Assembly: GCA_002796125.1 (NCBI GenBank) | Contig: PCWA01000035.1 | Coordinates: forward strand, 457-64,456 | Direction: 5' to 3' | Source of the DNA: Candidatus Ghiorseimicrobium undicola | GTDB taxonomy: Bacteria; Omnitrophota; Gorgyraeia; Ghiorseimicrobiales; Ghiorseimicrobiaceae | DNA: 64,000 bases | In this document: piece by piece, positions 1 through 64,000 of the stretch | Numbering within the stretch: position 1 is the first letter of the stretch | Layout of the letters: each line of letters starts with the position of its first letter | Notes under the pieces: model-generated | The model's input: the letters and a program-made list of their open reading frames with translations, nothing else | Told to the model about the DNA's origin: nothing | Databases searched by the model: none | Made by a program: the position numbers and the translations under genes

Positions 1-795
1 TCAAGATTTTCTAAAGCCCAAGATGAATTAGATAAGATTACAGAGGAGTTATCGCGAAAAACAAAAGAATACACCGCTTTAGATAAAGATCTCTCGGACG
101 CCCGCCACAATATGGATAAGCAGAAGAGTGATTATGAATCGGTGTTGAATCAATTGCGTAATAAAAATGAAGCTATAGCCGCTGAACTTGGCAAGGCTAA
201 AGAGGAGAATAAGTCTTTAAGCCATGCTATAGACAACCTTAATCAAACGCTTAAAAACAGGGATAAGGCGCTGGCCGATCTAGGGAAAAAAGTACAGAAT
301 TTGAATGGAGAGGTTAAATCTAAGGATATTGGACTAAAAGATAGAATAGCCGAATTAGCAAAGCTCAAAGATGAACAGGGCCGGGATAAAGCAGCAGTAA
401 AGGAAAAAGACGCGCTTATTCAAAAATTGAATAATTCTGTTAAAGATTTAAGTTCCAAAATTGAAAAAATAAATTTGGTGAAATCTATCCTTGAGGATGA
501 TGTAGCCAGATTTAAAAATGAATTAAAGCAAAAAGCTCCGCCGCCTCAGGTTAGTGAACAAAAACCGCCTATGGCCGTTGTTTCACAAGAGCAGGCCTTG
601 CCTGCCCGTAAAGAAAAACTCACTGATTATGAGATGGTGCATATCCGCCTTTCCAAAGCAGATGAGTTTATCAACCGCGGTGAATATGAATCAGCCAGGA
701 AAGAATTACAGGAAGTATTAAAGATAGATTTTGAAAACAGAGAGGCTTTGGATTTATTGATGCGCGTGGATAATATTTTGAATATCCTTAAATAA
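1..795 (+). CDS. Coiled-coil protein with C-terminal TPR-like segment; 5' end truncated by the window edge (reading frame is open from position 1).
   Basis: No stop upstream of the M at 112 in frame. The translation is strongly K/E-rich heptad-like (coiled coil). The C-terminus (EYESARKELQEVLKIDFENREALDLL) looks TPR-like. It sits directly upstream of the secretin. Confidence 0.5.
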   Translation, partial: SRFSKAQDELDKITEELSRKTKEYTALDKDLSDARHNMDKQKSDYESVLNQLRNKNEAIAAELGKAKEENKSLSHAIDNLNQTLKNRDKALADLGKKVQNLNGEVKSKDIGLKDRIAELAKLKDEQGRDKAAVKEKDALIQKLNNSVKDLSSKIEKINLVKSILEDDVARFKNELKQKAPPPQVSEQKPPMAVVSQEQALPARKEKLTDYEMVHIRLSKADEFINRGEYESARKELQEVLKIDFENREALDLLMRVDNILNILK

Positions 796-814
796 TAAAA
801 TTACAGGAGGACTG

Positions 815-2578
815 ATGAGAATTATAAAAAATGCTGTGTGTTTTTTTCTGGCTGTTTGTTTTCTACTGGGGTTTCCTTTAGGCGTATTCGCCGAGGTGGC
901 AGAAGACTATTTTCAAAGTGCCGCGCAATATTACCTGAGAGGGGATTTGGAGCAGGCCAGGATCCAGCTTGATACAGCCCGGAAAATAGACCCGAATTAT
1001 GAACCGGCTAATAAGTTAAATTCTTTAATTAAGGAAAAGATTGGCTTGGGCGAAAAAGGTGATACGCTTTTGTCTTTGGATTTTCATGACGCGGATATTA
1101 CAGTCGTGCTTCAGGCCCTTTCTAAAGCATACGGTTTAAATATTATCGCCGGTGAAAAGGTTAATGGTAAAGTTACGGTGAGTTTCCGTGAGGTAAATTT
1201 AGAGCAGGCTTTAGATGCTGTTCTGAAGGTGAATGGCTATACTTATGAGCGCAAAAATAATATTATTACGGTATTGCCGGAAAAAGGAGATAAAGAAACG
1301 CTGGTGATTCCTTTAAAATACAGCTCAGCAGACGCGGTTAAAGAGATGTTCGCCAAAACCATTTCTGTCGATGGCGCTATTGAAGTACACCGGGAAGCGA
1401 ATTCTTTGGTTGTAACCGATCTTTCCGGGAATATTAAAAAAATTAAAACTTTAATGAAAGATGTTGATGTTCCGCCTGTGCAGATAAGCATTGAGGCAAA
1501 GCTGGTGGATATACAATCTAAGGATTTGCGCGCCTTGGGAGTAAAATATACCGCGGATTATACGGATACGGATATTTTTGGGCACAGAGGATCGTCTAAT
1601 ACCACGGAAGAAGAAATAAAAGGTACCTTTGATTTAGGCGAGGAGTCATCGAGCCTTTCTGGCGGGCAATTTAGTTTAGAAACATTTAATATCAAGCATT
1701 GGGTTGCCGATGCTACTATTGATGCGCTTATTTCCAAGCAGAAGGCGCATCTTTTAGCCAGCCCCAGTATTACCACTTTAAACAATAGTGAAGCAAAAAT
1801 AATCATCGGTGAAAAGGTTCCTTATAGAGAAGAAACGCAGACGCCCGTAGGTACGACTGAAACGACTAATTTTATTGATGTCGGTATATCGTTAAGTGTT
1901 ACCCCCCGCGTAAGCGACGACGAATATGTCACAATGACTATTCATCCCGAAGTCAGCTCGGTTTCAGAATTGCTGGATGCCGGCCCCCGCATTACTACCC
2001 GTGAAGCGGATACTGTAGTGCGCGTGCGCGATGGCGAAACCGTTGTCATAGGCGGATTAATCAAAAATCAGAATGACGGAGTGCGTTCTCGGATACCTAT
2101 TTTAGGCAATATTCCAATACTTGGTTTATTATTCAGCAATAAGAGTGAAGACAGGCTTCAAACAGAGTTAGCGGTTTTTATTACGCCTCATATTGTGCGC
2201 CCAGGCGTTAAGACAAAACTGGAAAATACATTTAGTCCGGTAAGCGCTGAATCTTTATATACCCGGGCAATGAATTTAATAGACAGGTTGGGAGTGGAAA
2301 CTTGGGATAGGACCAAGGAAGAAACCTTGAGAGAGGCCGCGTCAATTTTTGAGCAGTTAATTAAAGATTATTCCTCTAGCGAAAAAGCAGACGACGCGCT
2401 TTATAATCTTGGGATGATTTATTATCGGGAGAAATCGTTAAAAAATCTGGATAAATCCAAGGCGGCATTTGAACAGTTATTGAAGTGGTATCCGGAATCA
2501 AGGTATGTATCCAGGGCCCAGACAATCCTTAAGAAAATCGCAAGCATACAAAAAAGAGAAAAGGCAAGAAAGAAATAG
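815..2578 (+). CDS. Type II/IV secretion system secretin (GspD/PilQ family) with N- and C-terminal TPR-like modules.
   Basis: Signal peptide present. The secretin C-domain signature is present: VRVRDGETVVIGGLI...IPILGNIPILGLLF...ELAVFITPHIV. A C-terminal extension (about 120 aa) has TPR-like repeats (ALYNLGMIYY..., AAFEQLLKWYPES). Confidence 0.85.
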   Translation: MRIIKNAVCFFLAVCFLLGFPLGVFAEVAEDYFQSAAQYYLRGDLEQARIQLDTARKIDPNYEPANKLNSLIKEKIGLGEKGDTLLSLDFHDADITVVLQALSKAYGLNIIAGEKVNGKVTVSFREVNLEQALDAVLKVNGYTYERKNNIITVLPEKGDKETLVIPLKYSSADAVKEMFAKTISVDGAIEVHREANSLVVTDLSGNIKKIKTLMKDVDVPPVQISIEAKLVDIQSKDLRALGVKYTADYTDTDIFGHRGSSNTTEEEIKGTFDLGEESSSLSGGQFSLETFNIKHWVADATIDALISKQKAHLLASPSITTLNNSEAKIIIGEKVPYREETQTPVGTTETTNFIDVGISLSVTPRVSDDEYVTMTIHPEVSSVSELLDAGPRITTREADTVVRVRDGETVVIGGLIKNQNDGVRSRIPILGNIPILGLLFSNKSEDRLQTELAVFITPHIVRPGVKTKLENTFSPVSAESLYTRAMNLIDRLGVETWDRTKEETLREAASIFEQLIKDYSSSEKADDALYNLGMIYYREKSLKNLDKSKAAFEQLLKWYPESRYVSRAQTILKKIASIQKREKARKK

Positions 2579-2606
2579 CTAAAAATTTAAAGACGTTTAT
2601 TCTGCC

Positions 2607-3827
2607 ATGCCATTTTTTAGATATAAGGTAAGAGATAGGTTCGGAGATGCGGTTAGCGGCCTTGTGGAGGGAGCTAACCCCGCGAGTGTCGCATTGGATC
2701 TGCGTAAGTTAGGTTATAGCGTTATAGACATAGAAGAACAGGGTAGTTTTGAAACAGCTGTAAATAACATATTAAACCGGTTTCGCAAGATTACAAAAGA
2801 AGAGGTGCTGCTCTTTACACGCCAGATATCCGCGATGATGAAGTCCGGCCTCCCGCTGTTGATCAGTCTTGAGAGTACGCTTAGTGAGATGCGGAATAAG
2901 AAATTCAAGGATGTTATTTTGACCATTAAAAAAGATGTGGAATCGGGGAGCGCTTTTAATGAAGCCCTGGCTAAGCATCCGCTGGTTTTTTCGGACTTAT
3001 TCGTAAATATGGTTAAGGCGGGCGAGTCAGCCGGTATATTGGATGATATTTTAGAGCGTCTAACACAGCTTGGAATACGCGATATCGAGTTGAGGAGCAA
3101 GGTGAAGGCGGCATTTACCTATCCTATAGTATTGTTGACCGTGGCAGGCGCGGTAATAATTTTTCTGCTGGTAGGTTTTTTGCCAAATTTTATTTCAAAG
3201 ATTCAGGCTGCCGGGATAAAATTACCTGCCCCCACTTTGTTTTTAATCACTCTGAGTAATTTTTTGCAGAAGTTTTTCGTTTTTATCATATTTGGAGTTA
3301 TTTTTGCGGTCATGTCTTTTTTTAGATACATTAAGACTGAAAAAGGCCGTTATAATTTTCATCATTTTCTTTTAACTATGCCGATATTCGGGCCTTTGTA
3401 TCTTAAAGTTTTGGTAGCGCGCTTTGCCTATACGTTGGCAGCATTGACAAAAAGCGGCATACCTATATTACAGGCTTTGGCGATAGTCGAGGGTACTGTC
3501 GGCAACGCGGTCTTAGTTCATGCAATACAACATGTGCGTTCAAGCCTTAGTGAGGGCCAGAGCCTGGCAGAGCCTTTTCGCGCGAGCGGGCTTTTTCCGG
3601 CGATGGTTACGCAAATGATTTCTGCGGGTGAAAAAACCGGTAAATTAGATAATATGCTGGAAGATGTGGCAAATTTTTATGAATTAGAGACAGGTTATTC
3701 TATACGCAATGTAACGACATTGCTTGAGCCGATTTTATTATTAGGCATGGGTTTGATTGTAGGATTTATTGCGCTGTCGGTGCTTTTGCCTGTTTTGAAT
3801 GTAGTTAAATCAATGCAATACACATAA
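2607..3827 (+). CDS. gspF: Type II secretion / type IV pilus inner-membrane platform protein (GspF/PilC family).
   Basis: 406 aa with two T2SSF-like repeats and three TM segments. Typical motifs are LTRQISAMMKSGLPLL and LTKSGIPILQAL. Confidence 0.85.
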   Translation: MPFFRYKVRDRFGDAVSGLVEGANPASVALDLRKLGYSVIDIEEQGSFETAVNNILNRFRKITKEEVLLFTRQISAMMKSGLPLLISLESTLSEMRNKKFKDVILTIKKDVESGSAFNEALAKHPLVFSDLFVNMVKAGESAGILDDILERLTQLGIRDIELRSKVKAAFTYPIVLLTVAGAVIIFLLVGFLPNFISKIQAAGIKLPAPTLFLITLSNFLQKFFVFIIFGVIFAVMSFFRYIKTEKGRYNFHHFLLTMPIFGPLYLKVLVARFAYTLAALTKSGIPILQALAIVEGTVGNAVLVHAIQHVRSSLSEGQSLAEPFRASGLFPAMVTQMISAGEKTGKLDNMLEDVANFYELETGYSIRNVTTLLEPILLLGMGLIVGFIALSVLLPVLNVVKSMQYT

Positions 3828-3854
3828 AACTGAATATTTCACAAGGAGGTTTAA

Positions 3855-4328
3855 ATGTTATTTAAGAGAGAAAAAATGCCAAGAGGAAAAAAAGGTTTTA
3901 CATTAATCGAGCTTTTAATAGTAGCTACGATTATTGCGATATTGGCAATGATAGTTATACCGAATTTTGCGGGATTTGATGTTGGGGCGAGAGTCGCCGC
4001 GACCCAAAGTAACTTAAATATTATCCGCACCGCAATTACCGTATTCAGAAGCAAGGAAGGGGCTTATCCTGTTTCTCTTGCGGATTTAGTCAATACAACC
4101 TATCTGGACGCCGGTATTCCCCGGCCGTATCTAAGAAAGATGCCGCCTGAGTTAATCAGCGATAAATCAGGCAATAGTTTCTATGTAGATCAGTTGTCTA
4201 CGGATCCTTTGTCGGGTGCAGGAGGATGGGCATATTTTACAAACCAAGCCGATGTAGTGGTAAATATTAATGCGCCTTTAGATGTGAAATGGAGCGAATA
4301 TAAAGGCGAAAATCCTTCCCAATGGTGA
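3855..4328 (+). CDS. gspG: Major pseudopilin / prepilin, GspG-like.
   Basis: Canonical prepilin N-terminus KKGFTLIELLIVATIIAILA (class III signal: G-FTLIE plus hydrophobic helix). SD aggagg lies 6 nt upstream of the ATG. Confidence 0.85.
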   Translation: MLFKREKMPRGKKGFTLIELLIVATIIAILAMIVIPNFAGFDVGARVAATQSNLNIIRTAITVFRSKEGAYPVSLADLVNTTYLDAGIPRPYLRKMPPELISDKSGNSFYVDQLSTDPLSGAGGWAYFTNQADVVVNINAPLDVKWSEYKGENPSQW

Positions 4329-4699
4329 GGTTGTCAGGTAATTATACTCTAAAACATTTACGCGGAGCAACATTATTATTAGCAATAATTGCACTCTCCG
4401 CGCTTTCTTTGTTCGGCTTGAGTTTAATCAATCTAACTATATCGCGCATAATTAACGTTGATTTAGAGATAGATAAAGTAAAAGCCCTCTATGTGGCGGA
4501 GGCGGGCATAGCCAAATCATTACATGAGCTTAAGAAAGGCCTGGATCCTGATGGCGACGGGATAGGAGTAATAGCCCGTAGTAAATTTTTTGAAGGCACT
4601 TTCGAAGTAACTTATAATGCTGCCTTGTTTACGTTTACATCTATAGGCAGAGTAAATGGAGTGGAGCGTTTAATTCAACTGAAGTGTGTGGGAGGCTGA
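4322..4699 (+). CDS. Small membrane-anchored pilus-assembly / minor pseudopilin-like protein (no canonical prepilin motif).
   Basis: Single N-terminal TM (LLLAIIALSALSLFGLSLINLTI). Embedded between pilin genes and overlaps its neighbours (4-nt and 1-nt overlaps). Function is inferred from context only. Confidence 0.35.
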   Translation: MVRLSGNYTLKHLRGATLLLAIIALSALSLFGLSLINLTISRIINVDLEIDKVKALYVAEAGIAKSLHELKKGLDPDGDGIGVIARSKFFEGTFEVTYNAALFTFTSIGRVNGVERLIQLKCVGG

Positions 4700-5112
4700 T
4701 GCAAAATAAAAAATTAAACACGGCATTTACCTATATTGAAATGATGGTGACAGTGGTGATCGTTGCCATCTGTTTTGTTCCGTTGATACAGGTTTTTTCG
4801 GACAGTATAGCTAAAATTGGTTATGCCGGAGATAAACTGACTGCTCTTAATTTAGCCAGGGATGAAATGGAGAAGATCAAAAATCTAAATTTAACTGAGG
4901 CGCAGTTTATATCGATGGGCAATGTTATTATTCCCGCTAAAGATAAGCCTCCTTTAAAGCGGAATAAGGCGTATTGGAGAATTGAGCGCATATTAAAAGA
5001 AAATTCAGATCCTTTGGAAGTGCGTGTAATTGTCTATCGCCAAGGAAAAGAAGCATACAAGGTGTTAGAATTGGCGACGCTGATAGAAGACCTGGAATGG
5101 AGCGCCGATTAA
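4699..5112 (+). CDS. Minor pseudopilin (prepilin-type N-terminal domain, atypical Ala at -1).
   Basis: N-terminus MQNKKLNTAFTYIEMMVTVVIVAI has the F-T-x-I-E-M motif plus a hydrophobic helix, with Ala in place of the usual Gly at the cleavage site. The ATG at 4699 overlaps the preceding stop (tgATG) and is preceded by gggagg. Confidence 0.6.
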   Translation: MQNKKLNTAFTYIEMMVTVVIVAICFVPLIQVFSDSIAKIGYAGDKLTALNLARDEMEKIKNLNLTEAQFISMGNVIIPAKDKPPLKRNKAYWRIERILKENSDPLEVRVIVYRQGKEAYKVLELATLIEDLEWSAD

Positions 5113-5144
5113 AAAGATATGCCGGATAAAAAGGCGTTAATTTT

Positions 5145-6386
5145 ATGATTAGGAAAGCAGAATCATTTTTCAGGATTTTTAGCCCTAAAAAGCGTTTATT
5201 TCCGGCTGGGCTGACACTTGTTGAACTGCTGGTGGTTATTGTCTTGGCTGTTATAGTGACCAGCGTAGTTAGTTTGACTTTGAGGGCCGGGTTGGGATCA
5301 TGGCAGATAGGCGAGGGAGAGATAGCCTTGCAGCGCCAGGCACAGCGAATAATGGAGGAAATTATAGAAGGCAAAGATGATATTCCGGGAATTAGAGAAG
5401 CTTTAAGTGTTGTGGAAGCGGACGTTAATTCTTTAGGAGTTGTGCCATTATGGGAAGATATTTATAGGAATTATCAAAAAGAAGAAGCGGAATTCGTATT
5501 GACAAAGCCGTTTAGTCCGGGAGCGCCGCTTCCCATTGGGCAAATGAAGACTCCCGGCTCAAAAAAATATATATCCGTGCCGGCAGTTTTTCTTTATGAT
5601 GAAGACGGTACTTCGCGGGCTGGCGGAAATACGGTAAAATTCCTTAATTCCGTCCCCAGGGGCAGCGATGTCAGGTTGTTATATTTTCCGGACGCCTCAG
5701 GAGACTCCAGTGTTATTATGCGATATTATTGGGATAGGAATTCCAGGAAAATATTCAGGGAATACCGCGGCAGAAAAGAAGAGGTGGTTAAATATGACAG
5801 GAATGTTAATATCGCCGATTTAAAATTTTTATATTATGATAATTTAAATAATATGCTCAGTGTGGGAAAAAAAAGTTCTCTTTCTGCAGTTGGGATAGAT
5901 TTTATTGTTGAAAAAAACAATGTTTTACGGGAGCTTTCTTCTTTTGTTTCTATACGGGGATTGGGCGGTAATTTGGGCAGCGGTTTGGCCTTAAATGAAG
6001 AGATGGAGGTTTTGATTCCCGATAGTAAGCAGATACGCACACTCGCCTTAGATAATATATGGGGAATATCAGACGATGATAAGCTTGATATCGAAATTTC
6101 CGGATACGGCCGCACATGGAAAATTAGTATAGATTTTGGCATATCCGGGGCAGAGCCGTCGATATTAGGATTTAATATCGAGTATCCGCCCGGTTCAGTC
6201 GTATATACGAATAAGCGTATCAGGCCTGCCAAAAGCGGTTTAAATTTATTAAAATTAGGTAATGATTATTATGATTATGACGACGATGCCAATGTCGAAG
6301 ACATAGTTGATGTAAGCGGGGAGGAAGTAAAATTTAGAGTTACGCGTATGGATATATCCGCCGCGGCAATATTTGTAAGGCCTTAA
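5145..6386 (+). CDS. Large pseudopilin-like protein with prepilin N-terminus (GspK/PilX-like).
   Basis: N-terminus FPAGLTLVELLVVIVLAVIVTSVV is a G-LTLVE prepilin cleavage/methylation motif, followed by a ~380-aa domain. Confidence 0.6.
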   Translation: MIRKAESFFRIFSPKKRLFPAGLTLVELLVVIVLAVIVTSVVSLTLRAGLGSWQIGEGEIALQRQAQRIMEEIIEGKDDIPGIREALSVVEADVNSLGVVPLWEDIYRNYQKEEAEFVLTKPFSPGAPLPIGQMKTPGSKKYISVPAVFLYDEDGTSRAGGNTVKFLNSVPRGSDVRLLYFPDASGDSSVIMRYYWDRNSRKIFREYRGRKEEVVKYDRNVNIADLKFLYYDNLNNMLSVGKKSSLSAVGIDFIVEKNNVLRELSSFVSIRGLGGNLGSGLALNEEMEVLIPDSKQIRTLALDNIWGISDDDKLDIEISGYGRTWKISIDFGISGAEPSILGFNIEYPPGSVVYTNKRIRPAKSGLNLLKLGNDYYDYDDDANVEDIVDVSGEEVKFRVTRMDISAAAIFVRP

Positions 6387-6397
6387 AAAAACGGAGA

Positions 6398-8104
6398 ATG
6401 CACATGGAAAACCTGGATAAGAAAAGAATGCTGATAGGGGAAATCCTGTTGAAGGAGGGTGTGATAAACGATAAACAGCTAAAGGATGCCTTAAAAGAAC
6501 AGCAGGCTACCGGAAGGCCGCTGGGAGATATTTTAGTCCAGAAGCGGATTATCAGCGAGGAGGATGTGGCGATTAGGCTCAGCGAGCAGCTAAAAATTCC
6601 TTATGTGGATTTAGCGTTTTATTCAATTGAGAATAATATTTTGAACCTTATTCCGGAAAAAGTTGCCAGGAAGTTTAATGTCATGCCGCTTTTTAAAATA
6701 GGCGATTCGCTTACAGTGGCTATGGTTGATCCTTTGGACATAGGAGTAGTTGACCAGCTTATGCAGGTGGCAAAATGCGAAATAGAGCCTGTATTTGCGA
6801 CTAGCTCAAATATTCATGAGGCGATAGATAAATATTATGGCGCCGGCCTTAAGCCATTTGAACAGGCGATAGAAGATATTAAAATAACGCATCAGGAAGA
6901 GTCGCTAAAGCGCCCGGCAGGCAGGGCCGCGGTTGCAAAGTTTTCCTCTCCAGATCAGGCGCCGATAGTTAAATTGGTTAATTCCTTAATAGAGGATGCC
7001 GTAGCTAATGATGTCAGCGATATCCACATCGAGCCGGCTGACAATGCTTTGTTTGCCCGCTATAGGATAGACGGGGTACTTTACGATGTTACGGCCCCTC
7101 CGCGCAAGTTCCAGGAGGCGATAGTTTCCCGTATTAAGATTATGGCGAATATGGATATTGCCGAAAAACGGCTTCCGCAGGAAGGGCGTATTCAAATGCG
7201 CGTTTCCGGAAAGGAAATAGACCTAAGGATTTCTACTTTTCCGACAATCTATGGCGAAAATTTGGTTATCCGCATATTAGACCGCAGTAATGTTCTTTTA
7301 GAGATAGGCGATTTAGGTTTTAATCCGCAGCATTTAACACAATTTGAACAATTAATTACGAGGCCATATGGAATAATACTTGTTACCGGCCCCACCGGAT
7401 CAGGAAAGACGACCACGCTTTATGCCTCTTTAAACAAGATAAATTCTACCGACAAAAATATAATTACTCTGGAAGATCCGGTAGAGTATCGCCTGGAGCG
7501 GATAAGGCAATCACAGATCGATGTTAAATCCGGCTTGACTTTCGCAAAAGGCCTGCGTTCAATATTAAGGCAGGATCCGGATGTGATAATGGTCGGTGAA
7601 ATCAGAGATTTGGAAACAGCCGAAATCGCAATTCATGCCGCCCTGACCGGGCATTTGGTTTTTGCCACGCTTCATACGAATGACGCGGCAGGGGCTATCG
7701 GGCGGCTTGTGGATATGGGTATTGAGCCGTTTTTAATATCTTCTTCGCTTGCCGGTGTTTTAGCACAGCGGCTTATCCGTCGCATCTGCCAAAATTGTAA
7801 AGAAACTTACAAGGCGCAGGAAGGAGTCGTTAAAGAGTTAAAGCTGGATAAAGATGATCTTTCTAGAGGTAAAGGCTGCGATAAATGCCGTGGCACCGGA
7901 TATAAGGGGCGAACGGCTATTTTTGAGCTGCTTATCCCGAATGAACAAATAAAAGAATTAATTATTGAGAAGGCCTCGTCTGATAAAATAAGAAAAGCCG
8001 CCATTGCCGCAAAAATGCAGACACTCTACGAGCACGGATTGTTAAAAGTTAAATCCGGGTTAACTACGGCGGAAGAAGTAATGCGGCTTACCATCGAAGA
8101 ATAG
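6398..8104 (+). CDS. Type II secretion / type IV pilus assembly ATPase (GspE/PilB family).
   Basis: N-terminal T2SSE_N domain, Walker A GPTGSGKTTT, Asp box, Walker B, and a C-terminal tetracysteine zinc motif (CQNCK...CDKCRGTGYKGR). Confidence 0.9.
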   Translation: MHMENLDKKRMLIGEILLKEGVINDKQLKDALKEQQATGRPLGDILVQKRIISEEDVAIRLSEQLKIPYVDLAFYSIENNILNLIPEKVARKFNVMPLFKIGDSLTVAMVDPLDIGVVDQLMQVAKCEIEPVFATSSNIHEAIDKYYGAGLKPFEQAIEDIKITHQEESLKRPAGRAAVAKFSSPDQAPIVKLVNSLIEDAVANDVSDIHIEPADNALFARYRIDGVLYDVTAPPRKFQEAIVSRIKIMANMDIAEKRLPQEGRIQMRVSGKEIDLRISTFPTIYGENLVIRILDRSNVLLEIGDLGFNPQHLTQFEQLITRPYGIILVTGPTGSGKTTTLYASLNKINSTDKNIITLEDPVEYRLERIRQSQIDVKSGLTFAKGLRSILRQDPDVIMVGEIRDLETAEIAIHAALTGHLVFATLHTNDAAGAIGRLVDMGIEPFLISSSLAGVLAQRLIRRICQNCKETYKAQEGVVKELKLDKDDLSRGKGCDKCRGTGYKGRTAIFELLIPNEQIKELIIEKASSDKIRKAAIAAKMQTLYEHGLLKVKSGLTTAEEVMRLTIEE

Positions 8105-8110
8105 GCTTTA

Positions 8111-8620
8111 ATGGAGATGTTGGATTATATAAGGCAGAGGCGTGCTGTGCGCAGGTATAAGGATGCTGTCCCCGAAGAAGGCTATATAGAAAAGATTTTA
8201 GAGGCAGGCCGTTGGGCCCCTTCCGGTTTGAATAACCAGCCGTGGCGGTTTTTAGTAATTAAGGATAAAGAAAGAAAAGCCGCCATATCAAAATTTACAA
8301 AATACGCGAAGATTATAGAATCTGCCCCGGTATTAGTTATAGTCTGCATGGATGTAGCAGATTCTTACAATCGCGACAAGGATTTAATGGCAATTGGTGC
8401 CTGCATACAAAACATATTGCTTGAGGCGCACTCGCTTGATATGGGGGCTTGCTGGCTGGGAGAAATATTGAATAATAAAGGCCGCCTGTCGAAGTATCTC
8501 GGCTTAGATGATGATTTTGAAATTATGGCAGTTTTGGCGGTTGGGTTTTCGGATGAGGAACTAACGGAAGGCTGCCGTAAGCCTTTAATGAAATTAATGA
8601 TAAAAGCCGATGAAAATTAG
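8111..8620 (+). CDS. Nitroreductase-family flavoprotein.
   Basis: RRAVRRY...GRWAPSGLNNQPWRF motif typical of the NADH oxidase / nitroreductase fold. Confidence 0.7.
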   Translation: MEMLDYIRQRRAVRRYKDAVPEEGYIEKILEAGRWAPSGLNNQPWRFLVIKDKERKAAISKFTKYAKIIESAPVLVIVCMDVADSYNRDKDLMAIGACIQNILLEAHSLDMGACWLGEILNNKGRLSKYLGLDDDFEIMAVLAVGFSDEELTEGCRKPLMKLMIKADEN

Positions 8621-8621
8621 C

Positions 8622-8650
8622 TTGACAACTTTATTATGCTATGGTATATT
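8622..8650 (+). promoter_or_regulatory. Sigma-70-like promoter candidate upstream of the heme operon.
   Basis: TTGACA at 8622-8627, a 17-nt spacer, TATATT at 8645-8650. A ~100-nt AT-rich leader runs to sirC. Confidence 0.5.
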
Positions 8651-8754
8651 ATTTTTTCTGGTTGAAATATAAGTAATTGGTAGATAAGTAGTTAAAGATA
8701 TTTTTTTTATTTTTATTTGTGAAAAAATTAACAAGGTAATCAACAAAAATAATT

Positions 8755-9405
8755 ATGCCCGGATATTATCCTGTTAACTTAAATCTCAAGGCGAAAAAAT
8801 GTGTTGTTGTCGGCGGCGGAGATGTTGCTCTGCGTAAGGTAAGGCGCCTTATTTCTTGCGGGGCTAAAGTTGAAGTCATAAGCCCTAAATTTGCGCCGCA
8901 TTTTAAAAAAGCGGCTGTTCACGGGCGCGCGGTTTTGAAAAAAAAGCATGTAAATATATGCGATATAAATGACGCTTTTTTGGTAATCGCCGCTACAGGC
9001 GATCGGCGAATAAATAATTTGATATCATCTTACTGCATGGAAAAAGGCACGCTGGTTAATGTAGTCGACTGCCCTGATGATTGTAATTTTATCCTGCCTT
9101 CCATAGTGGAAAAAGGAGACCTTACTATTAGCATATCTACCTCTGGGGTAAGCCCGGCGCTATCTAAGAAAATCCGCGTAGAGCTGGAGAAAAAATTCGG
9201 CAGTGAATACGCGGAATTTTTGCGCCTGATGAAAAAAATCCGTCCCCGGGTGATTTCGCTTGTAAATAAACCGGCGGCGCGGAAGGCGTTTTTTAAGAAA
9301 GTCGCTAGTTCTCAGGCGCTGACTCTTATCAAAAAACACAAAAGAAAACAGCTGGAAAAGAAGATTGCGCGAATGTTAAAAGATATCCCCAGGATACCCC
9401 GGTGA
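8755..9405 (+). CDS. sirC: Precorrin-2 dehydrogenase / sirohydrochlorin ferrochelatase (SirC/Met8-like, CysG N-terminal domain family).
   Basis: N-terminal Rossmann VVVGGGDVALRKVRRLISCGAKVEVISP, about 216 aa, matching siroheme synthase N-domain proteins. Confidence 0.75.
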   Translation: MPGYYPVNLNLKAKKCVVVGGGDVALRKVRRLISCGAKVEVISPKFAPHFKKAAVHGRAVLKKKHVNICDINDAFLVIAATGDRRINNLISSYCMEKGTLVNVVDCPDDCNFILPSIVEKGDLTISISTSGVSPALSKKIRVELEKKFGSEYAEFLRLMKKIRPRVISLVNKPAARKAFFKKVASSQALTLIKKHKRKQLEKKIARMLKDIPRIPR

Positions 9406-9409
9406 TTTT

Positions 9410-9850
9410 ATGCCCTCAATAGACAATTTCTATTTATCGCTTCACCTTTTATCTATACATTTAAGTTATTTCGCGTTTTTTTCCGCTTTTATTGCCGCGA
9501 TAGCCTACTTGATACAGGATGCCAGCCTCAAGAGCAGAAAATTACACCCTTTGCTTATGCGCATGCCTGATTTGTCATTTCTGGACAAATGGAATTATTC
9601 TTCTATCGGGCTGGGGTTTCCCGTATTGACCATGGCTATTATTTCCGGCTCTCTTTGGCTCAATGATACTACCGGCTCTTTCTGGCAGTGGAATCCCCGC
9701 GCGTTATATTCTCTTGTTTTATGGCTGACATACGCGGTTATACTCCACGTGAGGCTTTCTTCTAAAATCCGCGGCAGAAAAGTAGCTTTTTTATCCATAG
9801 TAGCTTTTTTAATAATTATTTTTACCTTTTTCAGTAATTGCAATTTTTAA
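9410..9850 (+). CDS. HemX / CcsA-family cytochrome c assembly-like membrane protein (short form).
   Basis: Polytopic membrane protein with a degenerate W-rich segment (LWLNDTTGSFWQWNPRALYSLVLWLTYA). Its position between sirC and hemA matches the hemAX arrangement of Firmicutes. Only 146 aa, so possibly truncated. Confidence 0.45.
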   Translation: MPSIDNFYLSLHLLSIHLSYFAFFSAFIAAIAYLIQDASLKSRKLHPLLMRMPDLSFLDKWNYSSIGLGFPVLTMAIISGSLWLNDTTGSFWQWNPRALYSLVLWLTYAVILHVRLSSKIRGRKVAFLSIVAFLIIIFTFFSNCNF

Positions 9851-9877
9851 AACTGCCTAACCGCTTGAGGAATTTGG

Positions 9878-10921
9878 ATGAGATTAGTTGTAACGGGCAT
9901 AAACCATAAGACAGCCCCGGTTGAAATAAGAGAAAGGCTGTCTTTCAGCATTAAAGAAACAGTGGAAGCAAACCGCCTGTTTAAGAAAAATCTTGCTGTT
10001 TCAGAGGGGCTGATTTTATCAACCTGCAACCGGATGGAGATTTATGCCGTGCTTAATAATCATGACGGCGATTATATCGCAAAGCTTACGAGCTTTTTAA
10101 GCGAGTTTCGCGATATTGACAGTCGCCAATTTAAAGACCGCCTCTATATACATGAAGGCAAGGCGGCTATTGAGCATTTGTTCAGGGTCGCCGCCGGCCT
10201 TGATTCTATGGTTATCGGGGAGATGGAAATATTGGGGCAGGTTAAGCAGGCATATTATGACGCGCAGGAAAGCCGCACGACCGGTAAAATCCTAAACCGC
10301 CTTTTTCAGAAAACTTTTAATACGGCCAAGAAAATACGCACGGATACTTTTATTACCCGGGGTTCTGTTTCCGTAAGTTCGGTTGCGGTAAAATTGGCGG
10401 AAAAAATACTCGGGGATTTATCGGATAAAAAAGTTTTGATAGTAGGAGCCGGACAAATCGGCGAACAATTGCTGGTTTATTTGAAGAAAAACGGGGTAAA
10501 GGCGATATTGGTTGCCAACCGTACCTTTGAAAAAGCCTTAGCTTTAGCCGACAGGTTCGCGGCCTCCGCCATTAAATTTGACGATTTTATTAACAGCCTT
10601 ATTGATGCCGATATCGTTATTAGTTCTACCGGCGCTCCTCATAATATAATCCGCAAAGAAGACGTTGCCCATATCATGCCCAAGAGAAGGCAAAAACCGT
10701 TTTTTATCATTGATCTGGCGGTCCCGCGTGACGTGGAAGCCGAGGTTAATAAAATAGACAACGTTTATCTTTACGATATAGATGATTTGCAGAAAATAGT
10801 GGATGGAAACCTGGCTTTGCGCAAGAATGAACTGAGCAATTGCGATAAGATTATTGAAAGCGCCTCGGCTCATTTTGAGAATTGGCTGGTAAAGGAAAAT
10901 ATAAAACACCATGAAGGATAA
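9878..10921 (+). CDS. hemA: Glutamyl-tRNA reductase.
   Basis: MRLVVTGINHKTAPVEIRERLSF... with a catalytic Cys in STCNRMEIY and an NADPH-binding VLIVGAGQIG. Confidence 0.9.
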   Translation: MRLVVTGINHKTAPVEIRERLSFSIKETVEANRLFKKNLAVSEGLILSTCNRMEIYAVLNNHDGDYIAKLTSFLSEFRDIDSRQFKDRLYIHEGKAAIEHLFRVAAGLDSMVIGEMEILGQVKQAYYDAQESRTTGKILNRLFQKTFNTAKKIRTDTFITRGSVSVSSVAVKLAEKILGDLSDKKVLIVGAGQIGEQLLVYLKKNGVKAILVANRTFEKALALADRFAASAIKFDDFINSLIDADIVISSTGAPHNIIRKEDVAHIMPKRRQKPFFIIDLAVPRDVEAEVNKIDNVYLYDIDDLQKIVDGNLALRKNELSNCDKIIESASAHFENWLVKENIKHHEG

Positions 10922-11831
10922 TTATATAGTTATTGGTTCGCGCGGCAGCAAGCTGGCGCTTGCGCAGACAGGGCTGATAAGGGCGGCTTTAAGTAAAAAT
11001 TTCCCTCAATTAAAAATAGATGTTAGAATAATTAAGACTACCGGAGATAAGATTTTGGATACTCCGCTTGCTAAAATCGGAGACAAGGGTTTGTTCACCA
11101 AAGAGCTTGAAGAGGCGCTGTTGGCTGTCGAAATTGATTTAGCGGTGCATAGCATGAAAGACCTGCCGACGGAACTTCCCGACGGCTTGGAAATAGGCGC
11201 AGTCAGCGCGCGCGAAGAAGCATGCGATGTTTTGGTCTCCAGAGAAGCTTTTACAATTAATAATTTGCCGCAAGGCGCAAAAGTCGGCACCAGCAGCCTG
11301 AGGCGCCGTGCCCAGGTTTTAGCTTTAAGGCAGGATTTGGAAGTATTAGATTTACGCGGGAATCTGGATACGCGATTAGCGAAGTTAAATAGCGGTAGGT
11401 ATGATGCGATTATTTTGGCTTACGCGGGGATAAAGCGGTTAGGGCTTGATTTAAATATGTCTAAGCTGTCATTTGATGAAATGCTTCCACAGGCAGGACA
11501 GGGAGCTTTAGGAATTGAGATCCGTAAAAATGATTTGGATGTGTGTAATCTTATTAACGTCTTGGATGACAACGATTCACGACTCTCAACAGAGGCAGAG
11601 CGGGCGCTATTGGCGGGTTTAGGCGGCGGATGCCAGGTGCCTATCGGGGTATATGCGCGGATTGAGGGCGGAAAAATCGCAATAAAAGCGGGGGTATTTT
11701 CTTTAGACGGAAAACGCGCGATAAAAGATGAAACAGCCGGAGATAAAAAAGACGCGCTTAGGTTAGGCAAGGAATTAGCGCAAGCGCTGCTGAAAAAAGG
11801 GGCGAAAGAGATTTTAGATGAAATTATTTAA
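10911..11831 (+). CDS. hemC: Hydroxymethylbilane synthase (porphobilinogen deaminase).
   Basis: IVIGSRGSKLALAQT N-terminus, about 306 aa with typical HemC motifs. Confidence 0.9.
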   Translation: MKDNYIVIGSRGSKLALAQTGLIRAALSKNFPQLKIDVRIIKTTGDKILDTPLAKIGDKGLFTKELEEALLAVEIDLAVHSMKDLPTELPDGLEIGAVSAREEACDVLVSREAFTINNLPQGAKVGTSSLRRRAQVLALRQDLEVLDLRGNLDTRLAKLNSGRYDAIILAYAGIKRLGLDLNMSKLSFDEMLPQAGQGALGIEIRKNDLDVCNLINVLDDNDSRLSTEAERALLAGLGGGCQVPIGVYARIEGGKIAIKAGVFSLDGKRAIKDETAGDKKDALRLGKELAQALLKKGAKEILDEII

Positions 11832-13356
11832 TTCTGATATTATGCAAAAATCAACCGTATATCTAACAGGTGCCGGGCCCGGGGATGCAAAGTTAATTAC
11901 CGTAAAGGCGCTTGAGCTTATCAAGCGCGCCGATTGCGTTATCTACGATTATCTGGCAAATCCGGATTTACTTAAATTTGCCGGTGAGAAATGTAAAGTA
12001 ATTTATGTCGGTAAAAAAGGTAGTGCGCATACCCTGCCGCAGGCGAAGATTAACCGGCTTTTAGTTAGCTCCGCCAAAAAATATAAAACCGTTGTGCGGT
12101 TAAAGGGCGGAGACCCGTTTATTTTCGGCCGGGGAGCGGAAGAGGCGGTTTTCCTGAAGAAGCATAAAATAAATTTTGAAATTGTCCCCGGAGTTACCAG
12201 CGCGATCGCGGTCCCTGCCTATGCCGGTATTCCTTTGACCGCGCGCGCGCATAATTCCAGTGTTGGATTTATCACCGGCCACGAAGACCCCGGCAAAGAA
12301 AAATCAAATATTGACTGGCAGGCATTGGCTAGGGGGTTGGGTACCTTGGTATTTTTAATGGGGGTGGGCAATTTAGCCTCAATTACGAAAAAATTAATTA
12401 CTGCCGGAAAAGATAAGAGTACGCCTGTGGCGGTAATCCGCTGGGGAACAACTACAGAGCAGAAAACAATAGTCGGTAATTTAGGAAATATCGCCGGGCT
12501 GGTTAAGAAAAATAAAATAAAACCTCCGGCGATAACCGTAGTGGGTGAGGTGGTAGGTTTGCGTAAAGAATTAAGCTGGTTTGAAAAAAAGCCGCTTCTC
12601 GGCAAGAGGGTGGTTGTTACGCGCGCCCGGCATCAGGCAAGCATCTTATCTGAAAAACTCGGTGAGTTGGGAGCTGATGTCGTAGAATCGCCGGCAATAA
12701 ATATCGTATCTTTAAAAGCGGATGGAGCCGTAGAAAAGGCTTTGCTTGGCGAAAAATATGATTGGGTATTTTTTACCAGCCAAAACGGCGTATATGAATT
12801 CGCGGAAATTTTGGATAGAATAAAAAAAGATACTAGATTATTGAGCCAGGTGAAGATTTGCGCCATAGGCTCTGAAACCGCTAAAAGCCTGAATAAAATA
12901 GGCATAAAGCCGGATTATGTGCCAAACCGTTTTTACGCCGAAGAAATAATAAAACATTTTGAATCAGCTAGATTTCGCAATCTTCGCGCTTTAATTTTAA
13001 GGGCTAAAAAAGCGCGCGATGTCCTACCGCAAGGATTACGTGATGCCGGGATGCTGGTTAAGATAATAGATCTTTATGATACATGTATTGATGAAGAAGC
13101 AAAATCATTAGTAAAGAAGGCGTTTGGCGAAAAAGTAGATTGGGTTACTTTTACCAGCTCATCTACGGTTGAGAATTTTATTAAACTCTTAGGTAATGAT
13201 TACCGGAAAAAACTAATTAAGGTAAAATTGGCATCTATCGGCCCGATTACATCGCAGGCGCTTCGCAGGTTCGGCTTAAAGCCGCATGCTGAGGCAAAGG
13301 TTTATACGATTGATGGGCTAATAGAAGCAATAGTAAAATCAAGGGGTAAGGGTTAA
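11818..13356 (+). CDS. Bifunctional uroporphyrinogen-III C-methyltransferase / uroporphyrinogen-III synthase (CobA-HemD fusion).
   Basis: N-terminal SUMT motifs (VYLTGAGPGDAKLITVKALELIKRADCVIYDYL, VVRLKGGDPFIFGRG). C-terminal ~250 aa match the HemD fold. Confidence 0.85.
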   Translation: MKLFNSDIMQKSTVYLTGAGPGDAKLITVKALELIKRADCVIYDYLANPDLLKFAGEKCKVIYVGKKGSAHTLPQAKINRLLVSSAKKYKTVVRLKGGDPFIFGRGAEEAVFLKKHKINFEIVPGVTSAIAVPAYAGIPLTARAHNSSVGFITGHEDPGKEKSNIDWQALARGLGTLVFLMGVGNLASITKKLITAGKDKSTPVAVIRWGTTTEQKTIVGNLGNIAGLVKKNKIKPPAITVVGEVVGLRKELSWFEKKPLLGKRVVVTRARHQASILSEKLGELGADVVESPAINIVSLKADGAVEKALLGEKYDWVFFTSQNGVYEFAEILDRIKKDTRLLSQVKICAIGSETAKSLNKIGIKPDYVPNRFYAEEIIKHFESARFRNLRALILRAKKARDVLPQGLRDAGMLVKIIDLYDTCIDEEAKSLVKKAFGEKVDWVTFTSSSTVENFIKLLGNDYRKKLIKVKLASIGPITSQALRRFGLKPHAEAKVYTIDGLIEAIVKSRGKG

Positions 13357-13411
13357 GTGATAAGGGTTAAGTAACTTAACCCATAACCCTTAATCCGTAA
13401 CCCTATTTTTT
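13345..13411 (+). repeat. Heptamer-repeat inverted structure (gggttaa / ttaaccc units) overlapping the cobA-hemD stop, followed by a T-run. Possible terminator/attenuator.
   Basis: taagggttaagtgataagggttaagtaacttaacccataacccttaatccgtaaccc then tatttttt. The ahbC start follows immediately. Confidence 0.4.
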
Positions 13412-14570
13412 GATGATTAACTGCACACGTTTACTTTGCGGGAAATTAGGCGTTCAGGACGAAATCCGCTATAAAAAGGGGAAACCGGCGGATACAAACC
13501 GTCCTATTGTGGTCTGGAACTCTACCCGCCGCTGCAATCTTAAATGCATCCATTGCTATATTGACGCAAAGCGCACTCAGGACGCAGGCGAGCTTACCAC
13601 AGAACAGGCAAGGGTATTAATTGATGACTTGGCACAGTTTGGCGCGCCGGTTTTTTTATTTTCCGGAGGCGAGCCTTTTATCCGCGAGGATTTGTTTGAG
13701 CTTGGCAAATACGCTAAGGATAAAGGCCTGCGTACGGTAATTTCAACTAACGGTACGTTGATTACCGACGATATGGCAAAAAAGGTGAGAGATGCCGGTT
13801 TTTCTTATGTGGGCATAAGTTTAGACGGGCTTGAGGCGACGAATGACAAATTCCGGGAGCAAAAAGGCGCCTTTAAAAAGACGCTGGAAGGTATTAGAAA
13901 TTGCCTGAAAAATAATGTGCGCGTGGGCCTGCGTTTTACGATTAATAAACATAATTTTATGGACTTATCCGGCATATTTGATTTAATAGAAAATGAGGGT
14001 ATTCCGCGCGCCTGTTTTTATCACTTGGTTTATTCCGGCCGCGGCAGTTCTATGATAGAGGAAGATTTAGCGCATCCCCAAGCGCGCGCGGCGGTGGATT
14101 TAATTTTTGAGCGTTCAAAACAGCTCTGCGCTAAAGGTAAAGATGTTGAGATATTGACTGTAGATAATCATACCGATGGGGTTTATTTGTATTTGAAGCT
14201 AAGGAAAGAGGATCCGAAACGCGCGGTAGAGGTGCTTGAGCTTTTAAAGATTAACGGCGGCAATAAGACCGGTATCGGCATTGCCGATATAGATAATTTA
14301 GGCGATGTTCATCCCGACCAGTTCTGGCGGGGCTATACTTTAGGTAATGTAAAGGAGCGTAAGTTTAGCGAGATTTGGATGGATGAGAGCAATGAGCTCT
14401 TGAAGAATCTGCGTAACCGCCTGCCGCTTTTAAAAGGCAAGTGCGGCATTTGTCATTTTCAGGATATCTGCGCCGGAAACTTCCGCGCCCGCGCTGAGGC
14501 ATTCTATAACGATACTTGGCAGGAAGACCCTGCGTGTTATTTGACCGAAGATGAGGTGTTGAGTAGGTAG
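13410..14570 (+). CDS. ahbC: Radical SAM / SPASM enzyme of the alternative heme pathway (AhbC/AhbD family; tentatively AhbC, Fe-coproporphyrin III synthase).
   Basis: CNLKCIHCY radical SAM cluster motif near the N-terminus and a C-terminal Cys-rich SPASM-like region (CGICHFQDICAGNFRARA). It sits in an operon with ahbA/B. The C-versus-D assignment rests on size only. Confidence 0.5.
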   Translation: MMINCTRLLCGKLGVQDEIRYKKGKPADTNRPIVVWNSTRRCNLKCIHCYIDAKRTQDAGELTTEQARVLIDDLAQFGAPVFLFSGGEPFIREDLFELGKYAKDKGLRTVISTNGTLITDDMAKKVRDAGFSYVGISLDGLEATNDKFREQKGAFKKTLEGIRNCLKNNVRVGLRFTINKHNFMDLSGIFDLIENEGIPRACFYHLVYSGRGSSMIEEDLAHPQARAAVDLIFERSKQLCAKGKDVEILTVDNHTDGVYLYLKLRKEDPKRAVEVLELLKINGGNKTGIGIADIDNLGDVHPDQFWRGYTLGNVKERKFSEIWMDESNELLKNLRNRLPLLKGKCGICHFQDICAGNFRARAEAFYNDTWQEDPACYLTEDEVLSR

Positions 14571-14689
14571 GGTTTTATATACATTATGGCACTTTTCACT
14601 CTGGTTGCAATTTTTTACGTCAGCTTCTCGGTATTTTAAGGCGCCTGCGGAACTCGTTCTTCGGCGCTATCGCGCCAGGAATGAACTCA

Positions 14690-14879
14690 GACAGTCCTCA
14701 GATTAGGAAATCGGGGGACACAATACTAATTTAATGGCATCTCCCGTAAGGAAAAAGATTAGAAACTACTAATTCTAATAACCGGACAGTCCTCAGATTA
14801 GGAAATCGGGGGACACAATACTAATTTAATGGCATCTCCCGTAAGGAAAAAGATTAGAAACTACTAATTCTAATAACCG
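14690..14879. repeat. Perfect tandem duplication: 2 x 95 bp (14690-14784 and 14785-14879) in the ahbC-hemB intergenic region.
   Basis: The two copies are identical base for base. Each contains a small stem (CGGGGGA...TCTCCCG) and no ORF. Confidence 0.9.
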
Positions 14880-14921
14880 CGTAGGTTGATAAAGTCAGAA
14901 AATGCGGCTTAAAGAAATAAT

Positions 14922-15956
14922 ATGACTTTTCCAAAAATTAGAATGAGAGATAGGCGTAAGGATGAGGCAACGCGCAAGAGGTTTCGCCAAACGCCGGAGG
15001 TCTCGGCGCGGGATTTGATTATGCCTCTTTTTGTCAAAGAGGGTATAGGTAAGAAGAAAGAAATTAAGTCAATGCCCGGCATTTATCAATTTTCGCTAAA
15101 CGACGTAGTCGCGGAGGCAAAGAGCGTTTATAAATTAGGCATTGGCGCAATAATCCTTTTCGGCATCCCCAAGTATAAAGACGAAATTGGTTCTTTCGCT
15201 TATGATGACAACGGCATAACCCAAGAGGTAATCCGGCTGATAAAGAAGGCCGTGCCGAAATTGACGGTCATTGCCGATGTGTGCATGTGTGAATATACCT
15301 CACACGGCCACTGCGGGGTTTTAAAAAGACCCAATACCCAATACTCAATACGCAATACATTTACGATTGATAATGATAAGACAACCGAGATATTAGCCAA
15401 GATTGCGCTATCGTATGCTATAGCCGGGGTGGATATAGCCGCGCCGAGTGCGATGATGGATGGCCAGGTTAGGGCGATAAAAGAAGCATTGCTTAAAAAT
15501 AAATTTCCAAAAGTTAAAATAATGAGTTATTCATCAAAATACGCCTCAAGTTTTTATGGGCCATTTCGCGATGCCGCGGAATCGCCTCCGCGGTTTGGCG
15601 ACCGCAAGACATACCAAATGGATTATTATAATAGCGATGAGGCGGTAATTGAGGCAAAATTAGATATTGCCGAAGGTGCTGATATGGTAATGGTTAAGCC
15701 GGCTTTGGGTTATCAGGATATTATTTATCGCTTAAAGAAAGAGCTAAAATTTCCACTTGCCTGTTATAACGTAAGCGGTGAATACGCGATGATTAAAGCA
15801 GCCGCGCAGCGTGGATTACTCGATGAGAAAAAAGTTGTCTTAGAGATGCTTACCGGTTTTAAGCGCGCCGGTGCCGATAAAATCATAACGTATTACGCGA
15901 AATCCGCCGCCTATTGGCTTAAAAACCATGTAGACCTACGCGGTCTACATGGTTAG
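14922..15956 (+). CDS. hemB: Porphobilinogen synthase (delta-aminolevulinate dehydratase) carrying an in-frame heptamer-repeat insertion.
   Basis: Motifs VCMCEYTSHGHCGVL, active-site Lys region and C-terminal YYAKSAAYW. The inserted NTQYSIRNT is encoded by cccaata cccaata ctcaata cgcaata at 15330-15357. Confidence 0.9.
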   Translation: MTFPKIRMRDRRKDEATRKRFRQTPEVSARDLIMPLFVKEGIGKKKEIKSMPGIYQFSLNDVVAEAKSVYKLGIGAIILFGIPKYKDEIGSFAYDDNGITQEVIRLIKKAVPKLTVIADVCMCEYTSHGHCGVLKRPNTQYSIRNTFTIDNDKTTEILAKIALSYAIAGVDIAAPSAMMDGQVRAIKEALLKNKFPKVKIMSYSSKYASSFYGPFRDAAESPPRFGDRKTYQMDYYNSDEAVIEAKLDIAEGADMVMVKPALGYQDIIYRLKKELKFPLACYNVSGEYAMIKAAAQRGLLDEKKVVLEMLTGFKRAGADKIITYYAKSAAYWLKNHVDLRGLHG

Positions 15957-17015
15957 GTGGTTGAAAATATGGATAAACAAAATGCGAATTTGAGGATGGT
16001 GGCTTGGGAGGTTACGCGCAGCTGTAACTTATCCTGTGCGCATTGCCGCGCATCCAGTAAACACGGCCCGTATCCGGGCGAGCTTTCCAAAGAAGAATGC
16101 TTTAAGGTCTTAGATGAGATTGTCTCTTTTGCCAAGCCGGTAATTATACTTACAGGCGGTGAGCCGTTATTACGGGAAGATATTTTTGAGATTGCCGCCT
16201 ACGGAAAAAAATGCGGCTTGGTCATGGTAATGGCGCCCAACGGCCTGCTTTTAACAGATGAAAATATCAAAAAAATAATCGCCTCAGGAATTAAGCGCAT
16301 ATCAGTAAGCTTAGACGGGCCTAACGCAAAAATACACGATAACCTAAGGCAGGTGCCCGGTGCATTTGATGGAGCGATTGCAGGGATAAAGCGGGCAAAA
16401 AAATTAGGTCTTGAGTTTCAGATAAATTCTACGATCACCAAAAGAAATATCCAGTATTTGCCAGAGATGATGAAGTTGGCCAAGGATCTGGGGGCGGCAG
16501 CGCATCACATATTTTTGCTTGTGCCGACAGGCCGCGGAAAAGATATGGAAAAAGAAGAGCTCTCGCCTCTCGAATATGAAGAAACACTTAAATTTTTAGA
16601 AAAGGAAAAAAATAATTTCCCTTTGCAGATAAAAGTTACCTGCGCACCGCATTATAATAGAATACTTGCGCAGAATAATCCGCAAACGGCCGGTTCTTTG
16701 CGCGGCAGGGGTTGTATGGGAGGTGTGAGTTTTTGTTTTATCTCACATGTGGGAGAGCTTTCGCCCTGCGGTTATTTAGAATTAAAATGCGGCAATGTCA
16801 GGAAAGAGGGTTTTAAAAAGGCATGGCTTGAGTCGGAAGTATTTAATAATTTACGGGACTTTTCCAGGTTTAAAGGTAAATGCGGCGTATGTGAATTCCG
16901 CTACGTCTGCGCGGGGTGCCGGGCGAGGGCGTACGCAAAATGCGGCGATTATTTGTCGGATGAACCGTATTGTATTTACCAGCCTGCGGTTGCTAAAGAA
17001 CAGAGCGAAACATGA
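15957..17015 (+). CDS. ahbD: Radical SAM / SPASM enzyme of the alternative heme pathway (AhbC/AhbD family; tentatively AhbD, heme synthase).
   Basis: CNLSCAHC radical SAM motif plus a C-terminal auxiliary Cys cluster (CGVCEFRYVCAGC). It lies directly upstream of ahbA/ahbB. Confidence 0.5.
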   Translation: MVENMDKQNANLRMVAWEVTRSCNLSCAHCRASSKHGPYPGELSKEECFKVLDEIVSFAKPVIILTGGEPLLREDIFEIAAYGKKCGLVMVMAPNGLLLTDENIKKIIASGIKRISVSLDGPNAKIHDNLRQVPGAFDGAIAGIKRAKKLGLEFQINSTITKRNIQYLPEMMKLAKDLGAAAHHIFLLVPTGRGKDMEKEELSPLEYEETLKFLEKEKNNFPLQIKVTCAPHYNRILAQNNPQTAGSLRGRGCMGGVSFCFISHVGELSPCGYLELKCGNVRKEGFKKAWLESEVFNNLRDFSRFKGKCGVCEFRYVCAGCRARAYAKCGDYLSDEPYCIYQPAVAKEQSET

Positions 17016-17470
17016 ATAGGGCATTAACAGCTTTGGATAAGAGAATATTGAACAGATTACAGCAGGATATTCCTTTTACGGCCGAGCCCTGGAAAAAAAT
17101 CGCCGGAGAATTGAACATTCAAGAAGCGCGTTTATTAAATCGTATTGCAATTTTGAAGAAACGCGGTATAATCCGGAGAATAGCCGCGGTTTTTAATCCA
17201 AGGAAGGTCGGTTTTGTTTCTACGCTGGCGGCGGCAAAAGTAGCGCCTGAGAATATTGAGGCGGCAGCCAGGGCCGTAAATAAGTATCCGGAAGTTACCC
17301 ATAATTACAAACGGCAGGAGGAATATAACCTTTGGTTTGCCTTGGTCGCCCCAAGCAGGAAAAAAATTACGCTTATAATTAACCGGCTAAAAAAGAACAA
17401 AAAATTTAAAAAAGTTATAGAATTGCCGGCAGTCAGACTCTTTAAGATAGACGTTAGCCTGAAAGTATGA
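17012..17470 (+). CDS. ahbA: Siroheme decarboxylase subunit (AsnC/Lrp-like, NirD/L/G/H family).
   Basis: LDKRILNRLQQDIPFTAEPWKKIAGELNIQEARLLNRIAILKKRGIIRRI is typical of AhbA/AhbB. Confidence 0.75.
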   Translation: MNRALTALDKRILNRLQQDIPFTAEPWKKIAGELNIQEARLLNRIAILKKRGIIRRIAAVFNPRKVGFVSTLAAAKVAPENIEAAARAVNKYPEVTHNYKRQEEYNLWFALVAPSRKKITLIINRLKKNKKFKKVIELPAVRLFKIDVSLKV

Positions 17471-17471
17471 T

Positions 17472-17936
17472 ATGCTCTCGCCGCTGGATAAAAAAATAAT
17501 CAGCCTGGTTTCTAAGGATATGCTTTTGAGCAGTCGGCCATTTAAGGTAATGGCCGGTAAAGCCGGCATCAGCGAAGATAAGCTTTTGGCGCGCCTGAAA
17601 TCCTATAAAAAAAGCGGGATGATGCGCAAGTTTTCCGCCGTCCTGCACCATATAAACGCCGGGTTTAAGCACAACGCGATGTGCGTCTGGAATGTGCCGG
17701 AAAAATCAGCCCTGAATGCCGGAAGGATAATCGCCGCCTTTGACTATGTCAGCCATTGTTATCAGCGGAAGAGGCGCGCTGATTGGAAATATAACCTATA
17801 CGCGATGGTGCACGGAAAGACCAGGGCGGAATGTATTAAGGCCGCAAAAAAAATATCCGGGAAAATCGGTTTTCCCGATTGCAAAATCTTATTTTCATCA
17901 AAAGAGTATAAAAAGACCGGGGTGAAGTACGGCTAA
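17472..17936 (+). CDS. ahbB: Siroheme decarboxylase second subunit (AsnC/Lrp-like).
   Basis: Paralogue of the preceding gene (LDKKIISLVSKDMLLSSRPFKVMAGKAGISEDKLLARLKSYKKSGMMRKF). Confidence 0.7.
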   Translation: MLSPLDKKIISLVSKDMLLSSRPFKVMAGKAGISEDKLLARLKSYKKSGMMRKFSAVLHHINAGFKHNAMCVWNVPEKSALNAGRIIAAFDYVSHCYQRKRRADWKYNLYAMVHGKTRAECIKAAKKISGKIGFPDCKILFSSKEYKKTGVKYG

Positions 17937-17946
17937 AAGGATATTA

Positions 17947-18534
17947 TTGGGCATTATTTTTGGGGGATTATTCTTTTCATTTGGCATTTGTCAGGAATCA
18001 GGCCGGAGGCTTCATTCGGAAGCTTTATCTAATAATGAAACAGTTAAACTGCCTTTTGAAACTATAAGATTTATAAAGCGATCAGTGGGTCAAGGGGATT
18101 ATGTCCAAGATGAGCGTTCGCCTATGGAGGCCTGTGATACAATTAAAAAATCTGTTTGTGAGGATAACCCCGGTTTTGATTGTAAGTTGATCGATTCTGC
18201 CAGAATTGATTCGCCGGAGCAATTTGGTAAATGTGTGGATGGGGCAACTGCGGGAGGATGTTTTACTTGTACATTCAAATGTGATTTCATTGAGTCAAAG
18301 CTAGATATTGCAAATACGGGGGAGAAAAAAGATATTTCTAAAGATGAAGCCTTGAAAATCGCCCAAGAGGTTTGTGAAAAAGAGGGCTGGGAATGGAAAG
18401 ATGTTTATGTAGAATTATACGAAGATAAATGGTGGGGAATACATACCAATGCTGGTGTTTTAGGTGGTAATGCTTTTATTCGTATAGATAAAGAAACAGG
18501 AGAGGTGGTAGAGAAATTTTTTAATCGTGAATAA
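17947..18534 (+). CDS. Hypothetical Cys-rich secreted/membrane protein with a C-terminal PepSY-like domain.
   Basis: Hydrophobic N-terminus, ~10 Cys in the middle, and a PepSY-like C-terminus (ISKDEALKIAQE...WWGIHTNAGVLGGNAFIRIDKETGEVV). Embedded in the heme operon. Confidence 0.3.
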   Translation: MGIIFGGLFFSFGICQESGRRLHSEALSNNETVKLPFETIRFIKRSVGQGDYVQDERSPMEACDTIKKSVCEDNPGFDCKLIDSARIDSPEQFGKCVDGATAGGCFTCTFKCDFIESKLDIANTGEKKDISKDEALKIAQEVCEKEGWEWKDVYVELYEDKWWGIHTNAGVLGGNAFIRIDKETGEVVEKFFNRE

Positions 18535-19849
18535 GATGCCTATTTTTATAAAATCTAAACAATATTTTAGCCAAGCGCAAAAGGTTATCCCCGGTGGGGT
18601 AAACAGCCCGGTGCGGGCGTTTGGGGCTGTGGGCGGGGAGCCTGTTTTTATTGCTAAGGGCAAGGGGGCTTATATTTGGGATGTTGACGGTAATAAATAC
18701 ATAGATTATGTTTTGTCCTGGGGGCCGATGATTTTGGGGCATGCGGATAGCTTGGTAATAAAAGAAGTTACCAAAACCCTAAAAAATGGCACCAGTTTCG
18801 GCGCGCCTACTAAAAAAGAAACCGACTTAGCAAAGTTAATTAGCGAAATTTATCCTTCAATTGAAAAGGTGCGTCTTGTTTCATCCGGGACAGAGGCGGC
18901 AATGAGCGCAATACGGCTTGCGCGCGGGTATACCGGAAAAGATAAGATAATCAAGTTTGAAGGGTGTTATCATGGCCATTTTGACAGCCTGTTGGTTAAG
19001 GCAGGCTCAGGCCTGGCCACTTTTGGCGTGCCGTCATCCGCCGGCGTAACCAAAGGGATCGCGCAGGACACTATAACCTTGCCATTTAATGATATCGTGA
19101 AAGTAAAAGAGGTTATTGAGAAAGAAAAAGATAATCTTGCCTGCGTAATAGTCGAGCCGGTTCCGGCAAATATGGGCGTTATTTTACCAAGGGATAATTT
19201 TTTAAAAGAACTGCGGGAGATTACGCAAAAGTATAATATCGTTTTAATTTTTGATGAGGTAATCAGCGGTTTTCGTCTAGCCTTAGGCGGGGCGCAGGAA
19301 GTTTTTGGGGTTAAGCCGGATTTAACGGTTTTGGGAAAAATTATCGGAGGCGGATTTCCCATAGGCGCTTTCGGCGGGAAAGCCCAAATAATGGGATATC
19401 TCTCGCCGGGTGGGCCGGTATATCAGGCAGGGACGCTTTCCGGAAATCCTGTGGCGGTAAGCGCGGGCCTTGTCACGATAAAAAAACTCACGAAAAAAAA
19501 CGTATATCGGAAATTAGACGCTATAGCAGAAATACTCATTGGAGAGCTTTGTAAGATAAGCGCGAAAGCAGGGCAGAGGATAGTAATAAACCATATTGGT
19601 TCATTGTTTACAATATTTTTTGCCCCGACGCTTCGGTCGGGGCAGGTTGACAAAAATGTAATCTCTAATTATAATGATGTCTTAAATTGCGACCTTAAAA
19701 AGTTTGCCGGCTTCTTCAGGGGCATGCTTAGGGATGGGGTATATTTGGCGCCTTCGCAGTTTGAGGCAAATTTTATCAGCGCCAAACATATATTGAAGGA
19801 TATTAAAAATACCTTAAGTGCGGCTAAAAAAGTTTTAAGATCGTTGTAA
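18527..19849 (+). CDS. hemL: Glutamate-1-semialdehyde 2,1-aminomutase.
   Basis: Class III aminotransferase with SPVRAF, GTFGAP-like and the PLP-lysine region (VLGKIIGGGFPIGAFGG), about 440 aa. Confidence 0.9.
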   Translation: MNKMPIFIKSKQYFSQAQKVIPGGVNSPVRAFGAVGGEPVFIAKGKGAYIWDVDGNKYIDYVLSWGPMILGHADSLVIKEVTKTLKNGTSFGAPTKKETDLAKLISEIYPSIEKVRLVSSGTEAAMSAIRLARGYTGKDKIIKFEGCYHGHFDSLLVKAGSGLATFGVPSSAGVTKGIAQDTITLPFNDIVKVKEVIEKEKDNLACVIVEPVPANMGVILPRDNFLKELREITQKYNIVLIFDEVISGFRLALGGAQEVFGVKPDLTVLGKIIGGGFPIGAFGGKAQIMGYLSPGGPVYQAGTLSGNPVAVSAGLVTIKKLTKKNVYRKLDAIAEILIGELCKISAKAGQRIVINHIGSLFTIFFAPTLRSGQVDKNVISNYNDVLNCDLKKFAGFFRGMLRDGVYLAPSQFEANFISAKHILKDIKNTLSAAKKVLRSL

Positions 19850-19868
19850 AAACGGAGAGGAGGAAGCT

Positions 19869-20663
19869 GTGGCGCAGGGCTTTAAAAAAATAGTTATCAT
19901 AATATCAATATTGTTTGTTTTGCTTGTAGTTTTTTCAGTTGCCGCTATTGTTTATACCGAGAGGCCGAAATTTTGTATCAGCTGCCATATAATGGACCCT
20001 TATTACGCTTCATGGGAAAAATCCGCGCATAAAGAAGTGAATTGCCTGGAATGCCATTATGAGCCGACATTAACCGCGCATGCCTTAGGCAAGATTAACG
20101 GTTTAGTTCAGGTAGCGCAGTATCTGACTAAGCGGTATTATGGCAGGCCTACGGCTGAAGTCAGCGATGCTTCATGCTTGAGGGGCGGATGCCACCTAAG
20201 AGAAGAGATTGCGGGCAAGGAAATACTTTTTAAAGATAAGATCCGGTTTACGCACGCCAGCCACCTTGAGAGCGTTAAAGGAGGCATTGAGTTGCGCTGT
20301 ACCAGCTGCCATGCGCAAATAACCGATGATGAGCATATCGCCATAGATAAAAATGCCTGTTATATCTGCCACTTTAAAAATGTAAATGCTAAAGAGCTAA
20401 AATTTGAGTGCCTAAAGTGCCACAGTATTAAGGTATCCTCAGGCGAGCATAAGGAGTACGCGGAAAGCCCGATGGCATGTTCGGACTGCCACGGTGAGAT
20501 AAAATTAGGCGATGGAAATGTGCGCGGCCAGATTTGTTTATTTTGTCATGCCGACAAAGAGGCAATAGAAAACATAAAAGACAAAGAATTGATGCATAAA
20601 GCGCATATAAAAGAAAATAAAGTGGATTGCATCAGTTGTCATGATTTTATTGAGCATAAATAA
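19869..20663 (+). CDS. Membrane-anchored NapC/NirT/NrfH-family multiheme cytochrome c (8 CxxCH plus 1 CX4CH); putative quinol dehydrogenase.
   Basis: N-terminal TM followed by FCISCHIMDPYYASWEKSAH, the hallmark of NapC/NirT. Eight CxxCH are counted (CISCH, CLECH, CTSCH, CYICH, CLKCH, CSDCH, CLFCH, CISCH), plus CLRGGCH. Confidence 0.75.
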   Translation: MAQGFKKIVIIISILFVLLVVFSVAAIVYTERPKFCISCHIMDPYYASWEKSAHKEVNCLECHYEPTLTAHALGKINGLVQVAQYLTKRYYGRPTAEVSDASCLRGGCHLREEIAGKEILFKDKIRFTHASHLESVKGGIELRCTSCHAQITDDEHIAIDKNACYICHFKNVNAKELKFECLKCHSIKVSSGEHKEYAESPMACSDCHGEIKLGDGNVRGQICLFCHADKEAIENIKDKELMHKAHIKENKVDCISCHDFIEHK

Positions 20664-20702
20664 TTAACCGGATTATTAGAAAAAAAGAAAGGGGATTTTG
20701 AA

Positions 20703-21233
20703 ATGGCAAAAAAAAGTTTAATTTTAACCATTGGCTTATTGTTTATTTTTTGCGGATTATCCGTAGCCGAAGGAGAGCATAAGTATATCGGTGTTAAGAA
20801 GTGTTCAATGTGCCATCAGTCTGATGCAAAAGGCAACCAGTACAAACAATGGCTCTCTACCGCGCATGCTAAGGCTTATGAAAGATTGGGCAGCCCAGAA
20901 GCTAAAGAAACTGCCGAAAAAGCAGGAGTATCGGGCAATCCTCAAGAAGTAGGCCAATGTTTAAAGTGCCATATAACCGCCTATGGCGCAGATGGAAGCT
21001 TATTAGATTCCGGATTTAAGAAAGAAGACGGTGTGCAGTGCGAAACATGCCATGGAGCAGGAAGCGATTATATGGCAATGAGCGTTATGCAGGATAGGGA
21101 TAAGGCAATTGCCGCGGGCTTGATTATGCCTACGGAAGAGGTCTGCGTTAAATGCCATAATGAAGAAAGCCCGAATTTTAAAGGTTTCAATTTTGACGAG
21201 TATTATCCAAAAATAGCGCACCCAAGGCCGTAA
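20703..21233 (+). CDS. Periplasmic tetraheme cytochrome c.
   Basis: Signal peptide and four CxxCH (CSMCH, CLKCH, CETCH, CVKCH). Confidence 0.75.
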   Translation: MAKKSLILTIGLLFIFCGLSVAEGEHKYIGVKKCSMCHQSDAKGNQYKQWLSTAHAKAYERLGSPEAKETAEKAGVSGNPQEVGQCLKCHITAYGADGSLLDSGFKKEDGVQCETCHGAGSDYMAMSVMQDRDKAIAAGLIMPTEEVCVKCHNEESPNFKGFNFDEYYPKIAHPRP

Positions 21234-21343
21234 TAAAGGCCTTAATAATAAGGATGCAAGCTTGCTGTTGACGGGTTTTTTTGAGATGTTGAATCTTTTA
21301 ATCTGTTGAATCTGCCCCCAGCCGCCTGCATCCGTTTTTAAAA

Positions 21344-22405
21344 ATGTCGATTAAACAAACTAAAATCTGGAAATTTTTTTCATCCATGCAATTGGCAATA
21401 TGGCTATTGGCCGTTATTGCTCTTTTTTCTCTTGTGGGGACCCTGATACCGCAAAATCAGCAGGCCGCTGAATATATTTCGCGCTACGGCCATACGGGTT
21501 ATGAAATTCTCCTAAAAACCGGCCTGCTGAATATGTATTCTTCATGGTGGTTTATTTTTCTTATGGGGTTGCTTTCTTTGAATTTAAGTGTTTGTCTTAT
21601 TAATAGATTTTCGCCGCGCCTGCGCCTTCTCGGGACTTTTTTATCGCATTTCAGCATACTTATGATATTAGCCGGCGCTTTGACAGGAATGTTTTTTGGA
21701 GAAAAGGGCTATGTGCAGATTAAAGAAGGCCAAAGCATAGATTCATTTATCTCCAAAGGAAAACCGGTAGCCTTAAATTTTTCCCTAAAACTGGAAGATT
21801 TTATTTATGAAGAATACATCGATGACGAGGAAAATCTTTTGGTCTATGATAATGAGGGAGCATTGCTTTTAGAGCTCAACGCAGGGGATGATAAAAATAC
21901 CGCAATTGCTGATAGCGGCTACAGCATTAAGATATTGCGCTACGTGCCTGACTTTTCCATGGACTTATCAACAAAGGAAGTCGTAAGCCGGTCACAGGAG
22001 CCGATAAATCCGGCATTGCAGGTTGCGCTTACGGATAAAGATGGCAATTCCGTAGAGTCTTGGGTTTTTGCCCGCTATCCTGATGTCCACATGTCGGCGG
22101 AGAAAAAATTCAATTTTAAATATCAATGGAAGATGCGCAGGCCCAAGGAGTTTATAAGCAGGGTTGCGGTTATAAAAGATAGAGAGATAGTCAGTGAAAA
22201 AGATATAAAGGTAAACAGCCCTTTAAAATACGGCGGCTATGCTTTTTTTCAATCCAGCTATGATAAAGAGAGCTTGGCATGGTCGGGCTTACAAATAGTT
22301 AAGGATCCGGGCGTGCCTATTGTTTATCTGGGTTTTATTTTGCTTATATTTGGGCTGTCGATTATATTTTATGTCAACCCTGCCCTAAGAAGCCGGGCGA
22401 CATAA
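21344..22405 (+). CDS. resB: Cytochrome c biogenesis protein ResB/CcsB (System II), short form.
   Basis: N-terminus KFFSSMQLAIWLLAVIALFSLVGTLIPQ is the conserved ResB start. A periplasmic domain and C-terminal TMs (LWFGLSIIFYV) follow. Confidence 0.75.
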   Translation: MSIKQTKIWKFFSSMQLAIWLLAVIALFSLVGTLIPQNQQAAEYISRYGHTGYEILLKTGLLNMYSSWWFIFLMGLLSLNLSVCLINRFSPRLRLLGTFLSHFSILMILAGALTGMFFGEKGYVQIKEGQSIDSFISKGKPVALNFSLKLEDFIYEEYIDDEENLLVYDNEGALLLELNAGDDKNTAIADSGYSIKILRYVPDFSMDLSTKEVVSRSQEPINPALQVALTDKDGNSVESWVFARYPDVHMSAEKKFNFKYQWKMRRPKEFISRVAVIKDREIVSEKDIKVNSPLKYGGYAFFQSSYDKESLAWSGLQIVKDPGVPIVYLGFILLIFGLSIIFYVNPALRSRAT

Positions 22406-22454
22406 AGTTTAATCCGGAGTCAATTCGCACCGCCTTCAGCGGTGCCCATTGAAT

Positions 22455-22581
22455 AATAACAATATCCCTTGCCTAAGCATCGGGGTAAATCTCTTTGATA
22501 TTTACCCCGATAGGCTGCGGGATCAATTCGCGCAAATAACTTACGTCGCTCTTCGAGCTCCGTAAGTTATGCGCTCATTGA
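22455..22581 (+). repeat. Copy 1 of a structured intergenic repeat element, ending 9 nt before the ccsA start codon.
   Basis: Core cccttgcctaaRcatcggggtaaat-ctctttgat-atttaccccgataggctgcggg, followed by a second hairpin (aacttacg...cgtaagtt) and a ctcattga terminus. Shared with 39497-39607 and 46585-46768. Confidence 0.8.
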
Positions 22582-22590
22582 GGTGATAAA

Positions 22591-23361
22591 ATGCTTCCCG
22601 TATACTTAAATATCAGTTTTGCCGCGTATTTTTTATCAATGTTTTTTTATTTCGCGGCTTTATTTTTTAAACATAAAGCCTTGTCTCTGGCCGCGAGGAT
22701 TTTCTTGTGCCTTGGGGTTGCGGGTTTGACGGCTTATATGCTGCTGCGTTGGCAAGTAGCGCAAAGGCCGCCACTTTCTAATATGTTTGAGTCTGTGGTA
22801 TTGTTTGCTTGGGTGGTGGGCCTGGCAGGATTTTTTATCGATATGCGCTACAGGCTTAAGATTCTGGCAGCATTAGTTTCAGCCTTGAGCCTATTAACGC
22901 TCGGTATCAGTTTTTTATTGGATAAAGAGATAGTACCTTTATTGCCTGCTTTAAAAAGTAATTGGCTTACTATTCACGTATTAACATGTTTTATCGGTTA
23001 TGCCGCCTTGACCGTTGGTTTTGTGGCTAGCGTTGTTTTGTTGTTAACTGATGAAAAAACAGATATCTTGGATGCCATAAGCCATAAAACAATCGCCTTT
23101 GGATTTTTATTTCTGACATTAGGTATTGTAAGCGGAGCGGTCTGGGCAAATTCGGCCTGGGGTACATATTGGAGCTGGGACCCGAAAGAGACATGGTCAT
23201 TGATTACCTGGTTTATATACGCGATATACCTGCATGCGCGGTTCAGAAGAGGCTGGAAAGGGAAAAAAGCCGCCTGGTTTTCTATTATTGGGTTTTTGGC
23301 TATGTTATTTACTTATTTTGGAGTAAACTATTTATTGAGAGGGCTGCATAGTTATGCCTAG
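22591..23361 (+). CDS. ccsA: Cytochrome c-type biogenesis protein CcsA/ResC (heme-handling, System II).
   Basis: WWD-domain signature WANSAWGTYWSWDPKETWSLITW, conserved His residues and eight TMs. Confidence 0.9.
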   Translation: MLPVYLNISFAAYFLSMFFYFAALFFKHKALSLAARIFLCLGVAGLTAYMLLRWQVAQRPPLSNMFESVVLFAWVVGLAGFFIDMRYRLKILAALVSALSLLTLGISFLLDKEIVPLLPALKSNWLTIHVLTCFIGYAALTVGFVASVVLLLTDEKTDILDAISHKTIAFGFLFLTLGIVSGAVWANSAWGTYWSWDPKETWSLITWFIYAIYLHARFRRGWKGKKAAWFSIIGFLAMLFTYFGVNYLLRGLHSYA

Positions 23362-24205
23362 AGCGTTTGGAGTCAAAAATACTATAATTTTAATTTTTAT
23401 ATGTGCTTTTATTTTTCCGGCGCTTTCCTTTAGCGCGCTTGTATTTGCGCAGGAGAGCGAATTTAAGGAAAAATGCCGCTCCTGCCATAAGGAGGTTTTG
23501 GATAAATGGGATATGTCAGCTATAAAGCATTATCCTTATCGTGAAGGAAAGTGTGAGTCTTGTCATGCGGCAGAGCACAAAAAATTTACGGCGGAAGCGG
23601 GCAAGCCATGTTTGATTTGTCATGATTTAACGTCTGAAAAAATAAAGAACAGCCATTTTTCTGTAAATTTAAGTGATGTCGATTGTTTTTCATGCCATTA
23701 TACGCATAGCGCGGAGAAAAAAGGATTATTGAAAGAAAGCGTGCATATGCCGTTCTCTTCCGGCATGTGCGAAATGTGCCATAGCGTTGACGGGGGTAAA
23801 ATAAAAGTAAAAGATATGACTAAAAAATCGTGCCTTGCCTGTCATGGTACTTTGGTAAGCAAGGACGATTCAGTTAAGCATATGGGCTATGAAATGCAGG
23901 AATGTGTGGATTGTCACAATCCACATACTTCAAGCCACGAAAAACTTTTAAAAAGCTCTGTTTCTGAGAACTGCTTTCAATGTCATGATAGAGAACAGGC
24001 TAAGAAGCACCCATACGATGTTAGCGTATCTTCGCGTATTTTAAATAATATGCTTGACAAAGATAAGAAAATATGGTTAACTTATAGCAACAAAATAAGT
24101 TGTACGAGCTGTCATCTTCCGCATTCCGCAAGGATCCCATTTTTGCTGAGAGATTCTCTTGATCAGGGGGAGCTTTGCAATCATTGTCATATAAAAAGTA
24201 AGTAA
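23354..24205 (+). CDS. Decaheme cytochrome c (periplasmic/membrane-associated).
   Basis: N-terminal hydrophobic segment and ten CxxCH in 283 aa. Confidence 0.8.
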   Translation: MPRAFGVKNTIILIFICAFIFPALSFSALVFAQESEFKEKCRSCHKEVLDKWDMSAIKHYPYREGKCESCHAAEHKKFTAEAGKPCLICHDLTSEKIKNSHFSVNLSDVDCFSCHYTHSAEKKGLLKESVHMPFSSGMCEMCHSVDGGKIKVKDMTKKSCLACHGTLVSKDDSVKHMGYEMQECVDCHNPHTSSHEKLLKSSVSENCFQCHDREQAKKHPYDVSVSSRILNNMLDKDKKIWLTYSNKISCTSCHLPHSARIPFLLRDSLDQGELCNHCHIKSK

Positions 24206-24222
24206 AGTAGAGGAGTGAAAGC

Positions 24223-25221
24223 ATGGAAAAGAGAAATATTTTTTTTGAAAGATTAGTGAAATTTTTCACGGTGATACTTTTCACTATTTGTTCGCTATTT
24301 TTTGTCGGTTTTCTGCCATCTTTTTGCGAGTCTGCCCCTTCGGGGAAAATAACACATAAATACTTATTTGAGATAAAACCCGATGCAAATAAAATCGGCG
24401 CTTTAAACCAGCCGGCAGATATAGCGGTTGACGTATCAGGTAATTTATATGCTGCTGATACGGTAAATAGCCGCATAGTAGTTTTTGATGCCTCGGGAAA
24501 TGCTAAATTCGCTTTCGGCAGGCATGGAACCGGAAAGGAAGAATTAAGCGCTCCTATGGCTTTAACCGTTGATTCAAAAAATAAAAAGGTTTATGTGGCT
24601 GATTCTTCAAATTACCGCATACAGATATTTAAGACCGACGGCATTTTTCTATCATCCATTGATTTGAATAAAGATAAGACTGGCGAAGAAAAAGATGTGC
24701 GCCCCATAGGGATTGCCGTAGCCGGAGGCGGCAACATCTATGTATCCGATGCGGATAATAACTATATCCGTATATATTCTTCGGATGGTAAATTTTTATC
24801 GAAATTCGGCGGATTTGGATCGGAGAACGGCAAGTTCTGCATACCGGTAGGCTTATTTGTAGATGCGGATGATAAGTTATACGTAGTGGATATGAATAAT
24901 TCCCGGCTGCAGGTTTTTGATAATCAAGGGAATTTTCTATTTAAAATCGGCTCTGCCGGAGACGCAAGAGGCGATTTTGGCAGGCCTAAAGATGTATGCG
25001 TGGATGAGAATGGGTTTATTTATGTTTCTGACGGAGCAAATTTGGTCATCCAGATTTTTGATAAGAACGGTGAATTTATTGACTTAATAGGTGCGGAGAA
25101 AGAAGTTGATTTACAGTTTGCTTCTCCGTTTGGTTTGGCGGTATTAAATGGACGCCTTTATATAACGGACAGATGGAGAAATAGTATCAGAGTTTATGAA
25201 ATTGAGGAGGTGAGTAAATGA
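24223..25221 (+). CDS. NHL-repeat six-bladed beta-propeller protein, secreted.
   Basis: Signal peptide and repeated NHL motifs (YVADSSNYRIQIF, YVSDADNNYIRIY, YVVDMNNSRLQVF, YVSDGANLVIQIF, YITDRWRNSIRVY). Confidence 0.8.
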   Translation: MEKRNIFFERLVKFFTVILFTICSLFFVGFLPSFCESAPSGKITHKYLFEIKPDANKIGALNQPADIAVDVSGNLYAADTVNSRIVVFDASGNAKFAFGRHGTGKEELSAPMALTVDSKNKKVYVADSSNYRIQIFKTDGIFLSSIDLNKDKTGEEKDVRPIGIAVAGGGNIYVSDADNNYIRIYSSDGKFLSKFGGFGSENGKFCIPVGLFVDADDKLYVVDMNNSRLQVFDNQGNFLFKIGSAGDARGDFGRPKDVCVDENGFIYVSDGANLVIQIFDKNGEFIDLIGAEKEVDLQFASPFGLAVLNGRLYITDRWRNSIRVYEIEEVSK

Positions 25222-26318
25222 AAAAGGTTTTTGTTTTGCTGGCGGGGTTTATTTTTGTGGTCGCGGCTTACGGAACAGCCGTAGCCGGTGTTGCCAATAC
25301 CGATCACGATATGTATGCAGAGGGCAAGGGCACAGATCCCAATGTATGCGGTTACTGTCATATTCCGCATAACGCGGTTGGTAATAAAATCTGGTCTGAC
25401 TGGGGTAATGAAGCACAGCTTACATCAGGCCCTTCCAGCCCGATAGGGAACATGTGTTATACCTGCCATGACGGGACAGCAACTAATGCGGGCCAGACTA
25501 CAGTATTCAATACGGCTCTTCAGCAGCATAAAGTAGGCGGGACCGCCGACTGTAATAGTTGCCACACCGTTCATGATAATACTAACGGTAAATTTGTTGG
25601 TATTGTCGCGACTCAGAGCGCAAATACAGAATTTGCCACTTACTGCGAAACTTGCCATGATGCGACTCAGTATCCCGGGGCAGAGATTCACGGTGACCAC
25701 ATTGCAGGCAGTGAGCATCCCTATAAAGATACTGGTGCGTTGCTGGATACCAGCTGTAACGCCTGTCATCAGATGCACGGAGCTGTTAATTACACAACCG
25801 GTTCTTTAACTAATCCGATATTAAAAGCGGATAATACTGATTCGGCGTTTTGCGCCGGATGCCACCCCGCTAAAATACAGGCAACTTCAGGAGCTAATAA
25901 ACATCCTGCTAATTTAACATCGGGAGGGGCTTGGGGTAAGGTTGATTGTCAAGCCTGTCATGACGTGCATCAACCTAATGATCCGGGCAGGCCGTTTGTA
26001 TTACTGGATGATAATGTTGATTCTGCTTATTGCCTTAGTTGTCATGATGCTTCAAGCACGACTAATGGCCCTAAGATTGGAGCCAATAGCCATCCTGTGG
26101 GGGTCGGTTTTAGTGTTACGCCTACGGATCCGACGCTTACTCCTGCCGGAGATGCCATTGATGATAATAACACCGGCGGGCCGGATTATCCGGGAAATAG
26201 TTCGAGCATAGTTTGCGAAAGCTGTCATTCCATACACAGCAAAGGAGTAGCGGCTCCGCTCTTGCGTATTACCGCAGGCGCGGGCACATTATGTATTAAT
26301 TGTCATCCGAACAAATAG
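25218..26318 (+). CDS. Multiheme cytochrome c, paralogue 1 of a tandem family (10 CxxCH).
   Basis: Signal peptide, then HDMY-x-GKGTDPNVCGYCHIPH...KIWSDWGNEAQLTSGPS...IGNMCYTCHDGT, the N-terminal block shared with 26509, 27736 and 28911. Confidence 0.8.
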   Translation: MKKVFVLLAGFIFVVAAYGTAVAGVANTDHDMYAEGKGTDPNVCGYCHIPHNAVGNKIWSDWGNEAQLTSGPSSPIGNMCYTCHDGTATNAGQTTVFNTALQQHKVGGTADCNSCHTVHDNTNGKFVGIVATQSANTEFATYCETCHDATQYPGAEIHGDHIAGSEHPYKDTGALLDTSCNACHQMHGAVNYTTGSLTNPILKADNTDSAFCAGCHPAKIQATSGANKHPANLTSGGAWGKVDCQACHDVHQPNDPGRPFVLLDDNVDSAYCLSCHDASSTTNGPKIGANSHPVGVGFSVTPTDPTLTPAGDAIDDNNTGGPDYPGNSSSIVCESCHSIHSKGVAAPLLRITAGAGTLCINCHPNK

Positions 26319-26347
26319 ATGCAGTAATGTTTTAGATGATAATAGGG

Positions 26348-26377
26348 AAGGGCTACTATTGTTTGATGGTAGCCCTT
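26348..26377 (+). terminator. Hairpin (aagggctac / gtagccctt), a weak Rho-independent terminator candidate between cytochrome paralogues 1 and 2.
   Basis: 9-bp perfect stem with an 11-nt loop, followed by ttccc (short U-tract). A second GC hairpin (cttcggcg...cgccgaag) lies at about 26456-26485. Confidence 0.35.
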
Positions 26378-26508
26378 TTCCCACAAAAAGATTTTAACCC
26401 GCCTTCGCGGAATTCTCCGCCTTGTAAGGCCGGGATGGATAGCTGAGGAATTCCGCTTCGGCGAGGTTTTCGCCGAAGGGAAGAGAAAGATTCTACGCTC
26501 TTACAGGC

Positions 26509-27678
26509 GTGGAGCTTCAAAAAAATTTAATGAAAATTATACATACCGGAATTATTTTGACGTCATCAATTTTTTTATTCTCTATAGCCGATTTGTCTTT
26601 TGCCGGAGTCGCCGGATCCCGGCACGACATGTATTTTTTGAGCAAAGGAACCGACCCTAATCCCTGCGCATACTGCCACATACCGCATAATGCCGCGGGT
26701 GATAAAATCTGGTCTGACTGGGCAAATGAGGCTCAACTCACCAGCGGCCCGTCAACGACCATTGGTAATATGTGCTATACCTGCCATGACGGGACTGCCA
26801 GCTATCGCGGCTTAAATAGCGTATTTAATCTTTCTCTGCAGCAGCATAAAATATCTGCCGGCCGGGATTGCGATATGTGCCACAGTGTGCATGATAACAC
26901 TAACGGGCAATTTATGAATATAGCGGGTAAGCAGAATTCTTATTGTGCCGCCTGTCATGATGCTGCGGTTAATGCCGGAGGGTTAGGCGACCATGTAAGC
27001 TATCCCGCGAATCATCCAAATTGCGGAGGGTGCCATGGAGTATTTGAACTGGATTCATTAGGGGCAAACGGCGATGATGCCAGCTGCCACCTTTGTCATG
27101 CTAAAGCTCACGGCGCGGTAAATTATACGGCAGGATCGATAACTAATCCTATATTAAAATCCAATAATACGGATAGCCAGTATTGCGGGCTTTGCCATCC
27201 GGATTTGGTCCAGGCGAATTCAGGCGGCAGCAAGCATCCGGCCAATACATCAGGCAGTGCTTATGGTAAGATAACATGCCAGTCATGCCATGACCCGCAT
27301 CAGCCCGGGATAACAAACCAGCTGTATCTATTGACGGACAGCAATATAGACTCGCAGATGTGTATTGATTGTCATAACGGTTCCAGCGGCCCGGACATCG
27401 GGCATTCTCATCCTAATCAAGTTAGTTTTGGCACTATTGTTCCTGTAGATGCTTCGCCGCAGACAGGTACCCCTCCGGGTAATCAAATAAATGATAATGA
27501 TTATGATGATGGACATTCGGATCCGGATACTTACCCTGATTATCCCGCTAATTCCGCCAGCATGATATGCGAAACCTGTCATAGCGTGCATCGCAAAGCG
27601 GATAATGCCGGAATAAAACTTTTAAGAATAACCAATACTAATTCGGCATTGTGCTTAAACTGCCACACGGACAAGTAA
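26509..27678 (+). CDS. Multiheme cytochrome c, paralogue 2 (11 CxxCH).
   Basis: Same N-terminal block (SRHDMYFLSKGTDPNPCAYCHIPH...) and shared C-terminus LLRITNTNSALCLNCHTDK. Confidence 0.8.
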   Translation: MELQKNLMKIIHTGIILTSSIFLFSIADLSFAGVAGSRHDMYFLSKGTDPNPCAYCHIPHNAAGDKIWSDWANEAQLTSGPSTTIGNMCYTCHDGTASYRGLNSVFNLSLQQHKISAGRDCDMCHSVHDNTNGQFMNIAGKQNSYCAACHDAAVNAGGLGDHVSYPANHPNCGGCHGVFELDSLGANGDDASCHLCHAKAHGAVNYTAGSITNPILKSNNTDSQYCGLCHPDLVQANSGGSKHPANTSGSAYGKITCQSCHDPHQPGITNQLYLLTDSNIDSQMCIDCHNGSSGPDIGHSHPNQVSFGTIVPVDASPQTGTPPGNQINDNDYDDGHSDPDTYPDYPANSASMICETCHSVHRKADNAGIKLLRITNTNSALCLNCHTDK

Positions 27679-27735
27679 GTATAGAGTATTGGGTATTGAG
27701 TATAGAGTATCGAGTACGAGAATTAAAAATTAAAA
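27676..27735. repeat. 7-bp-periodic tandem repeats (gagtat-type, then attaaaa/gaatcaa-type) filling the spacer between cytochrome paralogues 2 and 3.
   Basis: gtaagta tagagta ttgggta ttgagta tagagta tcgagta cgag aattaaa aattaaa aATGaag aatcaag aatcaaa. Confidence 0.8.
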
Positions 27736-28914
27736 ATGAAGAATCAAGAATCAAAAACTGCAGGTTATTTGAAAATTCCCTTAGCCATTAGTTTAATAGT
27801 TCTGGCTTATAATTTAAGTTTCGCCGGGGTGTCCGGGACAGTCCATGACATGTATTCTTTAGGTAAGGGAACAGACCCGAACCCCTGCGGCTATTGCCAT
27901 ATGCCGCATAAGGCCGCAGGAGAGAAAATCTGGTCCGACTGGGGCAATGAGACGCAATTAACCAGCGGTCCATCAACCGCCATAGGTAATATGTGCTATA
28001 CCTGCCATGATGGGACAGTGACTAATGTGGGTTTATCGACAGCGTTTAACGCTTCCCGGCAGCAGCATAAAATACCTGCCGGGCAGGATTGCGATATGTG
28101 CCATAGCGTGCATGATAATACGAACGGAAAGTTTATGAATGTTGTAAAGAAACAGCAAACATATTGCGCCGCCTGCCATGATGCAATAGTTAATGCTGGG
28201 GGGCTTGGCGATATGACTTCAGCTGGAAATCATCCCAGTTATTGGGCGTCTACGCCCGCTCATAATATAAATGGTTCACCCACCGGCGCATTCTGTACGG
28301 CTTGTCATGAACGCGTGCATTATTCTCAATTTGACTGCAGGGGATGTAATTTTTGCCATAAAGCACATGACGGGACTAATTATTCAACCGCGCAAGTGCC
28401 TAATCCGATTTTAAAAGCCGACAATACTGATAGTCAGTATTGTGCCTCATGCCATCCATATAAGATTCAGGCATCAAGCGGTGGTGATAAACATCCGGCA
28501 AACCTTGCGGCAGCTGGCAACTGGGGAAAGGTTATTTGCCATGATTGCCACGATCCGCACCAGCCCGGTGTTACGAACCATCCTTTTATATTAACGGATA
28601 CTAATGTTGATTCGGCAATGTGTATTAATTGCCACGATAATACAGCCGGGCCTGAGATAGGAGTTTCGCATCCGCATCAGATTCCTTTTGGCAGTATAGT
28701 TCCGACTGATGGCTCTGCTGCGGCTGGTACGCCCGCTGCGAATGCAATAGATGATGACGGAGAAGACGGAGTTGATTATCCATTAAATTCAGCTAATCTT
28801 ATTTGTGAGACGTGTCATGGAACACACCGCAGAGTTGATGATGCGGGGACTAAACTACTTAGAATAACCAATACTAATTCGGCATTGTGCCTAAACTGCC
28901 ACACGGATAAATGA
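27736..28914 (+). CDS. Multiheme cytochrome c, paralogue 3 (11 CxxCH).
   Basis: Same family. The last ~80 nt are nearly identical to paralogue 2. The N-terminal MKNQESK is encoded by heptamer repeats. Confidence 0.8.
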   Translation: MKNQESKTAGYLKIPLAISLIVLAYNLSFAGVSGTVHDMYSLGKGTDPNPCGYCHMPHKAAGEKIWSDWGNETQLTSGPSTAIGNMCYTCHDGTVTNVGLSTAFNASRQQHKIPAGQDCDMCHSVHDNTNGKFMNVVKKQQTYCAACHDAIVNAGGLGDMTSAGNHPSYWASTPAHNINGSPTGAFCTACHERVHYSQFDCRGCNFCHKAHDGTNYSTAQVPNPILKADNTDSQYCASCHPYKIQASSGGDKHPANLAAAGNWGKVICHDCHDPHQPGVTNHPFILTDTNVDSAMCINCHDNTAGPEIGVSHPHQIPFGSIVPTDGSAAAGTPAANAIDDDGEDGVDYPLNSANLICETCHGTHRRVDDAGTKLLRITNTNSALCLNCHTDK

Positions 28915-30086
28915 TGAAATTAAAAATGAAAAATAAAAAATCTAAAACCGTGACTTATTTTAAAATTCCCTTAGCCGTCAGTTTATTTTTTTTGATTTAT
29001 GATTTAAGTTTTGCGGGGGTGTCTGGGACAGTCCATGATATGTACACACAGGGTAAAGGCACTAGCCAGGAGGTATGCGCTTATTGCCATATTCCTCATC
29101 AGGCCAAAGGTGATAAAATCTGGTCTGACTGGGCAAATGAGGCTCAACTCACCAGCGGCCCGTCAACAACCATAGGCAATATGTGCTATACCTGCCACGA
29201 CGGGACAGTGACCAATATAGGCTTATCAACGGTATTTAATGCTTCGCTGCAGCAGCACGTTATGCCTGCCGGCCAGGATTGCGATATGTGCCATTCTGTG
29301 CACGATAATACTAACGGTAAGTTTATGAATGTCGGCTTAACCGAGAACTATTATTGCGCCAGTTGCCATAATGCTGCGGTAAACGCTGGCGGGCTGGGTG
29401 ATTATACGAATTCAGGAAACCATTTTAATTATGGCGTATATGACGGCGCCCATCCCAAAAGGTTTGGCTCCGGCTGTTATAGCTGCCATTATGATCATAT
29501 GCAAAGCATCGTGAGTTTAGGCAGTTGTAAATTCTGCCATGAAGCTCATGCCGGAGCGAATTATTCTACGCCATCGGTATCTAAACCTATCTTGCGTATT
29601 GATAACACCGATAGCGCATTTTGTATATCTTGTCATCCTGCGATGCAGCAGGCGACGACAGGCGGCAATAAGCATCCCGCTAATTTGACTGCCGGAGGAA
29701 ATTGGGGCATAGTGGATTGCCATGACTGCCATGATGTACATCAGCCGAATAATCCTAATAATCCTTTTATATTACGTAACCAAAATACCGATTCCGGATA
29801 CTGCGCATATTGTCACGAGGCGATTAATGAAACCTATGGGCCTAAAATCGGTAATGGGCATCCGGTAAATATTGCTTTCGGAGCCTATCCTCCGATTGAT
29901 GCGTCTTTGACGCCTGCGGGCAATGCTATAGATGATGACGCATATTACGGGATAGATTATCCGGCAAATTCATCCGATATGATATGCGAAACATGCCATT
30001 CGGTGCATCGAAAGGGCGTGGCAAGCCCTCTATTGCGCATGAGCATTACGGATAGCTCGTTATGCCTTAACTGTCATCAGATGTAA
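28911..30086 (+). CDS. Multiheme cytochrome c, paralogue 4 (11 CxxCH).
   Basis: Same family. Its start overlaps the stop of paralogue 3. A 56-nt stretch is identical to paralogue 2 (gataaaatctggtctgactgggcaaatgaggctcaactcaccagcggcccgtcaac). Confidence 0.8.
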   Translation: MMKLKMKNKKSKTVTYFKIPLAVSLFFLIYDLSFAGVSGTVHDMYTQGKGTSQEVCAYCHIPHQAKGDKIWSDWANEAQLTSGPSTTIGNMCYTCHDGTVTNIGLSTVFNASLQQHVMPAGQDCDMCHSVHDNTNGKFMNVGLTENYYCASCHNAAVNAGGLGDYTNSGNHFNYGVYDGAHPKRFGSGCYSCHYDHMQSIVSLGSCKFCHEAHAGANYSTPSVSKPILRIDNTDSAFCISCHPAMQQATTGGNKHPANLTAGGNWGIVDCHDCHDVHQPNNPNNPFILRNQNTDSGYCAYCHEAINETYGPKIGNGHPVNIAFGAYPPIDASLTPAGNAIDDDAYYGIDYPANSSDMICETCHSVHRKGVASPLLRMSITDSSLCLNCHQM

Positions 30087-30132
30087 TGCGGTTGTTGGCA
30101 GTGAGTTATGAATTAGGCGAGATAAAAGAAAA

Positions 30133-31572
30133 ATGAAAAGCATAAAAACTTTATTACCTATATTTGTTTTTATTGTCTGTCTTTTTGCTGCCAGCCATGT
30201 TTTTGCTTCACACGGCCAGGGACAAAAATGTTATATGTGCCATCATGCTATGCATAATAATAATTCTCATGTAGTTATAGACCGCAAGGCTGTTGACAAT
30301 GGGCAGATAGCTTGTTATGATTGCCATTCTTCGGCCAGCGCAGTGGCAGCCCCGGACACGGAAAAAGAATTTATAAGCGGCTATTCCCGTCATCCTTTAG
30401 GAAGCGATAGCGAGTGCGTTGTCTGTCATGATTTGGGCAGCAGCCATATAGACGGTAATCTTGATAGTTGGCCGGACATAACCTTGAAAGATCCAGACTC
30501 GGCGGATTCCCATGTGTACACCGGAGTTAAAATTAATGATTTTTGCCTTTCCTGCCATGATAACAGCCCGGTTACTTTAGGCGGGGCGGCGAATGTGCCT
30601 GTAGATTTATCCAGCGCTTATGAATTTACCGGCCACGGTAAAATAAGCATAGATGAGCCTTGTAATTCCTGCCATGAACATCATGCGTCCATGACTAAAC
30701 CCTACTTGATTAAAGATGTAATTAACAGCGCCAATGTTACGGGAAACGATAATAGCGTATGTTTTGCCTGCCATAGTTATTCAGAAGGAATTTATCCCGG
30801 AAAGAATGTTTATTTATCTTCCGAGCACGGCATCCAAAACAAACTTTGCATAGACTGCCACAATCCGCATGGGGACAATAAGGATTTATGTTATTTATGC
30901 CACAACGCGAATTACTCGGCGCATTACAGCACGCAGCGCGATAAGCTTTGCATAGACTGCCATAATCCGCACGAAAAGAACGACTTAAAGATGAACAGGG
31001 AAGACGAGGAAAAGCTTTGTTTTATTTGTCACTCCGGACTGGAAAATGAATTTGGGAATATCCGAGACGGCGTCGGAGGGGCATTTTCTCATCATAAAGT
31101 TGACGATGAAGAATTCGCAGGCGGCAGGGTAGAATGTTTTGACTGCCATAATCCGCATGTAGTTACAAAGCTGAATATCATTAGCGACCCGGAAGATCCT
31201 CTGCTCATGCCCAGGCCTTTTTCAAGCGCGTCATACCGCCAGAGAACGGCAGTTTATGATGATTTTTGCCTTTCCTGCCACGATGGTTCACGCATGGGCG
31301 CAAAGGACATAGCTTCAGAATTAAGCGATGAAAATTATCTGGATAGCGGTTTTACCGAAGACGGCAGCAAGAACCTGCATGCAGAGCACAAGGATAAAAA
31401 TTTTGGATGCCAAAACTGTCATGATGCGCATTCCAGCGACGGAACCGGAGGCATGCAGCGGGGGGCTCTTTTACATGAGGAAATAACAGTAAATGATTGG
31501 GATCCATCCGGCGGATATAATAACGGTAAAAATTCATGCGATACTTCAGCTTTAGGTATGAGCTGTCATTAA
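30133..31572 (+). CDS. Periplasmic multiheme cytochrome c (about 13 CxxCH).
   Basis: Signal peptide and 13 CxxCH motifs in 479 aa. Directly upstream of the outer-membrane beta-barrel gene. Confidence 0.8.
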   Translation: MKSIKTLLPIFVFIVCLFAASHVFASHGQGQKCYMCHHAMHNNNSHVVIDRKAVDNGQIACYDCHSSASAVAAPDTEKEFISGYSRHPLGSDSECVVCHDLGSSHIDGNLDSWPDITLKDPDSADSHVYTGVKINDFCLSCHDNSPVTLGGAANVPVDLSSAYEFTGHGKISIDEPCNSCHEHHASMTKPYLIKDVINSANVTGNDNSVCFACHSYSEGIYPGKNVYLSSEHGIQNKLCIDCHNPHGDNKDLCYLCHNANYSAHYSTQRDKLCIDCHNPHEKNDLKMNREDEEKLCFICHSGLENEFGNIRDGVGGAFSHHKVDDEEFAGGRVECFDCHNPHVVTKLNIISDPEDPLLMPRPFSSASYRQRTAVYDDFCLSCHDGSRMGAKDIASELSDENYLDSGFTEDGSKNLHAEHKDKNFGCQNCHDAHSSDGTGGMQRGALLHEEITVNDWDPSGGYNNGKNSCDTSALGMSCH

Positions 31573-31611
31573 TGTTTAGAATATATAATGCAGAATGTAG
31601 AATGTAAAATT
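31570..31611. repeat. 7-bp-periodic tandem repeat (tagaatg-type) spanning the stop of the 13-heme cytochrome and the start of the beta-barrel gene.
   Basis: taatgtt tagaata tataatg cagaatg tagaatg taaaatt. Confidence 0.8.
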
Positions 31612-33387
31612 AACGAGGTAGAAGGGATATTACTATTTTTAGGGGTGTTTTTATGCGCTTTTTTATTTCTTTGCAAAAGTTCTTATGCGAATCCGGCAGA
31701 GAATTTAAATATTAATGCCGAATCCGAATATAAATTCAGTGATTTTGAGCGCGATCCGGAACCAGCCTTGTCATCAACCGGAGCGAATCTTTCCCAGGAG
31801 TATAAGTTTTATTTAGAAGGAGGGGTATTAAAAGACGGGTTGCTTGATGCCGAATTAGGAGTGTCCACGCAGGATAAATACAGGCAAAATGATGCGGATT
31901 TTGAAGATAAGGTGCGTTTTGATTACGGCAGGATTCTACGCATAGAAACAGAGACAACTAGAGAAACCGATGAAGAGATATTCTTTTCAGCCACTACTGA
32001 GCCGCAATCCCCGATATATACAATACGTAAAAAGTATGACGGCCGGCTTGCTCTGGACAGCGTATCAGAATTTGAGTATATTTTAGATCAAAACGAGAGG
32101 AATGATTTGCTTCTTGGCACTGTTACCGGAGAAAAAACCAAAACGCAAATTTTGCGTTTTCGTTCTGATAGGGGGCCTTTGAGTTTTGAAAGCGAATACC
32201 GAAAATCTGACTTTGATGACCTTTTGGGCGTACGCAGCGACATCAGTTCCACGGATTTGAATTTTAATCTTTCTTATCGTCCGGTAAAGTATTTTGGTAT
32301 TTCCGGTTTTTTTGAAGAGAGCAAGGATGAGGATTTAGATAGAAGTACGGAGTTAAATTCCCGTAACTCGCGCCTTGAACTTGAGTTAAAGCCCTTAAAT
32401 GAATTAAAATTGCGTAATCGTTTTAATATCCGGGAAGACGAAGATACAAATACCGGCGAAGACATAACCAATACCTCTGATGAGGTTATACTTAATTTTA
32501 TTCCTGTAAAACAGGTTGACTTACAGCTTAACTATAAAAAAGAGGACGAAGATAAAAACAGAGATTCTTCCTCCATTGTTTCCGAGATTGACGAAAAAAA
32601 AGTCCGCCTAAGAATTAAGCCGGTAAGCGAGCTTGACCTGCAATCGGGATATGAAGTGTCGGATAAGTCAAGTAGTTCAGCGGCTGAAAATATCAAAAAT
32701 ACAAAAGTTTATGCCGATATCGCGTTTGAGCCGTTAACAAGTATCCGGCTAAGCACGAATTACACGAATACAACACAAAAAAATACCTTTACTTCTTTGA
32801 CGGAATCTGATACAAAATCTATATTGGCATCCCTTCAGTATAGGGGAGGCGAAAAGCTGTCTTTCTATTTTCAGGCGGATACAAGTAAAACCGATAATCC
32901 TTCAACGGGGGCGTTTACAAAGACAGATACCCTAAGTTCAAATTTAAATATCGATCTTTTTTCATTTCTTGATGTAGTTGCCCGTAGCAGCCTGCAGGAA
33001 ACCAGCGGATCTTCCGCTTCTGCTTTGGCAAAACGGCTGCTTAGCTCGATAGAATTCAATGCTCGGATTTTTGATAACCTGAAGCTTTCTACTGAGTATG
33101 AATTTATTGATTCAAGCGGAGCGTCTGCTTCAAATGAAGATTTATTTGATGTAGCGGTATTTTACAATATTGGAAAATTTGATTTTTCCTTGCGCCTCCA
33201 GAAGCGGGATGTAGCAGGAGTTAATGCCTTAGATAAAACAACGGTGTTGAGTAATATTAAATACAGATTTACAAAAAACGCGGTATTGAGTTTCAGGTTT
33301 TCCTTAATAGATTTCAGCGATAAAGAGATGGCGGCGAATAGCTATGACTCCACCACGCTGGAGAGTATTTTATCCATGAGGTTCTGA
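31588..33387 (+). CDS. Outer-membrane beta-barrel protein (putative porin component of a porin-cytochrome conduit).
   Basis: Signal peptide, 599 aa of alternating amphipathic S/T/D/N/Y-rich segments, and a C-terminal ...ILSMRF ending in Phe (OMP signature). Flanked by multiheme cytochromes. Confidence 0.6.
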   Translation: MQNVECKINEVEGILLFLGVFLCAFLFLCKSSYANPAENLNINAESEYKFSDFERDPEPALSSTGANLSQEYKFYLEGGVLKDGLLDAELGVSTQDKYRQNDADFEDKVRFDYGRILRIETETTRETDEEIFFSATTEPQSPIYTIRKKYDGRLALDSVSEFEYILDQNERNDLLLGTVTGEKTKTQILRFRSDRGPLSFESEYRKSDFDDLLGVRSDISSTDLNFNLSYRPVKYFGISGFFEESKDEDLDRSTELNSRNSRLELELKPLNELKLRNRFNIREDEDTNTGEDITNTSDEVILNFIPVKQVDLQLNYKKEDEDKNRDSSSIVSEIDEKKVRLRIKPVSELDLQSGYEVSDKSSSSAAENIKNTKVYADIAFEPLTSIRLSTNYTNTTQKNTFTSLTESDTKSILASLQYRGGEKLSFYFQADTSKTDNPSTGAFTKTDTLSSNLNIDLFSFLDVVARSSLQETSGSSASALAKRLLSSIEFNARIFDNLKLSTEYEFIDSSGASASNEDLFDVAVFYNIGKFDFSLRLQKRDVAGVNALDKTTVLSNIKYRFTKNAVLSFRFSLIDFSDKEMAANSYDSTTLESILSMRF

Positions 33388-34331
33388 TGGAATATCAAAT
33401 ACCGAATATTGAAAATCAAAAATACAGATCTATTATTTTTTTGATTTTTATATTTGTTTCTTTGCAGCTTGCGTTTTTTATAGATAAAAATACTGCCTTT
33501 GCCGAAGGGCTAAAGAATCTTAATGATGACTGCCGCGGCTGTCATCAAATAGAAGTTGAAAGTTTTGATTTAACTTTACACTCAGCGGAGATTGATTGTG
33601 CTGCCTGCCATGGTGATGTTAAAAAACATTTAAGCGAAAGCGATAAAAAAGGCAATATAATTAATCCCGCTAATTACGCGTTAAAAAAGGCAAATGCCGT
33701 ATGCCTGCTTTGTCATACGGAAAAAGAAAGAGATGTCCGCGATAAATTCAGGGCGGTTGCTAATCTGCATGATGATATAGCGTGTTTTAGGTGCCATGTT
33801 GTTCATTTGACTGCTGTAGATGCTCCGGTAAGCGATATTGACGGTTTTAGAGATGATTTATCTATAGATTGCGCCTTCTGCCATGATGACCAGGGCCGGA
33901 TTTTTAGCGAGTCGGAGCATGCCTCTTCAGGCCTGATATGTTCCGATTGCCATCTGCTGCATAAGATAAGTACCATAAGCCAGGATATTGAAGAGCAGAT
34001 TGAAAAATGCCTTTCATGCCATCCTCAGCAGCAGCTGGAATTTAAATACCCCTATCCGCATCCATTAAGAGAGCGGCAAATTAAATGTTCGGATTGCCAT
34101 AATCCGCACGGTTGGCAATTTGATAAAATGCTAAAAAAAGACGGCGATAGGGTTTGCGCGGATTGCCATGCCGACGTGGCCATAGAAGGAGGCAGGCATC
34201 CCGCGGGTAAAAACGCGGACCATCCGTTCGGCACTGTAGCGTGTATGGATTGCCACAGGCCGCACGGCTCAATTTTTGATAAAATTTTAATACATAATAT
34301 TGATAGTATTTGCCAAACCTGCCATAATTAG
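33387..34331 (+). CDS. Multiheme cytochrome c (about 11 CxxCH).
   Basis: Signal peptide and 11 CxxCH in 314 aa. Translationally coupled to the beta-barrel gene (start overlaps its stop). Confidence 0.8.
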   Translation: MEYQIPNIENQKYRSIIFLIFIFVSLQLAFFIDKNTAFAEGLKNLNDDCRGCHQIEVESFDLTLHSAEIDCAACHGDVKKHLSESDKKGNIINPANYALKKANAVCLLCHTEKERDVRDKFRAVANLHDDIACFRCHVVHLTAVDAPVSDIDGFRDDLSIDCAFCHDDQGRIFSESEHASSGLICSDCHLLHKISTISQDIEEQIEKCLSCHPQQQLEFKYPYPHPLRERQIKCSDCHNPHGWQFDKMLKKDGDRVCADCHADVAIEGGRHPAGKNADHPFGTVACMDCHRPHGSIFDKILIHNIDSICQTCHN

Positions 34332-34385
34332 GAATACGGATTATGGCGGATAATATATACGGATGCATACGGATTAAATATGGGA
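34332..34385. repeat. 7-bp-periodic tandem repeat (atacgga-type) between the 11-heme cytochrome and the lipoprotein gene.
   Basis: gaatacg gattatg gcggata atatata cggatgc atacgga ttaaata. Confidence 0.75.
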
Positions 34386-34392
34386 GGATTGA

Positions 34393-35250
34393 ATGTATAA
34401 GAACATGAAATGCAAAATATTACTGGTTACGAGTTACTGGCTGCTGGTTACTTTCTTTATTGGCTGCGCGAGCGGGCCATCAAGTTATTGGCGGCCTAAG
34501 CATTTCTCGCGCTCTAAGTACATAAAGGTTGCCATAGTGCCTTTTACAAATCTCAGTAAAGAAAAGGAAGCTGATCAAAGGATAGCCTATTCATTGATAA
34601 CGCATCTTCTCAATACGCATTATTTTAATGTTGTTGAAATGGGGGAAGTGCAAAGGGCTTTGAAGGAAGCCAAGGTGCGCAAGGATGAGGGCCTCTCGGT
34701 AGAGGAAATTAAAAAAATCGGCCGGCTGATTGATGTAGAAGCCTTGCTTATGGGCGCGGTAGAAGAGTATAAGATTGATTCCAGCACTTTACTTGGAGAA
34801 AAAGTATTTGTGCCGGAAGTGTCGATTAACGCGAGGTTAGTCTCTACTGAAGACGCCGAGATAATCTGGGCCGCGAATCACCATCGCAGAGGGGATGACA
34901 GGGTAACTGTGTTTGGGATGGGCAGAATTGACTCTATCAGCGAATTGACAGATGTTATTATAAAGAACATTGTTAATTCTTTGCTTAAAGTGGCAAAAAG
35001 CAAGAGGAGCGCGCTTACCGGGTTAAAACGAAGCGTTATTTTGGAGGATGTCCCAGACGAGGAATTAGAAAATACCGTTTTGGATATTAAGCCTGCCTTA
35101 CGCGAAGATGTCATGGATAAGGCAATGGAAAGCGTAAAAACGGCGTCAAAAGATTCCTCAAGCGCGATAGCGCCTAAAACAGAAGATTCAAAGGCAAAAA
35201 TAAAAAGCGATTACAAAAGAGAGTATGAGCGTGTAAAAAAACAATTTTAA
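34393..35250 (+). CDS. Lipoprotein (lipobox FIGC), unknown function.
   Basis: N-terminal LLVTFFIGCASG signal plus lipobox. Part of the cytochrome/porin cluster. Confidence 0.5.
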   Translation: MYKNMKCKILLVTSYWLLVTFFIGCASGPSSYWRPKHFSRSKYIKVAIVPFTNLSKEKEADQRIAYSLITHLLNTHYFNVVEMGEVQRALKEAKVRKDEGLSVEEIKKIGRLIDVEALLMGAVEEYKIDSSTLLGEKVFVPEVSINARLVSTEDAEIIWAANHHRRGDDRVTVFGMGRIDSISELTDVIIKNIVNSLLKVAKSKRSALTGLKRSVILEDVPDEELENTVLDIKPALREDVMDKAMESVKTASKDSSSAIAPKTEDSKAKIKSDYKREYERVKKQF

Positions 35251-35259
35251 TATATAATC

Positions 35260-35694
35260 ATGACAAGATTTTCCGGGAAAATAATTATATTTTGTTTGAT
35301 ATCGCTTGTAGCGGTTATTTCCTATAGCATTAGCCAGGAAATTTTAAATTCCGGAGAGGACTGCATTAAATGCCATGATCCGGCACTTGGCCCGCAAAGA
35401 AATTTTGTCCATCCGTTAATAAGAGAACATAAGTGCCGTGCTTGTCATATTGATTACGACGCCGAAGAACATATAGAAGGCGATAAGCCCCAAATAGATG
35501 TATGCGCAGGGTGCCATCCGGAGGAAAACCTCGGGCGTTCTCATCCTATTGGCAGCGGGATTACTGACCCTAATACCAATGATACGATGACCTGTGTTTC
35601 CACATGCCATAGGATGCACGGTACGGATTTTAAGCAGCTTGTCCCTTTTAAAAATAATATGGAGCTATGTTTAAGTTGCCATGAAGACTTTTAA
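35260..35694 (+). CDS. Small multiheme cytochrome c (4 CxxCH plus 1 CX3CH).
   Basis: Signal anchor plus CIKCH, CRACH, CAGCH, CLSCH and CVSTCH. Confidence 0.7.
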   Translation: MTRFSGKIIIFCLISLVAVISYSISQEILNSGEDCIKCHDPALGPQRNFVHPLIREHKCRACHIDYDAEEHIEGDKPQIDVCAGCHPEENLGRSHPIGSGITDPNTNDTMTCVSTCHRMHGTDFKQLVPFKNNMELCLSCHEDF

Positions 35695-35721
35695 AATAAG
35701 AGTAGGTAGTATTGATTATCA

Positions 35722-36321
35722 TTGCTTTGGAAGGGAGATAAGATGGAAAATAAGAGCTTTAAGAGAAGAAACTATTTTTTAAAAGATAGCCCCCAGCCTG
35801 GATTAATCGTAAAGACATACCTGATCCTGTTTATTATTATGCTTGTTTCAGGGGTGGTATTTTACTTTATCGGAAACAAAAATTTGTCCCGGGAATTTTT
35901 TCAGGCGCATTCGGTAATAAAGACAACCATGCATCTTCTCCTGCCGTCGCTGATTTTAATTAACCTGATTGCCATCCTAGGCTCGGCTTTTATGGTAATA
36001 AATTTTACGCATTCCGTGGCAGGCCCGATATACCGCTTAAAACACATATCCGAAAAAGTGGCGAATGGCGATTTGACTTTAAAAGTACATTTTCGCAAAA
36101 AAGATACAATCCATCAGCTGGCAGAAATAATAAACCATATTATCAAAGGGCTGCATTTACGCCTCAAAGAGTTTGACGGTTCATTAGCGAAACTGCGCGA
36201 TTTGTCGGAACAGATAAATAATCTGGATAAGCTTTCCTATGATGAATTGGCGCATTTAAAGAAGAAGCTTTTAGCGGTTAGCTTGGAGTTTGAGAAAGAA
36301 ATAGAAAAATTTAAGCTCTAG
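35722..36321 (+). CDS. Membrane protein with a HAMP-like domain and C-terminal coiled coil.
   Basis: Two TMs followed by ISEKVANGDLTLKVHFRKKDTIHQLAEIINHIIKGL (HAMP-like). Confidence 0.4.
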   Translation: MLWKGDKMENKSFKRRNYFLKDSPQPGLIVKTYLILFIIMLVSGVVFYFIGNKNLSREFFQAHSVIKTTMHLLLPSLILINLIAILGSAFMVINFTHSVAGPIYRLKHISEKVANGDLTLKVHFRKKDTIHQLAEIINHIIKGLHLRLKEFDGSLAKLRDLSEQINNLDKLSYDELAHLKKKLLAVSLEFEKEIEKFKL

Positions 36322-36366
36322 GCCTTTGGCGAAGAATCCTGTCATTAAACCTTCCTAATTTACCTT

Positions 36367-36394
36367 TTGCGCTAACTTTATTTCGTGGTATAAT
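36367..36394 (+). promoter_or_regulatory. Promoter candidate with an extended -10 element.
   Basis: TTGCGC at 36367-36372, a 16-nt spacer, TGgTATAAT with TATAAT at 36389-36394. Confidence 0.45.
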
Positions 36395-36456
36395 CAAAAT
36401 TGTTAATCGGCTGTTTTTTTATCTTGCGCGCGCGCAGGATTTATTATGGAGGATAT

Positions 36457-36972
36457 ATGGAAAGCAAGCCTATTAAAGGGCTTATATTAGCGCTGGTGTT
36501 TTTGTCTTTAGGCGGTTTATTGCTGCATTTGCGGATACACCCGGTTTTTGAGGATGGCGTATTGGAATGGGAGTATTTGATACCGCCGGCATTTGGATTG
36601 TTGACGGTTATTCTTTTACCCTTTTTGTTTTGGCGAAAAGATACCGCTGATTTAGCCTATCTTTTAGCCGGCGTTAGCGTAATTTTCGGCATAATCATAA
36701 TGAGCCATTTGTCTATTGTCAATTGGCAGGGGGGAATTACAATTTTTAAGGTTTTATTTACGACCACGCTGGCGGATTCTTTGATGCTTTTGTCTAAATT
36801 TTTTGTTGCCAGGGCTATATTTAACGGTTATTATCCTGAAAGGACAACCTTGAATTATAAATTCCCGCAAAATTTCAGGTTTCTCTTTGACGGCTGGTGG
36901 CTGCTTCATTTTATAGCGATCGGCACAGTTTATTCTTTAGGTGTTGTTCTATCCGTACGAGGTGTGATATGA
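36457..36972 (+). CDS. Integral membrane protein, unknown function.
   Basis: ATG at 36457 with a ggagga SD. 5-6 TM helices. Confidence 0.45.
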   Translation: MESKPIKGLILALVFLSLGGLLLHLRIHPVFEDGVLEWEYLIPPAFGLLTVILLPFLFWRKDTADLAYLLAGVSVIFGIIIMSHLSIVNWQGGITIFKVLFTTTLADSLMLLSKFFVARAIFNGYYPERTTLNYKFPQNFRFLFDGWWLLHFIAIGTVYSLGVVLSVRGVI

Positions 36973-37125
36973 GGCTGATGAAATATTTCGCCATAGGCAA
37001 GCCGGGGTTTTGGATATTGCATTTGATAGTAATATCGCTGGTTTTATTGTTAGGGGCAAAAATAAAGTTTTAGAAACAATTTGTTCGGATATCGCGGATT
37101 GTTACGGATTCCGCAGATAATATCT

Positions 37126-37542
37126 ATGAAGTCTTACAGAGAATACCTGTATTTTAATACAAAGAAGAGGGTTGAATTAATAAATATTACGCCCAGCGTA
37201 GAAGAGGCTGTTAAAAAGAGCGGGGTAAAAGAAGGCCTCTGTCTGGTAAGTGCGATGCACATAACATCCAGCGTATTTGTAAACGACCAAGAGGATGGCC
37301 TGCATAGTGATTTTTTAAGCTGGCTGGATAAACTCGCGCCTTACAGCCCGGAAAAATACCGTCATAATTTAAGCGGCGAGGATAACGCGGACGCGCATTT
37401 AAAAAGAACCGTATTGGGAAGAGAAGCGGTTATGGCTATAACTGAAGGCAGGCTTGATTTTGGCCCCTGGGAGCAGATTTTTTATGGGGAATTTGACGGA
37501 AGGCGTAAAAAAAGGGCCTTGGTAAAAATTATTGGAGAATAA
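37126..37542 (+). CDS. YjbQ/UPF0047-family protein (secondary thiamine-phosphate synthase-like), paralogue 1.
   Basis: [13 protein letters not shown]...[18 protein letters not shown]...[13 protein letters not shown]...[27 protein letters not shown] matches the YjbQ fold and aligns with the 60498-60893 paralogue. Confidence 0.6.
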
Positions 37543-37547
37543 ATAAC

Positions 37548-38273
37548 ATGTCAAAAGAATTAATCATTTTAATATGGACGGCTTTGAGCATAGGGTTTAT
37601 ACATACCGTATTGGGGCCGGATCATTATTTGCCTTTTATCGCGATGTCTAAGGCGAGAAAATGGAGTTTATTTAAAACAGGCCTAATCACATTTTTATGC
37701 GGCCTGGGCCATGTATTAAGTTCTGTGGTATTGGGTTTTATCGGCATAGCTTTGGGCATAGCTGTATTCAGGCTTGAGTCTATTGAGTCATTTCGCGGAG
37801 ATATCGCTGCCTGGTTTCTTTTGATTTTTGGTTTTACTTATTTTATCTGGGGATTACGGGTAGCTCTCCGCAGCAGGCCGCATGTTCATGCGCACGCGCA
37901 TGATAATGAGAAATCCCATAAACATACCCATAGCCATATCGCGGGAGGGCATGTCCATTTACACGAGGTTTCTCGTGATGCCAAAGGAGCTAATATTACC
38001 CCATGGATTCTTTTCACAATTTTTGTATTCGGCCCCTGCGAGCCGCTGATACCGATTCTGATGTACCCTGCCGCTAAGGGCAGTATTATTAGCGTAATAG
38101 CAGTAACCGGAGCGTTTGCGGTAACCACTATTTCCACTATGCTCGCGCTGGTGTTTATGTTTTCATACGGATTGTCCTGGCTGAAATTTAATTGGCTTGA
38201 AAGATATTCCCATGCCTTGGCAGGGTTGATAATTTTTATCTGCGGAGGAGCGATAAAATTTTTAGGGTTATAA
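37548..38273 (+). CDS. Metal (Ni/Co-type) transporter with His-rich loop, NicO/RcnA-like.
   Basis: 6 TMs, a GPDH motif in TM1, and a cytoplasmic loop RPHVHAHAHDNEKSHKHTHSHIAGGHVHLHE. Confidence 0.45.
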   Translation: MSKELIILIWTALSIGFIHTVLGPDHYLPFIAMSKARKWSLFKTGLITFLCGLGHVLSSVVLGFIGIALGIAVFRLESIESFRGDIAAWFLLIFGFTYFIWGLRVALRSRPHVHAHAHDNEKSHKHTHSHIAGGHVHLHEVSRDAKGANITPWILFTIFVFGPCEPLIPILMYPAAKGSIISVIAVTGAFAVTTISTMLALVFMFSYGLSWLKFNWLERYSHALAGLIIFICGGAIKFLGL

Positions 38274-38376
38274 TTTTTGCCATGATTATTACCAGCCCCG
38301 TTTTTCTCATCAAAAAATCCTGTTCAAATATTTAAATTTATAATATAATAAGATTTTTGAAAGAGCTGGAGTTATC

Positions 38377-38688
38377 ATGAAAGGAAGAGCTATGTTTGAT
38401 AAAATGAAGCAGTTATTTGAATTACAGGGTAAAATGAAGGCGGTTAAAAAAGAGCTGGAATCTTCAATCGTGGAAGTAGAATCAAATAACGGCCAAATTA
38501 AGATAGTAATTAGCGGCGACCAAAAAATCAAATCTCTTGAGATAGCCGATGCGTTGATAGTAAAAGAAAATAAAACCGATCTCTGCCGGGACCTGGCGTC
38601 CTGTTTTAATGAGGCGGTAAGAAAATCGCAAAATCTGGCTGCCAGCAAGATGAAGGAAGTTTCCGGAATTAATATACCGGGATTATAA
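38377..38688 (+). CDS. ybaB: Nucleoid-associated protein YbaB/EbfC family.
   Basis: About 100 aa, MKQLFELQGKMKAVKKELESSIVEVESNNGQIKIVISGDQKIKSLEI. Confidence 0.7.
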   Translation: MKGRAMFDKMKQLFELQGKMKAVKKELESSIVEVESNNGQIKIVISGDQKIKSLEIADALIVKENKTDLCRDLASCFNEAVRKSQNLAASKMKEVSGINIPGL

Positions 38689-38705
38689 AATAACGCTACT
38701 TTAAC

Positions 38706-39083
38706 ATGAAACAGGTTATTTTTTTATGTATCGCGGTAATTTTGCTCTCCGGCTGTTTCCGCCATGACAGGGCGCAGGCAATTGCCGTATTAAAAGATTT
38801 TAGCGATGAGAAAGGCGCGCAGGAGAAGGCGGCTAAAGCGGAAATAAAAAAATTCAATGCGTTATCAGCGGATGTAAGAGGCGCTAAGCTTTCTTTGGGC
38901 TCAAGCGTGGAAGAAATATCTTCTCTATATGGCGCGCCGACTTTAATAAAAGATATCAATGAGCCGCCGGGAAGCAAAATTTTGATTTTTATAGAGCCGT
39001 TTAAGTATTTCAGCGGTAAAAGAGTAAGGCTTTATTTTGATAAAAACAATAAGTTGATTAAATATGAATACACCCCGCATTAA
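38706..39083 (+). CDS. Lipoprotein, unknown function.
   Basis: Signal plus lipobox LLSGCF. Confidence 0.45.
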   Translation: MKQVIFLCIAVILLSGCFRHDRAQAIAVLKDFSDEKGAQEKAAKAEIKKFNALSADVRGAKLSLGSSVEEISSLYGAPTLIKDINEPPGSKILIFIEPFKYFSGKRVRLYFDKNNKLIKYEYTPH

Positions 39084-39165
39084 GATATGGGTGTTTCGTC
39101 GTCTGTGAGTACGCCCCACATTTAGAGGAAATGTGGGTGTTTCACCTTCTGTGAAAGGAGTAGTT

Positions 39166-39399
39166 ATGCCATACGATAAGAATCTTGACAAAGAAGTATT
39201 TTCTGAAAGCCTGGATTCCGGAAATACCAAAATAACCGTAAGTTTATTTTCTTACAATAACGCGGAGCCTAAATTACAGATTACCCGCCAGATAAAGAGA
39301 GCGTCAGGCGAGTGGATTTTCGCGAAACTTGGCAGGTTGGCGAAGAATGAAGCTGAGTCAATTTTACCGTTAATTCAGAGAGCCTTGGAAAAAATGTAA
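39166..39399 (+). CDS. Small hypothetical protein (77 aa).
   Basis: ATG at 39166 with an aaaggag SD. The tracked ORF begins at GTG 39133. Confidence 0.35.
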   Translation: MPYDKNLDKEVFSESLDSGNTKITVSLFSYNNAEPKLQITRQIKRASGEWIFAKLGRLAKNEAESILPLIQRALEKM

Positions 39400-39496
39400 G
39401 CGTGGTAGGATTTATCGAATTTGATGAGCATAATAATGAGCATGCTTTTATATTTTAATTCTTTGGTTGGTTGCCCGCTAAGTTACGGGGTCATTT

Positions 39497-39607
39497 CCCT
39501 CGCCTAAACATCGGGGAAATCTCTTCGATATTTCCCCGATAGGCTTCGGGATAATTCGGCCAAATAACTTATGTCGGCTTCGCCTCCATAAGTTATGGCC
39601 TCATTAA
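39497..39607 (+). repeat. Copy 2 of the structured intergenic repeat element, ending exactly at the ATG of the gltD-like gene.
   Basis: ccctcgcctaaacatcggggaaat-ctcttcgat-atttccccgataggcttcggg...aacttatg...cataagtt...ctcattaa. Compensatory changes in both stems relative to copy 1. Confidence 0.8.
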
Positions 39608-40993
39608 ATGAAACACCGTATTCCAAAAGAAAGAATTAAGGATTTTTTTGAAGTAGCGCTTGGCCTTACGGAAGAAGAGGCAGCCGTCGAAGCAAAGCGT
39701 TGTCTTGAATGTAAGAATCCGGTATGCGTTAAAGGCTGCCCCGTTGCGATAGACATACCGGCGTTTATCTCATTGATTAAGGAATCGAAATTCAAGGAAG
39801 CTATTTTAAAGCTGAAAGAAAAAAATTCTCTGCCGGCAGTTTGCGGAAGGGTCTGTCCTCAGGAAAATCAGTGCGAGGCCGCTTGTATTTTAGGCAAAAA
39901 GAAAGTACCAGTGAATATTGGAGCGCTTGAGAGGTTCGCCGCAGATTGGGAGCTGAAAGAAGGGGCGCGAGTTAAGGATAATGCATCGCCAGCACAATAC
40001 TCAATACACAATACTCAATACACAAAGATTGCTGTAGTAGGCAGCGGGCCGGCGGGCTTGACTGCGGCAGGCGCGCTTGCTAAAATGGGTTATGAAGTTA
40101 CGCTCTTTGAGTCGCTGCATTTAGCAGGGGGTGTGCTCGTCTATGGCATTCCGGAATTCCGCTTACCTAAAAAAATAGTCCAGGATGAAGTAGAGTATAT
40201 AAAAAGCCTCGGCGTAGAAATAAAAACCAATACGCTTATAGGCAGGACTTTAACAATTAAAGATTTGTTTAAACATGGCTATGGCGCTGTTTTTATCGGT
40301 ACCGGCGCCGGCCTTCCTCAGTTTTTAGGCATACCCGGTGAAAATCTCGCTGGCGTTTATTCTGCCAATGAATTTTTGACGCGTGTTAATCTTATGAAAG
40401 CCTATAAATTTCCCGAATATGCCACGCCGGTAAATATCGGCGCTCATGTTGCGGTGATAGGCGCGGGTAATGTTGCTTTTGATTGCGCGCGATGCGCTAT
40501 ACGCCTTGGAAGCCAAGTGGTGCTTGTTTACCGCCGCGGCGAAAAAGAAATGCCGGCGCGGGCCGAAGAAATTGCTAACGCCAAAGAGGAAGGGCTGGTT
40601 TTAAATTTGCTTACCCAGCCGCTTGAGATTTTAGATGACGGTAATGGCGGTGTTTCAGGGCTTGAATGTATAAAGATGCGCCTGGGTGAGCCGGATGCCT
40701 CAGGCCGTGCCAAGCCTATCGCGATAGACGGCTCGAATTTTATATTAAAGGTTGATACGGTAATAGTAGCTGTTGGGCAAAGCCCCAATCCTTTATTAAC
40801 CGGGGCGACACCCGGTCTAAAGATAACTTCTAAGGGTACGATTTACGTTGATGAGCATTTTCAGACATCAATCCCCGGTGTTTTTGCCGGCGGAGATATA
40901 ATTACCGGAGCCGATACCGTGATAGCCGCGATGGGAGCCGGCCAGCGCGCGGCAGAGGAAATAGATAAATATATAAAAATGCAGAATGTATAA
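39608..40993 (+). CDS. NAD(P)H-dependent oxidoreductase of the glutamate synthase small-subunit / SudA family (GltD-like), with an in-frame heptamer-repeat insertion.
   Basis: N-terminal Fe-S Cys motifs (CLECKNPVCVKGCP, CGRVCPQENQCEAAC), FAD/NAD Rossmann motifs (VVGSGPAGL, VIGAGNVAFDCAR) and GGD. The inserted AQYSIHNTQYT is encoded by cacaata ctcaata cacaata ctcaata at 39993-40020. Confidence 0.8.
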   Translation: MKHRIPKERIKDFFEVALGLTEEEAAVEAKRCLECKNPVCVKGCPVAIDIPAFISLIKESKFKEAILKLKEKNSLPAVCGRVCPQENQCEAACILGKKKVPVNIGALERFAADWELKEGARVKDNASPAQYSIHNTQYTKIAVVGSGPAGLTAAGALAKMGYEVTLFESLHLAGGVLVYGIPEFRLPKKIVQDEVEYIKSLGVEIKTNTLIGRTLTIKDLFKHGYGAVFIGTGAGLPQFLGIPGENLAGVYSANEFLTRVNLMKAYKFPEYATPVNIGAHVAVIGAGNVAFDCARCAIRLGSQVVLVYRRGEKEMPARAEEIANAKEEGLVLNLLTQPLEILDDGNGGVSGLECIKMRLGEPDASGRAKPIAIDGSNFILKVDTVIVAVGQSPNPLLTGATPGLKITSKGTIYVDEHFQTSIPGVFAGGDIITGADTVIAAMGAGQRAAEEIDKYIKMQNV

Positions 40994-41047
40994 TGTAGAA
41001 TGCAGAATTGAATTTTATATTTTACATTTTAAATTTTACATTCTTGG
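40982..41047. repeat. Heptamer-repeat palindrome (gcagaat units, then their inverted complements tacattt) at the gltD-like stop / panB upstream. Hairpin-forming, a terminator candidate.
   Basis: gcagaat gtataat gtagaat gcagaat tgaattt tatattt tacattt taaattt tacattc. Confidence 0.7.
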
Positions 41048-41055
41048 GAGAAGAT

Positions 41056-41883
41056 ATGAAGATAACTATTGATGATATTCGCGATGCTAAAGGTAAACGC
41101 AAACTCACCATGCTTACCGCCTATGATTATCCGCTGGCTTCATTAATAGACAGGGCGGGAATAGACATGATTTTGGTGGGAGATTCGGTTGCTAACGTAG
41201 TTTTAGGCCTGGATTCCACGACTAAAGTTGGCATGGCTGAAATGCTTCATCACGCCAAAGCAGTGACGCGTGCCGTAAAAAGCGCTTTGGTTATCGGCGA
41301 CATGCCTTATGAATCATACCAGGTTAACAGGAGCGAGTCGGTTAAAAATGCCAAAAGATTTATTGAAGAGGCTAATTGCGATGTAGTAAAGCTGGAATGG
41401 TTTGATGACTGCCTTAAAGTTACGGAAGAAATTATTAAAGCCGGCATATCTGTCATGGGGCATATAGGGCTTACACCGCAGACAGCGCAGCAAATAGGCG
41501 GTTTTAAGGTCCAGGGTAAAGATGCCGGTGCTGCCCAGAAATTAATAAACCAGGCTTTGGATTTGGAAAGATTAGGCTGCTTTGCCATTGTGCTGGAATG
41601 CGTACCGGACAAGATTGCCGCGATAATTACCGAAAAAATTAAGATTCCGACCATAGGTATCGGCGCGGGTGGAGCCTGTGACGGGCAGGTTTTAGTTGCT
41701 CATGATATGCTTGGTTTATTTGAACGGTTTACGCCGAAGTTTGTAAAAAAATACGTTAATTTATCAGAGCATATTCTGAATGGGGTTAAAGCCTATAAAC
41801 AAGATGTTGAGAATGGCCTATTCCCCGCTAAAGAGCATACTTTCAGCATAAAACAGGAAGAAATCGACAAGTTGAAAAAATAA
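41056..41883 (+). CDS. panB: 3-methyl-2-oxobutanoate hydroxymethyltransferase (ketopantoate hydroxymethyltransferase).
   Basis: MLTAYDYP...ILVGDS...VIGDMPY motifs. ATG at 41056 with a gggagaag SD. The tracked ORF starts at 41008. Confidence 0.85.
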   Translation: MKITIDDIRDAKGKRKLTMLTAYDYPLASLIDRAGIDMILVGDSVANVVLGLDSTTKVGMAEMLHHAKAVTRAVKSALVIGDMPYESYQVNRSESVKNAKRFIEEANCDVVKLEWFDDCLKVTEEIIKAGISVMGHIGLTPQTAQQIGGFKVQGKDAGAAQKLINQALDLERLGCFAIVLECVPDKIAAIITEKIKIPTIGIGAGGACDGQVLVAHDMLGLFERFTPKFVKKYVNLSEHILNGVKAYKQDVENGLFPAKEHTFSIKQEEIDKLKK

Positions 41884-41896
41884 AAGGGAGGATTAA

Positions 41897-42307
41897 ATTA
41901 TAGCAAGAGCCGAAATAGTAAAAGAATTTTTAATAAGTACGGAAAATAAGGCCGGCATGCTGGCTGAGATTGTCGATACGTTCAGGGATAATAATATTAA
42001 TATTAAAGATATCGCGGCATACGGCAAAAATAATGAGGCTAAGTTTATGGTTATCGCCGACAGGGAAAAAGAAGAGCTTGTGTTAAAAGCCTTGAAAGGC
42101 AAGGGTTATGTTGCCACGGAAAAAGAAGTGGTTTTGCTTAAGATTATAAATGAAGTTGGGGCTTTATCTGAGGCAGCCGATAAAATAAAATCTTCCGGAG
42201 TGGATTTGGAATATATTTACGGCACGACCTGTGATTGTTCTTGTGACTGTCAGCTGGTAATTTCATCAAACGATAATAAAAAAGTCGTGGAGATTTTAAG
42301 CAAATAA
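41897..42307 (+). CDS. ACT-domain protein, probably using a non-ATG (ATT/ATA) start.
   Basis: A perfect SD gggagg at 41886-41891 is followed 5 nt later by att ata gca... encoding IIARAEIVKEFLISTENKAGMLAEIV. The first ATG (41957) would delete beta-strand 1 of the ACT fold. Confidence 0.5.
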   Translation: MIARAEIVKEFLISTENKAGMLAEIVDTFRDNNINIKDIAAYGKNNEAKFMVIADREKEELVLKALKGKGYVATEKEVVLLKIINEVGALSEAADKIKSSGVDLEYIYGTTCDCSCDCQLVISSNDNKKVVEILSK

Positions 42308-42354
42308 ATTATGCGGCAGCGGCTGGTTTGGCCGGTTTTAAATTTGGCCTGCCC

Positions 42355-42383
42355 TTGACAAAATAGGATTTACGGTTATTATA
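42355..42383 (+). promoter_or_regulatory. Promoter candidate upstream of glyQS.
   Basis: TTGACA at 42355-42360, a 17-nt spacer, ATTATA at 42378-42383. Confidence 0.4.
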
Positions 42384-42423
42384 TAGGTTTTGAAGTTGTC
42401 AGATCCAAGGCGAAACAATAATT

Positions 42424-43731
42424 ATGGATTCAAAAAAAATAGATAAAGTGGTTTCTTTGTGCAAGAGGCGCGGTTTTATTTTTCAGTCTTCGGATATTTA
42501 CGGAGGGCTCGCAAATACGTGGGATTACGGGCCGTATGGCGTAGAGCTTAAGAATAATTTAAAGCGCGCCTGGTGGCAGGCGAATGTTTACGCGCGCGAT
42601 GATATCTATGGCATGGATGCGGCAATTTTAATGCACCCTAAAGCTTGGGAGGCCTCCGGCCATATCGATAATTTTTTTGACTTAAAAAGCGATTGTAAAT
42701 CATGCAAGAAGCGTTTAAAATCCGAGGATTTGAAAAATAAAAGCAAATGCCCGGAATGCGGAGGCGAGCTTACCGAAGCACGGCCTTTTAACTTAATGTT
42801 CAAAACGCATCAGGGGCCGGTTGAAGATACGGCGAACCTGTTATATCTAAGGCCGGAAACCGCGCAGGGGATGTTTGTTAATTTCGCTAATATTTTGGAT
42901 TCCCGCCATCCGAAGCTGCCTTTTGGCATTGCGCAAATCGGCAAATCTTTTCGTAATGAGATTACCCCGGGAAATTTCATCTTCCGCACGCGCGAATTTG
43001 AACAGATGGAGATAGAGTATTTTGTTAATCCTAATGGCGCCGATAAAAAATTGGAAGAATGGATAGAGAACCGTTTCAATTGGTATATAGCTCTTGGGCT
43101 AAATAAGGCAAATTTACGCAAGCGGCCTCACGGCAAAGAAGAGCTTGCGCATTACGCCCTTGCCTGTACCGACATAGAATATAATTTTCCTTTCGGCTGG
43201 TCTGAGCTTGAAGGCATAGCCAACAGGTCTGACTTTGACCTGAAGCGCCATGCTGAATACAGCGGTAAAGATTTACGGTATTTTGATGATACGGCGAAAG
43301 AAAGATTTTTCCCTTATATAATTGAACCTTCCGGAGGAGTGGATAGGAGCCTTTTGGCGTTTTTAACTGACGCTTATCATGAAGAGGACGTCAGGGGTAA
43401 GATACGCGTAGTTTTGAAATTAAGCAGGGAATTGGCTCCGGTAAAAACAGCGGTATTGCCGCTTTTAAAAAACCGGCCCGAGATTATCGAGTTGGCAAGG
43501 AGGATAACACAAGGCCTTAAAAAGCATATTGTTTGTATCTATGACGATACAGCCGCTATCGGCAAGCTTTACCGCAGGCAGGATGAGGTGGGGACGCTTT
43601 ATTGCGTTACCGTGGACGTAGAATCGCTTGAAGATAAACAGGTGACGGTGAGAGAAAGGGATACGATGGAGCAGAAAAGGATAGGAATAGACAGGCTGAA
43701 GGAATATCTATTAGAAAAATTAAATAACTAG
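42424..43731 (+). CDS. glyQS: Glycine--tRNA ligase (class II, homodimeric type).
   Basis: QSSDIYGGLANTWDYGPYGVELK, a Zn-finger insert CKSCKK...CPECGG, class II motifs (FRNEITPGNFIFRTREFEQMEIEYF) and an anticodon-binding C-terminus. Confidence 0.85.
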   Translation: MDSKKIDKVVSLCKRRGFIFQSSDIYGGLANTWDYGPYGVELKNNLKRAWWQANVYARDDIYGMDAAILMHPKAWEASGHIDNFFDLKSDCKSCKKRLKSEDLKNKSKCPECGGELTEARPFNLMFKTHQGPVEDTANLLYLRPETAQGMFVNFANILDSRHPKLPFGIAQIGKSFRNEITPGNFIFRTREFEQMEIEYFVNPNGADKKLEEWIENRFNWYIALGLNKANLRKRPHGKEELAHYALACTDIEYNFPFGWSELEGIANRSDFDLKRHAEYSGKDLRYFDDTAKERFFPYIIEPSGGVDRSLLAFLTDAYHEEDVRGKIRVVLKLSRELAPVKTAVLPLLKNRPEIIELARRITQGLKKHIVCIYDDTAAIGKLYRRQDEVGTLYCVTVDVESLEDKQVTVRERDTMEQKRIGIDRLKEYLLEKLNN

Positions 43732-43765
43732 TTTTTTTGTATTTTGTATGGCGCATAGCGTATTG

Positions 43766-43800
43766 CGTAATACTCAATACTCAATACTTAATACTTAAGA
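43766..43800. repeat. 7-bp tandem repeat (ctcaata-type) between glyQS and ppdK.
   Basis: cgtaata ctcaata ctcaata cttaata cttaaga. Same unit as the in-frame repeats in hemB and the gltD-like gene. Confidence 0.8.
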
Positions 43801-43818
43801 AGGAGGGTTTTAAAGAAA

Positions 43819-46545
43819 ATGGTAAAGAAATATGTTTACAGTTTTGGCGGAGGAAAAGCAGACGGAAACGGAAGCATGAAAAATCTTTTGGGTGGTAAAG
43901 GCGCAAACCTTGCTGAAATGGCAGGCCATAAGGATCTCAAACTTCCTGTTCCTCCCGGTTTTACGATTACTACCGAGGTATGTACTCATTATTATAAAAA
44001 TAAAAAGAAATATCCTCAGGGGCTTAGCGGACAACTAGATTCGGCCCTTAAAAAAATTGAAAAATTAATGGCTAAGAAATTCGGCGACGCCAATGATCCG
44101 CTTTTGGTTTCTGTCAGAAGCGGCGCGAGGGCGTCTATGCCTGGAATGATGGAAACGGTATTAAATGTCGGCCTGACCGAAAAAACTATTCCCGGGCTTA
44201 TAAAGATGAGTGGGAACGCGCGCTTTGTTTATGATGCTTATAGGCGCTTGATCATGATGTATTCCGACGTAGTAATGGAGAAAGCGGCAGGCATTGAACC
44301 AAAAGATGATATGGGTATACGCAAACAGCTTGAGCGTATAATGCATAAGCTTAAGAAGCAGAAAGGTGTAGCCCTGGATACGGACTTAGATGAGAATGAC
44401 TTAAAACAGCTTTGCCGTGATTTTAAGCTGAAGGTCAAAGAAGTTTTAGGCAAGGAATTTCCCGAAGACCATGTCAAGCAATTATGGGGAGCGATAAACG
44501 CGGTATTTTCCTCATGGAACGGCAGGCGGGCAATTTCTTACCGTAGAATAGAAGGTATCCCCGACGAGTGGGGTACGGCGGTTAATGTGCAGACTATGGT
44601 TTTTGGCAATATGGGGGAAACTTCCGCTACAGGTGTTGCTTTTACCAGAAATCCCGGAAACGGCGATAATAAGTTTTACGGCGAGTATCTGATTAACGCT
44701 CAAGGCGAGGATGTTGTCGCCGGCATTAGGACTCCGGCTCCCATAAATGCGTATTCTACCAGCGAGCATAACAAGGATTTGGCCACTTTAGAAAAAAAGA
44801 TGCCCAAGATATACAAAGAGCTTTTTGATATACAGAAAAGGCTGGAAAAGCATTATAAAAATATGCAGGATATCGAATTTACCATAGAAACCGGGCGCCT
44901 GTTTATGCTTCAGTGCAGAGTAGGAAAACGCAATGGGCCTGCGGCGCTTAAGATGGCTATGGATATGTATAAAGAAAAACTGATCGGTAAAGAAGAGGTT
45001 ATCAAACGAGTAACCCCCGCGCAGTTAGATGAATTGCTTCACCCTATAATCGACCCTAATGTTGAGAAAGAGAAAAAGCCGTTAACGAAAGGGCTTCCTG
45101 CCGGTCCGGGAGGAGCAAGCGGCCAGGTAGTTTTTAGCGCCAACGATGCGGTTGAATGGAAAAAGAGCGGCAAGAAGGTAATCTTGGTTCGCGAGGAAAC
45201 AAATCCCGAAGACGTTGAGGGCATGCGCGCGGCCGAGGCAATTCTTACAGCCCGCGGCGGCATGACCTCGCACGCGGCACTTGTCGCCCGCGGATGGGGC
45301 AAATGCTGTATAGTCGGATGCGGAGCTATGCATGTTGATTATGAAAATAAAACTTTTAGCGTCGATGGAAAGACGTTTAAAGAAGGAGATTGGGTCACTT
45401 TAAACGGCACCAAAGGAAATGTTTATGAAGGGCATCTTCCGATGATGGATGCTTCCCAGGAAAACACATTGTTCAATCAGTTTCTGAAACTTTGCGATAC
45501 CGTGCGCAAACTTAAGATCCGCACTAATGCCGATACGCCGGAAGATTCTATGAAGGCCAGGAATTTCGGGGCAGAAGGCATAGGTTTATTCAGGACAGAG
45601 CACATGTTTTATGGGAAAAATTCAGAAGAGCCTTTGTTTAAATTAAGGAAGATGATAATTTCAAAAACTACTGATGAAAGGCGCAAGGCTTTGGGTGAAT
45701 TATTCACGCATGTCAAGAATGATATAAAGGGCACGCTTAGCGCGATGAACGGTTTCCCTGTAACTATACGTTTACTTGATCCGCCTTTGCATGAGTTTGT
45801 GCCTCATCAGAAAGAACAGCTTGAAAGTTTAGCCGGGAGTTTGAATATTTCCATGGAGGAATTGGAAAGCAGGGCTAACTTATTGCGTGAGTCTAACCCT
45901 ATGATGGGGCATCGCGGCGTACGTTTGGGGGTGACCTATCCGGAAGTTACGGAAATGCAGGTTAGGGCAATCCTTGAGGCGGCAGCCGAGCTTATCAAGG
46001 ATAAACGCAAAGTTCATCCCGAGATAATGATTCCGGTTGTTTGTTCAGAGCGTGAGCTGGTTGATCAGTTTAAGATAGTCGAGCGCGTACATAAAGAGGT
46101 GGCGCGAAAATATAATTTAAAGAATATTCCCCATATGGCGGGAACTATGATAGAGATACCGCGCGCGGCTATTTTAGCGGGAAAAATAGCCGAGGTTGCC
46201 GAATTCTTTTCCTTCGGCACCAATGATCTTACCCAGATGGGTTTTGGTTTTTCTCGTGATGATATCGGCGGTTTTATCGGGGAGTACCTGAATAAGAAAA
46301 TCTTAGATGATGACCCGTTTGCCAGCATTGATCAGGAAGGGATAGGAGAGTTGATTAAAATGGCTATTGAACGCGGCAGAAAAACACGGCGTGATTTAAA
46401 GATCGGCATCTGCGGAGAGCACGGAGGAGAGCCGCGTTCCATAGAATTTTGTCATAACGCCGGTATGAATTATGTAAGCTGCTCACCATTCCGTGTGCCT
46501 ATAGCGAGGCTTGCGGCAGCACAGGCAGCGTTGAAAAGCAAGTAG
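43819..46545 (+). CDS. ppdK: Pyruvate, phosphate dikinase.
   Basis: 908 aa with GGKGANLAEM, catalytic His region TARGGMTSHAALVARGWGKCCIVGCG and a C-terminal PEP-utilising domain. Confidence 0.9.
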   Translation: MVKKYVYSFGGGKADGNGSMKNLLGGKGANLAEMAGHKDLKLPVPPGFTITTEVCTHYYKNKKKYPQGLSGQLDSALKKIEKLMAKKFGDANDPLLVSVRSGARASMPGMMETVLNVGLTEKTIPGLIKMSGNARFVYDAYRRLIMMYSDVVMEKAAGIEPKDDMGIRKQLERIMHKLKKQKGVALDTDLDENDLKQLCRDFKLKVKEVLGKEFPEDHVKQLWGAINAVFSSWNGRRAISYRRIEGIPDEWGTAVNVQTMVFGNMGETSATGVAFTRNPGNGDNKFYGEYLINAQGEDVVAGIRTPAPINAYSTSEHNKDLATLEKKMPKIYKELFDIQKRLEKHYKNMQDIEFTIETGRLFMLQCRVGKRNGPAALKMAMDMYKEKLIGKEEVIKRVTPAQLDELLHPIIDPNVEKEKKPLTKGLPAGPGGASGQVVFSANDAVEWKKSGKKVILVREETNPEDVEGMRAAEAILTARGGMTSHAALVARGWGKCCIVGCGAMHVDYENKTFSVDGKTFKEGDWVTLNGTKGNVYEGHLPMMDASQENTLFNQFLKLCDTVRKLKIRTNADTPEDSMKARNFGAEGIGLFRTEHMFYGKNSEEPLFKLRKMIISKTTDERRKALGELFTHVKNDIKGTLSAMNGFPVTIRLLDPPLHEFVPHQKEQLESLAGSLNISMEELESRANLLRESNPMMGHRGVRLGVTYPEVTEMQVRAILEAAAELIKDKRKVHPEIMIPVVCSERELVDQFKIVERVHKEVARKYNLKNIPHMAGTMIEIPRAAILAGKIAEVAEFFSFGTNDLTQMGFGFSRDDIGGFIGEYLNKKILDDDPFASIDQEGIGELIKMAIERGRKTRRDLKIGICGEHGGEPRSIEFCHNAGMNYVSCSPFRVPIARLAAAQAALKSK

Positions 46546-46584
46546 AGAGTTGCAAGTAGATAGTGAACGGAAATTTAACCTTTT

Positions 46585-46768
46585 CCCTTGCCTAAACATC
46601 GGGTAAATCTCTTCGATATTTACCCCGATAGGCTGCGGGTAGGTTCGCGATTGATAAGATCTAACCTACTCCGAAGCTTAAGGGGGAAATTCTCGGAGAG
46701 AATTTACCCCTTGCTTAAGCGAGGAGATAATTCGCGCAAATCTCGCCGTAGGCGGATGCGCTCATTGA
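46585..46768 (+). repeat. Copy 3 (longest) of the structured intergenic repeat element, ending exactly at the ATG of the sigma factor gene.
   Basis: cccttgcctaaacatcgggtaaat-ctcttcgat-atttaccccgataggctgcggg, plus an extra hairpin gggggaaattctc/ggagagaatttacccc, then ...gcgctcattga. The 64-aa ORF 46588-46782 lies inside it and is probably spurious. Confidence 0.8.
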
Positions 46769-47584
46769 ATGGACGCTATTAGGGCTTATTTTAAACAATT
46801 GCGCAAAATCAAGCTTCTTACTCCAAAAGACGAGGTAGAGCTAAGCCGCCGTATCAAAAAAGGCGATGAGGAAGCGCGCAAGAAAATGATCAGCGCTAAT
46901 CTGCGTCTGGTGGTGAGCATTGCCAAGCGTTATTCTTATTTAGGCGTGCCTCTTATGGATTTAATTGAAGAGGGCAATGTTGGCCTGATGCGCGCGGTAG
47001 AAAAATTCAGCGCGAAGCGCGGATTCAGGTTTTCGACATATGCCGCCTGGTGGATAAGGCAGGCAATTACGCGTTCTGTCTTTGACCAGGCAAAAACTAT
47101 CCGTATCCCCGTATACATGAATGAGCAGATAAATAAAATCCGCAAGGTTACGGAAAAGCTCTCTCATAAACTAAAACGCATACCTACAAGCGCAGAAATT
47201 GGCAAGGCAATGCGTATTTCCGCCAGAAAAGTAGAGCGCGTGAATATGTGGATTAAAAAAATATCTTCACTGGAGGCGCCGGTCGGAGATGAAAAAGAAG
47301 GGCAGATGATAGACCTGATTGAGAATGAAAATTCCGTAAGCCCGGATAAGGAATTAAGCCGTTTTATGAACAAAGAGCGGATTAATGATATCCTGGAAGT
47401 TATGGAGGCGCGCGAAAAAGAGATACTGGATTTACGTTTTGGGCTTGTAGATGGGACCATTCATACTTTAGCTGAAGTGGCCAAGCATCTTAAGCTTTCC
47501 CGCGAGCGCGTGCGCCAGATAGAAGAAAGGGCGTTGAAGAAGCTCCGTAAGTTTATCGAAGACCAGGAAGAGGAGTTAAGATAA
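46769..47584 (+). CDS. Sigma-70 family RNA polymerase sigma factor (group 1/2-like, no region 1.1).
   Basis: Region 2 ([19 protein letters not shown]...[13 protein letters not shown]...[17 protein letters not shown]...[14 protein letters not shown]), region 3, and region 4 ([28 protein letters not shown]). Confidence 0.85.
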
Positions 47585-47585
47585 T

Positions 47586-48443
47586 ATGAAGACATCTCTG
47601 CATCATGTATTTGCTTTGGTAGTCAGGCGTTTTGAGGATGCCCTGCATTCTTTTTATGTTTCAGAGGTTATAAAAGGGGCTTCTCTTGCCGCCAGCCGCC
47701 TGAAAATAGACTTGCTTGTCCATGTCACCGAAAAGAAGGTTCACGTCGACTGGCTTAATTCCCCGACGCTTAACCTTGAATATGTGGACGGAATTTTATT
47801 CGCTGATATCGATTGTGACGTAAAGACGCTTAAGAAGGTGCTGGATAAGAAAATACCCTGCCTGGTGATGAATAATTATTTAAAAGACCCCATAAACTGT
47901 ATCTCTATTGACAATAAGAATGCCGCGGTTGAGGCAGTGGAATATTTAATAAATCTTGGGCATACAAAAATTGCCACTATCAGTGGAGATTTGAGTACAC
48001 AGGCAGGCAAAGACAGGCTGGAAGGCTATAAGGTTGCTCTTACGCAAAATAAAATTCCTATCAATTTAAATTATATCCGTACGGGAAATTTTCTGCGCAC
48101 CCCTGCTCATCAGGCGGCAGAAACACTCCTTTCTCTAACTGACAGGCCTACCGCTATATTTGCCGCCAGCGACATCATGGCGCTTGAAGCGATAAGCGTC
48201 GCCGGCAAAAAAAACATAAAAGTCCCTGAACAGTTATCTGTTATCGGTTTTGATGATAATCCTATTCTTTCATATAGCGCGTTAGGGCTTACTACGGTAA
48301 GGCAGCCGATAACTGAAATGGGCAGGCTTGCCGTAGAGAATTTGTACCAGATAGTTAATAAAAAGGCAAAACAGGTTCCGATTAAGGTGCTCTTGCCTAC
48401 GAAGTTAATTAAGAGGGAAAGCTGCAAAGAAGTTAAAAAATAA
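47586..48443 (+). CDS. LacI/PBP1-type ligand-binding domain protein lacking the N-terminal HTH.
   Basis: Periplasmic-binding-protein type 1 fold signatures ([40 protein letters not shown]) with no DNA-binding domain. Start is 2 nt after the sigma factor stop. Confidence 0.55.
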
Positions 48444-48456
48444 AAATGGAGAATTT

Positions 48457-48978
48457 ATGGATATAGAACAACTAAAAAATTCTATACGCGCCATACCCGA
48501 TTTTCCCAAAAAAGGGATTTTATTCAGGGATATAACCACTTTGCTTTCTGATAAGGAGGCGTTTAAAGCGGCTATTGATATGCTCTATGATTACTATAAA
48601 GATAAAAAAATAGATTGCGTTGTAGGCATAGAATCACGCGGTTTTATTCTTGGTTCCGTGCTCGCGTATAAATTAGGCTGCGGCTTTGTGCCGGTGAGAA
48701 AAAAAAATAAATTGCCTTATAAAACGCACAGCATAACCTACAGCCTGGAATATGGCACTGATACCCTGGAAATCCATGAGGATGCTTTTGCTAAAGGCGC
48801 GCGTATTTTAATCGTAGATGATCTTTTGGCAACCGGCGGGACAGTGGCGGCTGTTTGTGATTTAGTCAAAAAAATATCTTCTGATATCGTGGGAATATGT
48901 TTCTTGATTGAACTTACTGCTTTATCCGGCCGTGATAAGCTTAAAGGCCTGCCAGTTTTTTCATTAATTAAATTCTAA
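48457..48978 (+). CDS. apt: Adenine phosphoribosyltransferase.
   Basis: PRPP-binding motif [13 protein letters not shown] and [13 protein letters not shown], about 173 aa. Confidence 0.9.
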
Positions 48979-48999
48979 TTTTTCATTTTGCATTTTAAT

Positions 49000-49073
49000 G
49001 CGCCTGTAGCTCAGTTGGATAGAGCGTCCGCCTCCTAAGCAGAAGGCCCCCGGTTCGACTCCGGGCAGGCGCA
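49000..49073 (+). tRNA. tRNA-Arg (anticodon CCU).
   Basis: Cloverleaf: acceptor gcgcctg/caggcgc, D-arm gctc...gagc, anticodon loop cuCCUaa with U33/A37, T-arm cccgg-ttcgact-ccggg, discriminator A. One mismatch in the anticodon stem. Confidence 0.8.
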
Positions 49074-49074
49074 T

Positions 49075-49125
49075 AAATACAGAACTAAGAACTAAGAGTT
49101 ACGAGCTAAGAGTAAGTGGTTTTGA
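49075..49125. repeat. 7-bp tandem repeat (taagagn-type) immediately 3' of tRNA-Arg. A related attttnn-type repeat lies 5' of the tRNA at 48966-48999.
   Basis: acagaac taagaac taagagt tacgagc taagagt aagtggt. Confidence 0.7.
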
Positions 49126-49154
49126 GGCAGAATTGTGGCAATTGTAAAAAAACC

Positions 49155-49183
49155 TTGACAAAGCAGGCTTTTCTTGATAAATT
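49155..49183 (+). promoter_or_regulatory. Promoter candidate upstream of the outer-membrane protein gene.
   Basis: TTGACA at 49155-49160, a 17-nt spacer, TAAATT at 49178-49183. A long (~190 nt) leader follows. Confidence 0.35.
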
Positions 49184-49375
49184 TAACACAATATATACGT
49201 GCTACAAATGGCTATACCGCCAGAGGTAACTTTAAACATGACGGGAAAGGAGGTGTGGATATTAAAAGTCAAAGTTATCAAACTCCCGGCGATATAACAT
49301 AAATGGTAATTTCTAGGAAAAAGAACCTAGTTTAATATACTTACTGAATTTTTTAAAACTTTAAGGAGGTAGTAA

Positions 49376-50920
49376 ATGAGTAAAAAACTACTTATGTTCT
49401 GCGCGGCAATACTTGCTTTGGCATTAGTAGTGCCTGCATACGCTGAAGTACAGAACGTAAAAGTAAGCGGAGACCTTACCATTAATGCGTTAGATAGGTA
49501 TAATTTCGCATTGGGTAATACTGATGTTAATTGCGGTGGACATCAGGACGTATTGTATTCCGTTGCCCGTTTAAGAGTAGATGCCGAGTTAACCGACAAC
49601 GTATCAGTAGTAACAAGGCTCTTAAATGAAAGAATCTGGGGTGAAGAATATTATACAGACAACGATGGGGCTACCCAGATACCGACCGGAAGCGCTATCA
49701 CATCCAGCATCAGCCTTGATTTGGCATATGCTGTATTAAAAGAGTTCCTTTATTCGCCTTTGACATTGACCTTAGGCCGTCAGGAACTTCATTTCGGAAA
49801 TGACCTGATCATCGGTGATGTTGACGGCAATAGCATTGCCACACCCGCTTCACCTTTGACAATAACACAGGCTTCTTTAACTGACTTAGGCGACTTAAGC
49901 GTGCGTAAATCATTTGACGCTTTGCGCGGCACCTTGAATTACACGGTTGCCGATCAGCCTTTGACGGTTGATATGGTTTATTCCGTAATTGATGAAAATC
50001 TTAACAACAGAGATGATGATGTAAGGTTATACGGCGGAAACGCCAATTATCCGGTAAACAATGATATCTTGACCGAGGCTTATTTCTGGACCAGAGAAAG
50101 AAGGCCTGATTCAGTAGCAAGTATTACCGGCGCTCTTACTCCTGGACAAAATGAATTAAAGACGGAAAGATTGCATGTTATCGGTACAAGAGGAGTTTAT
50201 ACCGGTATAGATAATCTTACCCTTCAGGGCGAGTGGGCATATCAGTTTGGTAACAAATATATGGATTCCACGCTTTTACCTAACCTGATAACAGCGGCAA
50301 CGATTTTAAATAATCCTAATGGTTACAGGCTGGAAGATTCGCTTGAAGATGTAAGCGCGTGGGCATTACAGTTAGGCGCTAATTACGCCTTTGAGGATGT
50401 CCGTCACCTCCCGGTGCTAGGTATAATTTATACCCATTTATCCGGCGAGAATCCGTATGATTGTTCTGGCGGTATAAGCGAGCCAGATGGTGCTGCTTGG
50501 AATGGCTGGGATGCGATGTTTGAAAATCAGGCAACCGGTACAATATGGAATAAACTGCTTGGTTATTCAAACTGCGATCTTATCAATGTAACTGGAAGTG
50601 TTAAGCCTGATTTCATTGATGATTTGACAATCTTTGCTAACTGGTACCATATCAGATTGGATCAGCAATTAAGCAACAGCGAAGCCGGTTTGTATATACT
50701 TAGCGGAGTCGCGGGCGGCCAGACATTCAAGGTAAGCAGCGATAAGCACGTTGGTGATGAAATAGACGTAAATTTGGTCTATGACTACACAGAAGACGTA
50801 CAGTTAGGCTTAAACCTTGGATGGTTTACCCCTGGCGATCTGTTTAAAAGCACTGATGGCAATGAAGTAAACATGAAGACAGCCACACAGGCAATCGCCT
50901 CTTGCAAAGTTACATTTTAA
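49376..50920 (+). CDS. Outer-membrane beta-barrel protein (porin-like), unknown family.
   Basis: Signal peptide MSKKLLMFCAAILALALVVPAYA, alternating-polarity strands, aromatic girdle residues, and a C-terminal ...CKVTF. Confidence 0.55.
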   Translation: MSKKLLMFCAAILALALVVPAYAEVQNVKVSGDLTINALDRYNFALGNTDVNCGGHQDVLYSVARLRVDAELTDNVSVVTRLLNERIWGEEYYTDNDGATQIPTGSAITSSISLDLAYAVLKEFLYSPLTLTLGRQELHFGNDLIIGDVDGNSIATPASPLTITQASLTDLGDLSVRKSFDALRGTLNYTVADQPLTVDMVYSVIDENLNNRDDDVRLYGGNANYPVNNDILTEAYFWTRERRPDSVASITGALTPGQNELKTERLHVIGTRGVYTGIDNLTLQGEWAYQFGNKYMDSTLLPNLITAATILNNPNGYRLEDSLEDVSAWALQLGANYAFEDVRHLPVLGIIYTHLSGENPYDCSGGISEPDGAAWNGWDAMFENQATGTIWNKLLGYSNCDLINVTGSVKPDFIDDLTIFANWYHIRLDQQLSNSEAGLYILSGVAGGQTFKVSSDKHVGDEIDVNLVYDYTEDVQLGLNLGWFTPGDLFKSTDGNEVNMKTATQAIASCKVTF

Positions 50921-50940
50921 CTTAAGCGGTTGTAAAATAA

Positions 50941-50975
50941 AACCCCGCAGGCCAAAAGCTTGCGGGGTTTTTTAT
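50941..50975 (+). terminator. Rho-independent terminator.
   Basis: aaccccgcaGgccaaaagctTgcggggtt stem (9 bp, GC-rich) followed by tttttatt. Confidence 0.8.
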
Positions 50976-51076
50976 TGCTTATGAATAAGTAATTTGTTAT
51001 AATATTTTAGTTAAGCCTAAGTCATTGACAAAAGAGACAGATTTTATTTGACACCATATGTATATATTGTTAAAAT

Positions 51077-51661
51077 ATGAAAAATAGAAAGATTTACGAC
51101 CAGATTGCCGACACTTTTTTAGGAGCAAGAAAAAAAATAGATGTCAAAAGAGATACGCGAAAACAAAAAAAGATTATTGTATTGGCGGTAATAATTATCA
51201 GTATATTATTTACCGCCCTTTTTTTAAAGAAATCCGCTCTTTCTAATGGTAGGGACGCTAAGGATGTAAAAGGGGCGGTTTATGTGCTTAGCGAGCGGTA
51301 TCCGCTGAGATTATCTTATAATTTACAATATCCTTCAAGCGGCATAAAGAATTTTTCATTTTCCCTGCCGCCTGTCGATCTAGGCGCCTATAAATTATTT
51401 GCATTACGCATCAAGGGCGATAAGGAAGCGGACTTTACAAAAATAATCAAGATAGAGTTTGAAAATTCGCGGCACGAGAAGGACTCGTTTTACGCCGACG
51501 GGATTACTGAAAAGTGGCAGGAATTTTCCGCCGCCTTTGATAAATTAAATAATATCAGCGATTGGTCAGAGATTACAAAGATATCTTTTATTTTTGAAGA
51601 TTGGAACGTTAGCCGGAAAAAAGGCATTATATATATTGATAATATAAGGTTTAGCGAGTAG
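51077..51661 (+). CDS. Membrane-anchored hypothetical protein with a beta-sandwich (carbohydrate-binding-module-like) C-terminal domain.
   Basis: One TM (IIVLAVIIISILFTALFL). The C-terminal ...WSEITKISFIFEDWN...GIIYIDNIRF resembles a CBM/jelly-roll terminus. Weak. Confidence 0.3.
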   Translation: MKNRKIYDQIADTFLGARKKIDVKRDTRKQKKIIVLAVIIISILFTALFLKKSALSNGRDAKDVKGAVYVLSERYPLRLSYNLQYPSSGIKNFSFSLPPVDLGAYKLFALRIKGDKEADFTKIIKIEFENSRHEKDSFYADGITEKWQEFSAAFDKLNNISDWSEITKISFIFEDWNVSRKKGIIYIDNIRFSE

Positions 51662-51674
51662 AGGAGGTTAAAAT

Positions 51675-52784
51675 ATGCGTATAATATCTATCGCGAATCA
51701 GAAAGGCGGATGCGGAAAAACTACTACCGCGGTAAATTTATCTGCCGGGCTTGCTTCTTTAGGTTATAAGGTTTTACTTATAGATTTAGACCCTCAGGCG
51801 CATGCTTCTCTCGGCTTAGGCGTATCCCGCGAGATTACTATTTATGACGTGCTTTCAAAGCTTACAAAATATAAGGCAACGCTTTCGCAGATAATAGTTC
51901 CCATAAATGATAACTTTGATTTGGCTCCTTCCAATATACTTCTCTCAACCCTTGAGCAGGAATTATCCGATGAAATATCCAGGGAGGCGTGCCTTCATGA
52001 AGTGCTTTCAAGCTTTAAATCAAATTATGATTTTTGTTTTATAGATTGCCCCCCGAATCTTGGGCTTTTGACGATTAATGCCATCCGGGCGAGTTCCGAG
52101 GTAATCATTCCTGCCGAGGCAAGCCGCTTTTCAGTAGAAGGCGTTAAAAAAATAACCGAAATTATCGACCTCATAAAGAACCGGCTGAATCACGCGGTAA
52201 CCAATAAAGTGTTGGTCACCATGTTTGATTCCCGCCTAAATCATTCATTTGAAGTGCTCAATACAATTAAGAATGTTTTTGCCAAAAACTTATTTGATAC
52301 GATTGTCCATGTTAATGTAAAGCTTAAAGAGGCTCAATCCAGCGGCCTTCCTGTTATCGCGCACGATAAATATTGCCGCGGCAGTAAGGACTACATCAGC
52401 CTTGCCAGAGAACTCACCTTAAATAGCAAGCCGCGGGAACAGGAAAAAGTGACGGAAAAAGCCGTAAAGGCAACATTGGAGAAGAAGATAGAAGAAGAAA
52501 TGCGAAAATTTATCCCTGTCGCTTTTAACCTGCACGCGCCTGATGCGAAGGAAGTTTATTTAGTGGGCGACTTTAATAACTGGACGAAATCCGATGAAGC
52601 GCGCATGATCCGCCAGGGCAACGGCGACGCTAAGTGGTCGATTAATTTACCTTTGGCGCGCGGCGGCTACCGCTATAAATTTATCGTTGATGATAATTGG
52701 ACGGAAGACCCTTTAAACCCCAAAAAGGCGAGGAATTCTTTCGGAGGAGTGGATTCTTTAATAGAGGTTTCAGATAATAATTAA
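51675..52784 (+). CDS. ParA/MinD-family ATPase fused to a C-terminal CBM48 / AMPK-beta glycogen-binding-like domain.
   Basis: Deviant Walker A IANQKGGCGKTTTAVNL and ParA motifs (LLIDLDPQ, FIDCPPNLG). The C-terminus VYLVGDFNNWTKSDEARMIRQGNGDAKWSINLPLARGGYRYKFIVDDNWTEDPLNP matches the CBM48 fold. Confidence 0.7.
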   Translation: MRIISIANQKGGCGKTTTAVNLSAGLASLGYKVLLIDLDPQAHASLGLGVSREITIYDVLSKLTKYKATLSQIIVPINDNFDLAPSNILLSTLEQELSDEISREACLHEVLSSFKSNYDFCFIDCPPNLGLLTINAIRASSEVIIPAEASRFSVEGVKKITEIIDLIKNRLNHAVTNKVLVTMFDSRLNHSFEVLNTIKNVFAKNLFDTIVHVNVKLKEAQSSGLPVIAHDKYCRGSKDYISLARELTLNSKPREQEKVTEKAVKATLEKKIEEEMRKFIPVAFNLHAPDAKEVYLVGDFNNWTKSDEARMIRQGNGDAKWSINLPLARGGYRYKFIVDDNWTEDPLNPKKARNSFGGVDSLIEVSDNN

Positions 52785-52858
52785 AATACCGTTTGATTTA
52801 ATAAATCCCGCATGCTTGGCGCCTTAAATATGCGGGATTTATTTTAACCCATATAAAC

Positions 52859-53863
52859 ATGAAAGAAGCGCTTCTTTATAAAAAACTTGAAAATAAAAAA
52901 GTCGCTTGTTTTCTCTGCGCGCATCATTGCAACATTGCCTCTGGCGGAGTAGGGGTATGCGGCGTGCGGAAAAATATAAACGGAGAGCTTTTTACTTTTT
53001 CCTACGGCAATTTGATATCTGCCAACCTTGATCCTATAGAGAAAAAGCCGCTGTTCCATTTTATGCCCGGTAGTTCATCTTACTCTATCGCTGCCAAGGG
53101 ATGTAATTTCAGGTGCGGCTTTTGCCAGAACTGGCAGATATCGCAGGACAGGGACATTGACGGCAGGGGCGAATTTAACAAAGAATACTTACCTGAAAAT
53201 GTCGTTAAGGCGGCTGTTAAAAGCGGCGCGAAAAGCGTTTCATACACATATACGGAACCTACAATCTTTTTTGAATATGCCATGGATATTGCCAAGGCGG
53301 CAAATTCCAATGGATTAAAAAATGTTTTTGTGACCAACGGCTATATGACCGCCGATGCTCTAAAGTTGATCAGGCCTTATCTTGATGCCGCCAATATTGA
53401 TCTAAAATCATTCAGGGATGATTTTTATAAGAAGGTTTGCGCAGGCAGGCTCTTACCGGTATTAGATACTATACGCTTAATGCATGAGCTTGGCATATGG
53501 ATAGAATTGACTACTTTAGTCATTCCCGGATTAAATGATTCAGAAAAAGAGCTCAGCTCTATTGCCGCTTTTATCGCAAAAGTAGACAAATCCATCCCTT
53601 GGCATGTATCGCGTTTTCATCCTGACTACAAATTACAGGATAACCCGCCTACTTCAGTAAAAACCTTGGAAATGGCTAAACAGGCAGGGGAGAAGGCAGG
53701 CCTGCGCTATGTTTACATTGGCAATGTAATGCAGGAAGAAAATACTTTTTGTTATAATTGCGGAAAGCTATTAATACGCAGGATTATGTTTAATGTAGGC
53801 GAAAACAATATTAAAAATGCCAAATGTTTATATTGCAATTCGCCAATCGATGGTGTATATTAA
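52859..53863 (+). CDS. Radical SAM enzyme of the PflA-like activase clade, with an AmmeMemoRadiSam-type signature.
   Basis: N-terminal CFLCAHHCNIASGGVGVCGVRKN and radical SAM cluster CNFRCGFCQNWQIS. Confidence 0.6.
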   Translation: MKEALLYKKLENKKVACFLCAHHCNIASGGVGVCGVRKNINGELFTFSYGNLISANLDPIEKKPLFHFMPGSSSYSIAAKGCNFRCGFCQNWQISQDRDIDGRGEFNKEYLPENVVKAAVKSGAKSVSYTYTEPTIFFEYAMDIAKAANSNGLKNVFVTNGYMTADALKLIRPYLDAANIDLKSFRDDFYKKVCAGRLLPVLDTIRLMHELGIWIELTTLVIPGLNDSEKELSSIAAFIAKVDKSIPWHVSRFHPDYKLQDNPPTSVKTLEMAKQAGEKAGLRYVYIGNVMQEENTFCYNCGKLLIRRIMFNVGENNIKNAKCLYCNSPIDGVY

Positions 53864-53870
53864 ATACCGT

Positions 53871-53909
53871 TAACTTTACATTTTAGTCAATGACTCTGAT
53901 GTAAAGTTA
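53871..53909. promoter_or_regulatory. Perfect 11-bp inverted repeat (taactttacat...atgtaaagtta) with a 17-nt loop, upstream of uppP.
   Basis: Seen directly. No U-tract, so it is an operator/attenuator-like or terminator-like hairpin. Confidence 0.3.
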
Positions 53910-53955
53910 TGGATAGGTCAAGCCGGGTAATGACGCATCAAATTCAATAGCTATT

Positions 53956-54774
53956 ATGTCAATATATGAATCGATTATTTTAGGCATCGTGCAGGGGCTG
54001 GGTGAATTTTTGCCTATCAGTAGTTCAGGGCATCTTATAATCGTGCCGTATCTTTTTGGGTTTAAGCCGCATAGCTTAAGCTTTGATGTTATGCTGCATT
54101 TAGGCACGTTTTTTGCGCTTTTGATATATTTTTTTTCTGATTGGCTGAAGATTTTAAAAGAAGGATATTTGAGCCTAAAAGAAAAGACCATAAACGGGCC
54201 GTTGGAACGTAAACTTTTCTGGTATATTTTGCTTGCGACAATTCCCGCGGTAATTATCGGTTTATTATTTGAAGGCTTAGCCGAGAATACGTTTCGCAGC
54301 CCTTTACTGGTATCGTTGGTTTTAGCGGGGTTCGGGGTAATTTTTTATTTCGCCCAGAAAAAAAATAAAGGCGTTAAAACTTTAGGCGAAATGAGGCGCG
54401 GGGATGCGTTTTTAATCGGCCTGGCCCAAAGCATTGCCATATTGCCTGGAGTTTCGCGTTCGGGAGCGACGATTACGGCAGCGCTCGCCTTAGATTTAAA
54501 AAAAGAAGAAGCCGTGCGTTTTTCTTTTTTGCTCTCTATGCCGGTAGTATTTGGTGCCGCGATATTAAAACTGAAAGATATATTCCATGATACGGCGAAT
54601 ATATACTGGTATGTTTTACTTGCCGGCTTTTTAGCCGCACTGGTTACGGGGTTATTATCTATTCATTTTTTGCTGCAATTTATTAAGAGGTTCTCTTTTA
54701 ATTTATTTATCGTCTATCGGATTATTTTCGGCATGGCTGTTGCCGGAATCTTCATTTTTGGCGCAAGGCTATGA
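53956..54774 (+). CDS. uppP: Undecaprenyl-diphosphatase.
   Basis: GIVQGLGEFLPISSSGHL and PGVSRSGATI motifs, 8 TMs. Confidence 0.9.
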   Translation: MSIYESIILGIVQGLGEFLPISSSGHLIIVPYLFGFKPHSLSFDVMLHLGTFFALLIYFFSDWLKILKEGYLSLKEKTINGPLERKLFWYILLATIPAVIIGLLFEGLAENTFRSPLLVSLVLAGFGVIFYFAQKKNKGVKTLGEMRRGDAFLIGLAQSIAILPGVSRSGATITAALALDLKKEEAVRFSFLLSMPVVFGAAILKLKDIFHDTANIYWYVLLAGFLAALVTGLLSIHFLLQFIKRFSFNLFIVYRIIFGMAVAGIFIFGARL

Positions 54775-56153
54775 ACAATAAAGATAAAAAAAACGTAAAG
54801 ATTCTGGCTTTATTTTTGCCGGAAATAAAAGAATGCTTAAAGAGCAAGAATTTTATTGAGCTAAAGGGCATATTAGGCAAAATTCCTATTATGGATTTGG
54901 TAGAGGGTTGGCATGAGTTTGAAAAGCAGGAAAAGATCCTTATTTTTAAGCTTTTAAGTATTAAGCATGCTATAGAGCTTTTTGAATCGCTGAGGGTCGA
55001 ACAGCAGTCATTTTTGTTAAGTAATCTTGAAGACGCCAACGTGTCCGAGATATTAAACGAGATGGCCTCTGATGAACGCGCCGACCTTTTTAAAGACCTT
55101 CCGGAAAGGGTTTATAAGAAATTTCTGCGCTTAATGCGGAAAAATGAGGCTGCCGATGTTGCCAGGCTTCTTACTTACGAAGAGGGGACTGCCGGGGCCG
55201 TGATGACCACAGAGTTTGTGGAGCTTGCTAAAGACATGACGGCAAGAAGCGCGATATTAAAGCTCCAGGATACGCTAAAATTTGACAGCGGCATGGATAT
55301 TAATTCCGTTTATGTTACCGATGCCGAGCACAGGCTGATCGGCGCCGTTGACCTGCAGGGCCTGATAAAGGCTCCGGCGGATATGCCGGTAAAAGATTTT
55401 ATGTCCAATATAGACCATTTAAAGGTATACGTGGAGACTTCCGATATTGCCGTTGCCAAAACTTTTAAGAAGTACGATTTGGTAAACGCGCCGGTAATAG
55501 ATTCTTCCGGCAAGCTTATCGGCGTGATTACAGTTGATGATATAGTTGATTTAATAGAAAAGGAAGCCACGGAAGACTTTGAAAAGATAGCGGCTGTTTT
55601 GCCTTTTGAAAAGCCGTACATGGAGGCAAATTTTTTCAAGCTTGTATGGAAAAGGAGCTTTTGGCTTATTGTTTTGGTTGTGGTTGAGTCAATGTCGGCG
55701 TTTGTTTTAAAGTTTAACAACCAGGCAATTAATAATATGGTAGCGCTTACCTTTTTTGTTCCCATATTGATAGCCATGGGCGGTAATGCGGGAACACAGT
55801 CGGCAACGATGATTATAAGAAGCCTGGCTATCGGCGATCTTGGGGTAAAGGATTTTTTCAAGGTTGTTTTAAGGGAGTCGTTTCTGGGTATTTTTATAGG
55901 TGTGACTGTGGCCGTAGTTGGCTCCTTAATTGTTTCTTTTCTTGAGCATGACCCGCTACTGAGCATGGCGGTGGGAATTTCCATGTGTGCCAATATAATA
56001 CTTGCGGCAACAATCGGCGCGGCTTTGCCCATAATCTTTCGGCGCCTGAAGCTTGACCCTGCCCTTATGAGCGGCCCGCTTATCGCCACATGTGTTGATG
56101 TATTCGGCCTGATCATATATTTTAAGGTTGCCGGTTTAATACTCCCCAGTTAA
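54771..56153 (+). CDS. mgtE: Magnesium transporter MgtE.
   Basis: MgtE N-domain, tandem CBS domains, and a C-terminal TM domain with the GGNAGTQSATM motif. Confidence 0.9.
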   Translation: MNNKDKKNVKILALFLPEIKECLKSKNFIELKGILGKIPIMDLVEGWHEFEKQEKILIFKLLSIKHAIELFESLRVEQQSFLLSNLEDANVSEILNEMASDERADLFKDLPERVYKKFLRLMRKNEAADVARLLTYEEGTAGAVMTTEFVELAKDMTARSAILKLQDTLKFDSGMDINSVYVTDAEHRLIGAVDLQGLIKAPADMPVKDFMSNIDHLKVYVETSDIAVAKTFKKYDLVNAPVIDSSGKLIGVITVDDIVDLIEKEATEDFEKIAAVLPFEKPYMEANFFKLVWKRSFWLIVLVVVESMSAFVLKFNNQAINNMVALTFFVPILIAMGGNAGTQSATMIIRSLAIGDLGVKDFFKVVLRESFLGIFIGVTVAVVGSLIVSFLEHDPLLSMAVGISMCANIILAATIGAALPIIFRRLKLDPALMSGPLIATCVDVFGLIIYFKVAGLILPS

Positions 56154-56155
56154 TA

Positions 56156-56524
56156 ATGAAAAAACATTTATTTTTATTCTGTATCGGGATGATGCTTTTA
56201 GCTTGCGGCTGTGCCGGTGCCGGTTTCTACGGCAGGGAGGGGCGGATTCATTACGGAGCTCAATTCGGCCAGAGCGATTCAAGCATGCAAAACCGTAAAA
56301 ATATCGCTATAAACTTTGGTATTATATCTGTCGGTATGAGCAAAAAAGAAGTACTTGATAAGCTGGGTGAGCCGGCAAGCACCACGGTAACTAAAGATAA
56401 TCATTATGTCTGGTATTATAATTCCGTTCCTGCGCTGGATAAATATTCCGAACCGATAAAAGACGTATATATATTTTTTGACGATTATAAGGTAATTAAC
56501 CCTCCCAGCTCTAATGTCAAGTAA
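56156..56524 (+). CDS. Small lipoprotein, unknown function.
   Basis: Lipobox LLACGCAG. Confidence 0.4.
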   Translation: MKKHLFLFCIGMMLLACGCAGAGFYGREGRIHYGAQFGQSDSSMQNRKNIAINFGIISVGMSKKEVLDKLGEPASTTVTKDNHYVWYYNSVPALDKYSEPIKDVYIFFDDYKVINPPSSNVK

Positions 56525-56930
56525 AAACTTAATATTGGAAGACGATAAAATGTGCTTTGCCTGCGGCAGAAATAACGCCATAGGGCTTAAGCTGCGCTTT
56601 GAGCTTAAAACTGACAATCTTATTGAGACAGAATTCATACCCCAGAAGGCCTATCAGGGCTTTAAGGATATTGTTCACGGTGGTATAATTTCCCTGATTT
56701 TGGATGAGTCCATGCTTAATCTTTTATGGAAAACAGGCAGGCCGGCGGTTACGGCATCTTTGACGGTAGATTTTAAGAGCGCGGCGAAGGTAGGGGAGGG
56801 GCTTATTTTTAGTGCCTCAATTGATAAAGAGGATAGGCGTATAATTTATGCCAAGGCTCAGGCGCGCAAGAAAAATGGTGGTGTTCTAATCGCTACAGCT
56901 TTTGCTAAATGTTTTGTTATCTACCAATAA
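56514..56930 (+). CDS. PaaI/YbgC-type hotdog-fold thioesterase.
   Basis: Hotdog thioesterase pattern (GLKLRFELKTDN...HGGIISLILDESM...). Confidence 0.65.
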   Translation: MSSKNLILEDDKMCFACGRNNAIGLKLRFELKTDNLIETEFIPQKAYQGFKDIVHGGIISLILDESMLNLLWKTGRPAVTASLTVDFKSAAKVGEGLIFSASIDKEDRRIIYAKAQARKKNGGVLIATAFAKCFVIYQ

Positions 56931-57038
56931 CGTCATTGCCCGGCTTGACCGGGGGAGGACAATAAACCCGTATTTATTATGAGTATATACCCAAAATAAC
57001 CTACCGGTTAGTATGGGTATTTACCCGTAAAAAATCCT

Positions 57039-57431
57039 ATGATTAAATCCCGCGGCCGTCCGATAAAACCACGAAAAATCCGGCGCCAGCCAAAGATTAT
57101 GCATTTTAGCCCCCGGGGGAAGCCCGGCAGGCCGGATGAAATTGAGCTTAAATTTGAGGAATTTGAGGCGGTTAAGCTGATAGATTACATCGGGCTTTCC
57201 CAGAAAAAGGCCGCCAGTCTGATGGGTATATCCCAGCAGACATTCAGCCGGGTGTTCCGTAGGGCGCATAAAGCCATAGCAAATGGCCTGATTTTGGGCA
57301 AAATAATCAGAATAAGGGGCGGAAACTATGATCTCACCGGCCACGTGCATATTCAGCCGCAAGAGCAAAAACATCTCAAGAGGGCTTCCAGAAGCCGCCA
57401 GTCAAGAGCAGTCCGGAAAAAATCCATCTAA
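57039..57431 (+). CDS. DUF134 (UPF0251) family putative DNA-binding protein.
   Basis: RGRPIKPRKI...FSPRGKPG...ELKFEEFEAVKLIDYIGLSQKKAASLMGISQQTFSRVFRRAHKAIANGL, a sigma-70 region 4-like HTH. Confidence 0.65.
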   Translation: MIKSRGRPIKPRKIRRQPKIMHFSPRGKPGRPDEIELKFEEFEAVKLIDYIGLSQKKAASLMGISQQTFSRVFRRAHKAIANGLILGKIIRIRGGNYDLTGHVHIQPQEQKHLKRASRSRQSRAVRKKSI

Positions 57432-57696
57432 AATTCCTTTAAAAACACAATCTTAATAACTTCTCTGAAGCCAGAATAGCCATATCTATTACTTCCTATA
57501 ATATATCTTATGTTAACTTCAATATGTGGATAATATTGCCATAATTGATTGCGCTATATATAGTTATAGTGAATATGTAATTTCCTGTGGATAAGCAGTT
57601 TTTGGTTTACTTGGATTTACCGGGGTTTTTATTGCTTTCCCCCGTCTTGCGTTTGGTGTGTTTTGCTGTTTATATTTTTGGTAGAAGCTTGTGGGC

Positions 57697-58962
57697 CTAT
57701 TTGATTAGTTCGGGGTTATTTTCTATGATTTTCAGGAAGGTTTCAACTATTTTGGGGTCAAATTTATTGTTTTCATTTGCCGCGATTTCAGCGATGATTT
57801 TCTCAAGCGGCAGTGCCTTGCGGTATGGCCGGTCGGTATGCATGGCGTCAAAGGTGTCTGCCACGGCCAGTATCTTTGCCCCCGACTCGATTTTATTGCC
57901 ATCCAGGCCGTCAGGATAGCCGCTCCCGTCACATCTCTCATGGTGGTGCCTTACCAGCTTCGCCGCTTCTTTTAAGAAAACCAGGGGTTTTATTATCTCT
58001 TCCCCTTTTACCGGGTGTAATTTAATTTGCTCAAATTCTTCCGGAGTCAGGCGCCTTTCGCAAAGAAGAATACTGTCTTTTATGCCGATTTTGCCTATAT
58101 CGTGCAATAAAGCCGCCCTATGCAGGTCTCGCTTCACGGGCGCGCTGAAATTCATTTCATCGGCTATAGCCATAGCATATTTGGCGACATTTTCTGAGTG
58201 CCGCCTTGTGTATTGGTCTCTGGCGTCAAGCGCTAACGCAAGAGCGGTTATAGTTTTCAGGTATTCATTTTGTATGTCTTCATGCAAGAGTATGTTTTTA
58301 AAAATAATCGCCGCAACCTTGGCAATATTTACCATAAGCGAAAATTCTTTGTCGCTGAATTCTTTATCCGGTTTTTTATCGCAAATATAGATAATTCCCA
58401 GTACCTGGTTTTGAAAAATCAACGGTACGCCTATAAAAGATTTCTTTAGGTACGGTTCTTTATTGATATTTTTTAGAAAGCCTTCTTTTTCCAGGTCGTT
58501 TATCATCAGGGGCGCTTTCTGCGCGGCGATAAAGCCAGATATGCCGTCTTTTTTTGACAGGTTAAAATTTATGGTTTCGTCGTTTTTCAGGCCTATGGAA
58601 TGTTCGATTTCAAAATTTTCGCTTTCATTATTGATAGAAAGTAAAATAACCTTTTCCACGTAGAAGAATTTGTTAATACTTTCTACGATATGTTCCGAGG
58701 CTTTTTGGCGCTCAAGAGTTGTCGCTATTTCTTCGTGCAGTTTGAATACGAATTTGGTTTCTTCCTCATGCCATAGTTTATCTTCCAGCTTTATTGCCTT
58801 GGGCGGATAATGATCAGGCATCAGGTAATCATTTTGGGTTATTTGGGAGCTGTATTTTTTATAACGGCGGGCAGTTAACTCTGATTCTGCGGTTTTGAGA
58901 AGCTTACGGGTTATAATTATTACCCCCGACAGCAAGATTAAAAATAAAGCAATTTTCAGCAT
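57697..58962 (-). CDS. HD-GYP domain c-di-GMP phosphodiesterase with N-terminal TM and GAF-like domain.
   Basis: YTRRHSENVAKYAMAIA...ALLHDIGKIGI...HHERCDGSGYPDGL (HD-GYP signature). Confidence 0.8.
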   Translation of the reverse strand: MLKIALFLILLSGVIIITRKLLKTAESELTARRYKKYSSQITQNDYLMPDHYPPKAIKLEDKLWHEEETKFVFKLHEEIATTLERQKASEHIVESINKFFYVEKVILLSINNESENFEIEHSIGLKNDETINFNLSKKDGISGFIAAQKAPLMINDLEKEGFLKNINKEPYLKKSFIGVPLIFQNQVLGIIYICDKKPDKEFSDKEFSLMVNIAKVAAIIFKNILLHEDIQNEYLKTITALALALDARDQYTRRHSENVAKYAMAIADEMNFSAPVKRDLHRAALLHDIGKIGIKDSILLCERRLTPEEFEQIKLHPVKGEEIIKPLVFLKEAAKLVRHHHERCDGSGYPDGLDGNKIESGAKILAVADTFDAMHTDRPYRKALPLEKIIAEIAANENNKFDPKIVETFLKIIENNPELIK

Positions 58963-59034
58963 AGTTTTTTGCCTCCCCCCTGTTTATATTTTTGCCTTTT
59001 TTAGTTTAAAAGAGGAGCCGTTTATCTACTTTTT

Positions 59035-60501
59035 TTATGTTTTTTTGGATAAATGTGAGCATATGATGCTGGATGCGGCAACAATAAGCAATATAAGCCA
59101 GCCGAAGAGAAATAGGGACCATTGGGGGTATCCTTCGTAAGGTGTTGCCATATCTCTTTGTATGGTAGAAATAAGAAGAAAAACAAGCAATATTGGTATA
59201 ATATATTTTATCAGAATTTCCCACCATTTGCCGATTTTTATGTCTGATACGCTGTTGACATATGCCCTTAGTTTATCTGCCCCGTAAAGCCATCCTACAG
59301 CCAGCACTTCCAGCAGCCCCACCGCGACTAATCCGTAATTGGTTATAAAATGGTCAACGATGTCTAAATAGTAGAGCCCGGCAAAAGTAGTAAAGATTAT
59401 TCCTGAGGCGAAACCGAATACGCAGACATAGAGTGAGACGTCCTGGCGCCTGACATGCGGGAAGCTGTCTGATATTACCGTGGAAGCCGCCTCAACTAAA
59501 GAGAAAGCGCTATCAATGCCTAGAGTTATTAGCATAATAAAAAATAATACCGCGAAAAATGGAGCAAACGGAATCAAGGATAATGCTTTTGGAAAAACAA
59601 TAAATGCTAAAGATGGCCCTGAGGCGGCCAGTTCTGAAATAGCCACCCCATTTTTTAATGACATATATCCCAGGGTAGAAAATACGGCAAATCCCGAAAC
59701 AATAGATATTGAGGAATTTACCAAAGATGTAACTATCGCGCTTTTGGCAATATCGCTTGATGTGTGCTGGTAGCTCGCGTAAGCAATCATGATTCCGAAA
59801 GCAAGGCTTAAAGTGAAAAATATCTGGCTCATTGCCGCAGACCATACTTCAAGGTCTAAAAGAGCGCTAAATTTTGGTTTAATGTAGAAAAGAACGCCTT
59901 CCATGGCTCCGGGTAAGGTAATTCCGCGCGCCAGCAGGATCAAGAGTAAAACTACCGGAAGCGGCATGGTGATTAATACCACCTTTCCTACGCTTTTTAC
60001 CCCCTTCCATACCGAGAAATATATCATCAGCCATACCAAAATAAGAGAAAATAATATAGCCGGGGATATAAAGCCTGTTTTTGCCGCGTTATCCGATAGG
60101 TGCAGTATGTTGTTGAAAAAGAAGGTTTTGGTATCTGTTCCCCAGCGCATACTGAAAGAATGTACTAAATATATAATACACCATGCCATAACTACGGCAT
60201 AATAGCCGCATACTACAAATCCGCTTAATACGCCGCCTAATCCTATCCCTGAAAGTTTATGTTTAATATTTTTGAATGAGCCGACTGCCCCCAACTGCAT
60301 CTTCTGGCCGATGGCAAATTCCATTATTAATAAAGGTATGCCTAAAACAAAAAGCATGAAAAGATAAGGGATTAAAAATGCGCCTCCTCCGTACTTGCCG
60401 GCTAAATAAGGAAATCTCCAGACGTTGCCCAGGCCAACAGCCGAGCCGATAGCCGCAAAAATAAAAATCATTTTCGAAGACCATCTTTCTCTTTTTATCA
60501 T
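59035..60501 (-). CDS. Sodium-dependent transporter, SNF/NSS family.
   Basis: AVGLGNVWRFPYLAGKYGGGAFLIPY and 11-12 TMs. The start is probably the second Met (60501), giving an ATGA overlap with yjbQ. The tracked ORF extends to 60528. Confidence 0.85.
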   Translation of the reverse strand: MIKRERWSSKMIFIFAAIGSAVGLGNVWRFPYLAGKYGGGAFLIPYLFMLFVLGIPLLIMEFAIGQKMQLGAVGSFKNIKHKLSGIGLGGVLSGFVVCGYYAVVMAWCIIYLVHSFSMRWGTDTKTFFFNNILHLSDNAAKTGFISPAILFSLILVWLMIYFSVWKGVKSVGKVVLITMPLPVVLLLILLARGITLPGAMEGVLFYIKPKFSALLDLEVWSAAMSQIFFTLSLAFGIMIAYASYQHTSSDIAKSAIVTSLVNSSISIVSGFAVFSTLGYMSLKNGVAISELAASGPSLAFIVFPKALSLIPFAPFFAVLFFIMLITLGIDSAFSLVEAASTVISDSFPHVRRQDVSLYVCVFGFASGIIFTTFAGLYYLDIVDHFITNYGLVAVGLLEVLAVGWLYGADKLRAYVNSVSDIKIGKWWEILIKYIIPILLVFLLISTIQRDMATPYEGYPQWSLFLFGWLILLIVAASSIICSHLSKKT

Positions 60502-60893
60502 GGTTGACTCCCTATTGTTTTTACCCACACCTGCCTTTTCCTCGGGCCGTCGTATTCAGCGAGGTATATCCCCTGCCATGTGCCTAAAAGGGGCTTGCCT
60601 TCTTCTATGATTAGGTTTATAGAAGAGCCGGTAAGCGTTGTTTTAATGTGCGCGGGCGAATTGCCTTCGGCATGCTTAAATCCTGTTTCGGGAATTATCA
60701 TCAGGCCTTTGATGATGTCGTTGATTACGGATGGGTCGGCGTTTTCATTAATGGTGATGCCGCAGGTTGTATGGGGTATAAAAATCACGCATATGCCGTT
60801 ATTAACACGCGAATCGCTGATTATCTTTTCGATTTTCGGCGTTATATCTATGAGCTCTTCTTTTTTTGCTGTAGATACGCTGAACGAAAACAT
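60498..60893 (-). CDS. yjbQ: YjbQ/UPF0047 family protein (secondary thiamine-phosphate synthase-like), paralogue 2.
   Basis: GICVIFIPHTTCGITINENADPSVINDI...SPAHIKTTLTGSSINLIIEEGKPLLGTWQGIYLAEYDGPRKRQVWVKTIG. Confidence 0.8.
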   Translation of the reverse strand: MFSFSVSTAKKEELIDITPKIEKIISDSRVNNGICVIFIPHTTCGITINENADPSVINDIIKGLMIIPETGFKHAEGNSPAHIKTTLTGSSINLIIEEGKPLLGTWQGIYLAEYDGPRKRQVWVKTIGSQP

Positions 60894-60894
60894 T

Positions 60895-61317
60895 TTATGT
60901 AGGCGGCTCCATTATTTCAATAAGATTTTTTTCAGGGTCGCTTGCGAAATATACAAAATGGCTGCCTCGTTTTATTTTCCTGATTTTTACGCCGGATTTT
61001 AAAAGGTATTTAACAAATCGCGCTTTATCCTTTACGAAATATCCCCAGTGGTTTAATCCCCGGAAATTTTTTATTTGTTTTTTAAATTTTATGGAGCGTG
61101 CTGAAAATATTTCCAGGCGGATATGGCCCTTAGAAAGCACCGTCATTAAACAGCCGCAATCTATGCCGAATATTTTTTTTATAATATTTTTAGGGATTAA
61201 GGATTGTTTTTCTTTTGAGAAGCCGAAAATGTTTTCGTAAAACCTGATCAGCGATAATGGCTTATTGCTGAATATCCCGATATGAGCATAGGCGCAAGTT
61301 TTAATTTTTCGGTACAT
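60895..61317 (-). CDS. VOC (glyoxalase/bleomycin-resistance) family protein.
   Basis: AHIGIFSNK...SLIRFYENIFGF and a C-terminal FASDPEKNLIEI pattern. Confidence 0.5.
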   Translation of the reverse strand: MYRKIKTCAYAHIGIFSNKPLSLIRFYENIFGFSKEKQSLIPKNIIKKIFGIDCGCLMTVLSKGHIRLEIFSARSIKFKKQIKNFRGLNHWGYFVKDKARFVKYLLKSGVKIRKIKRGSHFVYFASDPEKNLIEIMEPPT

Positions 61318-61328
61318 ACGTATTATTA

Positions 61329-61697
61329 TTAGTTTATTTCCAGTTTAAGCCCGCGATCTTTGAAGTGATTATAAACTTTACATATGGAAAGGGGGTCTAT
61401 TTTGGTAAACTGAATGCCTATTTCATAGTACGATTTTTGAGCGCTGTTTTCTCTTTTTTTCACCCAGACAACTTCTCCTTTAGCCGGCAGCACATGTTCA
61501 CTGCCTCGAAGCATGATATCTATAGCCAGTAATACGCCTTTTTTTATTTTTTTGGCTATGGCTAATTTTAATCCCCCTCCACCTATATTTATCACGGATA
61601 GCGCGGTTTTCTTGGGAGAGAAAAAACCGTATTTATACGTTACGCTTATTATGTCATCAAAATTCGCAAGCCGTTTTTGCCGCCTTCGGTTAAACAT
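61329..61697 (-). CDS. PilZ-domain c-di-GMP-binding protein.
   Basis: RRRQKR (RxxxR) and NIGGGGLKL (D/NxSxGG) motifs. Confidence 0.65.
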   Translation of the reverse strand: MFNRRRQKRLANFDDIISVTYKYGFFSPKKTALSVINIGGGGLKLAIAKKIKKGVLLAIDIMLRGSEHVLPAKGEVVWVKKRENSAQKSYYEIGIQFTKIDPLSICKVYNHFKDRGLKLEIN

Positions 61698-61745
61698 TCT
61701 GGAGCCTCTCTACTTCGCCATAGGGGGCGACGCCCCTTAATGGGA

Positions 61746-62297
61746 TTAATAACTCATTCTCCATAAGCCGCGCTGAGCGGATTGCGCCTCTTTTTGTATA
61801 GCGAGAAAATTCTCAGCGTATTTCACATTTGGAGGAATGCTTAATATTTGCGCATACCCCTGTTTTAATATTTCGGCGTTTACGAATGTGCCGTCAGGAA
61901 GAAATACATAAGCAAGCAGCCGGCCGTATTTATCCTGTTTCTCCGCGTCAAATTCAAGGCGGACTTTTTTATTGTCTAACAGCTTTTTTGTAAAATCCCG
62001 GGCAAGCTTTCCGAATTTTTTTAGAGTTTCTATGTCTAATCTCTTTTCTCTTGCCTGCCTGAATAATTTATCGCTTTCGTGGAATTCCGGGCAATCTATA
62101 CCTATTAATCTTATCCAGCGGCCGCCCTCTACCTTAACCGTATCTCCGTCAGCCACGTAGGTTATAAGTAAATTATTATAATCGTAACTGCGGCCGAGGG
62201 GAATGGAACATTTTCTGCAAGAAACGGATAGGATGACAACGAGGATACATAGAACTAAAGGAAGAAACTTCCATTTCTTGTTATCTTTTTTAACCAT
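61746..62297 (-). CDS. Thermonuclease (staphylococcal nuclease-like) family protein, membrane-anchored/secreted.
   Basis: N-terminal TM, then SNase motifs (VADGDTVKV, IRLIGIDCPE...YGRLLAYVF). Confidence 0.7.
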   Translation of the reverse strand: MVKKDNKKWKFLPLVLCILVVILSVSCRKCSIPLGRSYDYNNLLITYVADGDTVKVEGGRWIRLIGIDCPEFHESDKLFRQAREKRLDIETLKKFGKLARDFTKKLLDNKKVRLEFDAEKQDKYGRLLAYVFLPDGTFVNAEILKQGYAQILSIPPNVKYAENFLAIQKEAQSAQRGLWRMSY

Positions 62298-62343
62298 GCC
62301 CCTTTAAATTCCGGATTCTATATTCTAAATTTTATATTTCCCA

Positions 62344-63306
62344 TTATACATTAGGTTTTATATTTAGTCCAGCGAATCTCTCAAGGCCCCCTGCTTCTTG
62401 TATCCAGCCGCGTGATAACCCTAATTTTACCATAACATCTTTTGCTTTTTGGTATTCTTCGCGCGTTATGCGGCGGTTTAGCTCGGGGAATTCGCCTGCC
62501 CGGTAGGATGGGAAGTATTGGCTCATCAGGGAGATATGGCATTGTGCGGACAGCTCATTTTTTATAAAGGAAAGTATTTTTTCTGTTTCTGCTATTTTAT
62601 TCGGCAGTACGAGATGCCTGATAATCAGGCCTCTTTCAATTATGCCGTCCCGATTAATTATGGCCTCTTTTGTCTGCCTAAGCATTTCTTTTACAGCGCT
62701 TTGGTTGAAAAAAACGTATTGCCGGGCATTGGAGTATGCGGCTGCCGTATCGTCTTCTCCATAACGCATATCGGCCAGGTATATGTCAACTACGCCGTCA
62801 AGAAGTTTAAGCGCTTGAGGCAATTCATAACCGCTTGTATTATAGACGATTGGTATTTTAAGGCCGTCTCCGGCAGCGATGACAAGGGCGTTTAATATAT
62901 TGGCTAATACATGAGTGGGGCTCACCAGATTAATGTTGTGGGCGCCTGCTTTTTGTAATTCAAGCATAAATTCGGCAAGTTCGCTATCCTCAACCTCCCT
63001 TCCCTCCCCTTGTTGTGATAACTTGTAGTTTTGGCAATATAGGCAACTCAGGTTGCAGTGAGTAAAAAATATCGTACCTGAACCGCGTGTGCCTGAAATG
63101 GGCGGCTCCTCTCCTTGGTGCAGAAAATAGCTGGAAACAACCGATTTTTTACCGGTTTTACAAGCCCCTTTTTCGTTCTCAAGGCGCTTGACAGAGCATT
63201 TCTTCGGGCACAAAGAGCATGATTCCATAATTTTCATTGCCTTGGCCGCCCGTTTTTCTAATTCACCGGTTTTATATAAATTTCGATATGAAGGGTATTC
63301 TTTCAT
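62344..63306 (-). CDS. Radical SAM protein, PflX-like (pyruvate formate-lyase activase homologue family).
   Basis: CSLCPKKCSVKRLENEKGACKTG N-terminal motif. HQGEEPPISGTRGSGTIFFTHCNLSCLYCQNY radical SAM cluster. Confidence 0.65.
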   Translation of the reverse strand: MKEYPSYRNLYKTGELEKRAAKAMKIMESCSLCPKKCSVKRLENEKGACKTGKKSVVSSYFLHQGEEPPISGTRGSGTIFFTHCNLSCLYCQNYKLSQQGEGREVEDSELAEFMLELQKAGAHNINLVSPTHVLANILNALVIAAGDGLKIPIVYNTSGYELPQALKLLDGVVDIYLADMRYGEDDTAAAYSNARQYVFFNQSAVKEMLRQTKEAIINRDGIIERGLIIRHLVLPNKIAETEKILSFIKNELSAQCHISLMSQYFPSYRAGEFPELNRRITREEYQKAKDVMVKLGLSRGWIQEAGGLERFAGLNIKPNV

Positions 63307-63926
63307 TTTTCTACGCGTTCTATTTCCGCTTTTACATTATTTATTCTTTCATCTATCGCCGGATGAGATTCTAGAAATGCTATATGATAATTGAGCGCCT
63401 TTTGGTCTTCTTCTTTTAGTTTTTTAAAGAAGCTGATCATTGCCGCGGGCTTAAAGCCGGCTTTGTATGCGTATTTTACTGCCAGCCGGTCAGATAAGCG
63501 TTCGTCTTCCCTGCTGTAACCAAGAGAAATCAGCCCGAAAACAGTATTTACTGCCCGGGATGTTTCTATGTTTGTCGCTTTATTTAAGGCGATACTCATT
63601 ATGAGCTGATAGCCGATAGTTACCTGCAGTTTCTTTACGGCATGTTTGGCGGCAATATGGCCTACTTCATGCGCGATGACACAGGCGAGTTCATCATCAT
63701 CCGCCTTGTCCATCAGGCCGGAATTTACGTAAACAAACCCTCCGGGCAGGGAGAAAGCATTCAGCGTTTTATCTTTTACTACTTTAAAAACGTATACCAG
63801 GTCTTGGCGGTCGGATACAGCGGCGATTTTTTTACCTATTTTCTTAAGCCGCTTGTTTTGAATTATATCTCCAGATATAGGGTATTCCAGCTCTGCCTGC
63901 CTGGATATTGATTTTCCAAGAGACAC
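63303..63926 (-). CDS. M48-family zinc metalloprotease (HtpX/BepA-like).
   Basis: HEVGHIAAKH HExxH motif plus a downstream Glu region. Confidence 0.7.
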   Translation of the reverse strand: MSLGKSISRQAELEYPISGDIIQNKRLKKIGKKIAAVSDRQDLVYVFKVVKDKTLNAFSLPGGFVYVNSGLMDKADDDELACVIAHEVGHIAAKHAVKKLQVTIGYQLIMSIALNKATNIETSRAVNTVFGLISLGYSREDERLSDRLAVKYAYKAGFKPAAMISFFKKLKEEDQKALNYHIAFLESHPAIDERINNVKAEIERVEK

Positions 63927-64000
63927 CTCCGAGGAGGTGCTTATAAAAATAAATTCTTTTTTTTCCGTGGCAGGATTGTATATTGTGGCACAGCCGCATA

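Follow-up and report, generated by a model that had tools for sequence, protein, structure and literature searches.

The question raised by this locus is why two unrelated enzymes encoded in one 64-kb stretch of Omnitrophota DNA (the window, by which we mean the whole stretch analyzed) carry short tandem arrays of one family of 7-nucleotide units in their reading frames, and with them much the same peptide. A preliminary description had suggested a microsatellite-like element colonizing coding sequence and had offered tolerated junk, a slippage-prone contingency tract, and a sequencing artefact as possible readings. The first of these is still the best. On balance, both tracts are probably tolerated, translated heptanucleotide simple-sequence repeats in permissive loops, local members of an Omnitrophota-wide repeat class, and their effect on the two enzymes is most likely little.

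Two in-frame heptanucleotide arrays

The first array lies in hemB (positions 14922-15956; all features given here are on the forward strand unless noted), which encodes a porphobilinogen synthase of 344 aa (Pfam ALAD, E 2.4e-137). The protein is 100% identical to one named for Candidatus Omnitrophica bacterium CG11_big_fil_rev_8_21_14_0_20, and its 90% identity cluster has one member sequence. Directly upstream of the gene is a 95-bp repeat, the copy number of which differs between assemblies. The array itself (15330-15357) reads CCCAATA CCCAATA CTCAATA CGCAATA and was retrieved by TRF at 15329-15358 with period 7 and 4.3 copies. Its units are imperfect, differing at position 2, so that only two neighbours are identical. 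The array contains a single G, and no RNA structure is predicted for it (minimum free energy [MFE], 0 kcal/mol). It encodes PNTQYSIRNT (context ...GVLKRPNTQYSIRNTFTIDND...) at residues ~137-146 of 344, within a loop that follows the zinc-binding HGHCG motif. This insert is missing from solved ALADs, amounting to 10 additional residues relative to E. coli 1i8j and Chlorobium 1w1z and 6 relative to 5lzl. In the AF2 model, residues ~135-148 have low pLDDT and almost no secondary structure, with only single-residue strand marks at the two ends of the insert.

The second array is hosted by a gene at 39608-40993 encoding an NADPH oxidoreductase of 461 aa. The label gltD-like, which had been given to this gene, is only partly apt: its product is nearer NfnB (best solved relative 4ylf_B, E 3e-165), and we call it NfnB/GltD-like or, for short, NfnB-like. 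Its array (39993-40025) is (CACAATA CTCAATA)x2.4, i.e., (CACAATACTCAATA)x2.4, which TRF reports either as period 7 with 4.7 copies or as 2.4 perfect copies of a 14-mer. The array has no G, is unstructured (MFE, 0 kcal/mol), and encodes AQYSIHNTQYT (context ...ASPAQYSIHNTQYTKIAVVGSGPAG) at residues ~129-139 of 461, between Pfam Fer4_20 (residues 9-119) and the FAD domain Pyr_redox_2 (140-445). The protein has a net gain of 7 residues over T. maritima NfnB but of only 2 over P. furiosus NfnI. Because the AF2 model is poor in the N-terminal Fe-S domain (pLDDT 67.7), the linker was assigned by Pfam boundaries and by alignment with solved NfnB; these place the array in an existing variable interdomain linker, ahead of the FAD Rossmann fold. 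The three small ORFs upstream of the NfnB-like gene are not, as had been suspected, a frameshifted mgtE: one encodes a YbaB-family protein, and two have no Pfam match.

All four arrays of the preliminary description, including the two in frame, were found where it had placed them, with matching translations. Its account of lineage-specific, in-frame, microsatellite-like tracts of one unit family was borne out, as was their position outside conserved cores (the second array falls between Pfam domains, and the HemB insert has low pLDDT). As to lineage-specific insertion, the claim is well founded for HemB, with its 10 extra residues relative to E. coli, and weaker for the second gene, given the comparisons with the T. 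maritima and P. furiosus proteins.

Short tandem repeats can mis-assemble, and the 95-bp repeat upstream of hemB does vary in copy number. An origin of the tracts as sequencing or assembly artefacts is nevertheless scarcely conceivable: five assemblies built from different samples (ENA, three JGI samples, and Logan) give the identical hemB DNA, array included, the reading frame is intact, and independent genomes carry arrays at both sites (see below). We regard this suggestion as refuted.

The repeat unit and the shared peptide

When the window was scanned for CAATACNCAATA with at most one mismatch, 15 matches were retrieved against 1.85 expected, a number reached in 0/100 shuffles. Twelve of these matches fall in four loci, which we refer to as the CTCAATA family: hemB, the NfnB-like gene, 43768-43798, and, in reversed orientation, 27678-27716. 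The 7-nt unit is all that these loci have in common; no conserved flanks were seen. In a simulation with matched base composition, the sharing of unit families within the window reached only marginal significance (p ~0.05 for pairs and 0.02 for the largest cluster), and we therefore do not claim dispersal of unit families as shown.

Since 7 mod 3 = 1, a heptamer array gives the identical cyclic 7-residue peptide whichever of its three frames is read; for the coding arrays of this family, that peptide is (L/P/H/R)NTQYSI. The reverse-complement orientation (AGTATWG) holds TGA and TAG and is untranslatable. Judged from these translations, the peptide common to HemB and the NfnB-like protein is the automatic product of a heptamer array, neither a coincidence nor a selected motif. 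The string NTQYSI(R/H)NT, put forward earlier as common to both proteins, is present in HemB; in the second protein, the corresponding residues are QYSIHNTQYT, which is that string permuted cyclically, and in this respect the literal string was loose.

Period-7 arrays across the window

The two coding arrays are part of a larger population. TRF retrieved 17 period-7 rows from the window, and a lag scan found five strong period-7 runs (0.0 in shuffles) and no strong runs at periods 4-6 and 8-12; no other period is in comparable excess. Although ORFs make up ~93% of the window, 15/17 arrays are intergenic or at gene ends. Besides the four CTCAATA-family loci, the window contains at least 12 more period-7 arrays built from other units, most of them at the boundaries of genes; many unit families coexist within one 64-kb stretch. 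Some of these further arrays encode signal peptides, and some arrays of the window are inverted pairs that fold into hairpins. Head-to-tail 7-nt units in at least three copies are present in both coding arrays. Together with the period-7 excess and a location mostly outside constrained coding sequence, these tandem copies resemble the heptanucleotide repeats described as long simple-sequence repeats (LSSRs) or STRRs.

Hairpin potential was judged by direct folding against shuffles. Consensus promoter and terminator scans of the window did not flag the array hairpins, and Rfam at gathering thresholds retrieved only a tRNA from the window, which leaves the arrays outside curated RNA families. 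One hairpin, at 13341-13404, is terminator-like: an inverted pair of AAGGGTT x4.4 and TAACCCT-type x3.9 is followed by T6, and the left arm of the pair extends over the final codons and the stop codon of the gene upstream. The segment 13338-13412 folds at -27.5 kcal/mol (z -4.0; 0/200 shuffles as stable), and U6 follows. In the spacer between the NfnB-like gene and panB, AATGYAG x4.4 and ATTTTAC x4.4 form an inverted pair (40978-41042), the left arm of which overlaps the stop codon; here 40975-41045 folds with z -3.7 and without a clear U-tract. From this anatomy, the intergenic inverted pairs, at least one of which has a U-tract, may be terminators or RNA-stability elements.

Two noncoding arrays belong to the CTCAATA family. 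At 43735-43798, a GTATTKN-type arm precedes AATACTC AATACTC AATACTT AATACTT (TRF array 43768-43798; fold z -2.45), and the pair ends 1 nt ahead of GAAGGAGG, the ribosome-binding site of a pyruvate phosphate dikinase gene. AGTATWG x5.6 (27678-27716), the reverse complement of the family, begins at the stop codon of a multihaem cytochrome gene. It is followed by AATTAAA/AATCAAG x5.3 (27721-27757), which spans the start codon of the next cytochrome gene and encodes MKNQESK, and an A-rich period-7 array (MMKLKMKNKKSK; 28917-28947) occupies the first codons of a paralogous cytochrome gene. The host genome is rich in multihaem cytochromes.

Other arrays lie similarly close to gene ends. TAGAATG x4.9 (31577-31610), of the family of the 40978 array, spans a start codon (MQNVECK), and TTACTGG x4.7 (34420-34452) encodes LLVTSYWLLVT, the hydrophobic core of a lipoprotein signal peptide. 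Short arrays of ATTTTKC (48978-48996) and AGAACTA (49081-49097) flank a tRNA gene (49000-49073), the whole spanning 48978-49097. Intergenic ATTCTAT x3.4 (62315-62338, no strand assigned), of the reverse-complement family of AGAATGY, lies between two minus-strand genes.

The same sites in other Omnitrophota

DNA from relatives was obtained by nine exact-protein look-ups, and a metagenome scan with the HemB alignment gave at least two Omnitrophota-like loci (L084 and L085). Across 305 kb of Omnitrophota loci, TRF retrieved 53 rows at period 7 versus 12, 21, and 17 at periods 6, 8, and 9. The HemB loop of Omnitrophota-type homologues has a median length of 13 residues (range, 6 to 44) and reaches 12 or more in 66/119, while a minimal loop of 6 residues is found in 26/119. 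Homologues from other phyla have a median of 6, with 12 or more residues in only 8/90. Tripeptide repeats at lag 7 were found in 47/120 NfnB linkers and 15/119 HemB loops, with no other lag exceeding 4.

The units at these two sites vary from locus to locus. At the hemB site, they are AGAAACC (L001 and L171), CAAGCCG (L002), CGGTTAT/CCGGACG (L005), and AGTTCAN/CTATGAA (L083). NfnB linkers contain the paired units GTTCATA/CTACGAA (L081), GGGAGTA/CTCCAAA (L172), CCACAGY/CCGTCGA (L173), and CGGTTAT/ACCGAAM (L174), and even proteins that are 86% identical differ, with AGTCACC in L169 versus CGTATCC in L170. The colonization of coding sequence proposed earlier therefore holds in so far as the arrays are in frame, but not in the sense of one element in two random genes, since unrelated units occupy both sites in many other Omnitrophota.

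Orthologous intergenic sites and signal peptides likewise keep arrays while the units change. Arrays with different units are present at the NfnB-like/panB intergenic site in L081, L169, and L170. At the site orthologous to 43735-43798, L170 has an array and L169 has a hairpin of heptamer-like units that was not called by TRF. The L170 orthologue of the 34420 lipoprotein has other arrays (CAAAATC and TTTGTCA) in the same N-terminal region. Arrays also follow the orthologous phosphoribosyltransferase gene in L081, L169, L170, and L173, with a tRNA gene readable beside them in the first three.

Array length did not vary among the five assemblies, which represent one population; across the phylum, the HemB loop ranges over the 6 to 44 residues given above. 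The hemB arrays of L001, L171, and the window have the same length and position across ~20% DNA divergence. These observations bear on the proposal that the arrays are contingency loci, in which hemB or the NfnB-like gene would be turned on or off within a population whenever a 7-nt unit was added or lost. The unit is not a multiple of 3, so each one-unit change would be a frameshift; the NfnB array is a perfect 14-mer x2.4; and heptanucleotide phase variation is known in pathogens, e.g., H. influenzae and E. coli neuO, as outlined in PMC2651432 and PMC13001214. The hemB units, however, are imperfect, with a single pair of identical neighbours, the gene is identical in assemblies from different samples and its 90% identity cluster holds a single member sequence, and array length is unchanged between L001, L171, and the window. 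Both host genes are core metabolic (hemB is biosynthetic) rather than surface or variable. Phase switching is thus highly improbable, and this suggestion of the preliminary description is unsupported.

Comparison of L001 with L171 further showed 30/32 identical positions and zero synonymous changes in the hemB array, against 81.5% identity for the whole gene and 64% at third codon positions. In this small sample, the similarity hints at constraint on the nucleotide sequence. The hemB unit of the window (ACCCAAT) matches that of L001 (AAACCAG) at 3/7 positions in phase, which is indistinguishable from chance.

In a rival reading, the arrays would be functional RNA or DNA cis-elements, either repeated binding sites or unstructured CA-rich tracts, to which ribosomal protein S1 or some factor specific to the lineage would bind. 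The hemB, NfnB-like, and dikinase genes, among others, would then be coregulated, and translation of the array in two of them would be incidental. Consistent with this, the CAATAC-type unit occurs at four loci, one of which ends 1 nt before a ribosome-binding site; both coding arrays are nearly free of G and have zero predicted structure; arrays occupy conserved positions beside start and stop codons in four genomes; and the L001/L171 array lacks synonymous change despite the 36% third-position divergence of its gene. [quoted passage not shown] Wholly different units at orthologous positions of related genomes, as in L169 and L170, are hard to square with a conserved motif, however, and many homologues are array-free, including those 26/119 with the minimal HemB loop. 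With no candidate binding factor identified and marginal unit-sharing statistics, we consider a cis-regulatory role unlikely.

Palindromic arrays at the coding sites

In relatives, the arrays at the hemB and NfnB sites are often paired inverted arrays that form hairpins. Palindromic structure at the two coding sites is present in L081, L083, L172, L174, and L085. The hemB loop of L085 contains three nested CCTCTCCCC...GGGGAGAGG palindromes (-86.8 kcal/mol), with a fourth copy at a second site in the same gene, and a second HemB hot spot is found in P0083 and P0110. In 8/8 cases, the coding hairpins are weaker on the sense strand. Stop-codon avoidance was rejected as a general cause of this asymmetry, as the overall proportion (10/37) equals background (45/169); it fits L081 and L083 (8/9 A.C positions) but not the rest (2/28).

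These structures could indicate that the tracts are what remains of small palindromic elements that moved from locus to locus and inserted in frame into permissive loops, in the manner of Rickettsia palindromic elements (RPEs); the single arms in the window would then be decayed hairpin halves. At their two sites, relatives hold two-arm hairpins of the unit family used in the intergenic hairpins of the same genome; GTTCATR/YTATGAA, for example, occurs in both the L081 NfnB linker and L081 19447-19504. The nested L085 palindromes with their fourth copy and the second hot spot point in the same direction, as do the CCAAT/ATTGG-type units of intergenic hairpins in L169 and L170, which resemble CCCAATA of the window. 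In-frame palindromic insertion is documented for RPEs (PMC10969869), and the placement of the window tracts is likewise in frame and compatible with the protein fold. Yet the coding arrays of the window have neither a partner arm nor hairpin potential (MFE, 0 kcal/mol), and no conserved flanks, terminal inverted repeats, target-site duplications, or transposase were seen. Resemblance over units of only 7 nt says little about whether two loci share an ancestor, and the arrays of sister genomes, equal in length and position in the window, L001, and L171, look more like turnover in place than like new insertion. An origin from mobile palindromes is accordingly quite improbable.

A related proposal is that Omnitrophota possess a distinct class of heptamer-periodic palindromic repeats (7-nt array, A-rich spacer, complementary array) at fixed positions, including in frame in housekeeping enzymes (HemB loop, NfnB linker, and lipoprotein signal peptides), that would be kept by selection or dedicated copying and not by mere tolerance. 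The single-arm tracts of the window would be members. We judge this improbable; if true, the repeats might serve in mRNA to tune its translation or decay, or be self-propagating repeats of a new kind.

Origin and persistence of the arrays

In the reading that we prefer, tolerated simple-sequence repeats in permissive loops, period-7 arrays would arise and stay internally similar through slipped-strand mispairing or template switching in replication, a step suggested by the published heptamer bias of prokaryotes. As their locations show, the arrays persist where constraint is loose, namely, in spacers, first codons, signal peptides, surface loops, and interdomain linkers. Within an ORF, an array can survive only in its stop-free strand orientation and with a total length that is a multiple of 3; it then cycles through the three frames and, as follows directly from the sequence, yields one cyclic 7-residue peptide. 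The HemB loop and NfnB linker are permissive sites of this kind, at which repeats have sat and turned over phylum-wide, and the evidence suggests that the peptides are neutral passengers in the enzymes.

Several observations run counter to this reading. Simple slippage leaves the exact CTCAATA unit at four loci in 64 kb unaccounted for, and one-unit slippage to homogenize the array would frameshift hemB. The absence of synonymous change between the L001 and L171 arrays, although from a small sample, also counts against it, and the paired coding arrays of relatives keep hairpin potential, which is not required of neutral loop filler.

Significance and relation to known repeats

These results extend a known bacterial heptanucleotide-repeat phenomenon to an uncultured, small-genome phylum; in the literature searched, no description of heptamer repeats in Omnitrophota was found. 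Heptamer repeats can evidently sit in the reading frames of core enzymes over long evolutionary periods, where they generate hypervariable low-complexity loops beside catalytic motifs, in signal-peptide cores, and in linkers. For annotators, an odd peptide common to unrelated proteins need not mean homology or function, as a heptamer array will produce it in any frame. Hairpin arrays that are conserved in position and variable in sequence, combined with the coding-strand asymmetry, offer a tractable system for a question that dates from 2007: whether such repeats are replication by-products or have RNA-level roles.

Earlier publications on other bacteria describe both a heptamer excess and intragenic arrays of four units. 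Like the present tracts, RPEs and other MITE-like repeats within genes lie in frame in unrelated metabolic genes at fold-compatible positions, and the likeness in hairpin potential lies with the two-arm arrays of relatives and the L085 palindromes. RPEs, however, are ~150 bp long and conserved in sequence, whereas the window tracts are 28-33 bp of a 7-nt unit, with no hairpin potential and no sign of transposition (PMC10969869). In Geobacter metallireducens, an element of four tandem heptanucleotides (GGACCGG) is present in 49 copies, some within genes and some between them (PMC2700814). There, too, about four heptamers of one unit family recur at many intragenic and intergenic loci, but the unit is GC-rich and proposed to be a regulatory RNA element, in contrast to the AT-rich Omnitrophota units, which differ between sister genomes; phylum-wide conservation of host-gene positions is not reported for the Geobacter elements (PMC2700814). 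The TAACTGA repeats of marine Beggiatoaceae, cyanobacteria, and some Bacteroidetes occur in 2 to 6 copies just upstream of starts or overlapping stops, with stops in all frames of one orientation, a cyclic heptapeptide translatable from the other, and in-ORF copies mostly at protein termini, much as in the window (PMC4679880). That system is a single unit across phyla (PMC4679880), whereas many units are found here, and two of the window arrays are deep inside conserved catalytic proteins.

According to Mrazek, Guo and Shah (2007), as cited in PMC4679880 and PMC4692102, heptamers are the most abundant class of long simple-sequence repeats in most prokaryotic genomes surveyed, and polymerase slippage has been proposed as the cause. 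In those accounts, prokaryotic heptanucleotide LSSRs (including cyanobacterial STRRs and the GGGAATC-type repeats of Xanthomonas and Nostoc) resemble the arrays described here in consisting of a few tandem 7-nt copies, in standing out at period 7, and in being mostly intergenic. Some are inverted pairs able to form stem-loops, and the same intergenic sites are occupied in related genomes with variable length and sequence. Relative to the LSSRs as those accounts present them, the Omnitrophota arrays are distinguished by many unit families within 64 kb instead of one dominant unit and by their additional presence in frame in conserved enzymes, at positions that recur phylum-wide.

Heptamer arrays in the window

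Re-reading of the window sequence confirmed as exact all four positions that the preliminary description had given for tracts of the CTCAATA family. The array within hemB (14922-15956; Pfam ALAD, E 2.4e-137) lies at 15330-15357, consists of CCCAATA CCCAATA CTCAATA CGCAATA, and is read R-P-N-T-Q-Y-S-I-R-N-T-F. A second array, CACAATA CTCAATA CACAATA CTCAATA CACAA at 39993-40025, lies within an NfnB-like gene (39608-40993; Fer4_20 and pyridine-nucleotide oxidoreductase domains); its peptide, A-Q-Y-S-I-H-N-T-Q-Y-T, ends five residues ahead of GSGPAG. The remaining tracts are found at 43768-43798 (AATACTC AATACTC AATACTT AATACTT) and, as the reverse complement, at 27678-27716. TRF assigned period 7 to all four. 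Allowing at most one mismatch, CAATACNCAATA matched the window 15 times against 1.85 expected (12/15 within the four tracts), a count reached by 0/100 shuffles. The two internal arrays are almost G-free, with an MFE of 0 and no predicted structure, unlike the paired arrays.

Because 7 is not a multiple of 3, a 7-nt array cycles through the three frames once per 21 nt, and the same cyclic heptapeptide results in any of them; for CNCAATA, this is (L/P/H/R)-N-T-Q-Y-S-I. HemB and the NfnB-like protein thus share NTQYSI because they share a DNA unit. NTQYSI as a selected motif was rejected, the peptide being the automatic result of that unit. The reverse orientation, TATTGAG, includes TGA; therefore, an ORF can retain only one orientation. 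The reversed array at 27678 fits this rule: it starts on the stop codon that closes the gene upstream.

Period 7 is in excess across the window. Within the 64 kb, TRF reported 17 rows of period 7, and a lag scan found 5 strong period-7 runs (none in shuffles) and no strong runs at periods 4-6 and 8-12. The units are diverse (AAGGGTT/TAACCCT, AGAATGY/ATTTTAC, AATTAAA, TTACTGG, ATTCTAT, and the CTCAATA family). Arrays gather in weakly constrained sequence, with 15/17 rows between genes or at gene ends in a window that is ~93% ORF, and are translated via stop-free orientations. Several form inverted pairs, such as 40978-41042 (z -3.7) and 13341-13404 (-27.5 kcal/mol, z -4.0). The latter takes in the final codons and stop of the preceding gene, and T6 comes after it. 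The arrays at 27721, 28917, and 31577 are translated at gene starts, where each crosses a start codon or comes after one. Multihaem cytochrome c genes form a tandem trio of paralogues in the window (26509-27678, 27736-28914, and 28911-30086); the first two have near-identical 3' ends (...CLNCHT...), and A-rich heptamer arrays supply the opening codons of genes two and three.

Structural context and assembly support

The proposed insertion in HemB is borne out by solved ALAD structures, relative to which the window protein is longer at the array by 10 residues (E. coli 1i8j and Chlorobium 1w1z), 7 to 9 residues (human), or 6 residues (5lzl). The insert starts five residues past the last zinc-ligand cysteine motif. 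In the AF2 model (mean pLDDT 83.7), residues ~135-148 are of low confidence (141-143 below 50) and almost without secondary structure, with single-residue strand marks at the two ends only. The second gene had been described as gltD-like with an insertion in a loop. The array sits in the linker joining the Fe-S and FAD domains. The closest relative is NfnB (4ylf_B, E 3e-165) rather than the glutamate synthase small chains (E ~1e-80), and the net gain is 7 residues versus T. maritima and only 2 versus P. furiosus NfnI. Linker replacement describes this array better than insertion does. AF2 modelled the N-terminal half of the protein poorly.

An artefactual origin of the hemB array is refuted: the DNA, array included, is identical in five contigs, and the exact protein is encoded on contigs of five different samples/assemblers (ENA, three JGI metagenomes, and Logan). 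The 90% identity cluster of HemB holds one member sequence, and the identical NCBI protein is named for Candidatus Omnitrophica bacterium CG11_big_fil_rev_8_21_14_0_20. The same five assemblies, identical across hemB, show no visible instability of the array, and a slippage-prone contingency locus is not supported. Directly upstream of hemB, the 351-nt spacer contains a perfect 95-bp direct repeat (14690-14879, 2.0 copies) without an Rfam match at gathering thresholds. Two copies are present in the window and locus L166, against one in L164, an ENA assembly from this organism; the difference reflects either real copy-number variation or assembly collapse.

Recurrent occupation of orthologous sites

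Among 119 Omnitrophota-type homologues, the HemB loop (HGHCG to (V/I)DNDxT) spans 6-44 residues (median, 13) and reaches at least 12 residues in 66, versus a median of 6 and 8/90 genes from other phyla. Long outliers in the latter include heptamer arrays of AAGTCAA (L093 and L106) and AATCAAR (L126). In 15/119 loops, tripeptides recur exactly 7 residues apart (other lags, ≤4). Near residue 300, HemB has another insertion hot spot, located between the IKAAA helix and DEKxxVLE, with the 7-residue-periodic peptides PKTENRRPKTE and NTEHRTPNTE (homologues P0083, residues 299-319, and P0110, residues 343-352). The linker ahead of GSGPAG is likewise hypervariable among 120 NfnB-like homologues, 47 of which have lag-7 tripeptide repeats (other lags, ≤4).

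At both sites, the DNA of relatives contains heptamer arrays with unrelated units; the same permissive sites are recurrently occupied, with unit turnover. L001 and L171, the closest relatives (HemB 81-83% identical to that of the window), carry a hemB array of AGAAACC units that matches the window array in position and length. This fits in situ concerted change of one inherited array; replacement is possible. The L001 and L171 arrays differ at 2/32 positions, neither synonymous, while the genes are 81.5% identical overall and 64% at third positions, a weak hint of nucleotide-level constraint.

Arrays are kept at orthologous positions with differing units at several further sites: the NfnB-to-panB spacer (window, L081, L169, and L170), upstream of the pyruvate phosphate dikinase gene (window and L170; the L169 spacer has a hairpin of heptamer-like units without a TRF call), and after a phosphoribosyltransferase gene (window, L081, L169, L170, and L173), where a tRNA gene is readable in the window, L081, L169, and L170. 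Others are the N-terminal region of a CsgG/LpoB-like lipoprotein (L170 1894-1976; window 34420-34452, encoding LLVTSYWLLVT, the hydrophobic core of the signal peptide) and the ApbE N-terminus (L081 5515-5546 and L173 5534-5582).

Several neighborhood features were also observed. Lipoprotein signal peptides of both latter families, hydrophobic cores included, are array-encoded at the same position with units that differ by genome. In the close relative L170, the tRNA gene after the phosphoribosyltransferase gene lies between long TTTACTT/AAAAGTA-type arrays and is followed by a ~60-nt duplicated segment (19417-19790; whole region, -106.7 kcal/mol). Radical-SAM/SPASM genes and two NirD/L-like AsnC-type genes flank hemB (window 13410-17936), a layout also present in L083, L164, and L171 and presumably typical of the sirohaem-dependent (alternative) haem pathway. 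An NfnA-type partner (DHODB_Fe-S_bind) is adjacent upstream of the NfnB-like gene in L174 and 1-2 genes off in L081, L172, and L173; none was seen among the upstream genes in the window, L169, and L170.

Coding hairpins

Many coding arrays of relatives are two-armed (array, A-rich spacer, complementary array), as in the L081 NfnB linker, GTTCATA... A6 (CTACGAA)x5. Those of L081, L083, L172, and L174 fold well (z -3.2 to -4.6); the sense strand of the L173 pair shows no folding (z 0.3). The Omnitrophota-like hemB of L085 has three nested CCTCTCCCC...GGGGAGAGG palindromes in its loop (1754-1888; -86.8 kcal/mol), which are in frame and encode NPSPLPSGER. A fourth copy lies ~200 nt downstream, in frame at another site (2029-2065). 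This is REP- or RPE-like behavior. Together with the two-armed arrays, it supports reading the tracts as RPE-like mobile elements, although those of the window lack hairpin potential, conserved flanks, or a transposition signature.

We compared eight in-frame hairpin arrays of relatives (L081 10355-10432, L083 10405-10486, L172 10356-10425, L173 10356-10430, L174 10378-10446, L002 10394-10472, L005 2036-2112, and L085 1754-1888). The antisense fold was more stable than the mRNA-strand fold in 8/8 (summed, -326 versus -244 kcal/mol, in a small sample whose repeat units are not independent). Sense strands have 37 A.C oppositions versus 9 G.U pairs; intergenic hairpins (n = 12) are balanced, with 20 G.U pairs per strand. 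Stop-codon avoidance was rejected as a general cause, as it accounts for L081 and L083 only (2/8). Possible causes are selection against stable mRNA hairpins and selection against T-rich, hence hydrophobic, readings in surface loops.

Origin and comparison with known systems

Slipped-strand mispairing or template switching would generate the arrays and keep them internally similar, and the coding tracts would be tolerated passengers. The hemB and NfnB-like tracts are in all likelihood neutral in function. Independent slippage would not be expected to place one exact unit at four loci, and a simulation of unit-family sharing was marginal (p 0.02-0.05). In hemB, one-unit slippage is a frameshift; thus, slippage offers no clear route to within-array homogeneity. 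A role as regulatory cis-elements has support in an array ending 1 nt ahead of a ribosome-binding site, in the unstructured, CA-rich coding tracts, and in regulatory proposals published for heptamers of Beggiatoaceae and Nostoc, but is weakened by units wholly turned over between sister genomes.

Heptamer excess in prokaryotic simple-sequence repeats is already published, and a slippage/template-switching account has been proposed for it also (Mrazek 2007, as relayed in PMC4679880 and PMC4692102). Long arrays also occur in control loci outside Omnitrophota, with GAGGTGA (up to 8-9 copies) in an Acidobacteriota MAG, AGAACAT-type units in Herpetosiphon, and several units in Ca. Ribeiella (L030 3586-5130 and 17678-17757, L049 6428-6497, and L077 7197-13772); the period-7 bias is thus not confined to this phylum. 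Four-unit heptanucleotide elements lie inside and between genes of Geobacter metallireducens (PMC2700814), Beggiatoaceae have heptamers at start and stop codons and at times in ORFs (PMC4679880), and Xanthomonas and Nostoc have inverted heptamer pairs (PMC4692102). Literature searches found no report of heptamer arrays in Omnitrophota. Three features appear to be new: recurrence across the phylum at fixed in-frame sites within core enzymes, hairpins of paired arrays inside ORFs, and arrays serving as signal-peptide cores.

Follow-up and report, generated by a model that had tools for sequence, protein, structure and literature searches.

In an uncultivated Omnitrophota bacterium from groundwater, the DNA region comprised between nucleotides 19869 and 35694 of the window (the whole stretch of 64,000 nt that was analyzed) probably codes for two joined modules of an apparatus for extracellular electron transfer (EET), which neighboring genes for heme synthesis and System II maturation would supply. 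Judged from its genes, the cluster most likely connects cell respiration to the outside. Six-frame translation yielded 94 CxxCH motifs within this region vs. three across the other 48 kb, a density far above chance. The first-pass annotation had counted at least eleven cytochromes with about 95 CxxCH motifs; we found ten, and their 93 canonical motifs (8, 4, 10, 10, 11, 11, 11, 13, 11, and 4 in gene order) come close to that total. The NapC-like protein (CX4CH), the last tetraheme protein (CX3CH) and the 13-heme protein (CX8CH) also have one candidate non-canonical heme site each. All ten cytochromes carry a hydrophobic, signal-like N-terminal segment. The ORFs that we recomputed agree at every named position with the coordinates, gene order and strand (+ for all features given here) listed before, and Pfam, NCBIfam and PDB sequence searches agree with the families then named (NapC/NirT-type, tetraheme, ResB, CcsA, NHL, barrel, lipoprotein). 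The functional boundary of the island lies past nucleotide 35694; a HAMP protein (35722–36321) and a CcdA/DsbD_2 gene (37548–38273) follow.

A core of the island is conserved. The order 10-heme cytochrome, NHL propeller, two to four paralogous cytochromes, 13-heme cytochrome, barrel, 11-heme cytochrome, lipoprotein, 4-heme cytochrome and HAMP protein is found again in five contigs besides the window, and four of these five are Omnitrophota by organism name. The core-bearing loci are L001/L010, L002/L003, L005/L013, L009, and L011, and barrel identity across the six syntenic contigs is 48–62%. We propose that in one module, of the MtrAB type, an 11-heme MtrA homologue would sit inside a barrel of ∼30 strands and carry electrons across the outer membrane, its conserved companions being the 13-heme protein, a CsgG/LpoB-like lipoprotein and a small tetraheme cytochrome. 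The other module would be the accessory set of omcE clusters, with an MtrA-like decaheme cytochrome, an NHL beta-propeller and 10–11-heme cytochromes bearing an OmcE-like module, in four copies of two ancient types. These paralogues may be outward-facing or cell-surface electron carriers.

Compared with known systems, the likeness to MtrAB-type porin-cytochromes resides in the 11-heme MtrA homologue and barrel pair, and the likeness to OmcE-nanowire clusters in the MtrA-like decaheme, the NHL protein and the cytochromes with OmcE-like module; the difference from the latter is the absence of a tetraheme OmcE. An envelope-spanning route resembling MtrCAB or OmaB-OmbB-OmcB had been suggested. The NrfH/NapC-like cytochrome, the putatively periplasmic cytochromes and the barrel coupled to an MtrA homologue are indeed there, but the Omnitrophota cluster encodes no lipoprotein cytochrome: a lipobox is absent from all ten cytochromes, and the OmcA/MtrC family model recognizes none of them, so that the analogy fails at the surface component. 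The cluster is best read as a lineage-specific mix of two described designs, MtrAB-type and OmcE-nanowire, rather than a wholly new system, and the term "new conduit architecture" used for it was too strong.

Directly 5′ of the island lies a siroheme-dependent (Ahb-type) heme biosynthesis operon (8755–19849; Pfam) that comprises cysG-N, hemA, hemC, cobA-hemD, two radical-SAM genes, hemB, an ahbA/B-like pair and hemL. The spacing of 19 nt between the hemL stop and the first cytochrome start was confirmed, and this gap includes the Shine-Dalgarno sequence GGAGAGGAGG. It is doubtful that transcription simply runs on from the heme operon into the island, given that a motif scan located a perfect sigma-70 consensus (TTGACA-17 nt-TATAAT; 19647–19675) near the end of the hemL coding sequence and 194 nt 5′ of the first cytochrome gene. 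Neither strand of the 64 kb has another perfect match (0.08 expected by chance, from shuffles), and the site suggests a candidate promoter of the island's own. Further upstream (815–8104; Pfam, ORFs), type II secretion/type IV pilus-like genes encode a secretin, T2SS-F, a pseudopilin with its N-methylation motif, three small ORFs without Pfam assignment and a T2SS-E ATPase. They are a candidate export path for surface cytochromes, through which the paralogues may leave the cell; at locus L002, T2SS-E, T2SS-F, and pilin genes are located immediately 5′ of the cytochrome core.

The first cytochrome gene (19869–20663) encodes an octaheme NapC/NirT/NrfH-like protein (Pfam Cytochrom_NNT, E 6e-12; PDB NrfH 2j7a_C, E 3e-7), which scores 64.8 bits, under the cut-off, with the NrfH model TIGR03153. 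With one N-terminal TM helix, CxxCHxM as its first motif and a c3/c7-like C-terminal tetraheme half, it is a candidate quinol dehydrogenase, by which electrons would enter or leave the quinone pool. Its gene is outside the conserved core: no NapC-like gene is found upstream in L002, and in L001 a 19-heme + cytochrome b fusion adjoins ccsA. The inner-membrane entry hence appears to vary among genomes, NapC-like here and the fusion in L001. Homologues of CbcL/MtoC-type and ImcH-type have been tabulated for Ca. Omnitrophica (PMC6295460). The next gene (20703–21233) encodes a secreted, c554-like tetraheme cytochrome (Pfam Cytochrome_C554, E 1.4e-20; signal-like N-terminus), a candidate periplasmic carrier with an orthologue 5′ of resB in L010.

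Genes for System II cytochrome c maturation follow, ResB/CcsB (21344–22405; Pfam ResB, E 3e-52) and the heme lyase/channel subunit CcsA (22591–23361; Pfam Cytochrom_C_asm, E 4e-54). Both are kept in L009, L010, and L013, with ResB 5′ of the core, and one locus, L002, is devoid of them. The DsbD_2/CcdA-like membrane protein encoded beyond the cytochromes (37548–38273; Pfam DsbD_2, E 2.6e-6) would be the thiol-reductant arm of this system; in L001 its counterpart is found at 17856–18569, just 3′ of the cluster.

As to the direction of electron flow, it is possible, although we do not consider it probable, that the same hardware works, like MtoAB/PioAB, in electron uptake and not in the reduction of extracellular acceptors; the electrons would come from the oxidation of Fe(II) or minerals, or else from another cell, a host or partner. 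The cluster shares with conduits of this type the lack of a lipoprotein surface decaheme, and its MtrA homologue and barrel pair is the part common to the Mto and Pio systems. Related contigs were sampled from groundwater and a deep mine, and DeMMO Ca. Omnitrophica MAGs have been reported to carry genes for iron oxidation as well as for iron reduction. The sequence itself does not fix which way the electrons run, however, and neither a terminal oxidase nor a nitrate reductase was found within the 64-kb window, where no catabolism feeding the chain is visible either. NHL/OmcE-type clusters have so far been linked either to reducers or to sulfate reducers that take up electrons, and thus there is precedent for both directions.

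The conserved core opens with a decaheme cytochrome (23354–24205) present in all related loci. It is a remote MtrA/DmsE relative (PDB MtrA 6r2q_A, E 8e-9; TIGR03508, 62.7 bits, under cut-off) and a candidate periplasmic wire. A six-bladed NHL beta-propeller follows (24223–25221; Pfam NHL, E 1.3e-37, 6 repeats), with a signal-like N-terminus and without canonical lipobox. Surface cytochromes come together with NHL proteins in D. ferrophilus (PMC5815863) and Geoalkalibacter (PMC12016550), and the NHL protein GSU2505 adjoins omcS (PMC9070056). The four tandem 10–11-heme paralogues described earlier are present: one of type A (25218–26318; 366 aa, 10 hemes) and three of type B (26509–27678, 27736–28914, and 28911–30086; 389–392 aa, 11 hemes each). 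The DNA identity between them is 58–66%, and their duplications are therefore old. Related loci hold one to three type B copies each.

What had been missed is the OmcE-like N-terminal module of these paralogues. In type A it reads HD...CxxCHxPH...W...CxxCHDG and is followed by doubled-CxxCH modules. The N-terminal module of the family matches the OmcE nanowire subunit with E about 1e-13; the similarity is specific mainly over the first ∼80 residues, the C-terminal part being a generic doubled-CxxCH module. The family is widespread and adjoins NHL propellers inside genuine omcE-type clusters of other phyla; in 19 of 26 loci, from several phyla, an NHL gene ends at most 400 nt 5′ of the first family gene. 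Locus L006 contains, in this order, an NHL protein, a 9-heme family member, an MtrA-like decaheme, an NHL lipoprotein, a true OmcE (E 5.5e-23 vs. 7TFS) and a 704-aa protein, which agrees with the published minimal omcE cluster definition (bioRxiv 10.1101/2025.10.22.684050). Paralogue, NHL propeller and MtrA-like decaheme together are the accessory set of omcE nanowire clusters in many phyla, which had been missed as well. No tetraheme OmcE gene was found in the Omnitrophota version.

It could be argued from this that the paralogues themselves polymerize via their OmcE-like module into homo- or heteropolymeric extracellular filaments whose subunits would each hold 10–11 hemes. The NHL propeller and the barrel would then help to assemble, secrete or anchor them, a role proposed for omcE/omcS clusters. 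The module does match the two OmcE filaments of solved structure (domain E 8e-9 and 4e-8), invariant HD and CxxCHxPH included, and the CxxCHxxH spacing is presumably that of OmcS His16, an inter-subunit ligand. The missing separate OmcE gene and the two ancient paralogue types, A and B, kept in every locus with one of them amplified, are also in its favor, and an undescribed nanowire family of OmcE-like proteins with extra heme has been proposed. We nevertheless consider such filaments unlikely. Elsewhere, in other phyla, the family shares its cluster with a genuine tetraheme OmcE and more likely counts there among the "two multiheme cytochromes" encoded alongside the filament subunit; moreover, sequence cannot reveal polymerization, and ten free invariant His per ten hemes permit fully intramolecular ligation.

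Of the MtrAB-type module and its companions, the 13-heme cytochrome (30133–31572; Pfam PF22113, 49.6 bits, cut-off 30) lacks a lipobox. Its signal-like N-terminus has an AXA-type site, judged by eye, and it shows pentaheme stretches like MtrC/MtrF domain II/IV; a PDB sequence search gave no significant match. Its C-terminal CX8CH, invariant in an alignment of four orthologues, is possibly a 14th heme site, and the protein is a candidate barrel partner on one face. The 599-aa protein encoded next (31588–33387) belongs to an orphan family with a weak Pfam Porin_4 match, and is modeled, as had been expected, as an outer-membrane beta-barrel of about 30 strands, without plug or long loops; it ends in ...SMRF, with Phe as final residue. 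Its only remote relative is P0016 (hhalign probability 93%), whose gene sits 3′ of that of an MtrA-like decaheme, the mtrA-mtrB order. The 11-heme protein (33387–34331) is an MtrA homologue (PDB MtrA 6r2q_A, E 2.1e-24, residues 95–313; DmsE family TIGR03508, 144.7 bits vs. a cut-off of 192.2). Its start overlaps the barrel stop by 1 nt (TGATG), an arrangement typifying translational coupling, so that both proteins would be co-produced, and it is the candidate cytochrome inserted in the barrel.

The weak Porin_4 match might also mean that the barrel does not sheathe a cytochrome and is instead an ordinary porin or a pore used for secretion or anchoring, the cytochromes forming a purely periplasmic network (electron store or soluble-substrate reductase chain); the D. 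soudanensis OmcE study describes a large omcE-cluster barrel as "putatively functioning as a secretion or anchor." The overlap with the MtrA homologue, the equivalent pairing of P0016, the plug-free model without long loops and the lack of a catalytic heme signature or reductase subunit in the island make this quite improbable. A respiratory reductase complex like Nrf, Hao or Otr, acting on soluble nitrogen or sulfur compounds, is hardly credible: to the NrfH resemblance of the first gene, weak partial matches of the 13-heme protein to NrfA (E about 0.01) and NrfB-like stretches within the MtrA homologue, it must be opposed that the NrfA matches are at chance level and involve one heme-binding stretch only, that NrfB-like pentaheme modules are normal within MtrA, and that no island protein has a CxxCK motif, reaches an NCBIfam equivalog cut-off for Nrf proteins or significantly matches Nrf, Hao or other catalytic reductases.

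The remaining core members are encoded 3′ of the MtrA homologue. The outer-membrane lipoprotein (34393–35250; lipobox FIGC) is assigned to the CsgG/LpoB/DUF799 superfamily (Pfam CsgG, E 5e-9; LpoB, E 1e-4), one of its two weakest homologue matches being named DUF799; a PDB sequence search gave no match. Its close homologues, where matchable, are on the same contigs as the barrel homologues. The small tetraheme cytochrome (35260–35694; 144 aa, one extra CX3CH) has orthologues in L001, L002, L011, and L013. Directly 3′ of it, in all related loci examined and beyond the coordinates of the first-pass annotation, is the gene for a HAMP + coiled-coil protein of ∼193 aa, with two TM helices and without output domain (35722–36321; Pfam HAMP, E 5e-5).

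Upon ORF calling, the island (19869-35694, + strand) resolves into fifteen ORFs, all in one direction, with the sizes and order that the first-pass annotation had described when proposing an extracellular electron transfer (EET) route. Translation and motif counting gave, in gene order, 8, 4, 10, 10, 11, 11, 11, 13, 11 and 4 CxxCH motifs; that is, 93 canonical motifs spread over ten cytochromes, where about 95 motifs and at least eleven cytochromes (one more than found) had been announced. In six frames, 94 CxxCH motifs were counted within the island versus 3 across the other 48 kb. A hydrophobic, signal-like N-terminal segment is present on all ten cytochromes, in keeping with that proposal. 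Homology to an Nrf or Hao reductase, which would have pointed away from EET, was looked for; neither the catalytic heme signature (CxxCK or equivalent) nor catalytic-subunit homology of the Nrf, Hao or Otr respiratory reductases was found in the island.

The first cytochrome is NapC/NirT/NrfH-like. It has a transmembrane (TM) helix in residues 1-30, a first motif of the CxxCHxM type (FCISCHIM), a tetraheme core and a fused c3/c7-like tetraheme half, which makes 8 hemes. It scores 46 bits against Pfam PF03264 (cut-off 24.1) and matches NrfH (2j7a_C) with an E-value of 3e-7 in a PDB sequence search, yet falls under the NrfH equivalog cut-off. Identity with ImcH, as this protein is generally known, was considered and rejected on account of the length of 264 aa and the single TM helix. 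A CX4CH sequence in this octaheme (CLRGGCH, 20175-20195) and a CX3CH sequence in the last tetraheme (CVSTCH, 35593-35610) are possible extra or variant heme sites. The second cytochrome is a c554-like tetraheme, and the NHL propeller contains six repeats according to Pfam. Maturation by System II (Ccs) is represented by ResB (E 3e-52) and CcsA (E 4e-54), together with a CcdA-like gene downstream of the island (37548-38273; DsbD_2, E 2.6e-6).

The evidence for an outer-membrane crossing comes from the 599-aa protein (31588-33387) and the 11-heme protein that follows it (33387-34331). As the first-pass annotation had anticipated, the former is predicted to be a beta-barrel: the AlphaFold2 model, built on a 12-sequence alignment, is all-beta and plug-less (pLDDT 71.7, pTM 0.58), with 23 confident strands from residue 182 on and about 7 poorly modelled strands before that residue. 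The protein ends in Phe, and a weak Porin_4 match is its sole Pfam hit. The 11-heme protein aligns with MtrA (PDB 6r2q_A) over 219 residues (95-313) with an E-value of 2.1e-24 in the PDB sequence search. As its score on TIGR03508 (DmsE family) is 144.7 bits, below the curated cut-off of 192.2, it is to be regarded as a distant MtrA/DmsE relative and not as a family member by the NCBI rule. The TGA of the barrel gene and the ATG of the 11-heme gene overlap by one nucleotide (TGATG), an adjacency kept in all related loci, and the sequence thus predicts that the two are translationally coupled.

By sequence, the barrel represents an orphan family. It is 100% identical to COV72_02565 of Candidatus Omnitrophica bacterium CG11_big_fil_rev_8_21, and its close homologues besides this entry are only eleven, with 48-62% identity; the single one among them that carries a source name likewise belongs to the Omnitrophota. 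There was no match in NCBIfam, and a search of 1.84e9 representatives with the barrel profile returned 5 matches: one full-length cluster, three fragments and a weak one (P0016). A scan of a genome collection with the single barrel protein yielded 107 pattern matches, of which none was confirmed. The remote relative P0016 aligns with the barrel profile with an hhalign probability of 93%, and its gene follows immediately on that of a 289-aa decaheme, a match to the 11-heme protein of the island (E 3.5e-32). As P0016 also adjoins an MtrA-like decaheme, the pairing of cytochrome and barrel belongs to the barrel lineage as such.

The contigs with close barrel homologues share a set of core genes in identical order: a decaheme, the NHL propeller, one type A paralogue (about 361 aa, 10 hemes across the related loci), one to three type B paralogues (about 385-392 aa, mostly 11 hemes), the 13-heme protein, the barrel, the 11-heme protein, a CsgG/LpoB-like lipoprotein, a small tetraheme and a HAMP protein of about 193 aa with two TM helices. 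ResB-CcsA genes are located upstream of the core in four of the examined contigs (the window, L009, L001/L010 and L005/L013), L011 having been excluded from this count for its short upstream sequence. In L002, type II secretion/pilus genes are found directly upstream of the core; here, T2SS-E, T2SS-F and pilin genes (1-3053) abut the cytochromes. Horizontal acquisition of the island was considered and is unsupported: it resembles its flanks in composition, and its genes all run in one direction.

The NapC-like octaheme, whose gene lies upstream of resB in the window, is not conserved among the core loci. In L001, the space between ccsA and the core decaheme is occupied by a gene (136-2907) without counterpart at that position in the window; its 923-aa product combines a signal peptide, 19 CxxCH motifs and a C-terminal four-helix cytochrome b (Ni_hydr_CYTB-like). 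This fusion resembles the CbcL/MtoC class, a class tabulated for Ca. Omnitrophica (PMC6295460). That two different quinone-linked entry modules are attached to one conserved core argues that the core needs an inner-membrane link. A separate ORF at 36400-36972 (+) encodes a five-TM protein without Pfam match, present in the window and L001 only; four His residues are conserved in the L001 orthologue (two in HLRIH of TM1, one in TM3 and one in TM5), and the protein could bind a cofactor. PCC3/PCC4, porin-cytochrome clusters known from Fe(II) oxidisers (PMC5566968), encode a five-helix, di-heme-b-like inner-membrane protein; the ORF was considered as its equivalent but, as it lacks the HX13H pattern and is shared with L001 only, it was rejected as a core component, and a protein of this type is not conserved in the island.

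The 13-heme protein (30133-31572) aligned in the PDB sequence search with NrfA stretches alone, at chance level, and the CsgG/LpoB-like lipoprotein gave no match there. TIGR03507 (OmcA/MtrC) was not reported at E ≤ 0.01 for the 13-heme protein or for the scanned paralogue, only the generic pentaheme model PF22113 matching. At the C-terminus of the 13-heme protein (residues 469-479, window 31537-31569) there is an invariant GKNSC-x8-CH, a possible non-canonical 14th heme-attachment site; its final His is the exact protein end in all four orthologues.

The four tandem paralogues (25218-30086) share 58-66% DNA identity. Given this value, and given that other genomes hold distinct orthologues for type A and for type B, they are old duplicates, and a recent tandem duplication or an assembly artefact is excluded. 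Paralogues 2 and 4 have an identical run of 59 nt (26698-26756 and 29109-29167) against 61% identity overall, perhaps a result of gene conversion over a short patch or of strong constraint on this segment. When profiles of the paralogues (of 9 and then of 101 sequences) were compared with the PDB, there were two strong matches only, both OmcE nanowires: 9YUQ from Desulfuromonas soudanensis (E 5.4e-14) and 7TFS from Geobacter sulfurreducens (E 1.5e-13). MtrA (3.6e-6) and OmcS (1.5e-5) came next. The OmcE-specific part comprises approximately the first 80 residues, with the signal peptide, an invariant His-Asp, CxxCHxPH, a Trp and CxxCHDG; the C-terminal match is to a generic doubled-CxxCH module that can be placed at two positions. 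With regard to polymerisation of the OmcE type, through inter-subunit His-heme ligation, the paralogues show the conserved N-terminal motif alone.

Many phyla, among them Zixibacteria, Krumholzibacteriota, Eisenbacteria, Acidobacteriota, Deferrimicrobium, Ignavibacteria and Verrucomicrobia, have full-length relatives of the paralogues; these are 35-40% identical, measure about 382 aa and mostly carry 9 hemes. In 19 of the 26 loci whose upstream DNA is long enough, the end of an NHL gene lies at most 400 nt upstream of the family member; outside Omnitrophota this holds for 15 of 22. Close homologues were also seen on contigs binned as Woesearchaeota and Kerfeldbacteria (L012, L021) from 0.1-µm groundwater filtrates; these bins are probably mis-binned very small Omnitrophota-like or other bacterial cells. 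In five further loci (L047, L048, L050, L052 and L053; Desulfurobacteriaceae and other MAGs) the NHL gene precedes cytochromes of very large size (817-1262 aa, 19-28 hemes) with weak matches to the family, which suggests that the NHL-cytochrome pairing has further size variants.

The omcE cluster of Desulfuromonadales and relatives comprises two multiheme cytochromes, two beta-propeller lipoproteins, the tetraheme OmcE and a large beta-barrel; OmcE homologues have been found in five phyla, Omnitrophota not among them (bioRxiv 10.1101/2025.10.22.684050). Families of the island recur in omcE-type clusters of Zixibacteria, Krumholzibacteriota, Acidobacteriota, Ignavibacteria and Verrucomicrobia. 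In the distant clusters the order is NHL protein, paralogue-family member, MtrA-like decaheme (E 6e-9 to MtrA), NHL lipoprotein, 222-aa tetraheme, a 704-722-aa protein without Pfam matches, and NHL protein. The 222-aa tetraheme is homologous to OmcE over its full length (E 5.5e-23 to 7TFS), so that L006 has a true OmcE, and the two accessory cytochromes of L006 and L007 correspond to the paralogue family and the MtrA-like decaheme. From this gene order, the paralogues are counterparts of one accessory cytochrome of omcE clusters and not of OmcE itself. L006 also carries hemB-hemL (1-2237) upstream of its omcE-type cluster, in an unrelated genome.

The island thus resembles the omcE cluster in that an NHL propeller, an MtrA-like cytochrome of the decaheme type, a 9-11-heme cytochrome with an OmcE-like N-terminus and a large barrel form one co-directional set, and the propeller, the two accessory multiheme cytochromes and the barrel all have representatives in it. 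It differs in having one propeller without canonical lipobox instead of two lipoprotein propellers, and in the amplification of the 10-11-heme family to 2-4 copies. A tetraheme OmcE (about 220 aa) was found neither in the island nor in the 64-kb window; the two tetrahemes of the island are either c554-like or without the HD...CxxCHxPH module. In sequence, the barrel is unrelated to the 704-aa protein of L006 (hhalign probability 0.2%). The accessory set (NHL, MtrA-like decaheme, 9-11-heme cytochrome) hence occurs without OmcE, joined to an unrelated MtrA-coupled barrel, a natural experiment on the roles of the accessory proteins.

We compared the island also with the porin-cytochrome conduits to which it had been likened. 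As in MtrAB, MtoAB and PioAB, an MtrA-homologous multiheme cytochrome is encoded beside a barrel predicted to be large and plug-less, and is translationally coupled to it (solved complex, PDB 6R2Q), the gene overlap indicating co-expression, and MtrB is the best structural match of the barrel model. In sequence, however, the barrel has no detectable relation to MtrB or PioB and does not belong to their family. At 599 aa it is the shorter protein, although the model counts about 30 strands against 26 in MtrB, and on this model its family may exceed MtrB in size. Unlike in MtrAB, the barrel gene precedes that of the cytochrome; the latter, unlike MtrA, has 11 hemes and stays under the DmsE-family cut-off; and the conserved 13-heme protein, the CsgG/LpoB-like lipoprotein, the tetraheme and the HAMP protein come in addition. 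The three-component analogy with MtrCAB and OmaB-OmbB-OmcB does not hold, for none of the ten cytochromes contains a lipobox, the sole lipobox of the island (FIGC) being that of a 285-aa protein. In lacking a lipoprotein surface decaheme, the island is like MtoAB and PioAB. With the Geobacter OmaB-OmbB-OmcB and ExtABCD/EFG/HIJKL systems it shares a periplasmic multiheme cytochrome, an outer-membrane barrel and more cytochromes per operon; these systems have lipoprotein surface cytochromes and other heme numbers and sizes, and family models for their components matched nothing in the island.

By published description, the island can also be likened to the DFE clusters (the FeGenie 'DFE' markers) for its cytochromes interleaved with NHL propellers. 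In Desulfovibrio ferrophilus IS5, DFE_0448-0451 and DFE_0461-0465 are described as outer-membrane multiheme cytochromes interleaved with NHL-repeat propellers, for which an MtrA-like periplasmic cytochrome is proposed; in the text consulted, a beta-barrel does not figure (PMC5815863). DFE-type genes have been detected in the DeMMO metagenomes, where Ca. Omnitrophica are listed among the iron-cycling taxa and their MAGs are flagged by FeGenie for iron-cycling genes (PMC8478452). The sequence-divergent porin-multiheme clusters EET1-4 of peat Acidobacteriota and Verrucomicrobiota (bioRxiv 10.64898/2026.05.27.727921) and PCC3/PCC4 are similar to the island in their lineage-restricted porins, their OmcE-like and MtrA-like cytochromes of 8-13 hemes and their conserved synteny, and differ from it in phylum and barrel family. 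Reports of divergent porin-multiheme clusters that are specific to a lineage and contain OmcE-like and MtrA-like cytochromes are now coming from several phyla.

Beyond homologies, synteny, translational coupling and fold prediction, which we regard as results, we infer a route for the electrons. These would pass from the quinol pool to the NrfH-like octaheme (in L001 the 19-heme cytochrome b fusion adjoins ccsA), from there to the periplasmic c554-like tetraheme and the decaheme, then to the MtrA homologue, presumably inserted in the barrel, and from it to outward-facing multiheme proteins, which might be the 13-heme protein, the paralogues with the OmcE N-terminus, or both. The NHL propeller and the lipoprotein may act as scaffolds or assembly factors, and the upstream type II secretion-like genes are a candidate export route. 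NHL proteins have been tied to surface cytochromes in D. ferrophilus (PMC5815863) and Geoalkalibacter (PMC12016550), and the omcS neighbourhood includes the NHL protein GSU2505 (PMC9070056) and the osc cluster. A bolder scheme, to which we give little credence, is that the deca-/undecahemes with the OmcE-type docking module replace the tetraheme OmcE and polymerise, possibly as A/B heteropolymers, into a new extracellular nanowire of high heme density; this would be charged via the approximately 30-strand orphan barrel holding the MtrA homologue and would serve for electron exchange with minerals or with the cells of a host or partner.

Little is known of the energy metabolism of Omnitrophota, bacteria of wide distribution that are uncultivated and in many cases very small. 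In the literature searched, neither this architecture nor the orphan barrel is described, nor are OmcE-related clusters reported for Omnitrophota; on the phylum together with multiheme cytochromes or EET, passing mentions only were retrieved. A conserved module of about 93 hemes, behind genes for heme synthesis, heme attachment and secretion, suggests that one clade invests heavily in trans-envelope electron movement. This is of relevance to iron cycling in the subsurface and possibly also to the exchange of electrons between cells. The orphan barrel family is a good structural target for how heme wires cross outer membranes.

Upstream of the island, nucleotides 8755-19849 (+) encode a siroheme-dependent (Ahb-type) heme pathway with two radical-SAM genes and an AhbA/B-like pair; a 195-aa ORF (17947-18534) and a 146-aa membrane ORF (9410-9850) in this region are without assignment. 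Between hemL and the first cytochrome gene there are 19 nt with a strong Shine-Dalgarno sequence. Read-through from the heme operon into the island, as first claimed, is possible. Against it, the sole perfect sigma-70 consensus of the 64 kb (TTGACA-17-TATAAT, 0.08 expected) is located at 19647-19675 (+), within the 3′ end of hemL; it precedes the first cytochrome gene by 194 nt on the correct strand, which speaks for a candidate promoter of the island's own.

Upstream of the heme operon, nucleotides 815-8104 (+) encode a set of the type II secretion/type IV pilus kind: a secretin, T2SS-F, a pseudopilin followed by three small ORFs, and T2SS-E. Up to about 56 kb, all ORFs of at least 150 aa are on the + strand, except for two minus-strand ORFs nested in plus-strand genes, and the GC skew has a positive sign; it reverses from about 57 kb, where the - strand carries the genes, and its cumulative value peaks at 58-60 kb. 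This switch near 56-60 kb may be replication-related. Two further genes are unrelated to the island: one for an Alginate_exp-type outer-membrane barrel (49376-50920, +) and one for a ParA/MinD-like ATPase fused to a glycogen-binding CBM48/AMPK1_CBM domain (51675-52784, +).

Follow-up and report, generated by a model that had tools for sequence, protein, structure and literature searches.

An Uncatalogued Family of Modular Hairpin Repeats with Covarying Stems in the Spacers of Omnitrophota Genomes

Introduction

The described systems that come closest to the elements reported here are REP units, which carry a conserved GT[AG]G tetranucleotide at their 5' head, Correia repeats, elements of the IS200/IS605 type, and BOX elements. 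IS200/IS605 elements and their non-autonomous palindrome derivatives have differing sub-terminal hairpins at their two ends and a strand or orientation bias, and the elements themselves are without terminal inverted repeats or target duplication. BOX elements of Streptococcus pneumoniae are built as boxA-boxB(n)-boxC, lie in intergenic DNA near gene starts, and are expected to fold into stable stem-loops once transcribed. The REP, BIME, and REPIN sequences of Enterobacteria and Pseudomonas, treated together with RAYT in two accounts (PMC3116915, PMC3337134), are described there as dispersed extragenic palindromes that are co-transcribed with flanking genes, and the Correia repeat enclosed elements (CREE, or NEMIS) of Neisseria are presented in PMC2649163 as non-coding units of ~100-150 nt that lie near gene starts and are co-transcribed.

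The DNA analyzed here is a 64,000-nucleotide stretch of contig PCWA01000035.1 from Candidatus Ghiorseimicrobium undicola (Omnitrophota), to which we refer as the window. Exact protein matches assign it to this organism, an Omnitrophica MAG sampled at Crystal Geyser. Omnitrophota, a phylum without cultivated members, are mostly ultra-small cells, and their genomes are compact; repeated non-coding DNA is therefore unexpected there. We report that three copies of a structured element in the window are members of an uncatalogued and large family of hairpin repeats, modular in build, across Omnitrophota.

Results

Copies in the Window

Three plus-strand copies lie at 22463-22581, 39494-39607, and 46582-46768. 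The motif CTCATTRA forms the 3' end of all three and is 0-9 nt from an ATG, the distance being 9 nt for ccsA (22591), 0 nt for the gltD-like gene (39608), and 0 nt for a sigma-70 family gene (46769). Each copy consists of two modules, a first hairpin (H1) followed by a second (H2). The H1 layout is tCCCTyGCCTaarc-ATCGGGG(T)AAAT-loop-ATTT(A)CCCCGAT-AGGCtkCGGG and that of H2 is (C/T)AATTCG-GCGC/GGCC-AAAT-AACTTAYG...CRTAAGTT-AT-GCGC/GGCC-TCATT(G/A)A. In total the window holds four H1 units and four H2 units, as follows.

22421-22452, plus strand: solo H2-like module, CAATTCG-CACCGC-CTTCA-GCGGTG-CCCATTGA, following the pattern AATTCG..YCATTRA
22463-22522, plus strand: copy 1 H1, cmsearch 71.5 bits, E 2.5e-16
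22523-22581, plus strand: copy 1 H2, TCAATTCG-GCGC-AAAT-AACTTACG...CGTAAGTT-AT-GCGC-TCATTGA
39494-39551, plus strand: copy 2 H1, cmsearch 83.7 bits, E 1.5e-19
39552-39607, plus strand: copy 2 H2, ending in CTCATTAA and followed at once by the ATG (39608) of the gltD-like glutamate synthase gene
46582-46640, plus strand: copy 3 H1, cmsearch 72.3 bits, E 1.5e-16
46640-46668, plus strand: small linker hairpin of copy 3, TAGGTT...AACCTA, constrained fold -6.3 kcal/mol
46669-46728, minus strand: inverted, diverged H1 of copy 3, cmsearch 49 bits, E 2.1e-10
46729-46768, plus strand: copy 3 H2, with the flanks AATTCG-GCGC...GCGC-TCATTGA and a different inner stem (CTCGCC/GGCGG)

The solo module starts 15 nt past the resB stop codon and ends 10 nt before the H1 of copy 1; as single-stranded DNA it folds at -10.2 kcal/mol (z -4.7). 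The same layout, with the end of a previous H2, 12-15 nt, and then an H1, recurs at four other loci (L109, L196, L202, and L152). The H2 of copy 1 has a DNA fold of -17.7 kcal/mol (z -6.3) and ends in CTCATTGA at 22574-22581, with the ccsA ATG at 22591; the Shine-Dalgarno (SD) sequence of ccsA, GAGGTG, shares the last two bases (GA) of this module. In copy 3 the linker hairpin sits between the two H1 units, which face each other in plus and minus orientation 28 nt apart, and the inverted unit folds at -15.4 kcal/mol as single-stranded DNA. The H2 of this copy again ends in CTCATTGA, and the sigma-70 family gene begins at the very next base.

The likeness of the three copies is not due to chance. 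Repeat detection placed them in one group, blastn of copy against copy gave E values of 1e-12 to 1e-17, and an H1 covariance model built from 90 family members recovered them with 71.5-83.7 bits (E 1e-16 to 1e-19), compared with 15 bits for the best unrelated match of the same model in the window. RNA folding of copies 1, 2, and 3 gave z-scores of -7.2, -7.8, and -5.7. These data agree with the original prediction of three structured plus-strand copies ending in ctcatt(g/a)a no more than 9 nt from an ATG, and with both paired changes that it had named, GGGGTAAAT/ATTTACCCC against GGGGAAAT/ATTTCCCC and CTTACG/CGTAAG against CTTATG/CATAAG. Further paired changes among the window copies are GCGC/GCGC against GGCC/GGCC and CAAT/ATTG against TAAT/ATTA. 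Two details required correction: the left boundary of copy 1, given as 22455, lies at ~22463, and the hairpin thought to be inserted in copy 3 is indeed additional structure, but consists of the inverted H1 together with the small hairpin at 46640-46668.

Structure and Covariation of the Two Modules

H1 is a hairpin of 58 nt, and 90 distinct units align nearly free of gaps. The conserved parts are the foot YCCC/GGGR, a pyrimidine internal loop (TY / TKC), an AANC bulge, and the apical loop AAATCTCTTCGATATTT, with foot and internal loop together kept as CCCTYGC / GCTKCGGG, and the 7-bp middle stem is hypervariable and strictly Watson-Crick. Standard pairs fill 97.2% of the 1634 pair cells in the 90 units, and two-sided changes occur at 11 of the 19 pairs. 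Double-change cells number 253 compared with 73.5 +/- 5.9 after shuffling, a value that none of 500 shuffles reached, and when the 3' partner was slid by 1-3 columns as a control only 36-60% of cells remained paired.

H2 is a hairpin of 30-110 nt with a variable interior between the conserved flanks TYAATTCG and CTCATTRA. In 26 units of the long type, RNAalifold independently predicts a hairpin of 17 pairs, in which 99.5% of cells are paired and double changes occur at 9 pairs, this set having been picked by a constrained-fold caller that requires a complementary 4-nt base, so that the outermost pairs are biased by selection. Here too the double-change cells (58) exceed the shuffled value (13.9 +/- 2.8), and slid controls are 25-41% paired. 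The pair beside the conserved flanks covaries, as in tCAATT..ATTGa, tTAATT..ATTAa, and tAAATT..ATTTa, and the conserved unpaired part of the module is a 2x2 pyrimidine loop (TC/TC).

A constraint acting on the sense RNA should tolerate G·U pairs but not A·C, and rare mismatches of both kinds in equal measure would point to the decay of perfect copies or to a strand-symmetric constraint. In H1 there are 13 G·U-type and 29 A·C-type cells among the 1634, or 11 and 16 when the terminal pair is left out, and H2 contains 3 G·U in 442 cells. Folding as single-stranded DNA with DNA parameters found both strands stable. The unpaired nucleotides of the loops, the bulge, and the internal loop are kept across distantly related genomes, and they stay on the same DNA strand of the element in both of its orientations relative to local transcription.

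Size and Distribution of the Family

A metagenome collection was scanned with the pattern AAATCTCTTN{1,2}GATATTTN{9,13}CTKCGGG, which was drawn from positions common to the window copies and a related Omnitrophota contig (L102) and leaves every stem position free. This pattern matched 99 further stretches. The covariance model then gave 136 H1 matches in 630 kb of these metagenome loci and also matched contigs of named Omnitrophota MAGs (L029, L033, L025, L044, L101, and L102); several of the metagenome loci could be assigned to Omnitrophica through exact protein matches. Exact protein look-up identified at least two more loci of Ca. Ghiorseimicrobium undicola itself (L114 and L160). The window contig, extended, has four H1 units at three loci in ~84 kb, a density from which any copy number per genome is an extrapolation, and the 10 kb added to the source contig on either side contain no further H1.

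Several independent short assemblies of the same population start or break inside the element in blastn comparisons, which is the usual signature of a multi-copy repeat. One contig (L006) has an alternative left flank that matches nothing else fetched and is either a chimera or another locus.

No counterpart turned up in Rfam or in the literature search. At gathering thresholds the sole Rfam match in the window is a tRNA at 49000-49073, and in E-value mode the region 22380-22620 gave chance-level matches only (sraL at 13.1 bits, against a gathering score of 39, and sR38). A literature search for repeats or RNA motifs of Omnitrophota returned no description of the H1-H2 family. Six-frame translations of the element, used to pick up any spurious ORF calls on other copies, had no match in a protein database, and a viral contig collection contained no match. 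A first hairpin-1 pattern had no match in a genome contig collection. A similar one had none in a metagenome contig collection, yet occurred in 12 of 18 contigs fetched by protein look-up, which places the source samples outside that collection. In 80 Omnitrophota loci anchored on PPDK, blastn of the element found nothing, and the diverged copies there were found by the covariance model only.

Modularity and Genomic Context

The modules, among them H1 subtypes, H2, and further hairpins, are joined in both orientations and make up inverted pairs and arrays. Some 40 of the 136 H1 matches are diverged, with subtypes that differ in loops or feet. Inverted pairs of different subtypes, 15-50 nt apart, occur at six loci (L184, L182, L124, L189, L106, and L202), and H1 tandems of the same orientation at two (L130 and L131); an array around a tRNA gene in L131 comprises four H1 model matches, a fifth H1-like hairpin recognized by eye, an H2, and a third type of hairpin. 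An expanded H1 with an apical insertion of ~62 nt is kept in two genomes (L101 and L033), and at position 4055 of L176 an H1 scaffold carries at its apex a hairpin that is found elsewhere as the interior of H2. Canonical H2 units come after the 3' end of an H1 in 74 of 91 cases, and about eight genuine ones stand alone or after other hairpins.

Approximately 62 of the 96 distinct copies that match the pattern are in sense orientation directly upstream of a protein-coding gene; in ~38 of these an AGGAGG-like SD begins 0-3 nt past the foot of H2, with normal 4-8-nt spacing to the start codon, and in ~24 the start codon itself lies 0-4 nt past the foot without an SD, all of these counts resting on crude ORF calls and on the reading of N-termini. 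The SD-less flush AUG cases include the well-recognizable N-termini of DnaJ, L3, S8, S13, L35, and EF-G. The downstream genes recognizable by N-terminus are housekeeping genes: rplC, rpsH, rplN, rpsM, rpmI, rpmG, and rpmB; fusA, infC, rbfA, pheT, dnaJ, and cspA; and accA, metK, gap, fabF, dapA, and purQ. By the same crude ORF calls, the upstream stop codon is in many cases 0-20 nt from H1, the element then filling the entire spacer between co-directional genes, and in ~18 copies it is 0-7 nt away. Between co-directional protein genes the sense orientation prevails by approximately 55 to 7-10, and the flush end of H2 is kept even where the other side has a spacer of 90-300 nt.

Other placements are also found. 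In ~10-15 copies an H1 with a short H2 lies antisense to a tRNA gene, the H2 foot being 0-6 nt from the convergent tRNA 3' end, and three tRNA-adjacent copies are situated between two tRNAs of one operon. In L118 a copy lies antisense between mnmE and folE, where CTCATTTA overlaps the last mnmE codons AAA-TGA, and in L029 and L044 a copy directly precedes a consensus TTGACA-16-TAAAAT promoter. The same gene bears the element in different genomes in two cases (L119/L183 and L179/L188). The element seems to end "exactly at start codons" because it occupies the short stretch that separates a stop codon, tRNA end, or promoter from the functional site that follows. At two tRNA-adjacent loci (L125 and L128) the "H2" is built from the tRNA 3' end and an inverted copy of that end beside H1.

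Gain, Loss, and Homogeneity

The nearest relatives with the same gene order (L099, L101, and L102) share 75-77% sigma-factor identity with the window. The spacer between the PPDK and sigma-factor genes, which holds copy 3 in the window, is 107 or 132 nt long in L099 and L101 and has no element. A full, diverged copy occupies the ProRS-PPDK spacer of L102 and is absent from that of L101 and the window, and in L101 a copy separates a 190-aa ORF from a ParA-like gene where the orthologous spacer of the window reads TAG-AGGAGGTTAAAAT-ATG. This presence and absence at orthologous spacers of relatives indicates that the element is gained and lost spacer by spacer; the comparisons yielded no clean empty site with exact junctions at the level of strains. 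They show the elements to be dispersed repeats that come and go at orthologous positions.

The stem ATCGGG(G)T / ACCC(C)GAT is common to the window copies and to L114 and L160 from the same organism. L118 has this stem too, its genome assignment being drawn from H1/H2 similarity only, and other genomes have other H1 stems. On contig Ga0209515_10000340, the type A copies at L121 7723 and L176 683 share another stem, and the diverged H1 subtypes on that contig differ. In L104, L180, and L166, unrelated genes are preceded by H1+H2 units that are almost the same, and in the orthologous gene pair L179/L188 the H1 subtypes differ. These stems show that copies are homogeneous within a genome and different between genomes, with a grouping by genome and not by gene. 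Grouping by genome together with turnover corresponds to the population behavior of REP/REPIN-type repeats, as far as it is set out in PMC3116915 and PMC3337134. The wobble pattern, the occurrence of both orientations, and the grouping by genome favor a constraint that would not be specific to the sense transcript.

Several further readings of the element were considered and set aside. No ORF of at least 20 aa ends at an in-frame TGA/TAA, as a translationally coupled upstream ORF would require; the spacing from TTGCNT to GATATT, read from the sequence, is 21-22 nt, which does not suit a sigma-70 promoter within H1; and the H1 loop is equally conserved in SD-less copies, which does not fit a pairing of this loop with the SD. 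K-turn or GNRA-like loops do not agree with the sequences, and an integron attC site is at odds with flanking genes that are housekeeping and lie in conserved operons.

Discussion

On balance we lean toward a mosaic of the REP/BIME kind, whose hairpin modules propagate as DNA and persist only where a stop codon, tRNA end, or promoter lies on one side and the next ribosome-binding site (RBS) on the other. The family would be mobilized as DNA by a trans-acting enzyme that probably recognizes the conserved hairpin foot and the loops in single-stranded DNA, in the manner of RAYT or IS200/IS605. The same conservation of loop, bulge, and internal loop across distant genomes could equally reflect a conserved RNA-protein interaction. 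In compact genomes, the surviving insertions would be only those that spare the stop codon and the RBS. The hairpins, being co-transcribed, would also form in mRNA and may alter its stability or processing; such effects on RNA would have arisen as a by-product or been exapted later, and would not amount to a regulatory switch for particular genes.

Features that do not fit a plain selfish repeat are the strong sense bias, the H2 end flush with whichever functional site comes next, and the "H2" of L125 and L128 that is made from a tRNA 3' end and its inverted copy. Part of this bias in orientation and flush placement is explained by purifying selection, because only a few positions between stop codon and SD are free in operon spacers; purifying selection does not obviously explain the flush cases with long upstream spacers. 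The left flanks (70 nt in 87 copies) contain no conserved target sequence, and show only A/T richness at -15 to -7 and a conserved T-R-Y at -3 to -1, which pairs with the 3' foot and so is part of the hairpin, not a target. Terminal inverted repeats are likewise lacking, as T-R-Y-CCCT... at one end does not recur in inverted form in ...CTCATTRA at the other, and the flanks of the three window copies have no target-site duplication in common. A transposase was sought by tblastn with an IS200 TnpA sequence in the fetched loci, 2.1 Mb in all, and none was found, the best match having an E of 1.6; this is a weak test in that RAYTs are single-copy and such a gene would probably lie outside these fragments.

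The original prediction had preferred a shared 5'-leader or cis-regulatory RNA and had named a REP/MITE-like element with a preference for gene starts as the alternative. Its central observation, a repeated, structured element with stem changes that preserve the fold, holds massively in ~100 further copies, and the covariance model and wider search that it had proposed found copies in metagenomes and several Omnitrophota MAGs with the structure conserved, with no match for the element in the proposed Rfam comparison. Its leader reading is disfavored by orientation, gain and loss, near-pure Watson-Crick stems, and the many ordinary SDs. The REP/MITE-like alternative is closer to the evidence, although a classical MITE, with its terminal inverted repeats and target-site duplication, does not describe the family. 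Loss of structure, or random occurrence inside genes and in both orientations, had been put forward as the mark of a plain MITE; both orientations do occur, and the further copies retain the conserved structure. The lack of an SD, taken as notable at two of the three window genes, needs no special explanation, because SD-less starts are the majority in this genome, with an SD-like motif at only 23 of 60 window genes.

A broader RNA reading deserves separate attention, in which H1-H2 is a cis-acting RNA selected for its function as an intercistronic or 5'-UTR element for processing, stabilization, or insulation. A nuclease or RNA-binding protein would recognize the H1 loops and the H2 foot would define or protect the downstream 5' end, leaving an mRNA that is SD-first or near-leaderless; the opposite orientation would punctuate tRNA operons, and duplication may still spread the family. 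This accords with the ~62 of 96 copies that are sense with H2 flush against an SD or ATG, with the many copies inside ribosomal-protein and translation-factor operons (rplC, rpsH, rplN, rpsM, rpmI, rpmG, fusA, and infC), with the ~24 SD-less cases in which AUG follows the hairpin foot within 0-4 nt, and with the H2 ends 0-6 nt from tRNA 3' ends, as well as with the unpaired nucleotides conserved in distant genomes and a gene that bears the element in different genomes (L119/L183). It is opposed by the lack of any excess of G·U over A·C in ~2000 pair cells, by H1 units and whole elements that are antisense to local transcription, by presence and absence at orthologous spacers, by the homogeneity of stems within a genome, and by two copies upstream of a promoter. 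We consider this reading less likely than the mosaic, but the bias in orientation and the way H2 abuts its neighbor make a selected role in RNA processing, stabilization, or insulation a serious rival to it or an addition. Less probable still, in our judgment, is a phylum-wide transposable "operon punctuation" RNA, in which the H1 loops are the binding site of a conserved factor and the downstream 5' end is made by cleavage at the H2 foot. This would give SD-first or essentially leaderless mRNAs even in ribosomal-protein operons, with the opposite orientation marking tRNA 3' ends, and would account for an H2 end that in every case abuts (0-6 nt) an SD, AUG, stop codon, or tRNA end.

Two readings based on transcription signals fare worse. 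The element could be a propagating promoter-plus-leader cassette, or "mobile promoter," that supplies expression signals to the downstream gene, with the A/T-rich stretch 5' of H1 as a -10 box and a start at the H1 foot. Many copies do have GATAAT/TATAAT-like strings 5-8 nt before YCCC within the A/T-rich -15 to -7 region, and sense orientation beside the RBS would be apt for such a cassette. We nevertheless find it very doubtful: there is no -35 signal and little information upstream of -4, the stop codon lies 0-7 nt from H1 in ~18 copies, so that the "box" overlaps stop codons within operons, a consensus scan of the three window copies gave no consistent promoter, and antisense and tRNA-adjacent copies would fire into tRNA genes. 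Factor-independent, possibly bidirectional terminators or attenuators after genes and tRNAs would be in keeping with hairpins just past stop codons and tRNA 3' ends and before promoters, and a signal that works in both directions would be well served by Watson-Crick stems able to fold on either strand. Such a role is scarcely credible for copies that have no T-run after any hairpin, in a scan of the three window regions that returned 0 terminator-like sites, and that lie within essential ribosomal-protein operons, where termination would be harmful; it also leaves the conserved loop and bulge sequences unexplained.

If the family is REP-like DNA, as we favor, REP/BIME biology reaches a further phylum, where the units are designed differently; if instead its RNA undergoes processing, the element would be a mobile device for segmenting operons. 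The family also raises the question how a double hairpin of 110-190 nt can be harmless when flush with the RBS or start of genes for ribosomal proteins, EF-G, DnaJ, and sigma factors. The family, which has over 100 covarying copies and is absent from Rfam, is a phylum-specific and easily modeled marker, and it explains the recurrent assembly breaks in Omnitrophota MAGs.

Comparison with Known Systems

The BOX elements resemble this family in their modular build, with modules variable in number and order, but there is no sequence relation, and the single modules of BOX are not hairpins that covary on a scaffold conserved throughout a phylum. Generic cis-regulatory RNAs would be expected to have a strand-specific substitution pattern and a fixed orientation; the family has neither, yet it has a sense bias. 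With elements derived from IS200/IS605 it shares distinct hairpins at the two ends, here H1 on the left and H2 on the right, both supported by covariation, as well as an orientation bias and the lack of terminal inverted repeats or duplication, and the recognized feature would similarly be a hairpin shape with a few conserved unpaired bases. It differs from them in that no conserved tetra- or pentanucleotide target adjoins the left end and in that H1 also occurs alone, inverted, and arrayed; in the weak tblastn test, none of the loci showed a TnpA or TnpB gene.

The CREE, as presented in PMC2649163, likewise form long hairpins, which RNase III can take as substrates. In that account their presence varies between related genomes, as it does here, and they influence adjacent gene expression, as the present elements could. 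Unlike the CREE of that description, which are a single element with terminal inverted repeats, a TA duplication, and an IHF site, the family has at least two independent hairpin modules and lacks both the terminal repeats and the duplication.

Compared with REP (~20-40 nt), the units are larger: H1 has 58 nt, in which internal loop, bulge, and apical loop are all conserved, and H2 has 30-110 nt. The GTAG/GTGG head is absent, the first bases of the H1 consensus being T-R-Y-CCCTYGC and those of its reverse complement YCCCGMAGC. In REPINs mirror copies pair together, whereas the inverted partners here are different subtypes, and the strong sense bias and the H2 end flush with an RBS, start codon, or tRNA end are also unlike REP. 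What the family does have in common with REP/BIME, within the scope of the accounts cited above, is a make-up of dispersed extragenic palindromic units co-transcribed with their neighbors, the occurrence as single units, inverted pairs, and mosaic clusters of different unit types, stems that vary by lineage with complementarity kept in copies homogeneous within a genome, and vertical persistence combined with turnover at individual sites. Units in alternating orientation, as pairs or mosaic clusters, are seen in copy 3, at the six inverted-pair loci, and in L131. We therefore do not file the family under REP, MITE, Correia, or IS200/IS605-derived elements; it works most like REP/BIME.

Leader Replacement and Structural Variants of the Element

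Two relatives of the window genome that have the same gene order (L099 and L101) carry no H1-H2 repeat element, i.e. the 58-nt hairpin module H1 with the variable hairpin H2, before their sigma-factor gene. Both instead share a conserved CCGAGYGAAGCGAGGGCTWATG leader, which includes a GCGAAGC mini-hairpin motif (positions 9975-10003 in each). In the window genome the element stands in place of this conserved leader stretch.

H1 itself also occurs in a variant form, in which the apical loop is interrupted by about 62 nt of inserted, structured sequence (GAATTCC...GGAATT hairpins). This variant is kept in two different genomes at unrelated loci:
L101 15865-15984, H1 with apical insertion
L033 13665-13790, H1 with apical insertion

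At the tRNA-Met and tRNA-Phe loci L125 and L128, the hairpin adjoining H1 is composed of the 3' acceptor end of the tRNA itself and an inverted copy of that end, for example CGCCACCAACTTTTGCC-CAA-GGCAAAAGTTGGTGGCG. It looks as if flanking sequence had been duplicated in inverted orientation at the junction. In two Omnitrophota MAGs an A-tract and a consensus TTGACA-16-TAAAAT promoter directly follow the end of H1-H2 (..CTCACTAA):
L029 8973-9200, H1-H2 directly before A-tract and promoter
L044 15811-16000, H1-H2 directly before A-tract and promoter

At a further locus (L130, 900-3100) there are four H1-H2 units of two subtypes, and each of these units stands before one member of a tandem set of Flp-type pilin genes; here element and pilin gene may have been duplicated together.

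Contigs with Altered Flanks

In a JGI contig (L006, 1-190), a different left flank is joined to the inverted-H1/H2 part of the copy that precedes the sigma-factor gene, followed by that gene. The flank has no match among the other fetched sequences. Either the contig is a chimera mediated by the repeat, or it represents a second locus or a strain variant. Another contig (L015, region 1140-2349) begins within the copy before ccsA and contains ccsA together with the beginning of the cytochrome gene next to it; at about position 1150 it turns to unrelated genes, namely a FabH-like C terminus and a 23S rRNA-intervening-sequence protein, and is probably a chimeric assembly.

Other Repeats and the Respiratory Gene Block

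The repeat search also returned a 95-nt unit (GACAGTCCTCAGATTAGGAAATCGGGGG...AATAACCG; family D9), perfectly duplicated in tandem within the 351-nt spacer upstream of a hemB-like gene (14922), and A/T-rich runs of 7-nt period, of AATACTC and AATGTAG type, which recur both between genes in a number of spacers and within two ORFs (families D14, D15 and D17):
14690-14879, 95-nt tandem duplication
15326-15355, 39996-40025 and 43769-43798, 7-nt periodic runs
31580-31611 and 40978-41038, further 7-nt periodic runs

One such run occupies much of the window's ProRS-PPDK spacer, where the relative L102 has the hairpin element instead.

Pfam lists place a large respiratory gene block at 15957-34331, comprising:
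alternative heme biosynthesis, NirD/L-like and radical-SAM genes
cytochrome c maturation, ResB/CcsA
a multihaem cytochrome family of at least seven paralogues
an NHL-repeat protein and a porin-like gene

Four of the cytochrome paralogues share 60-79% DNA identity with one another (families D1-D3). The block has the look of an outer-membrane electron conduit, found here in an Omnitrophota genome.
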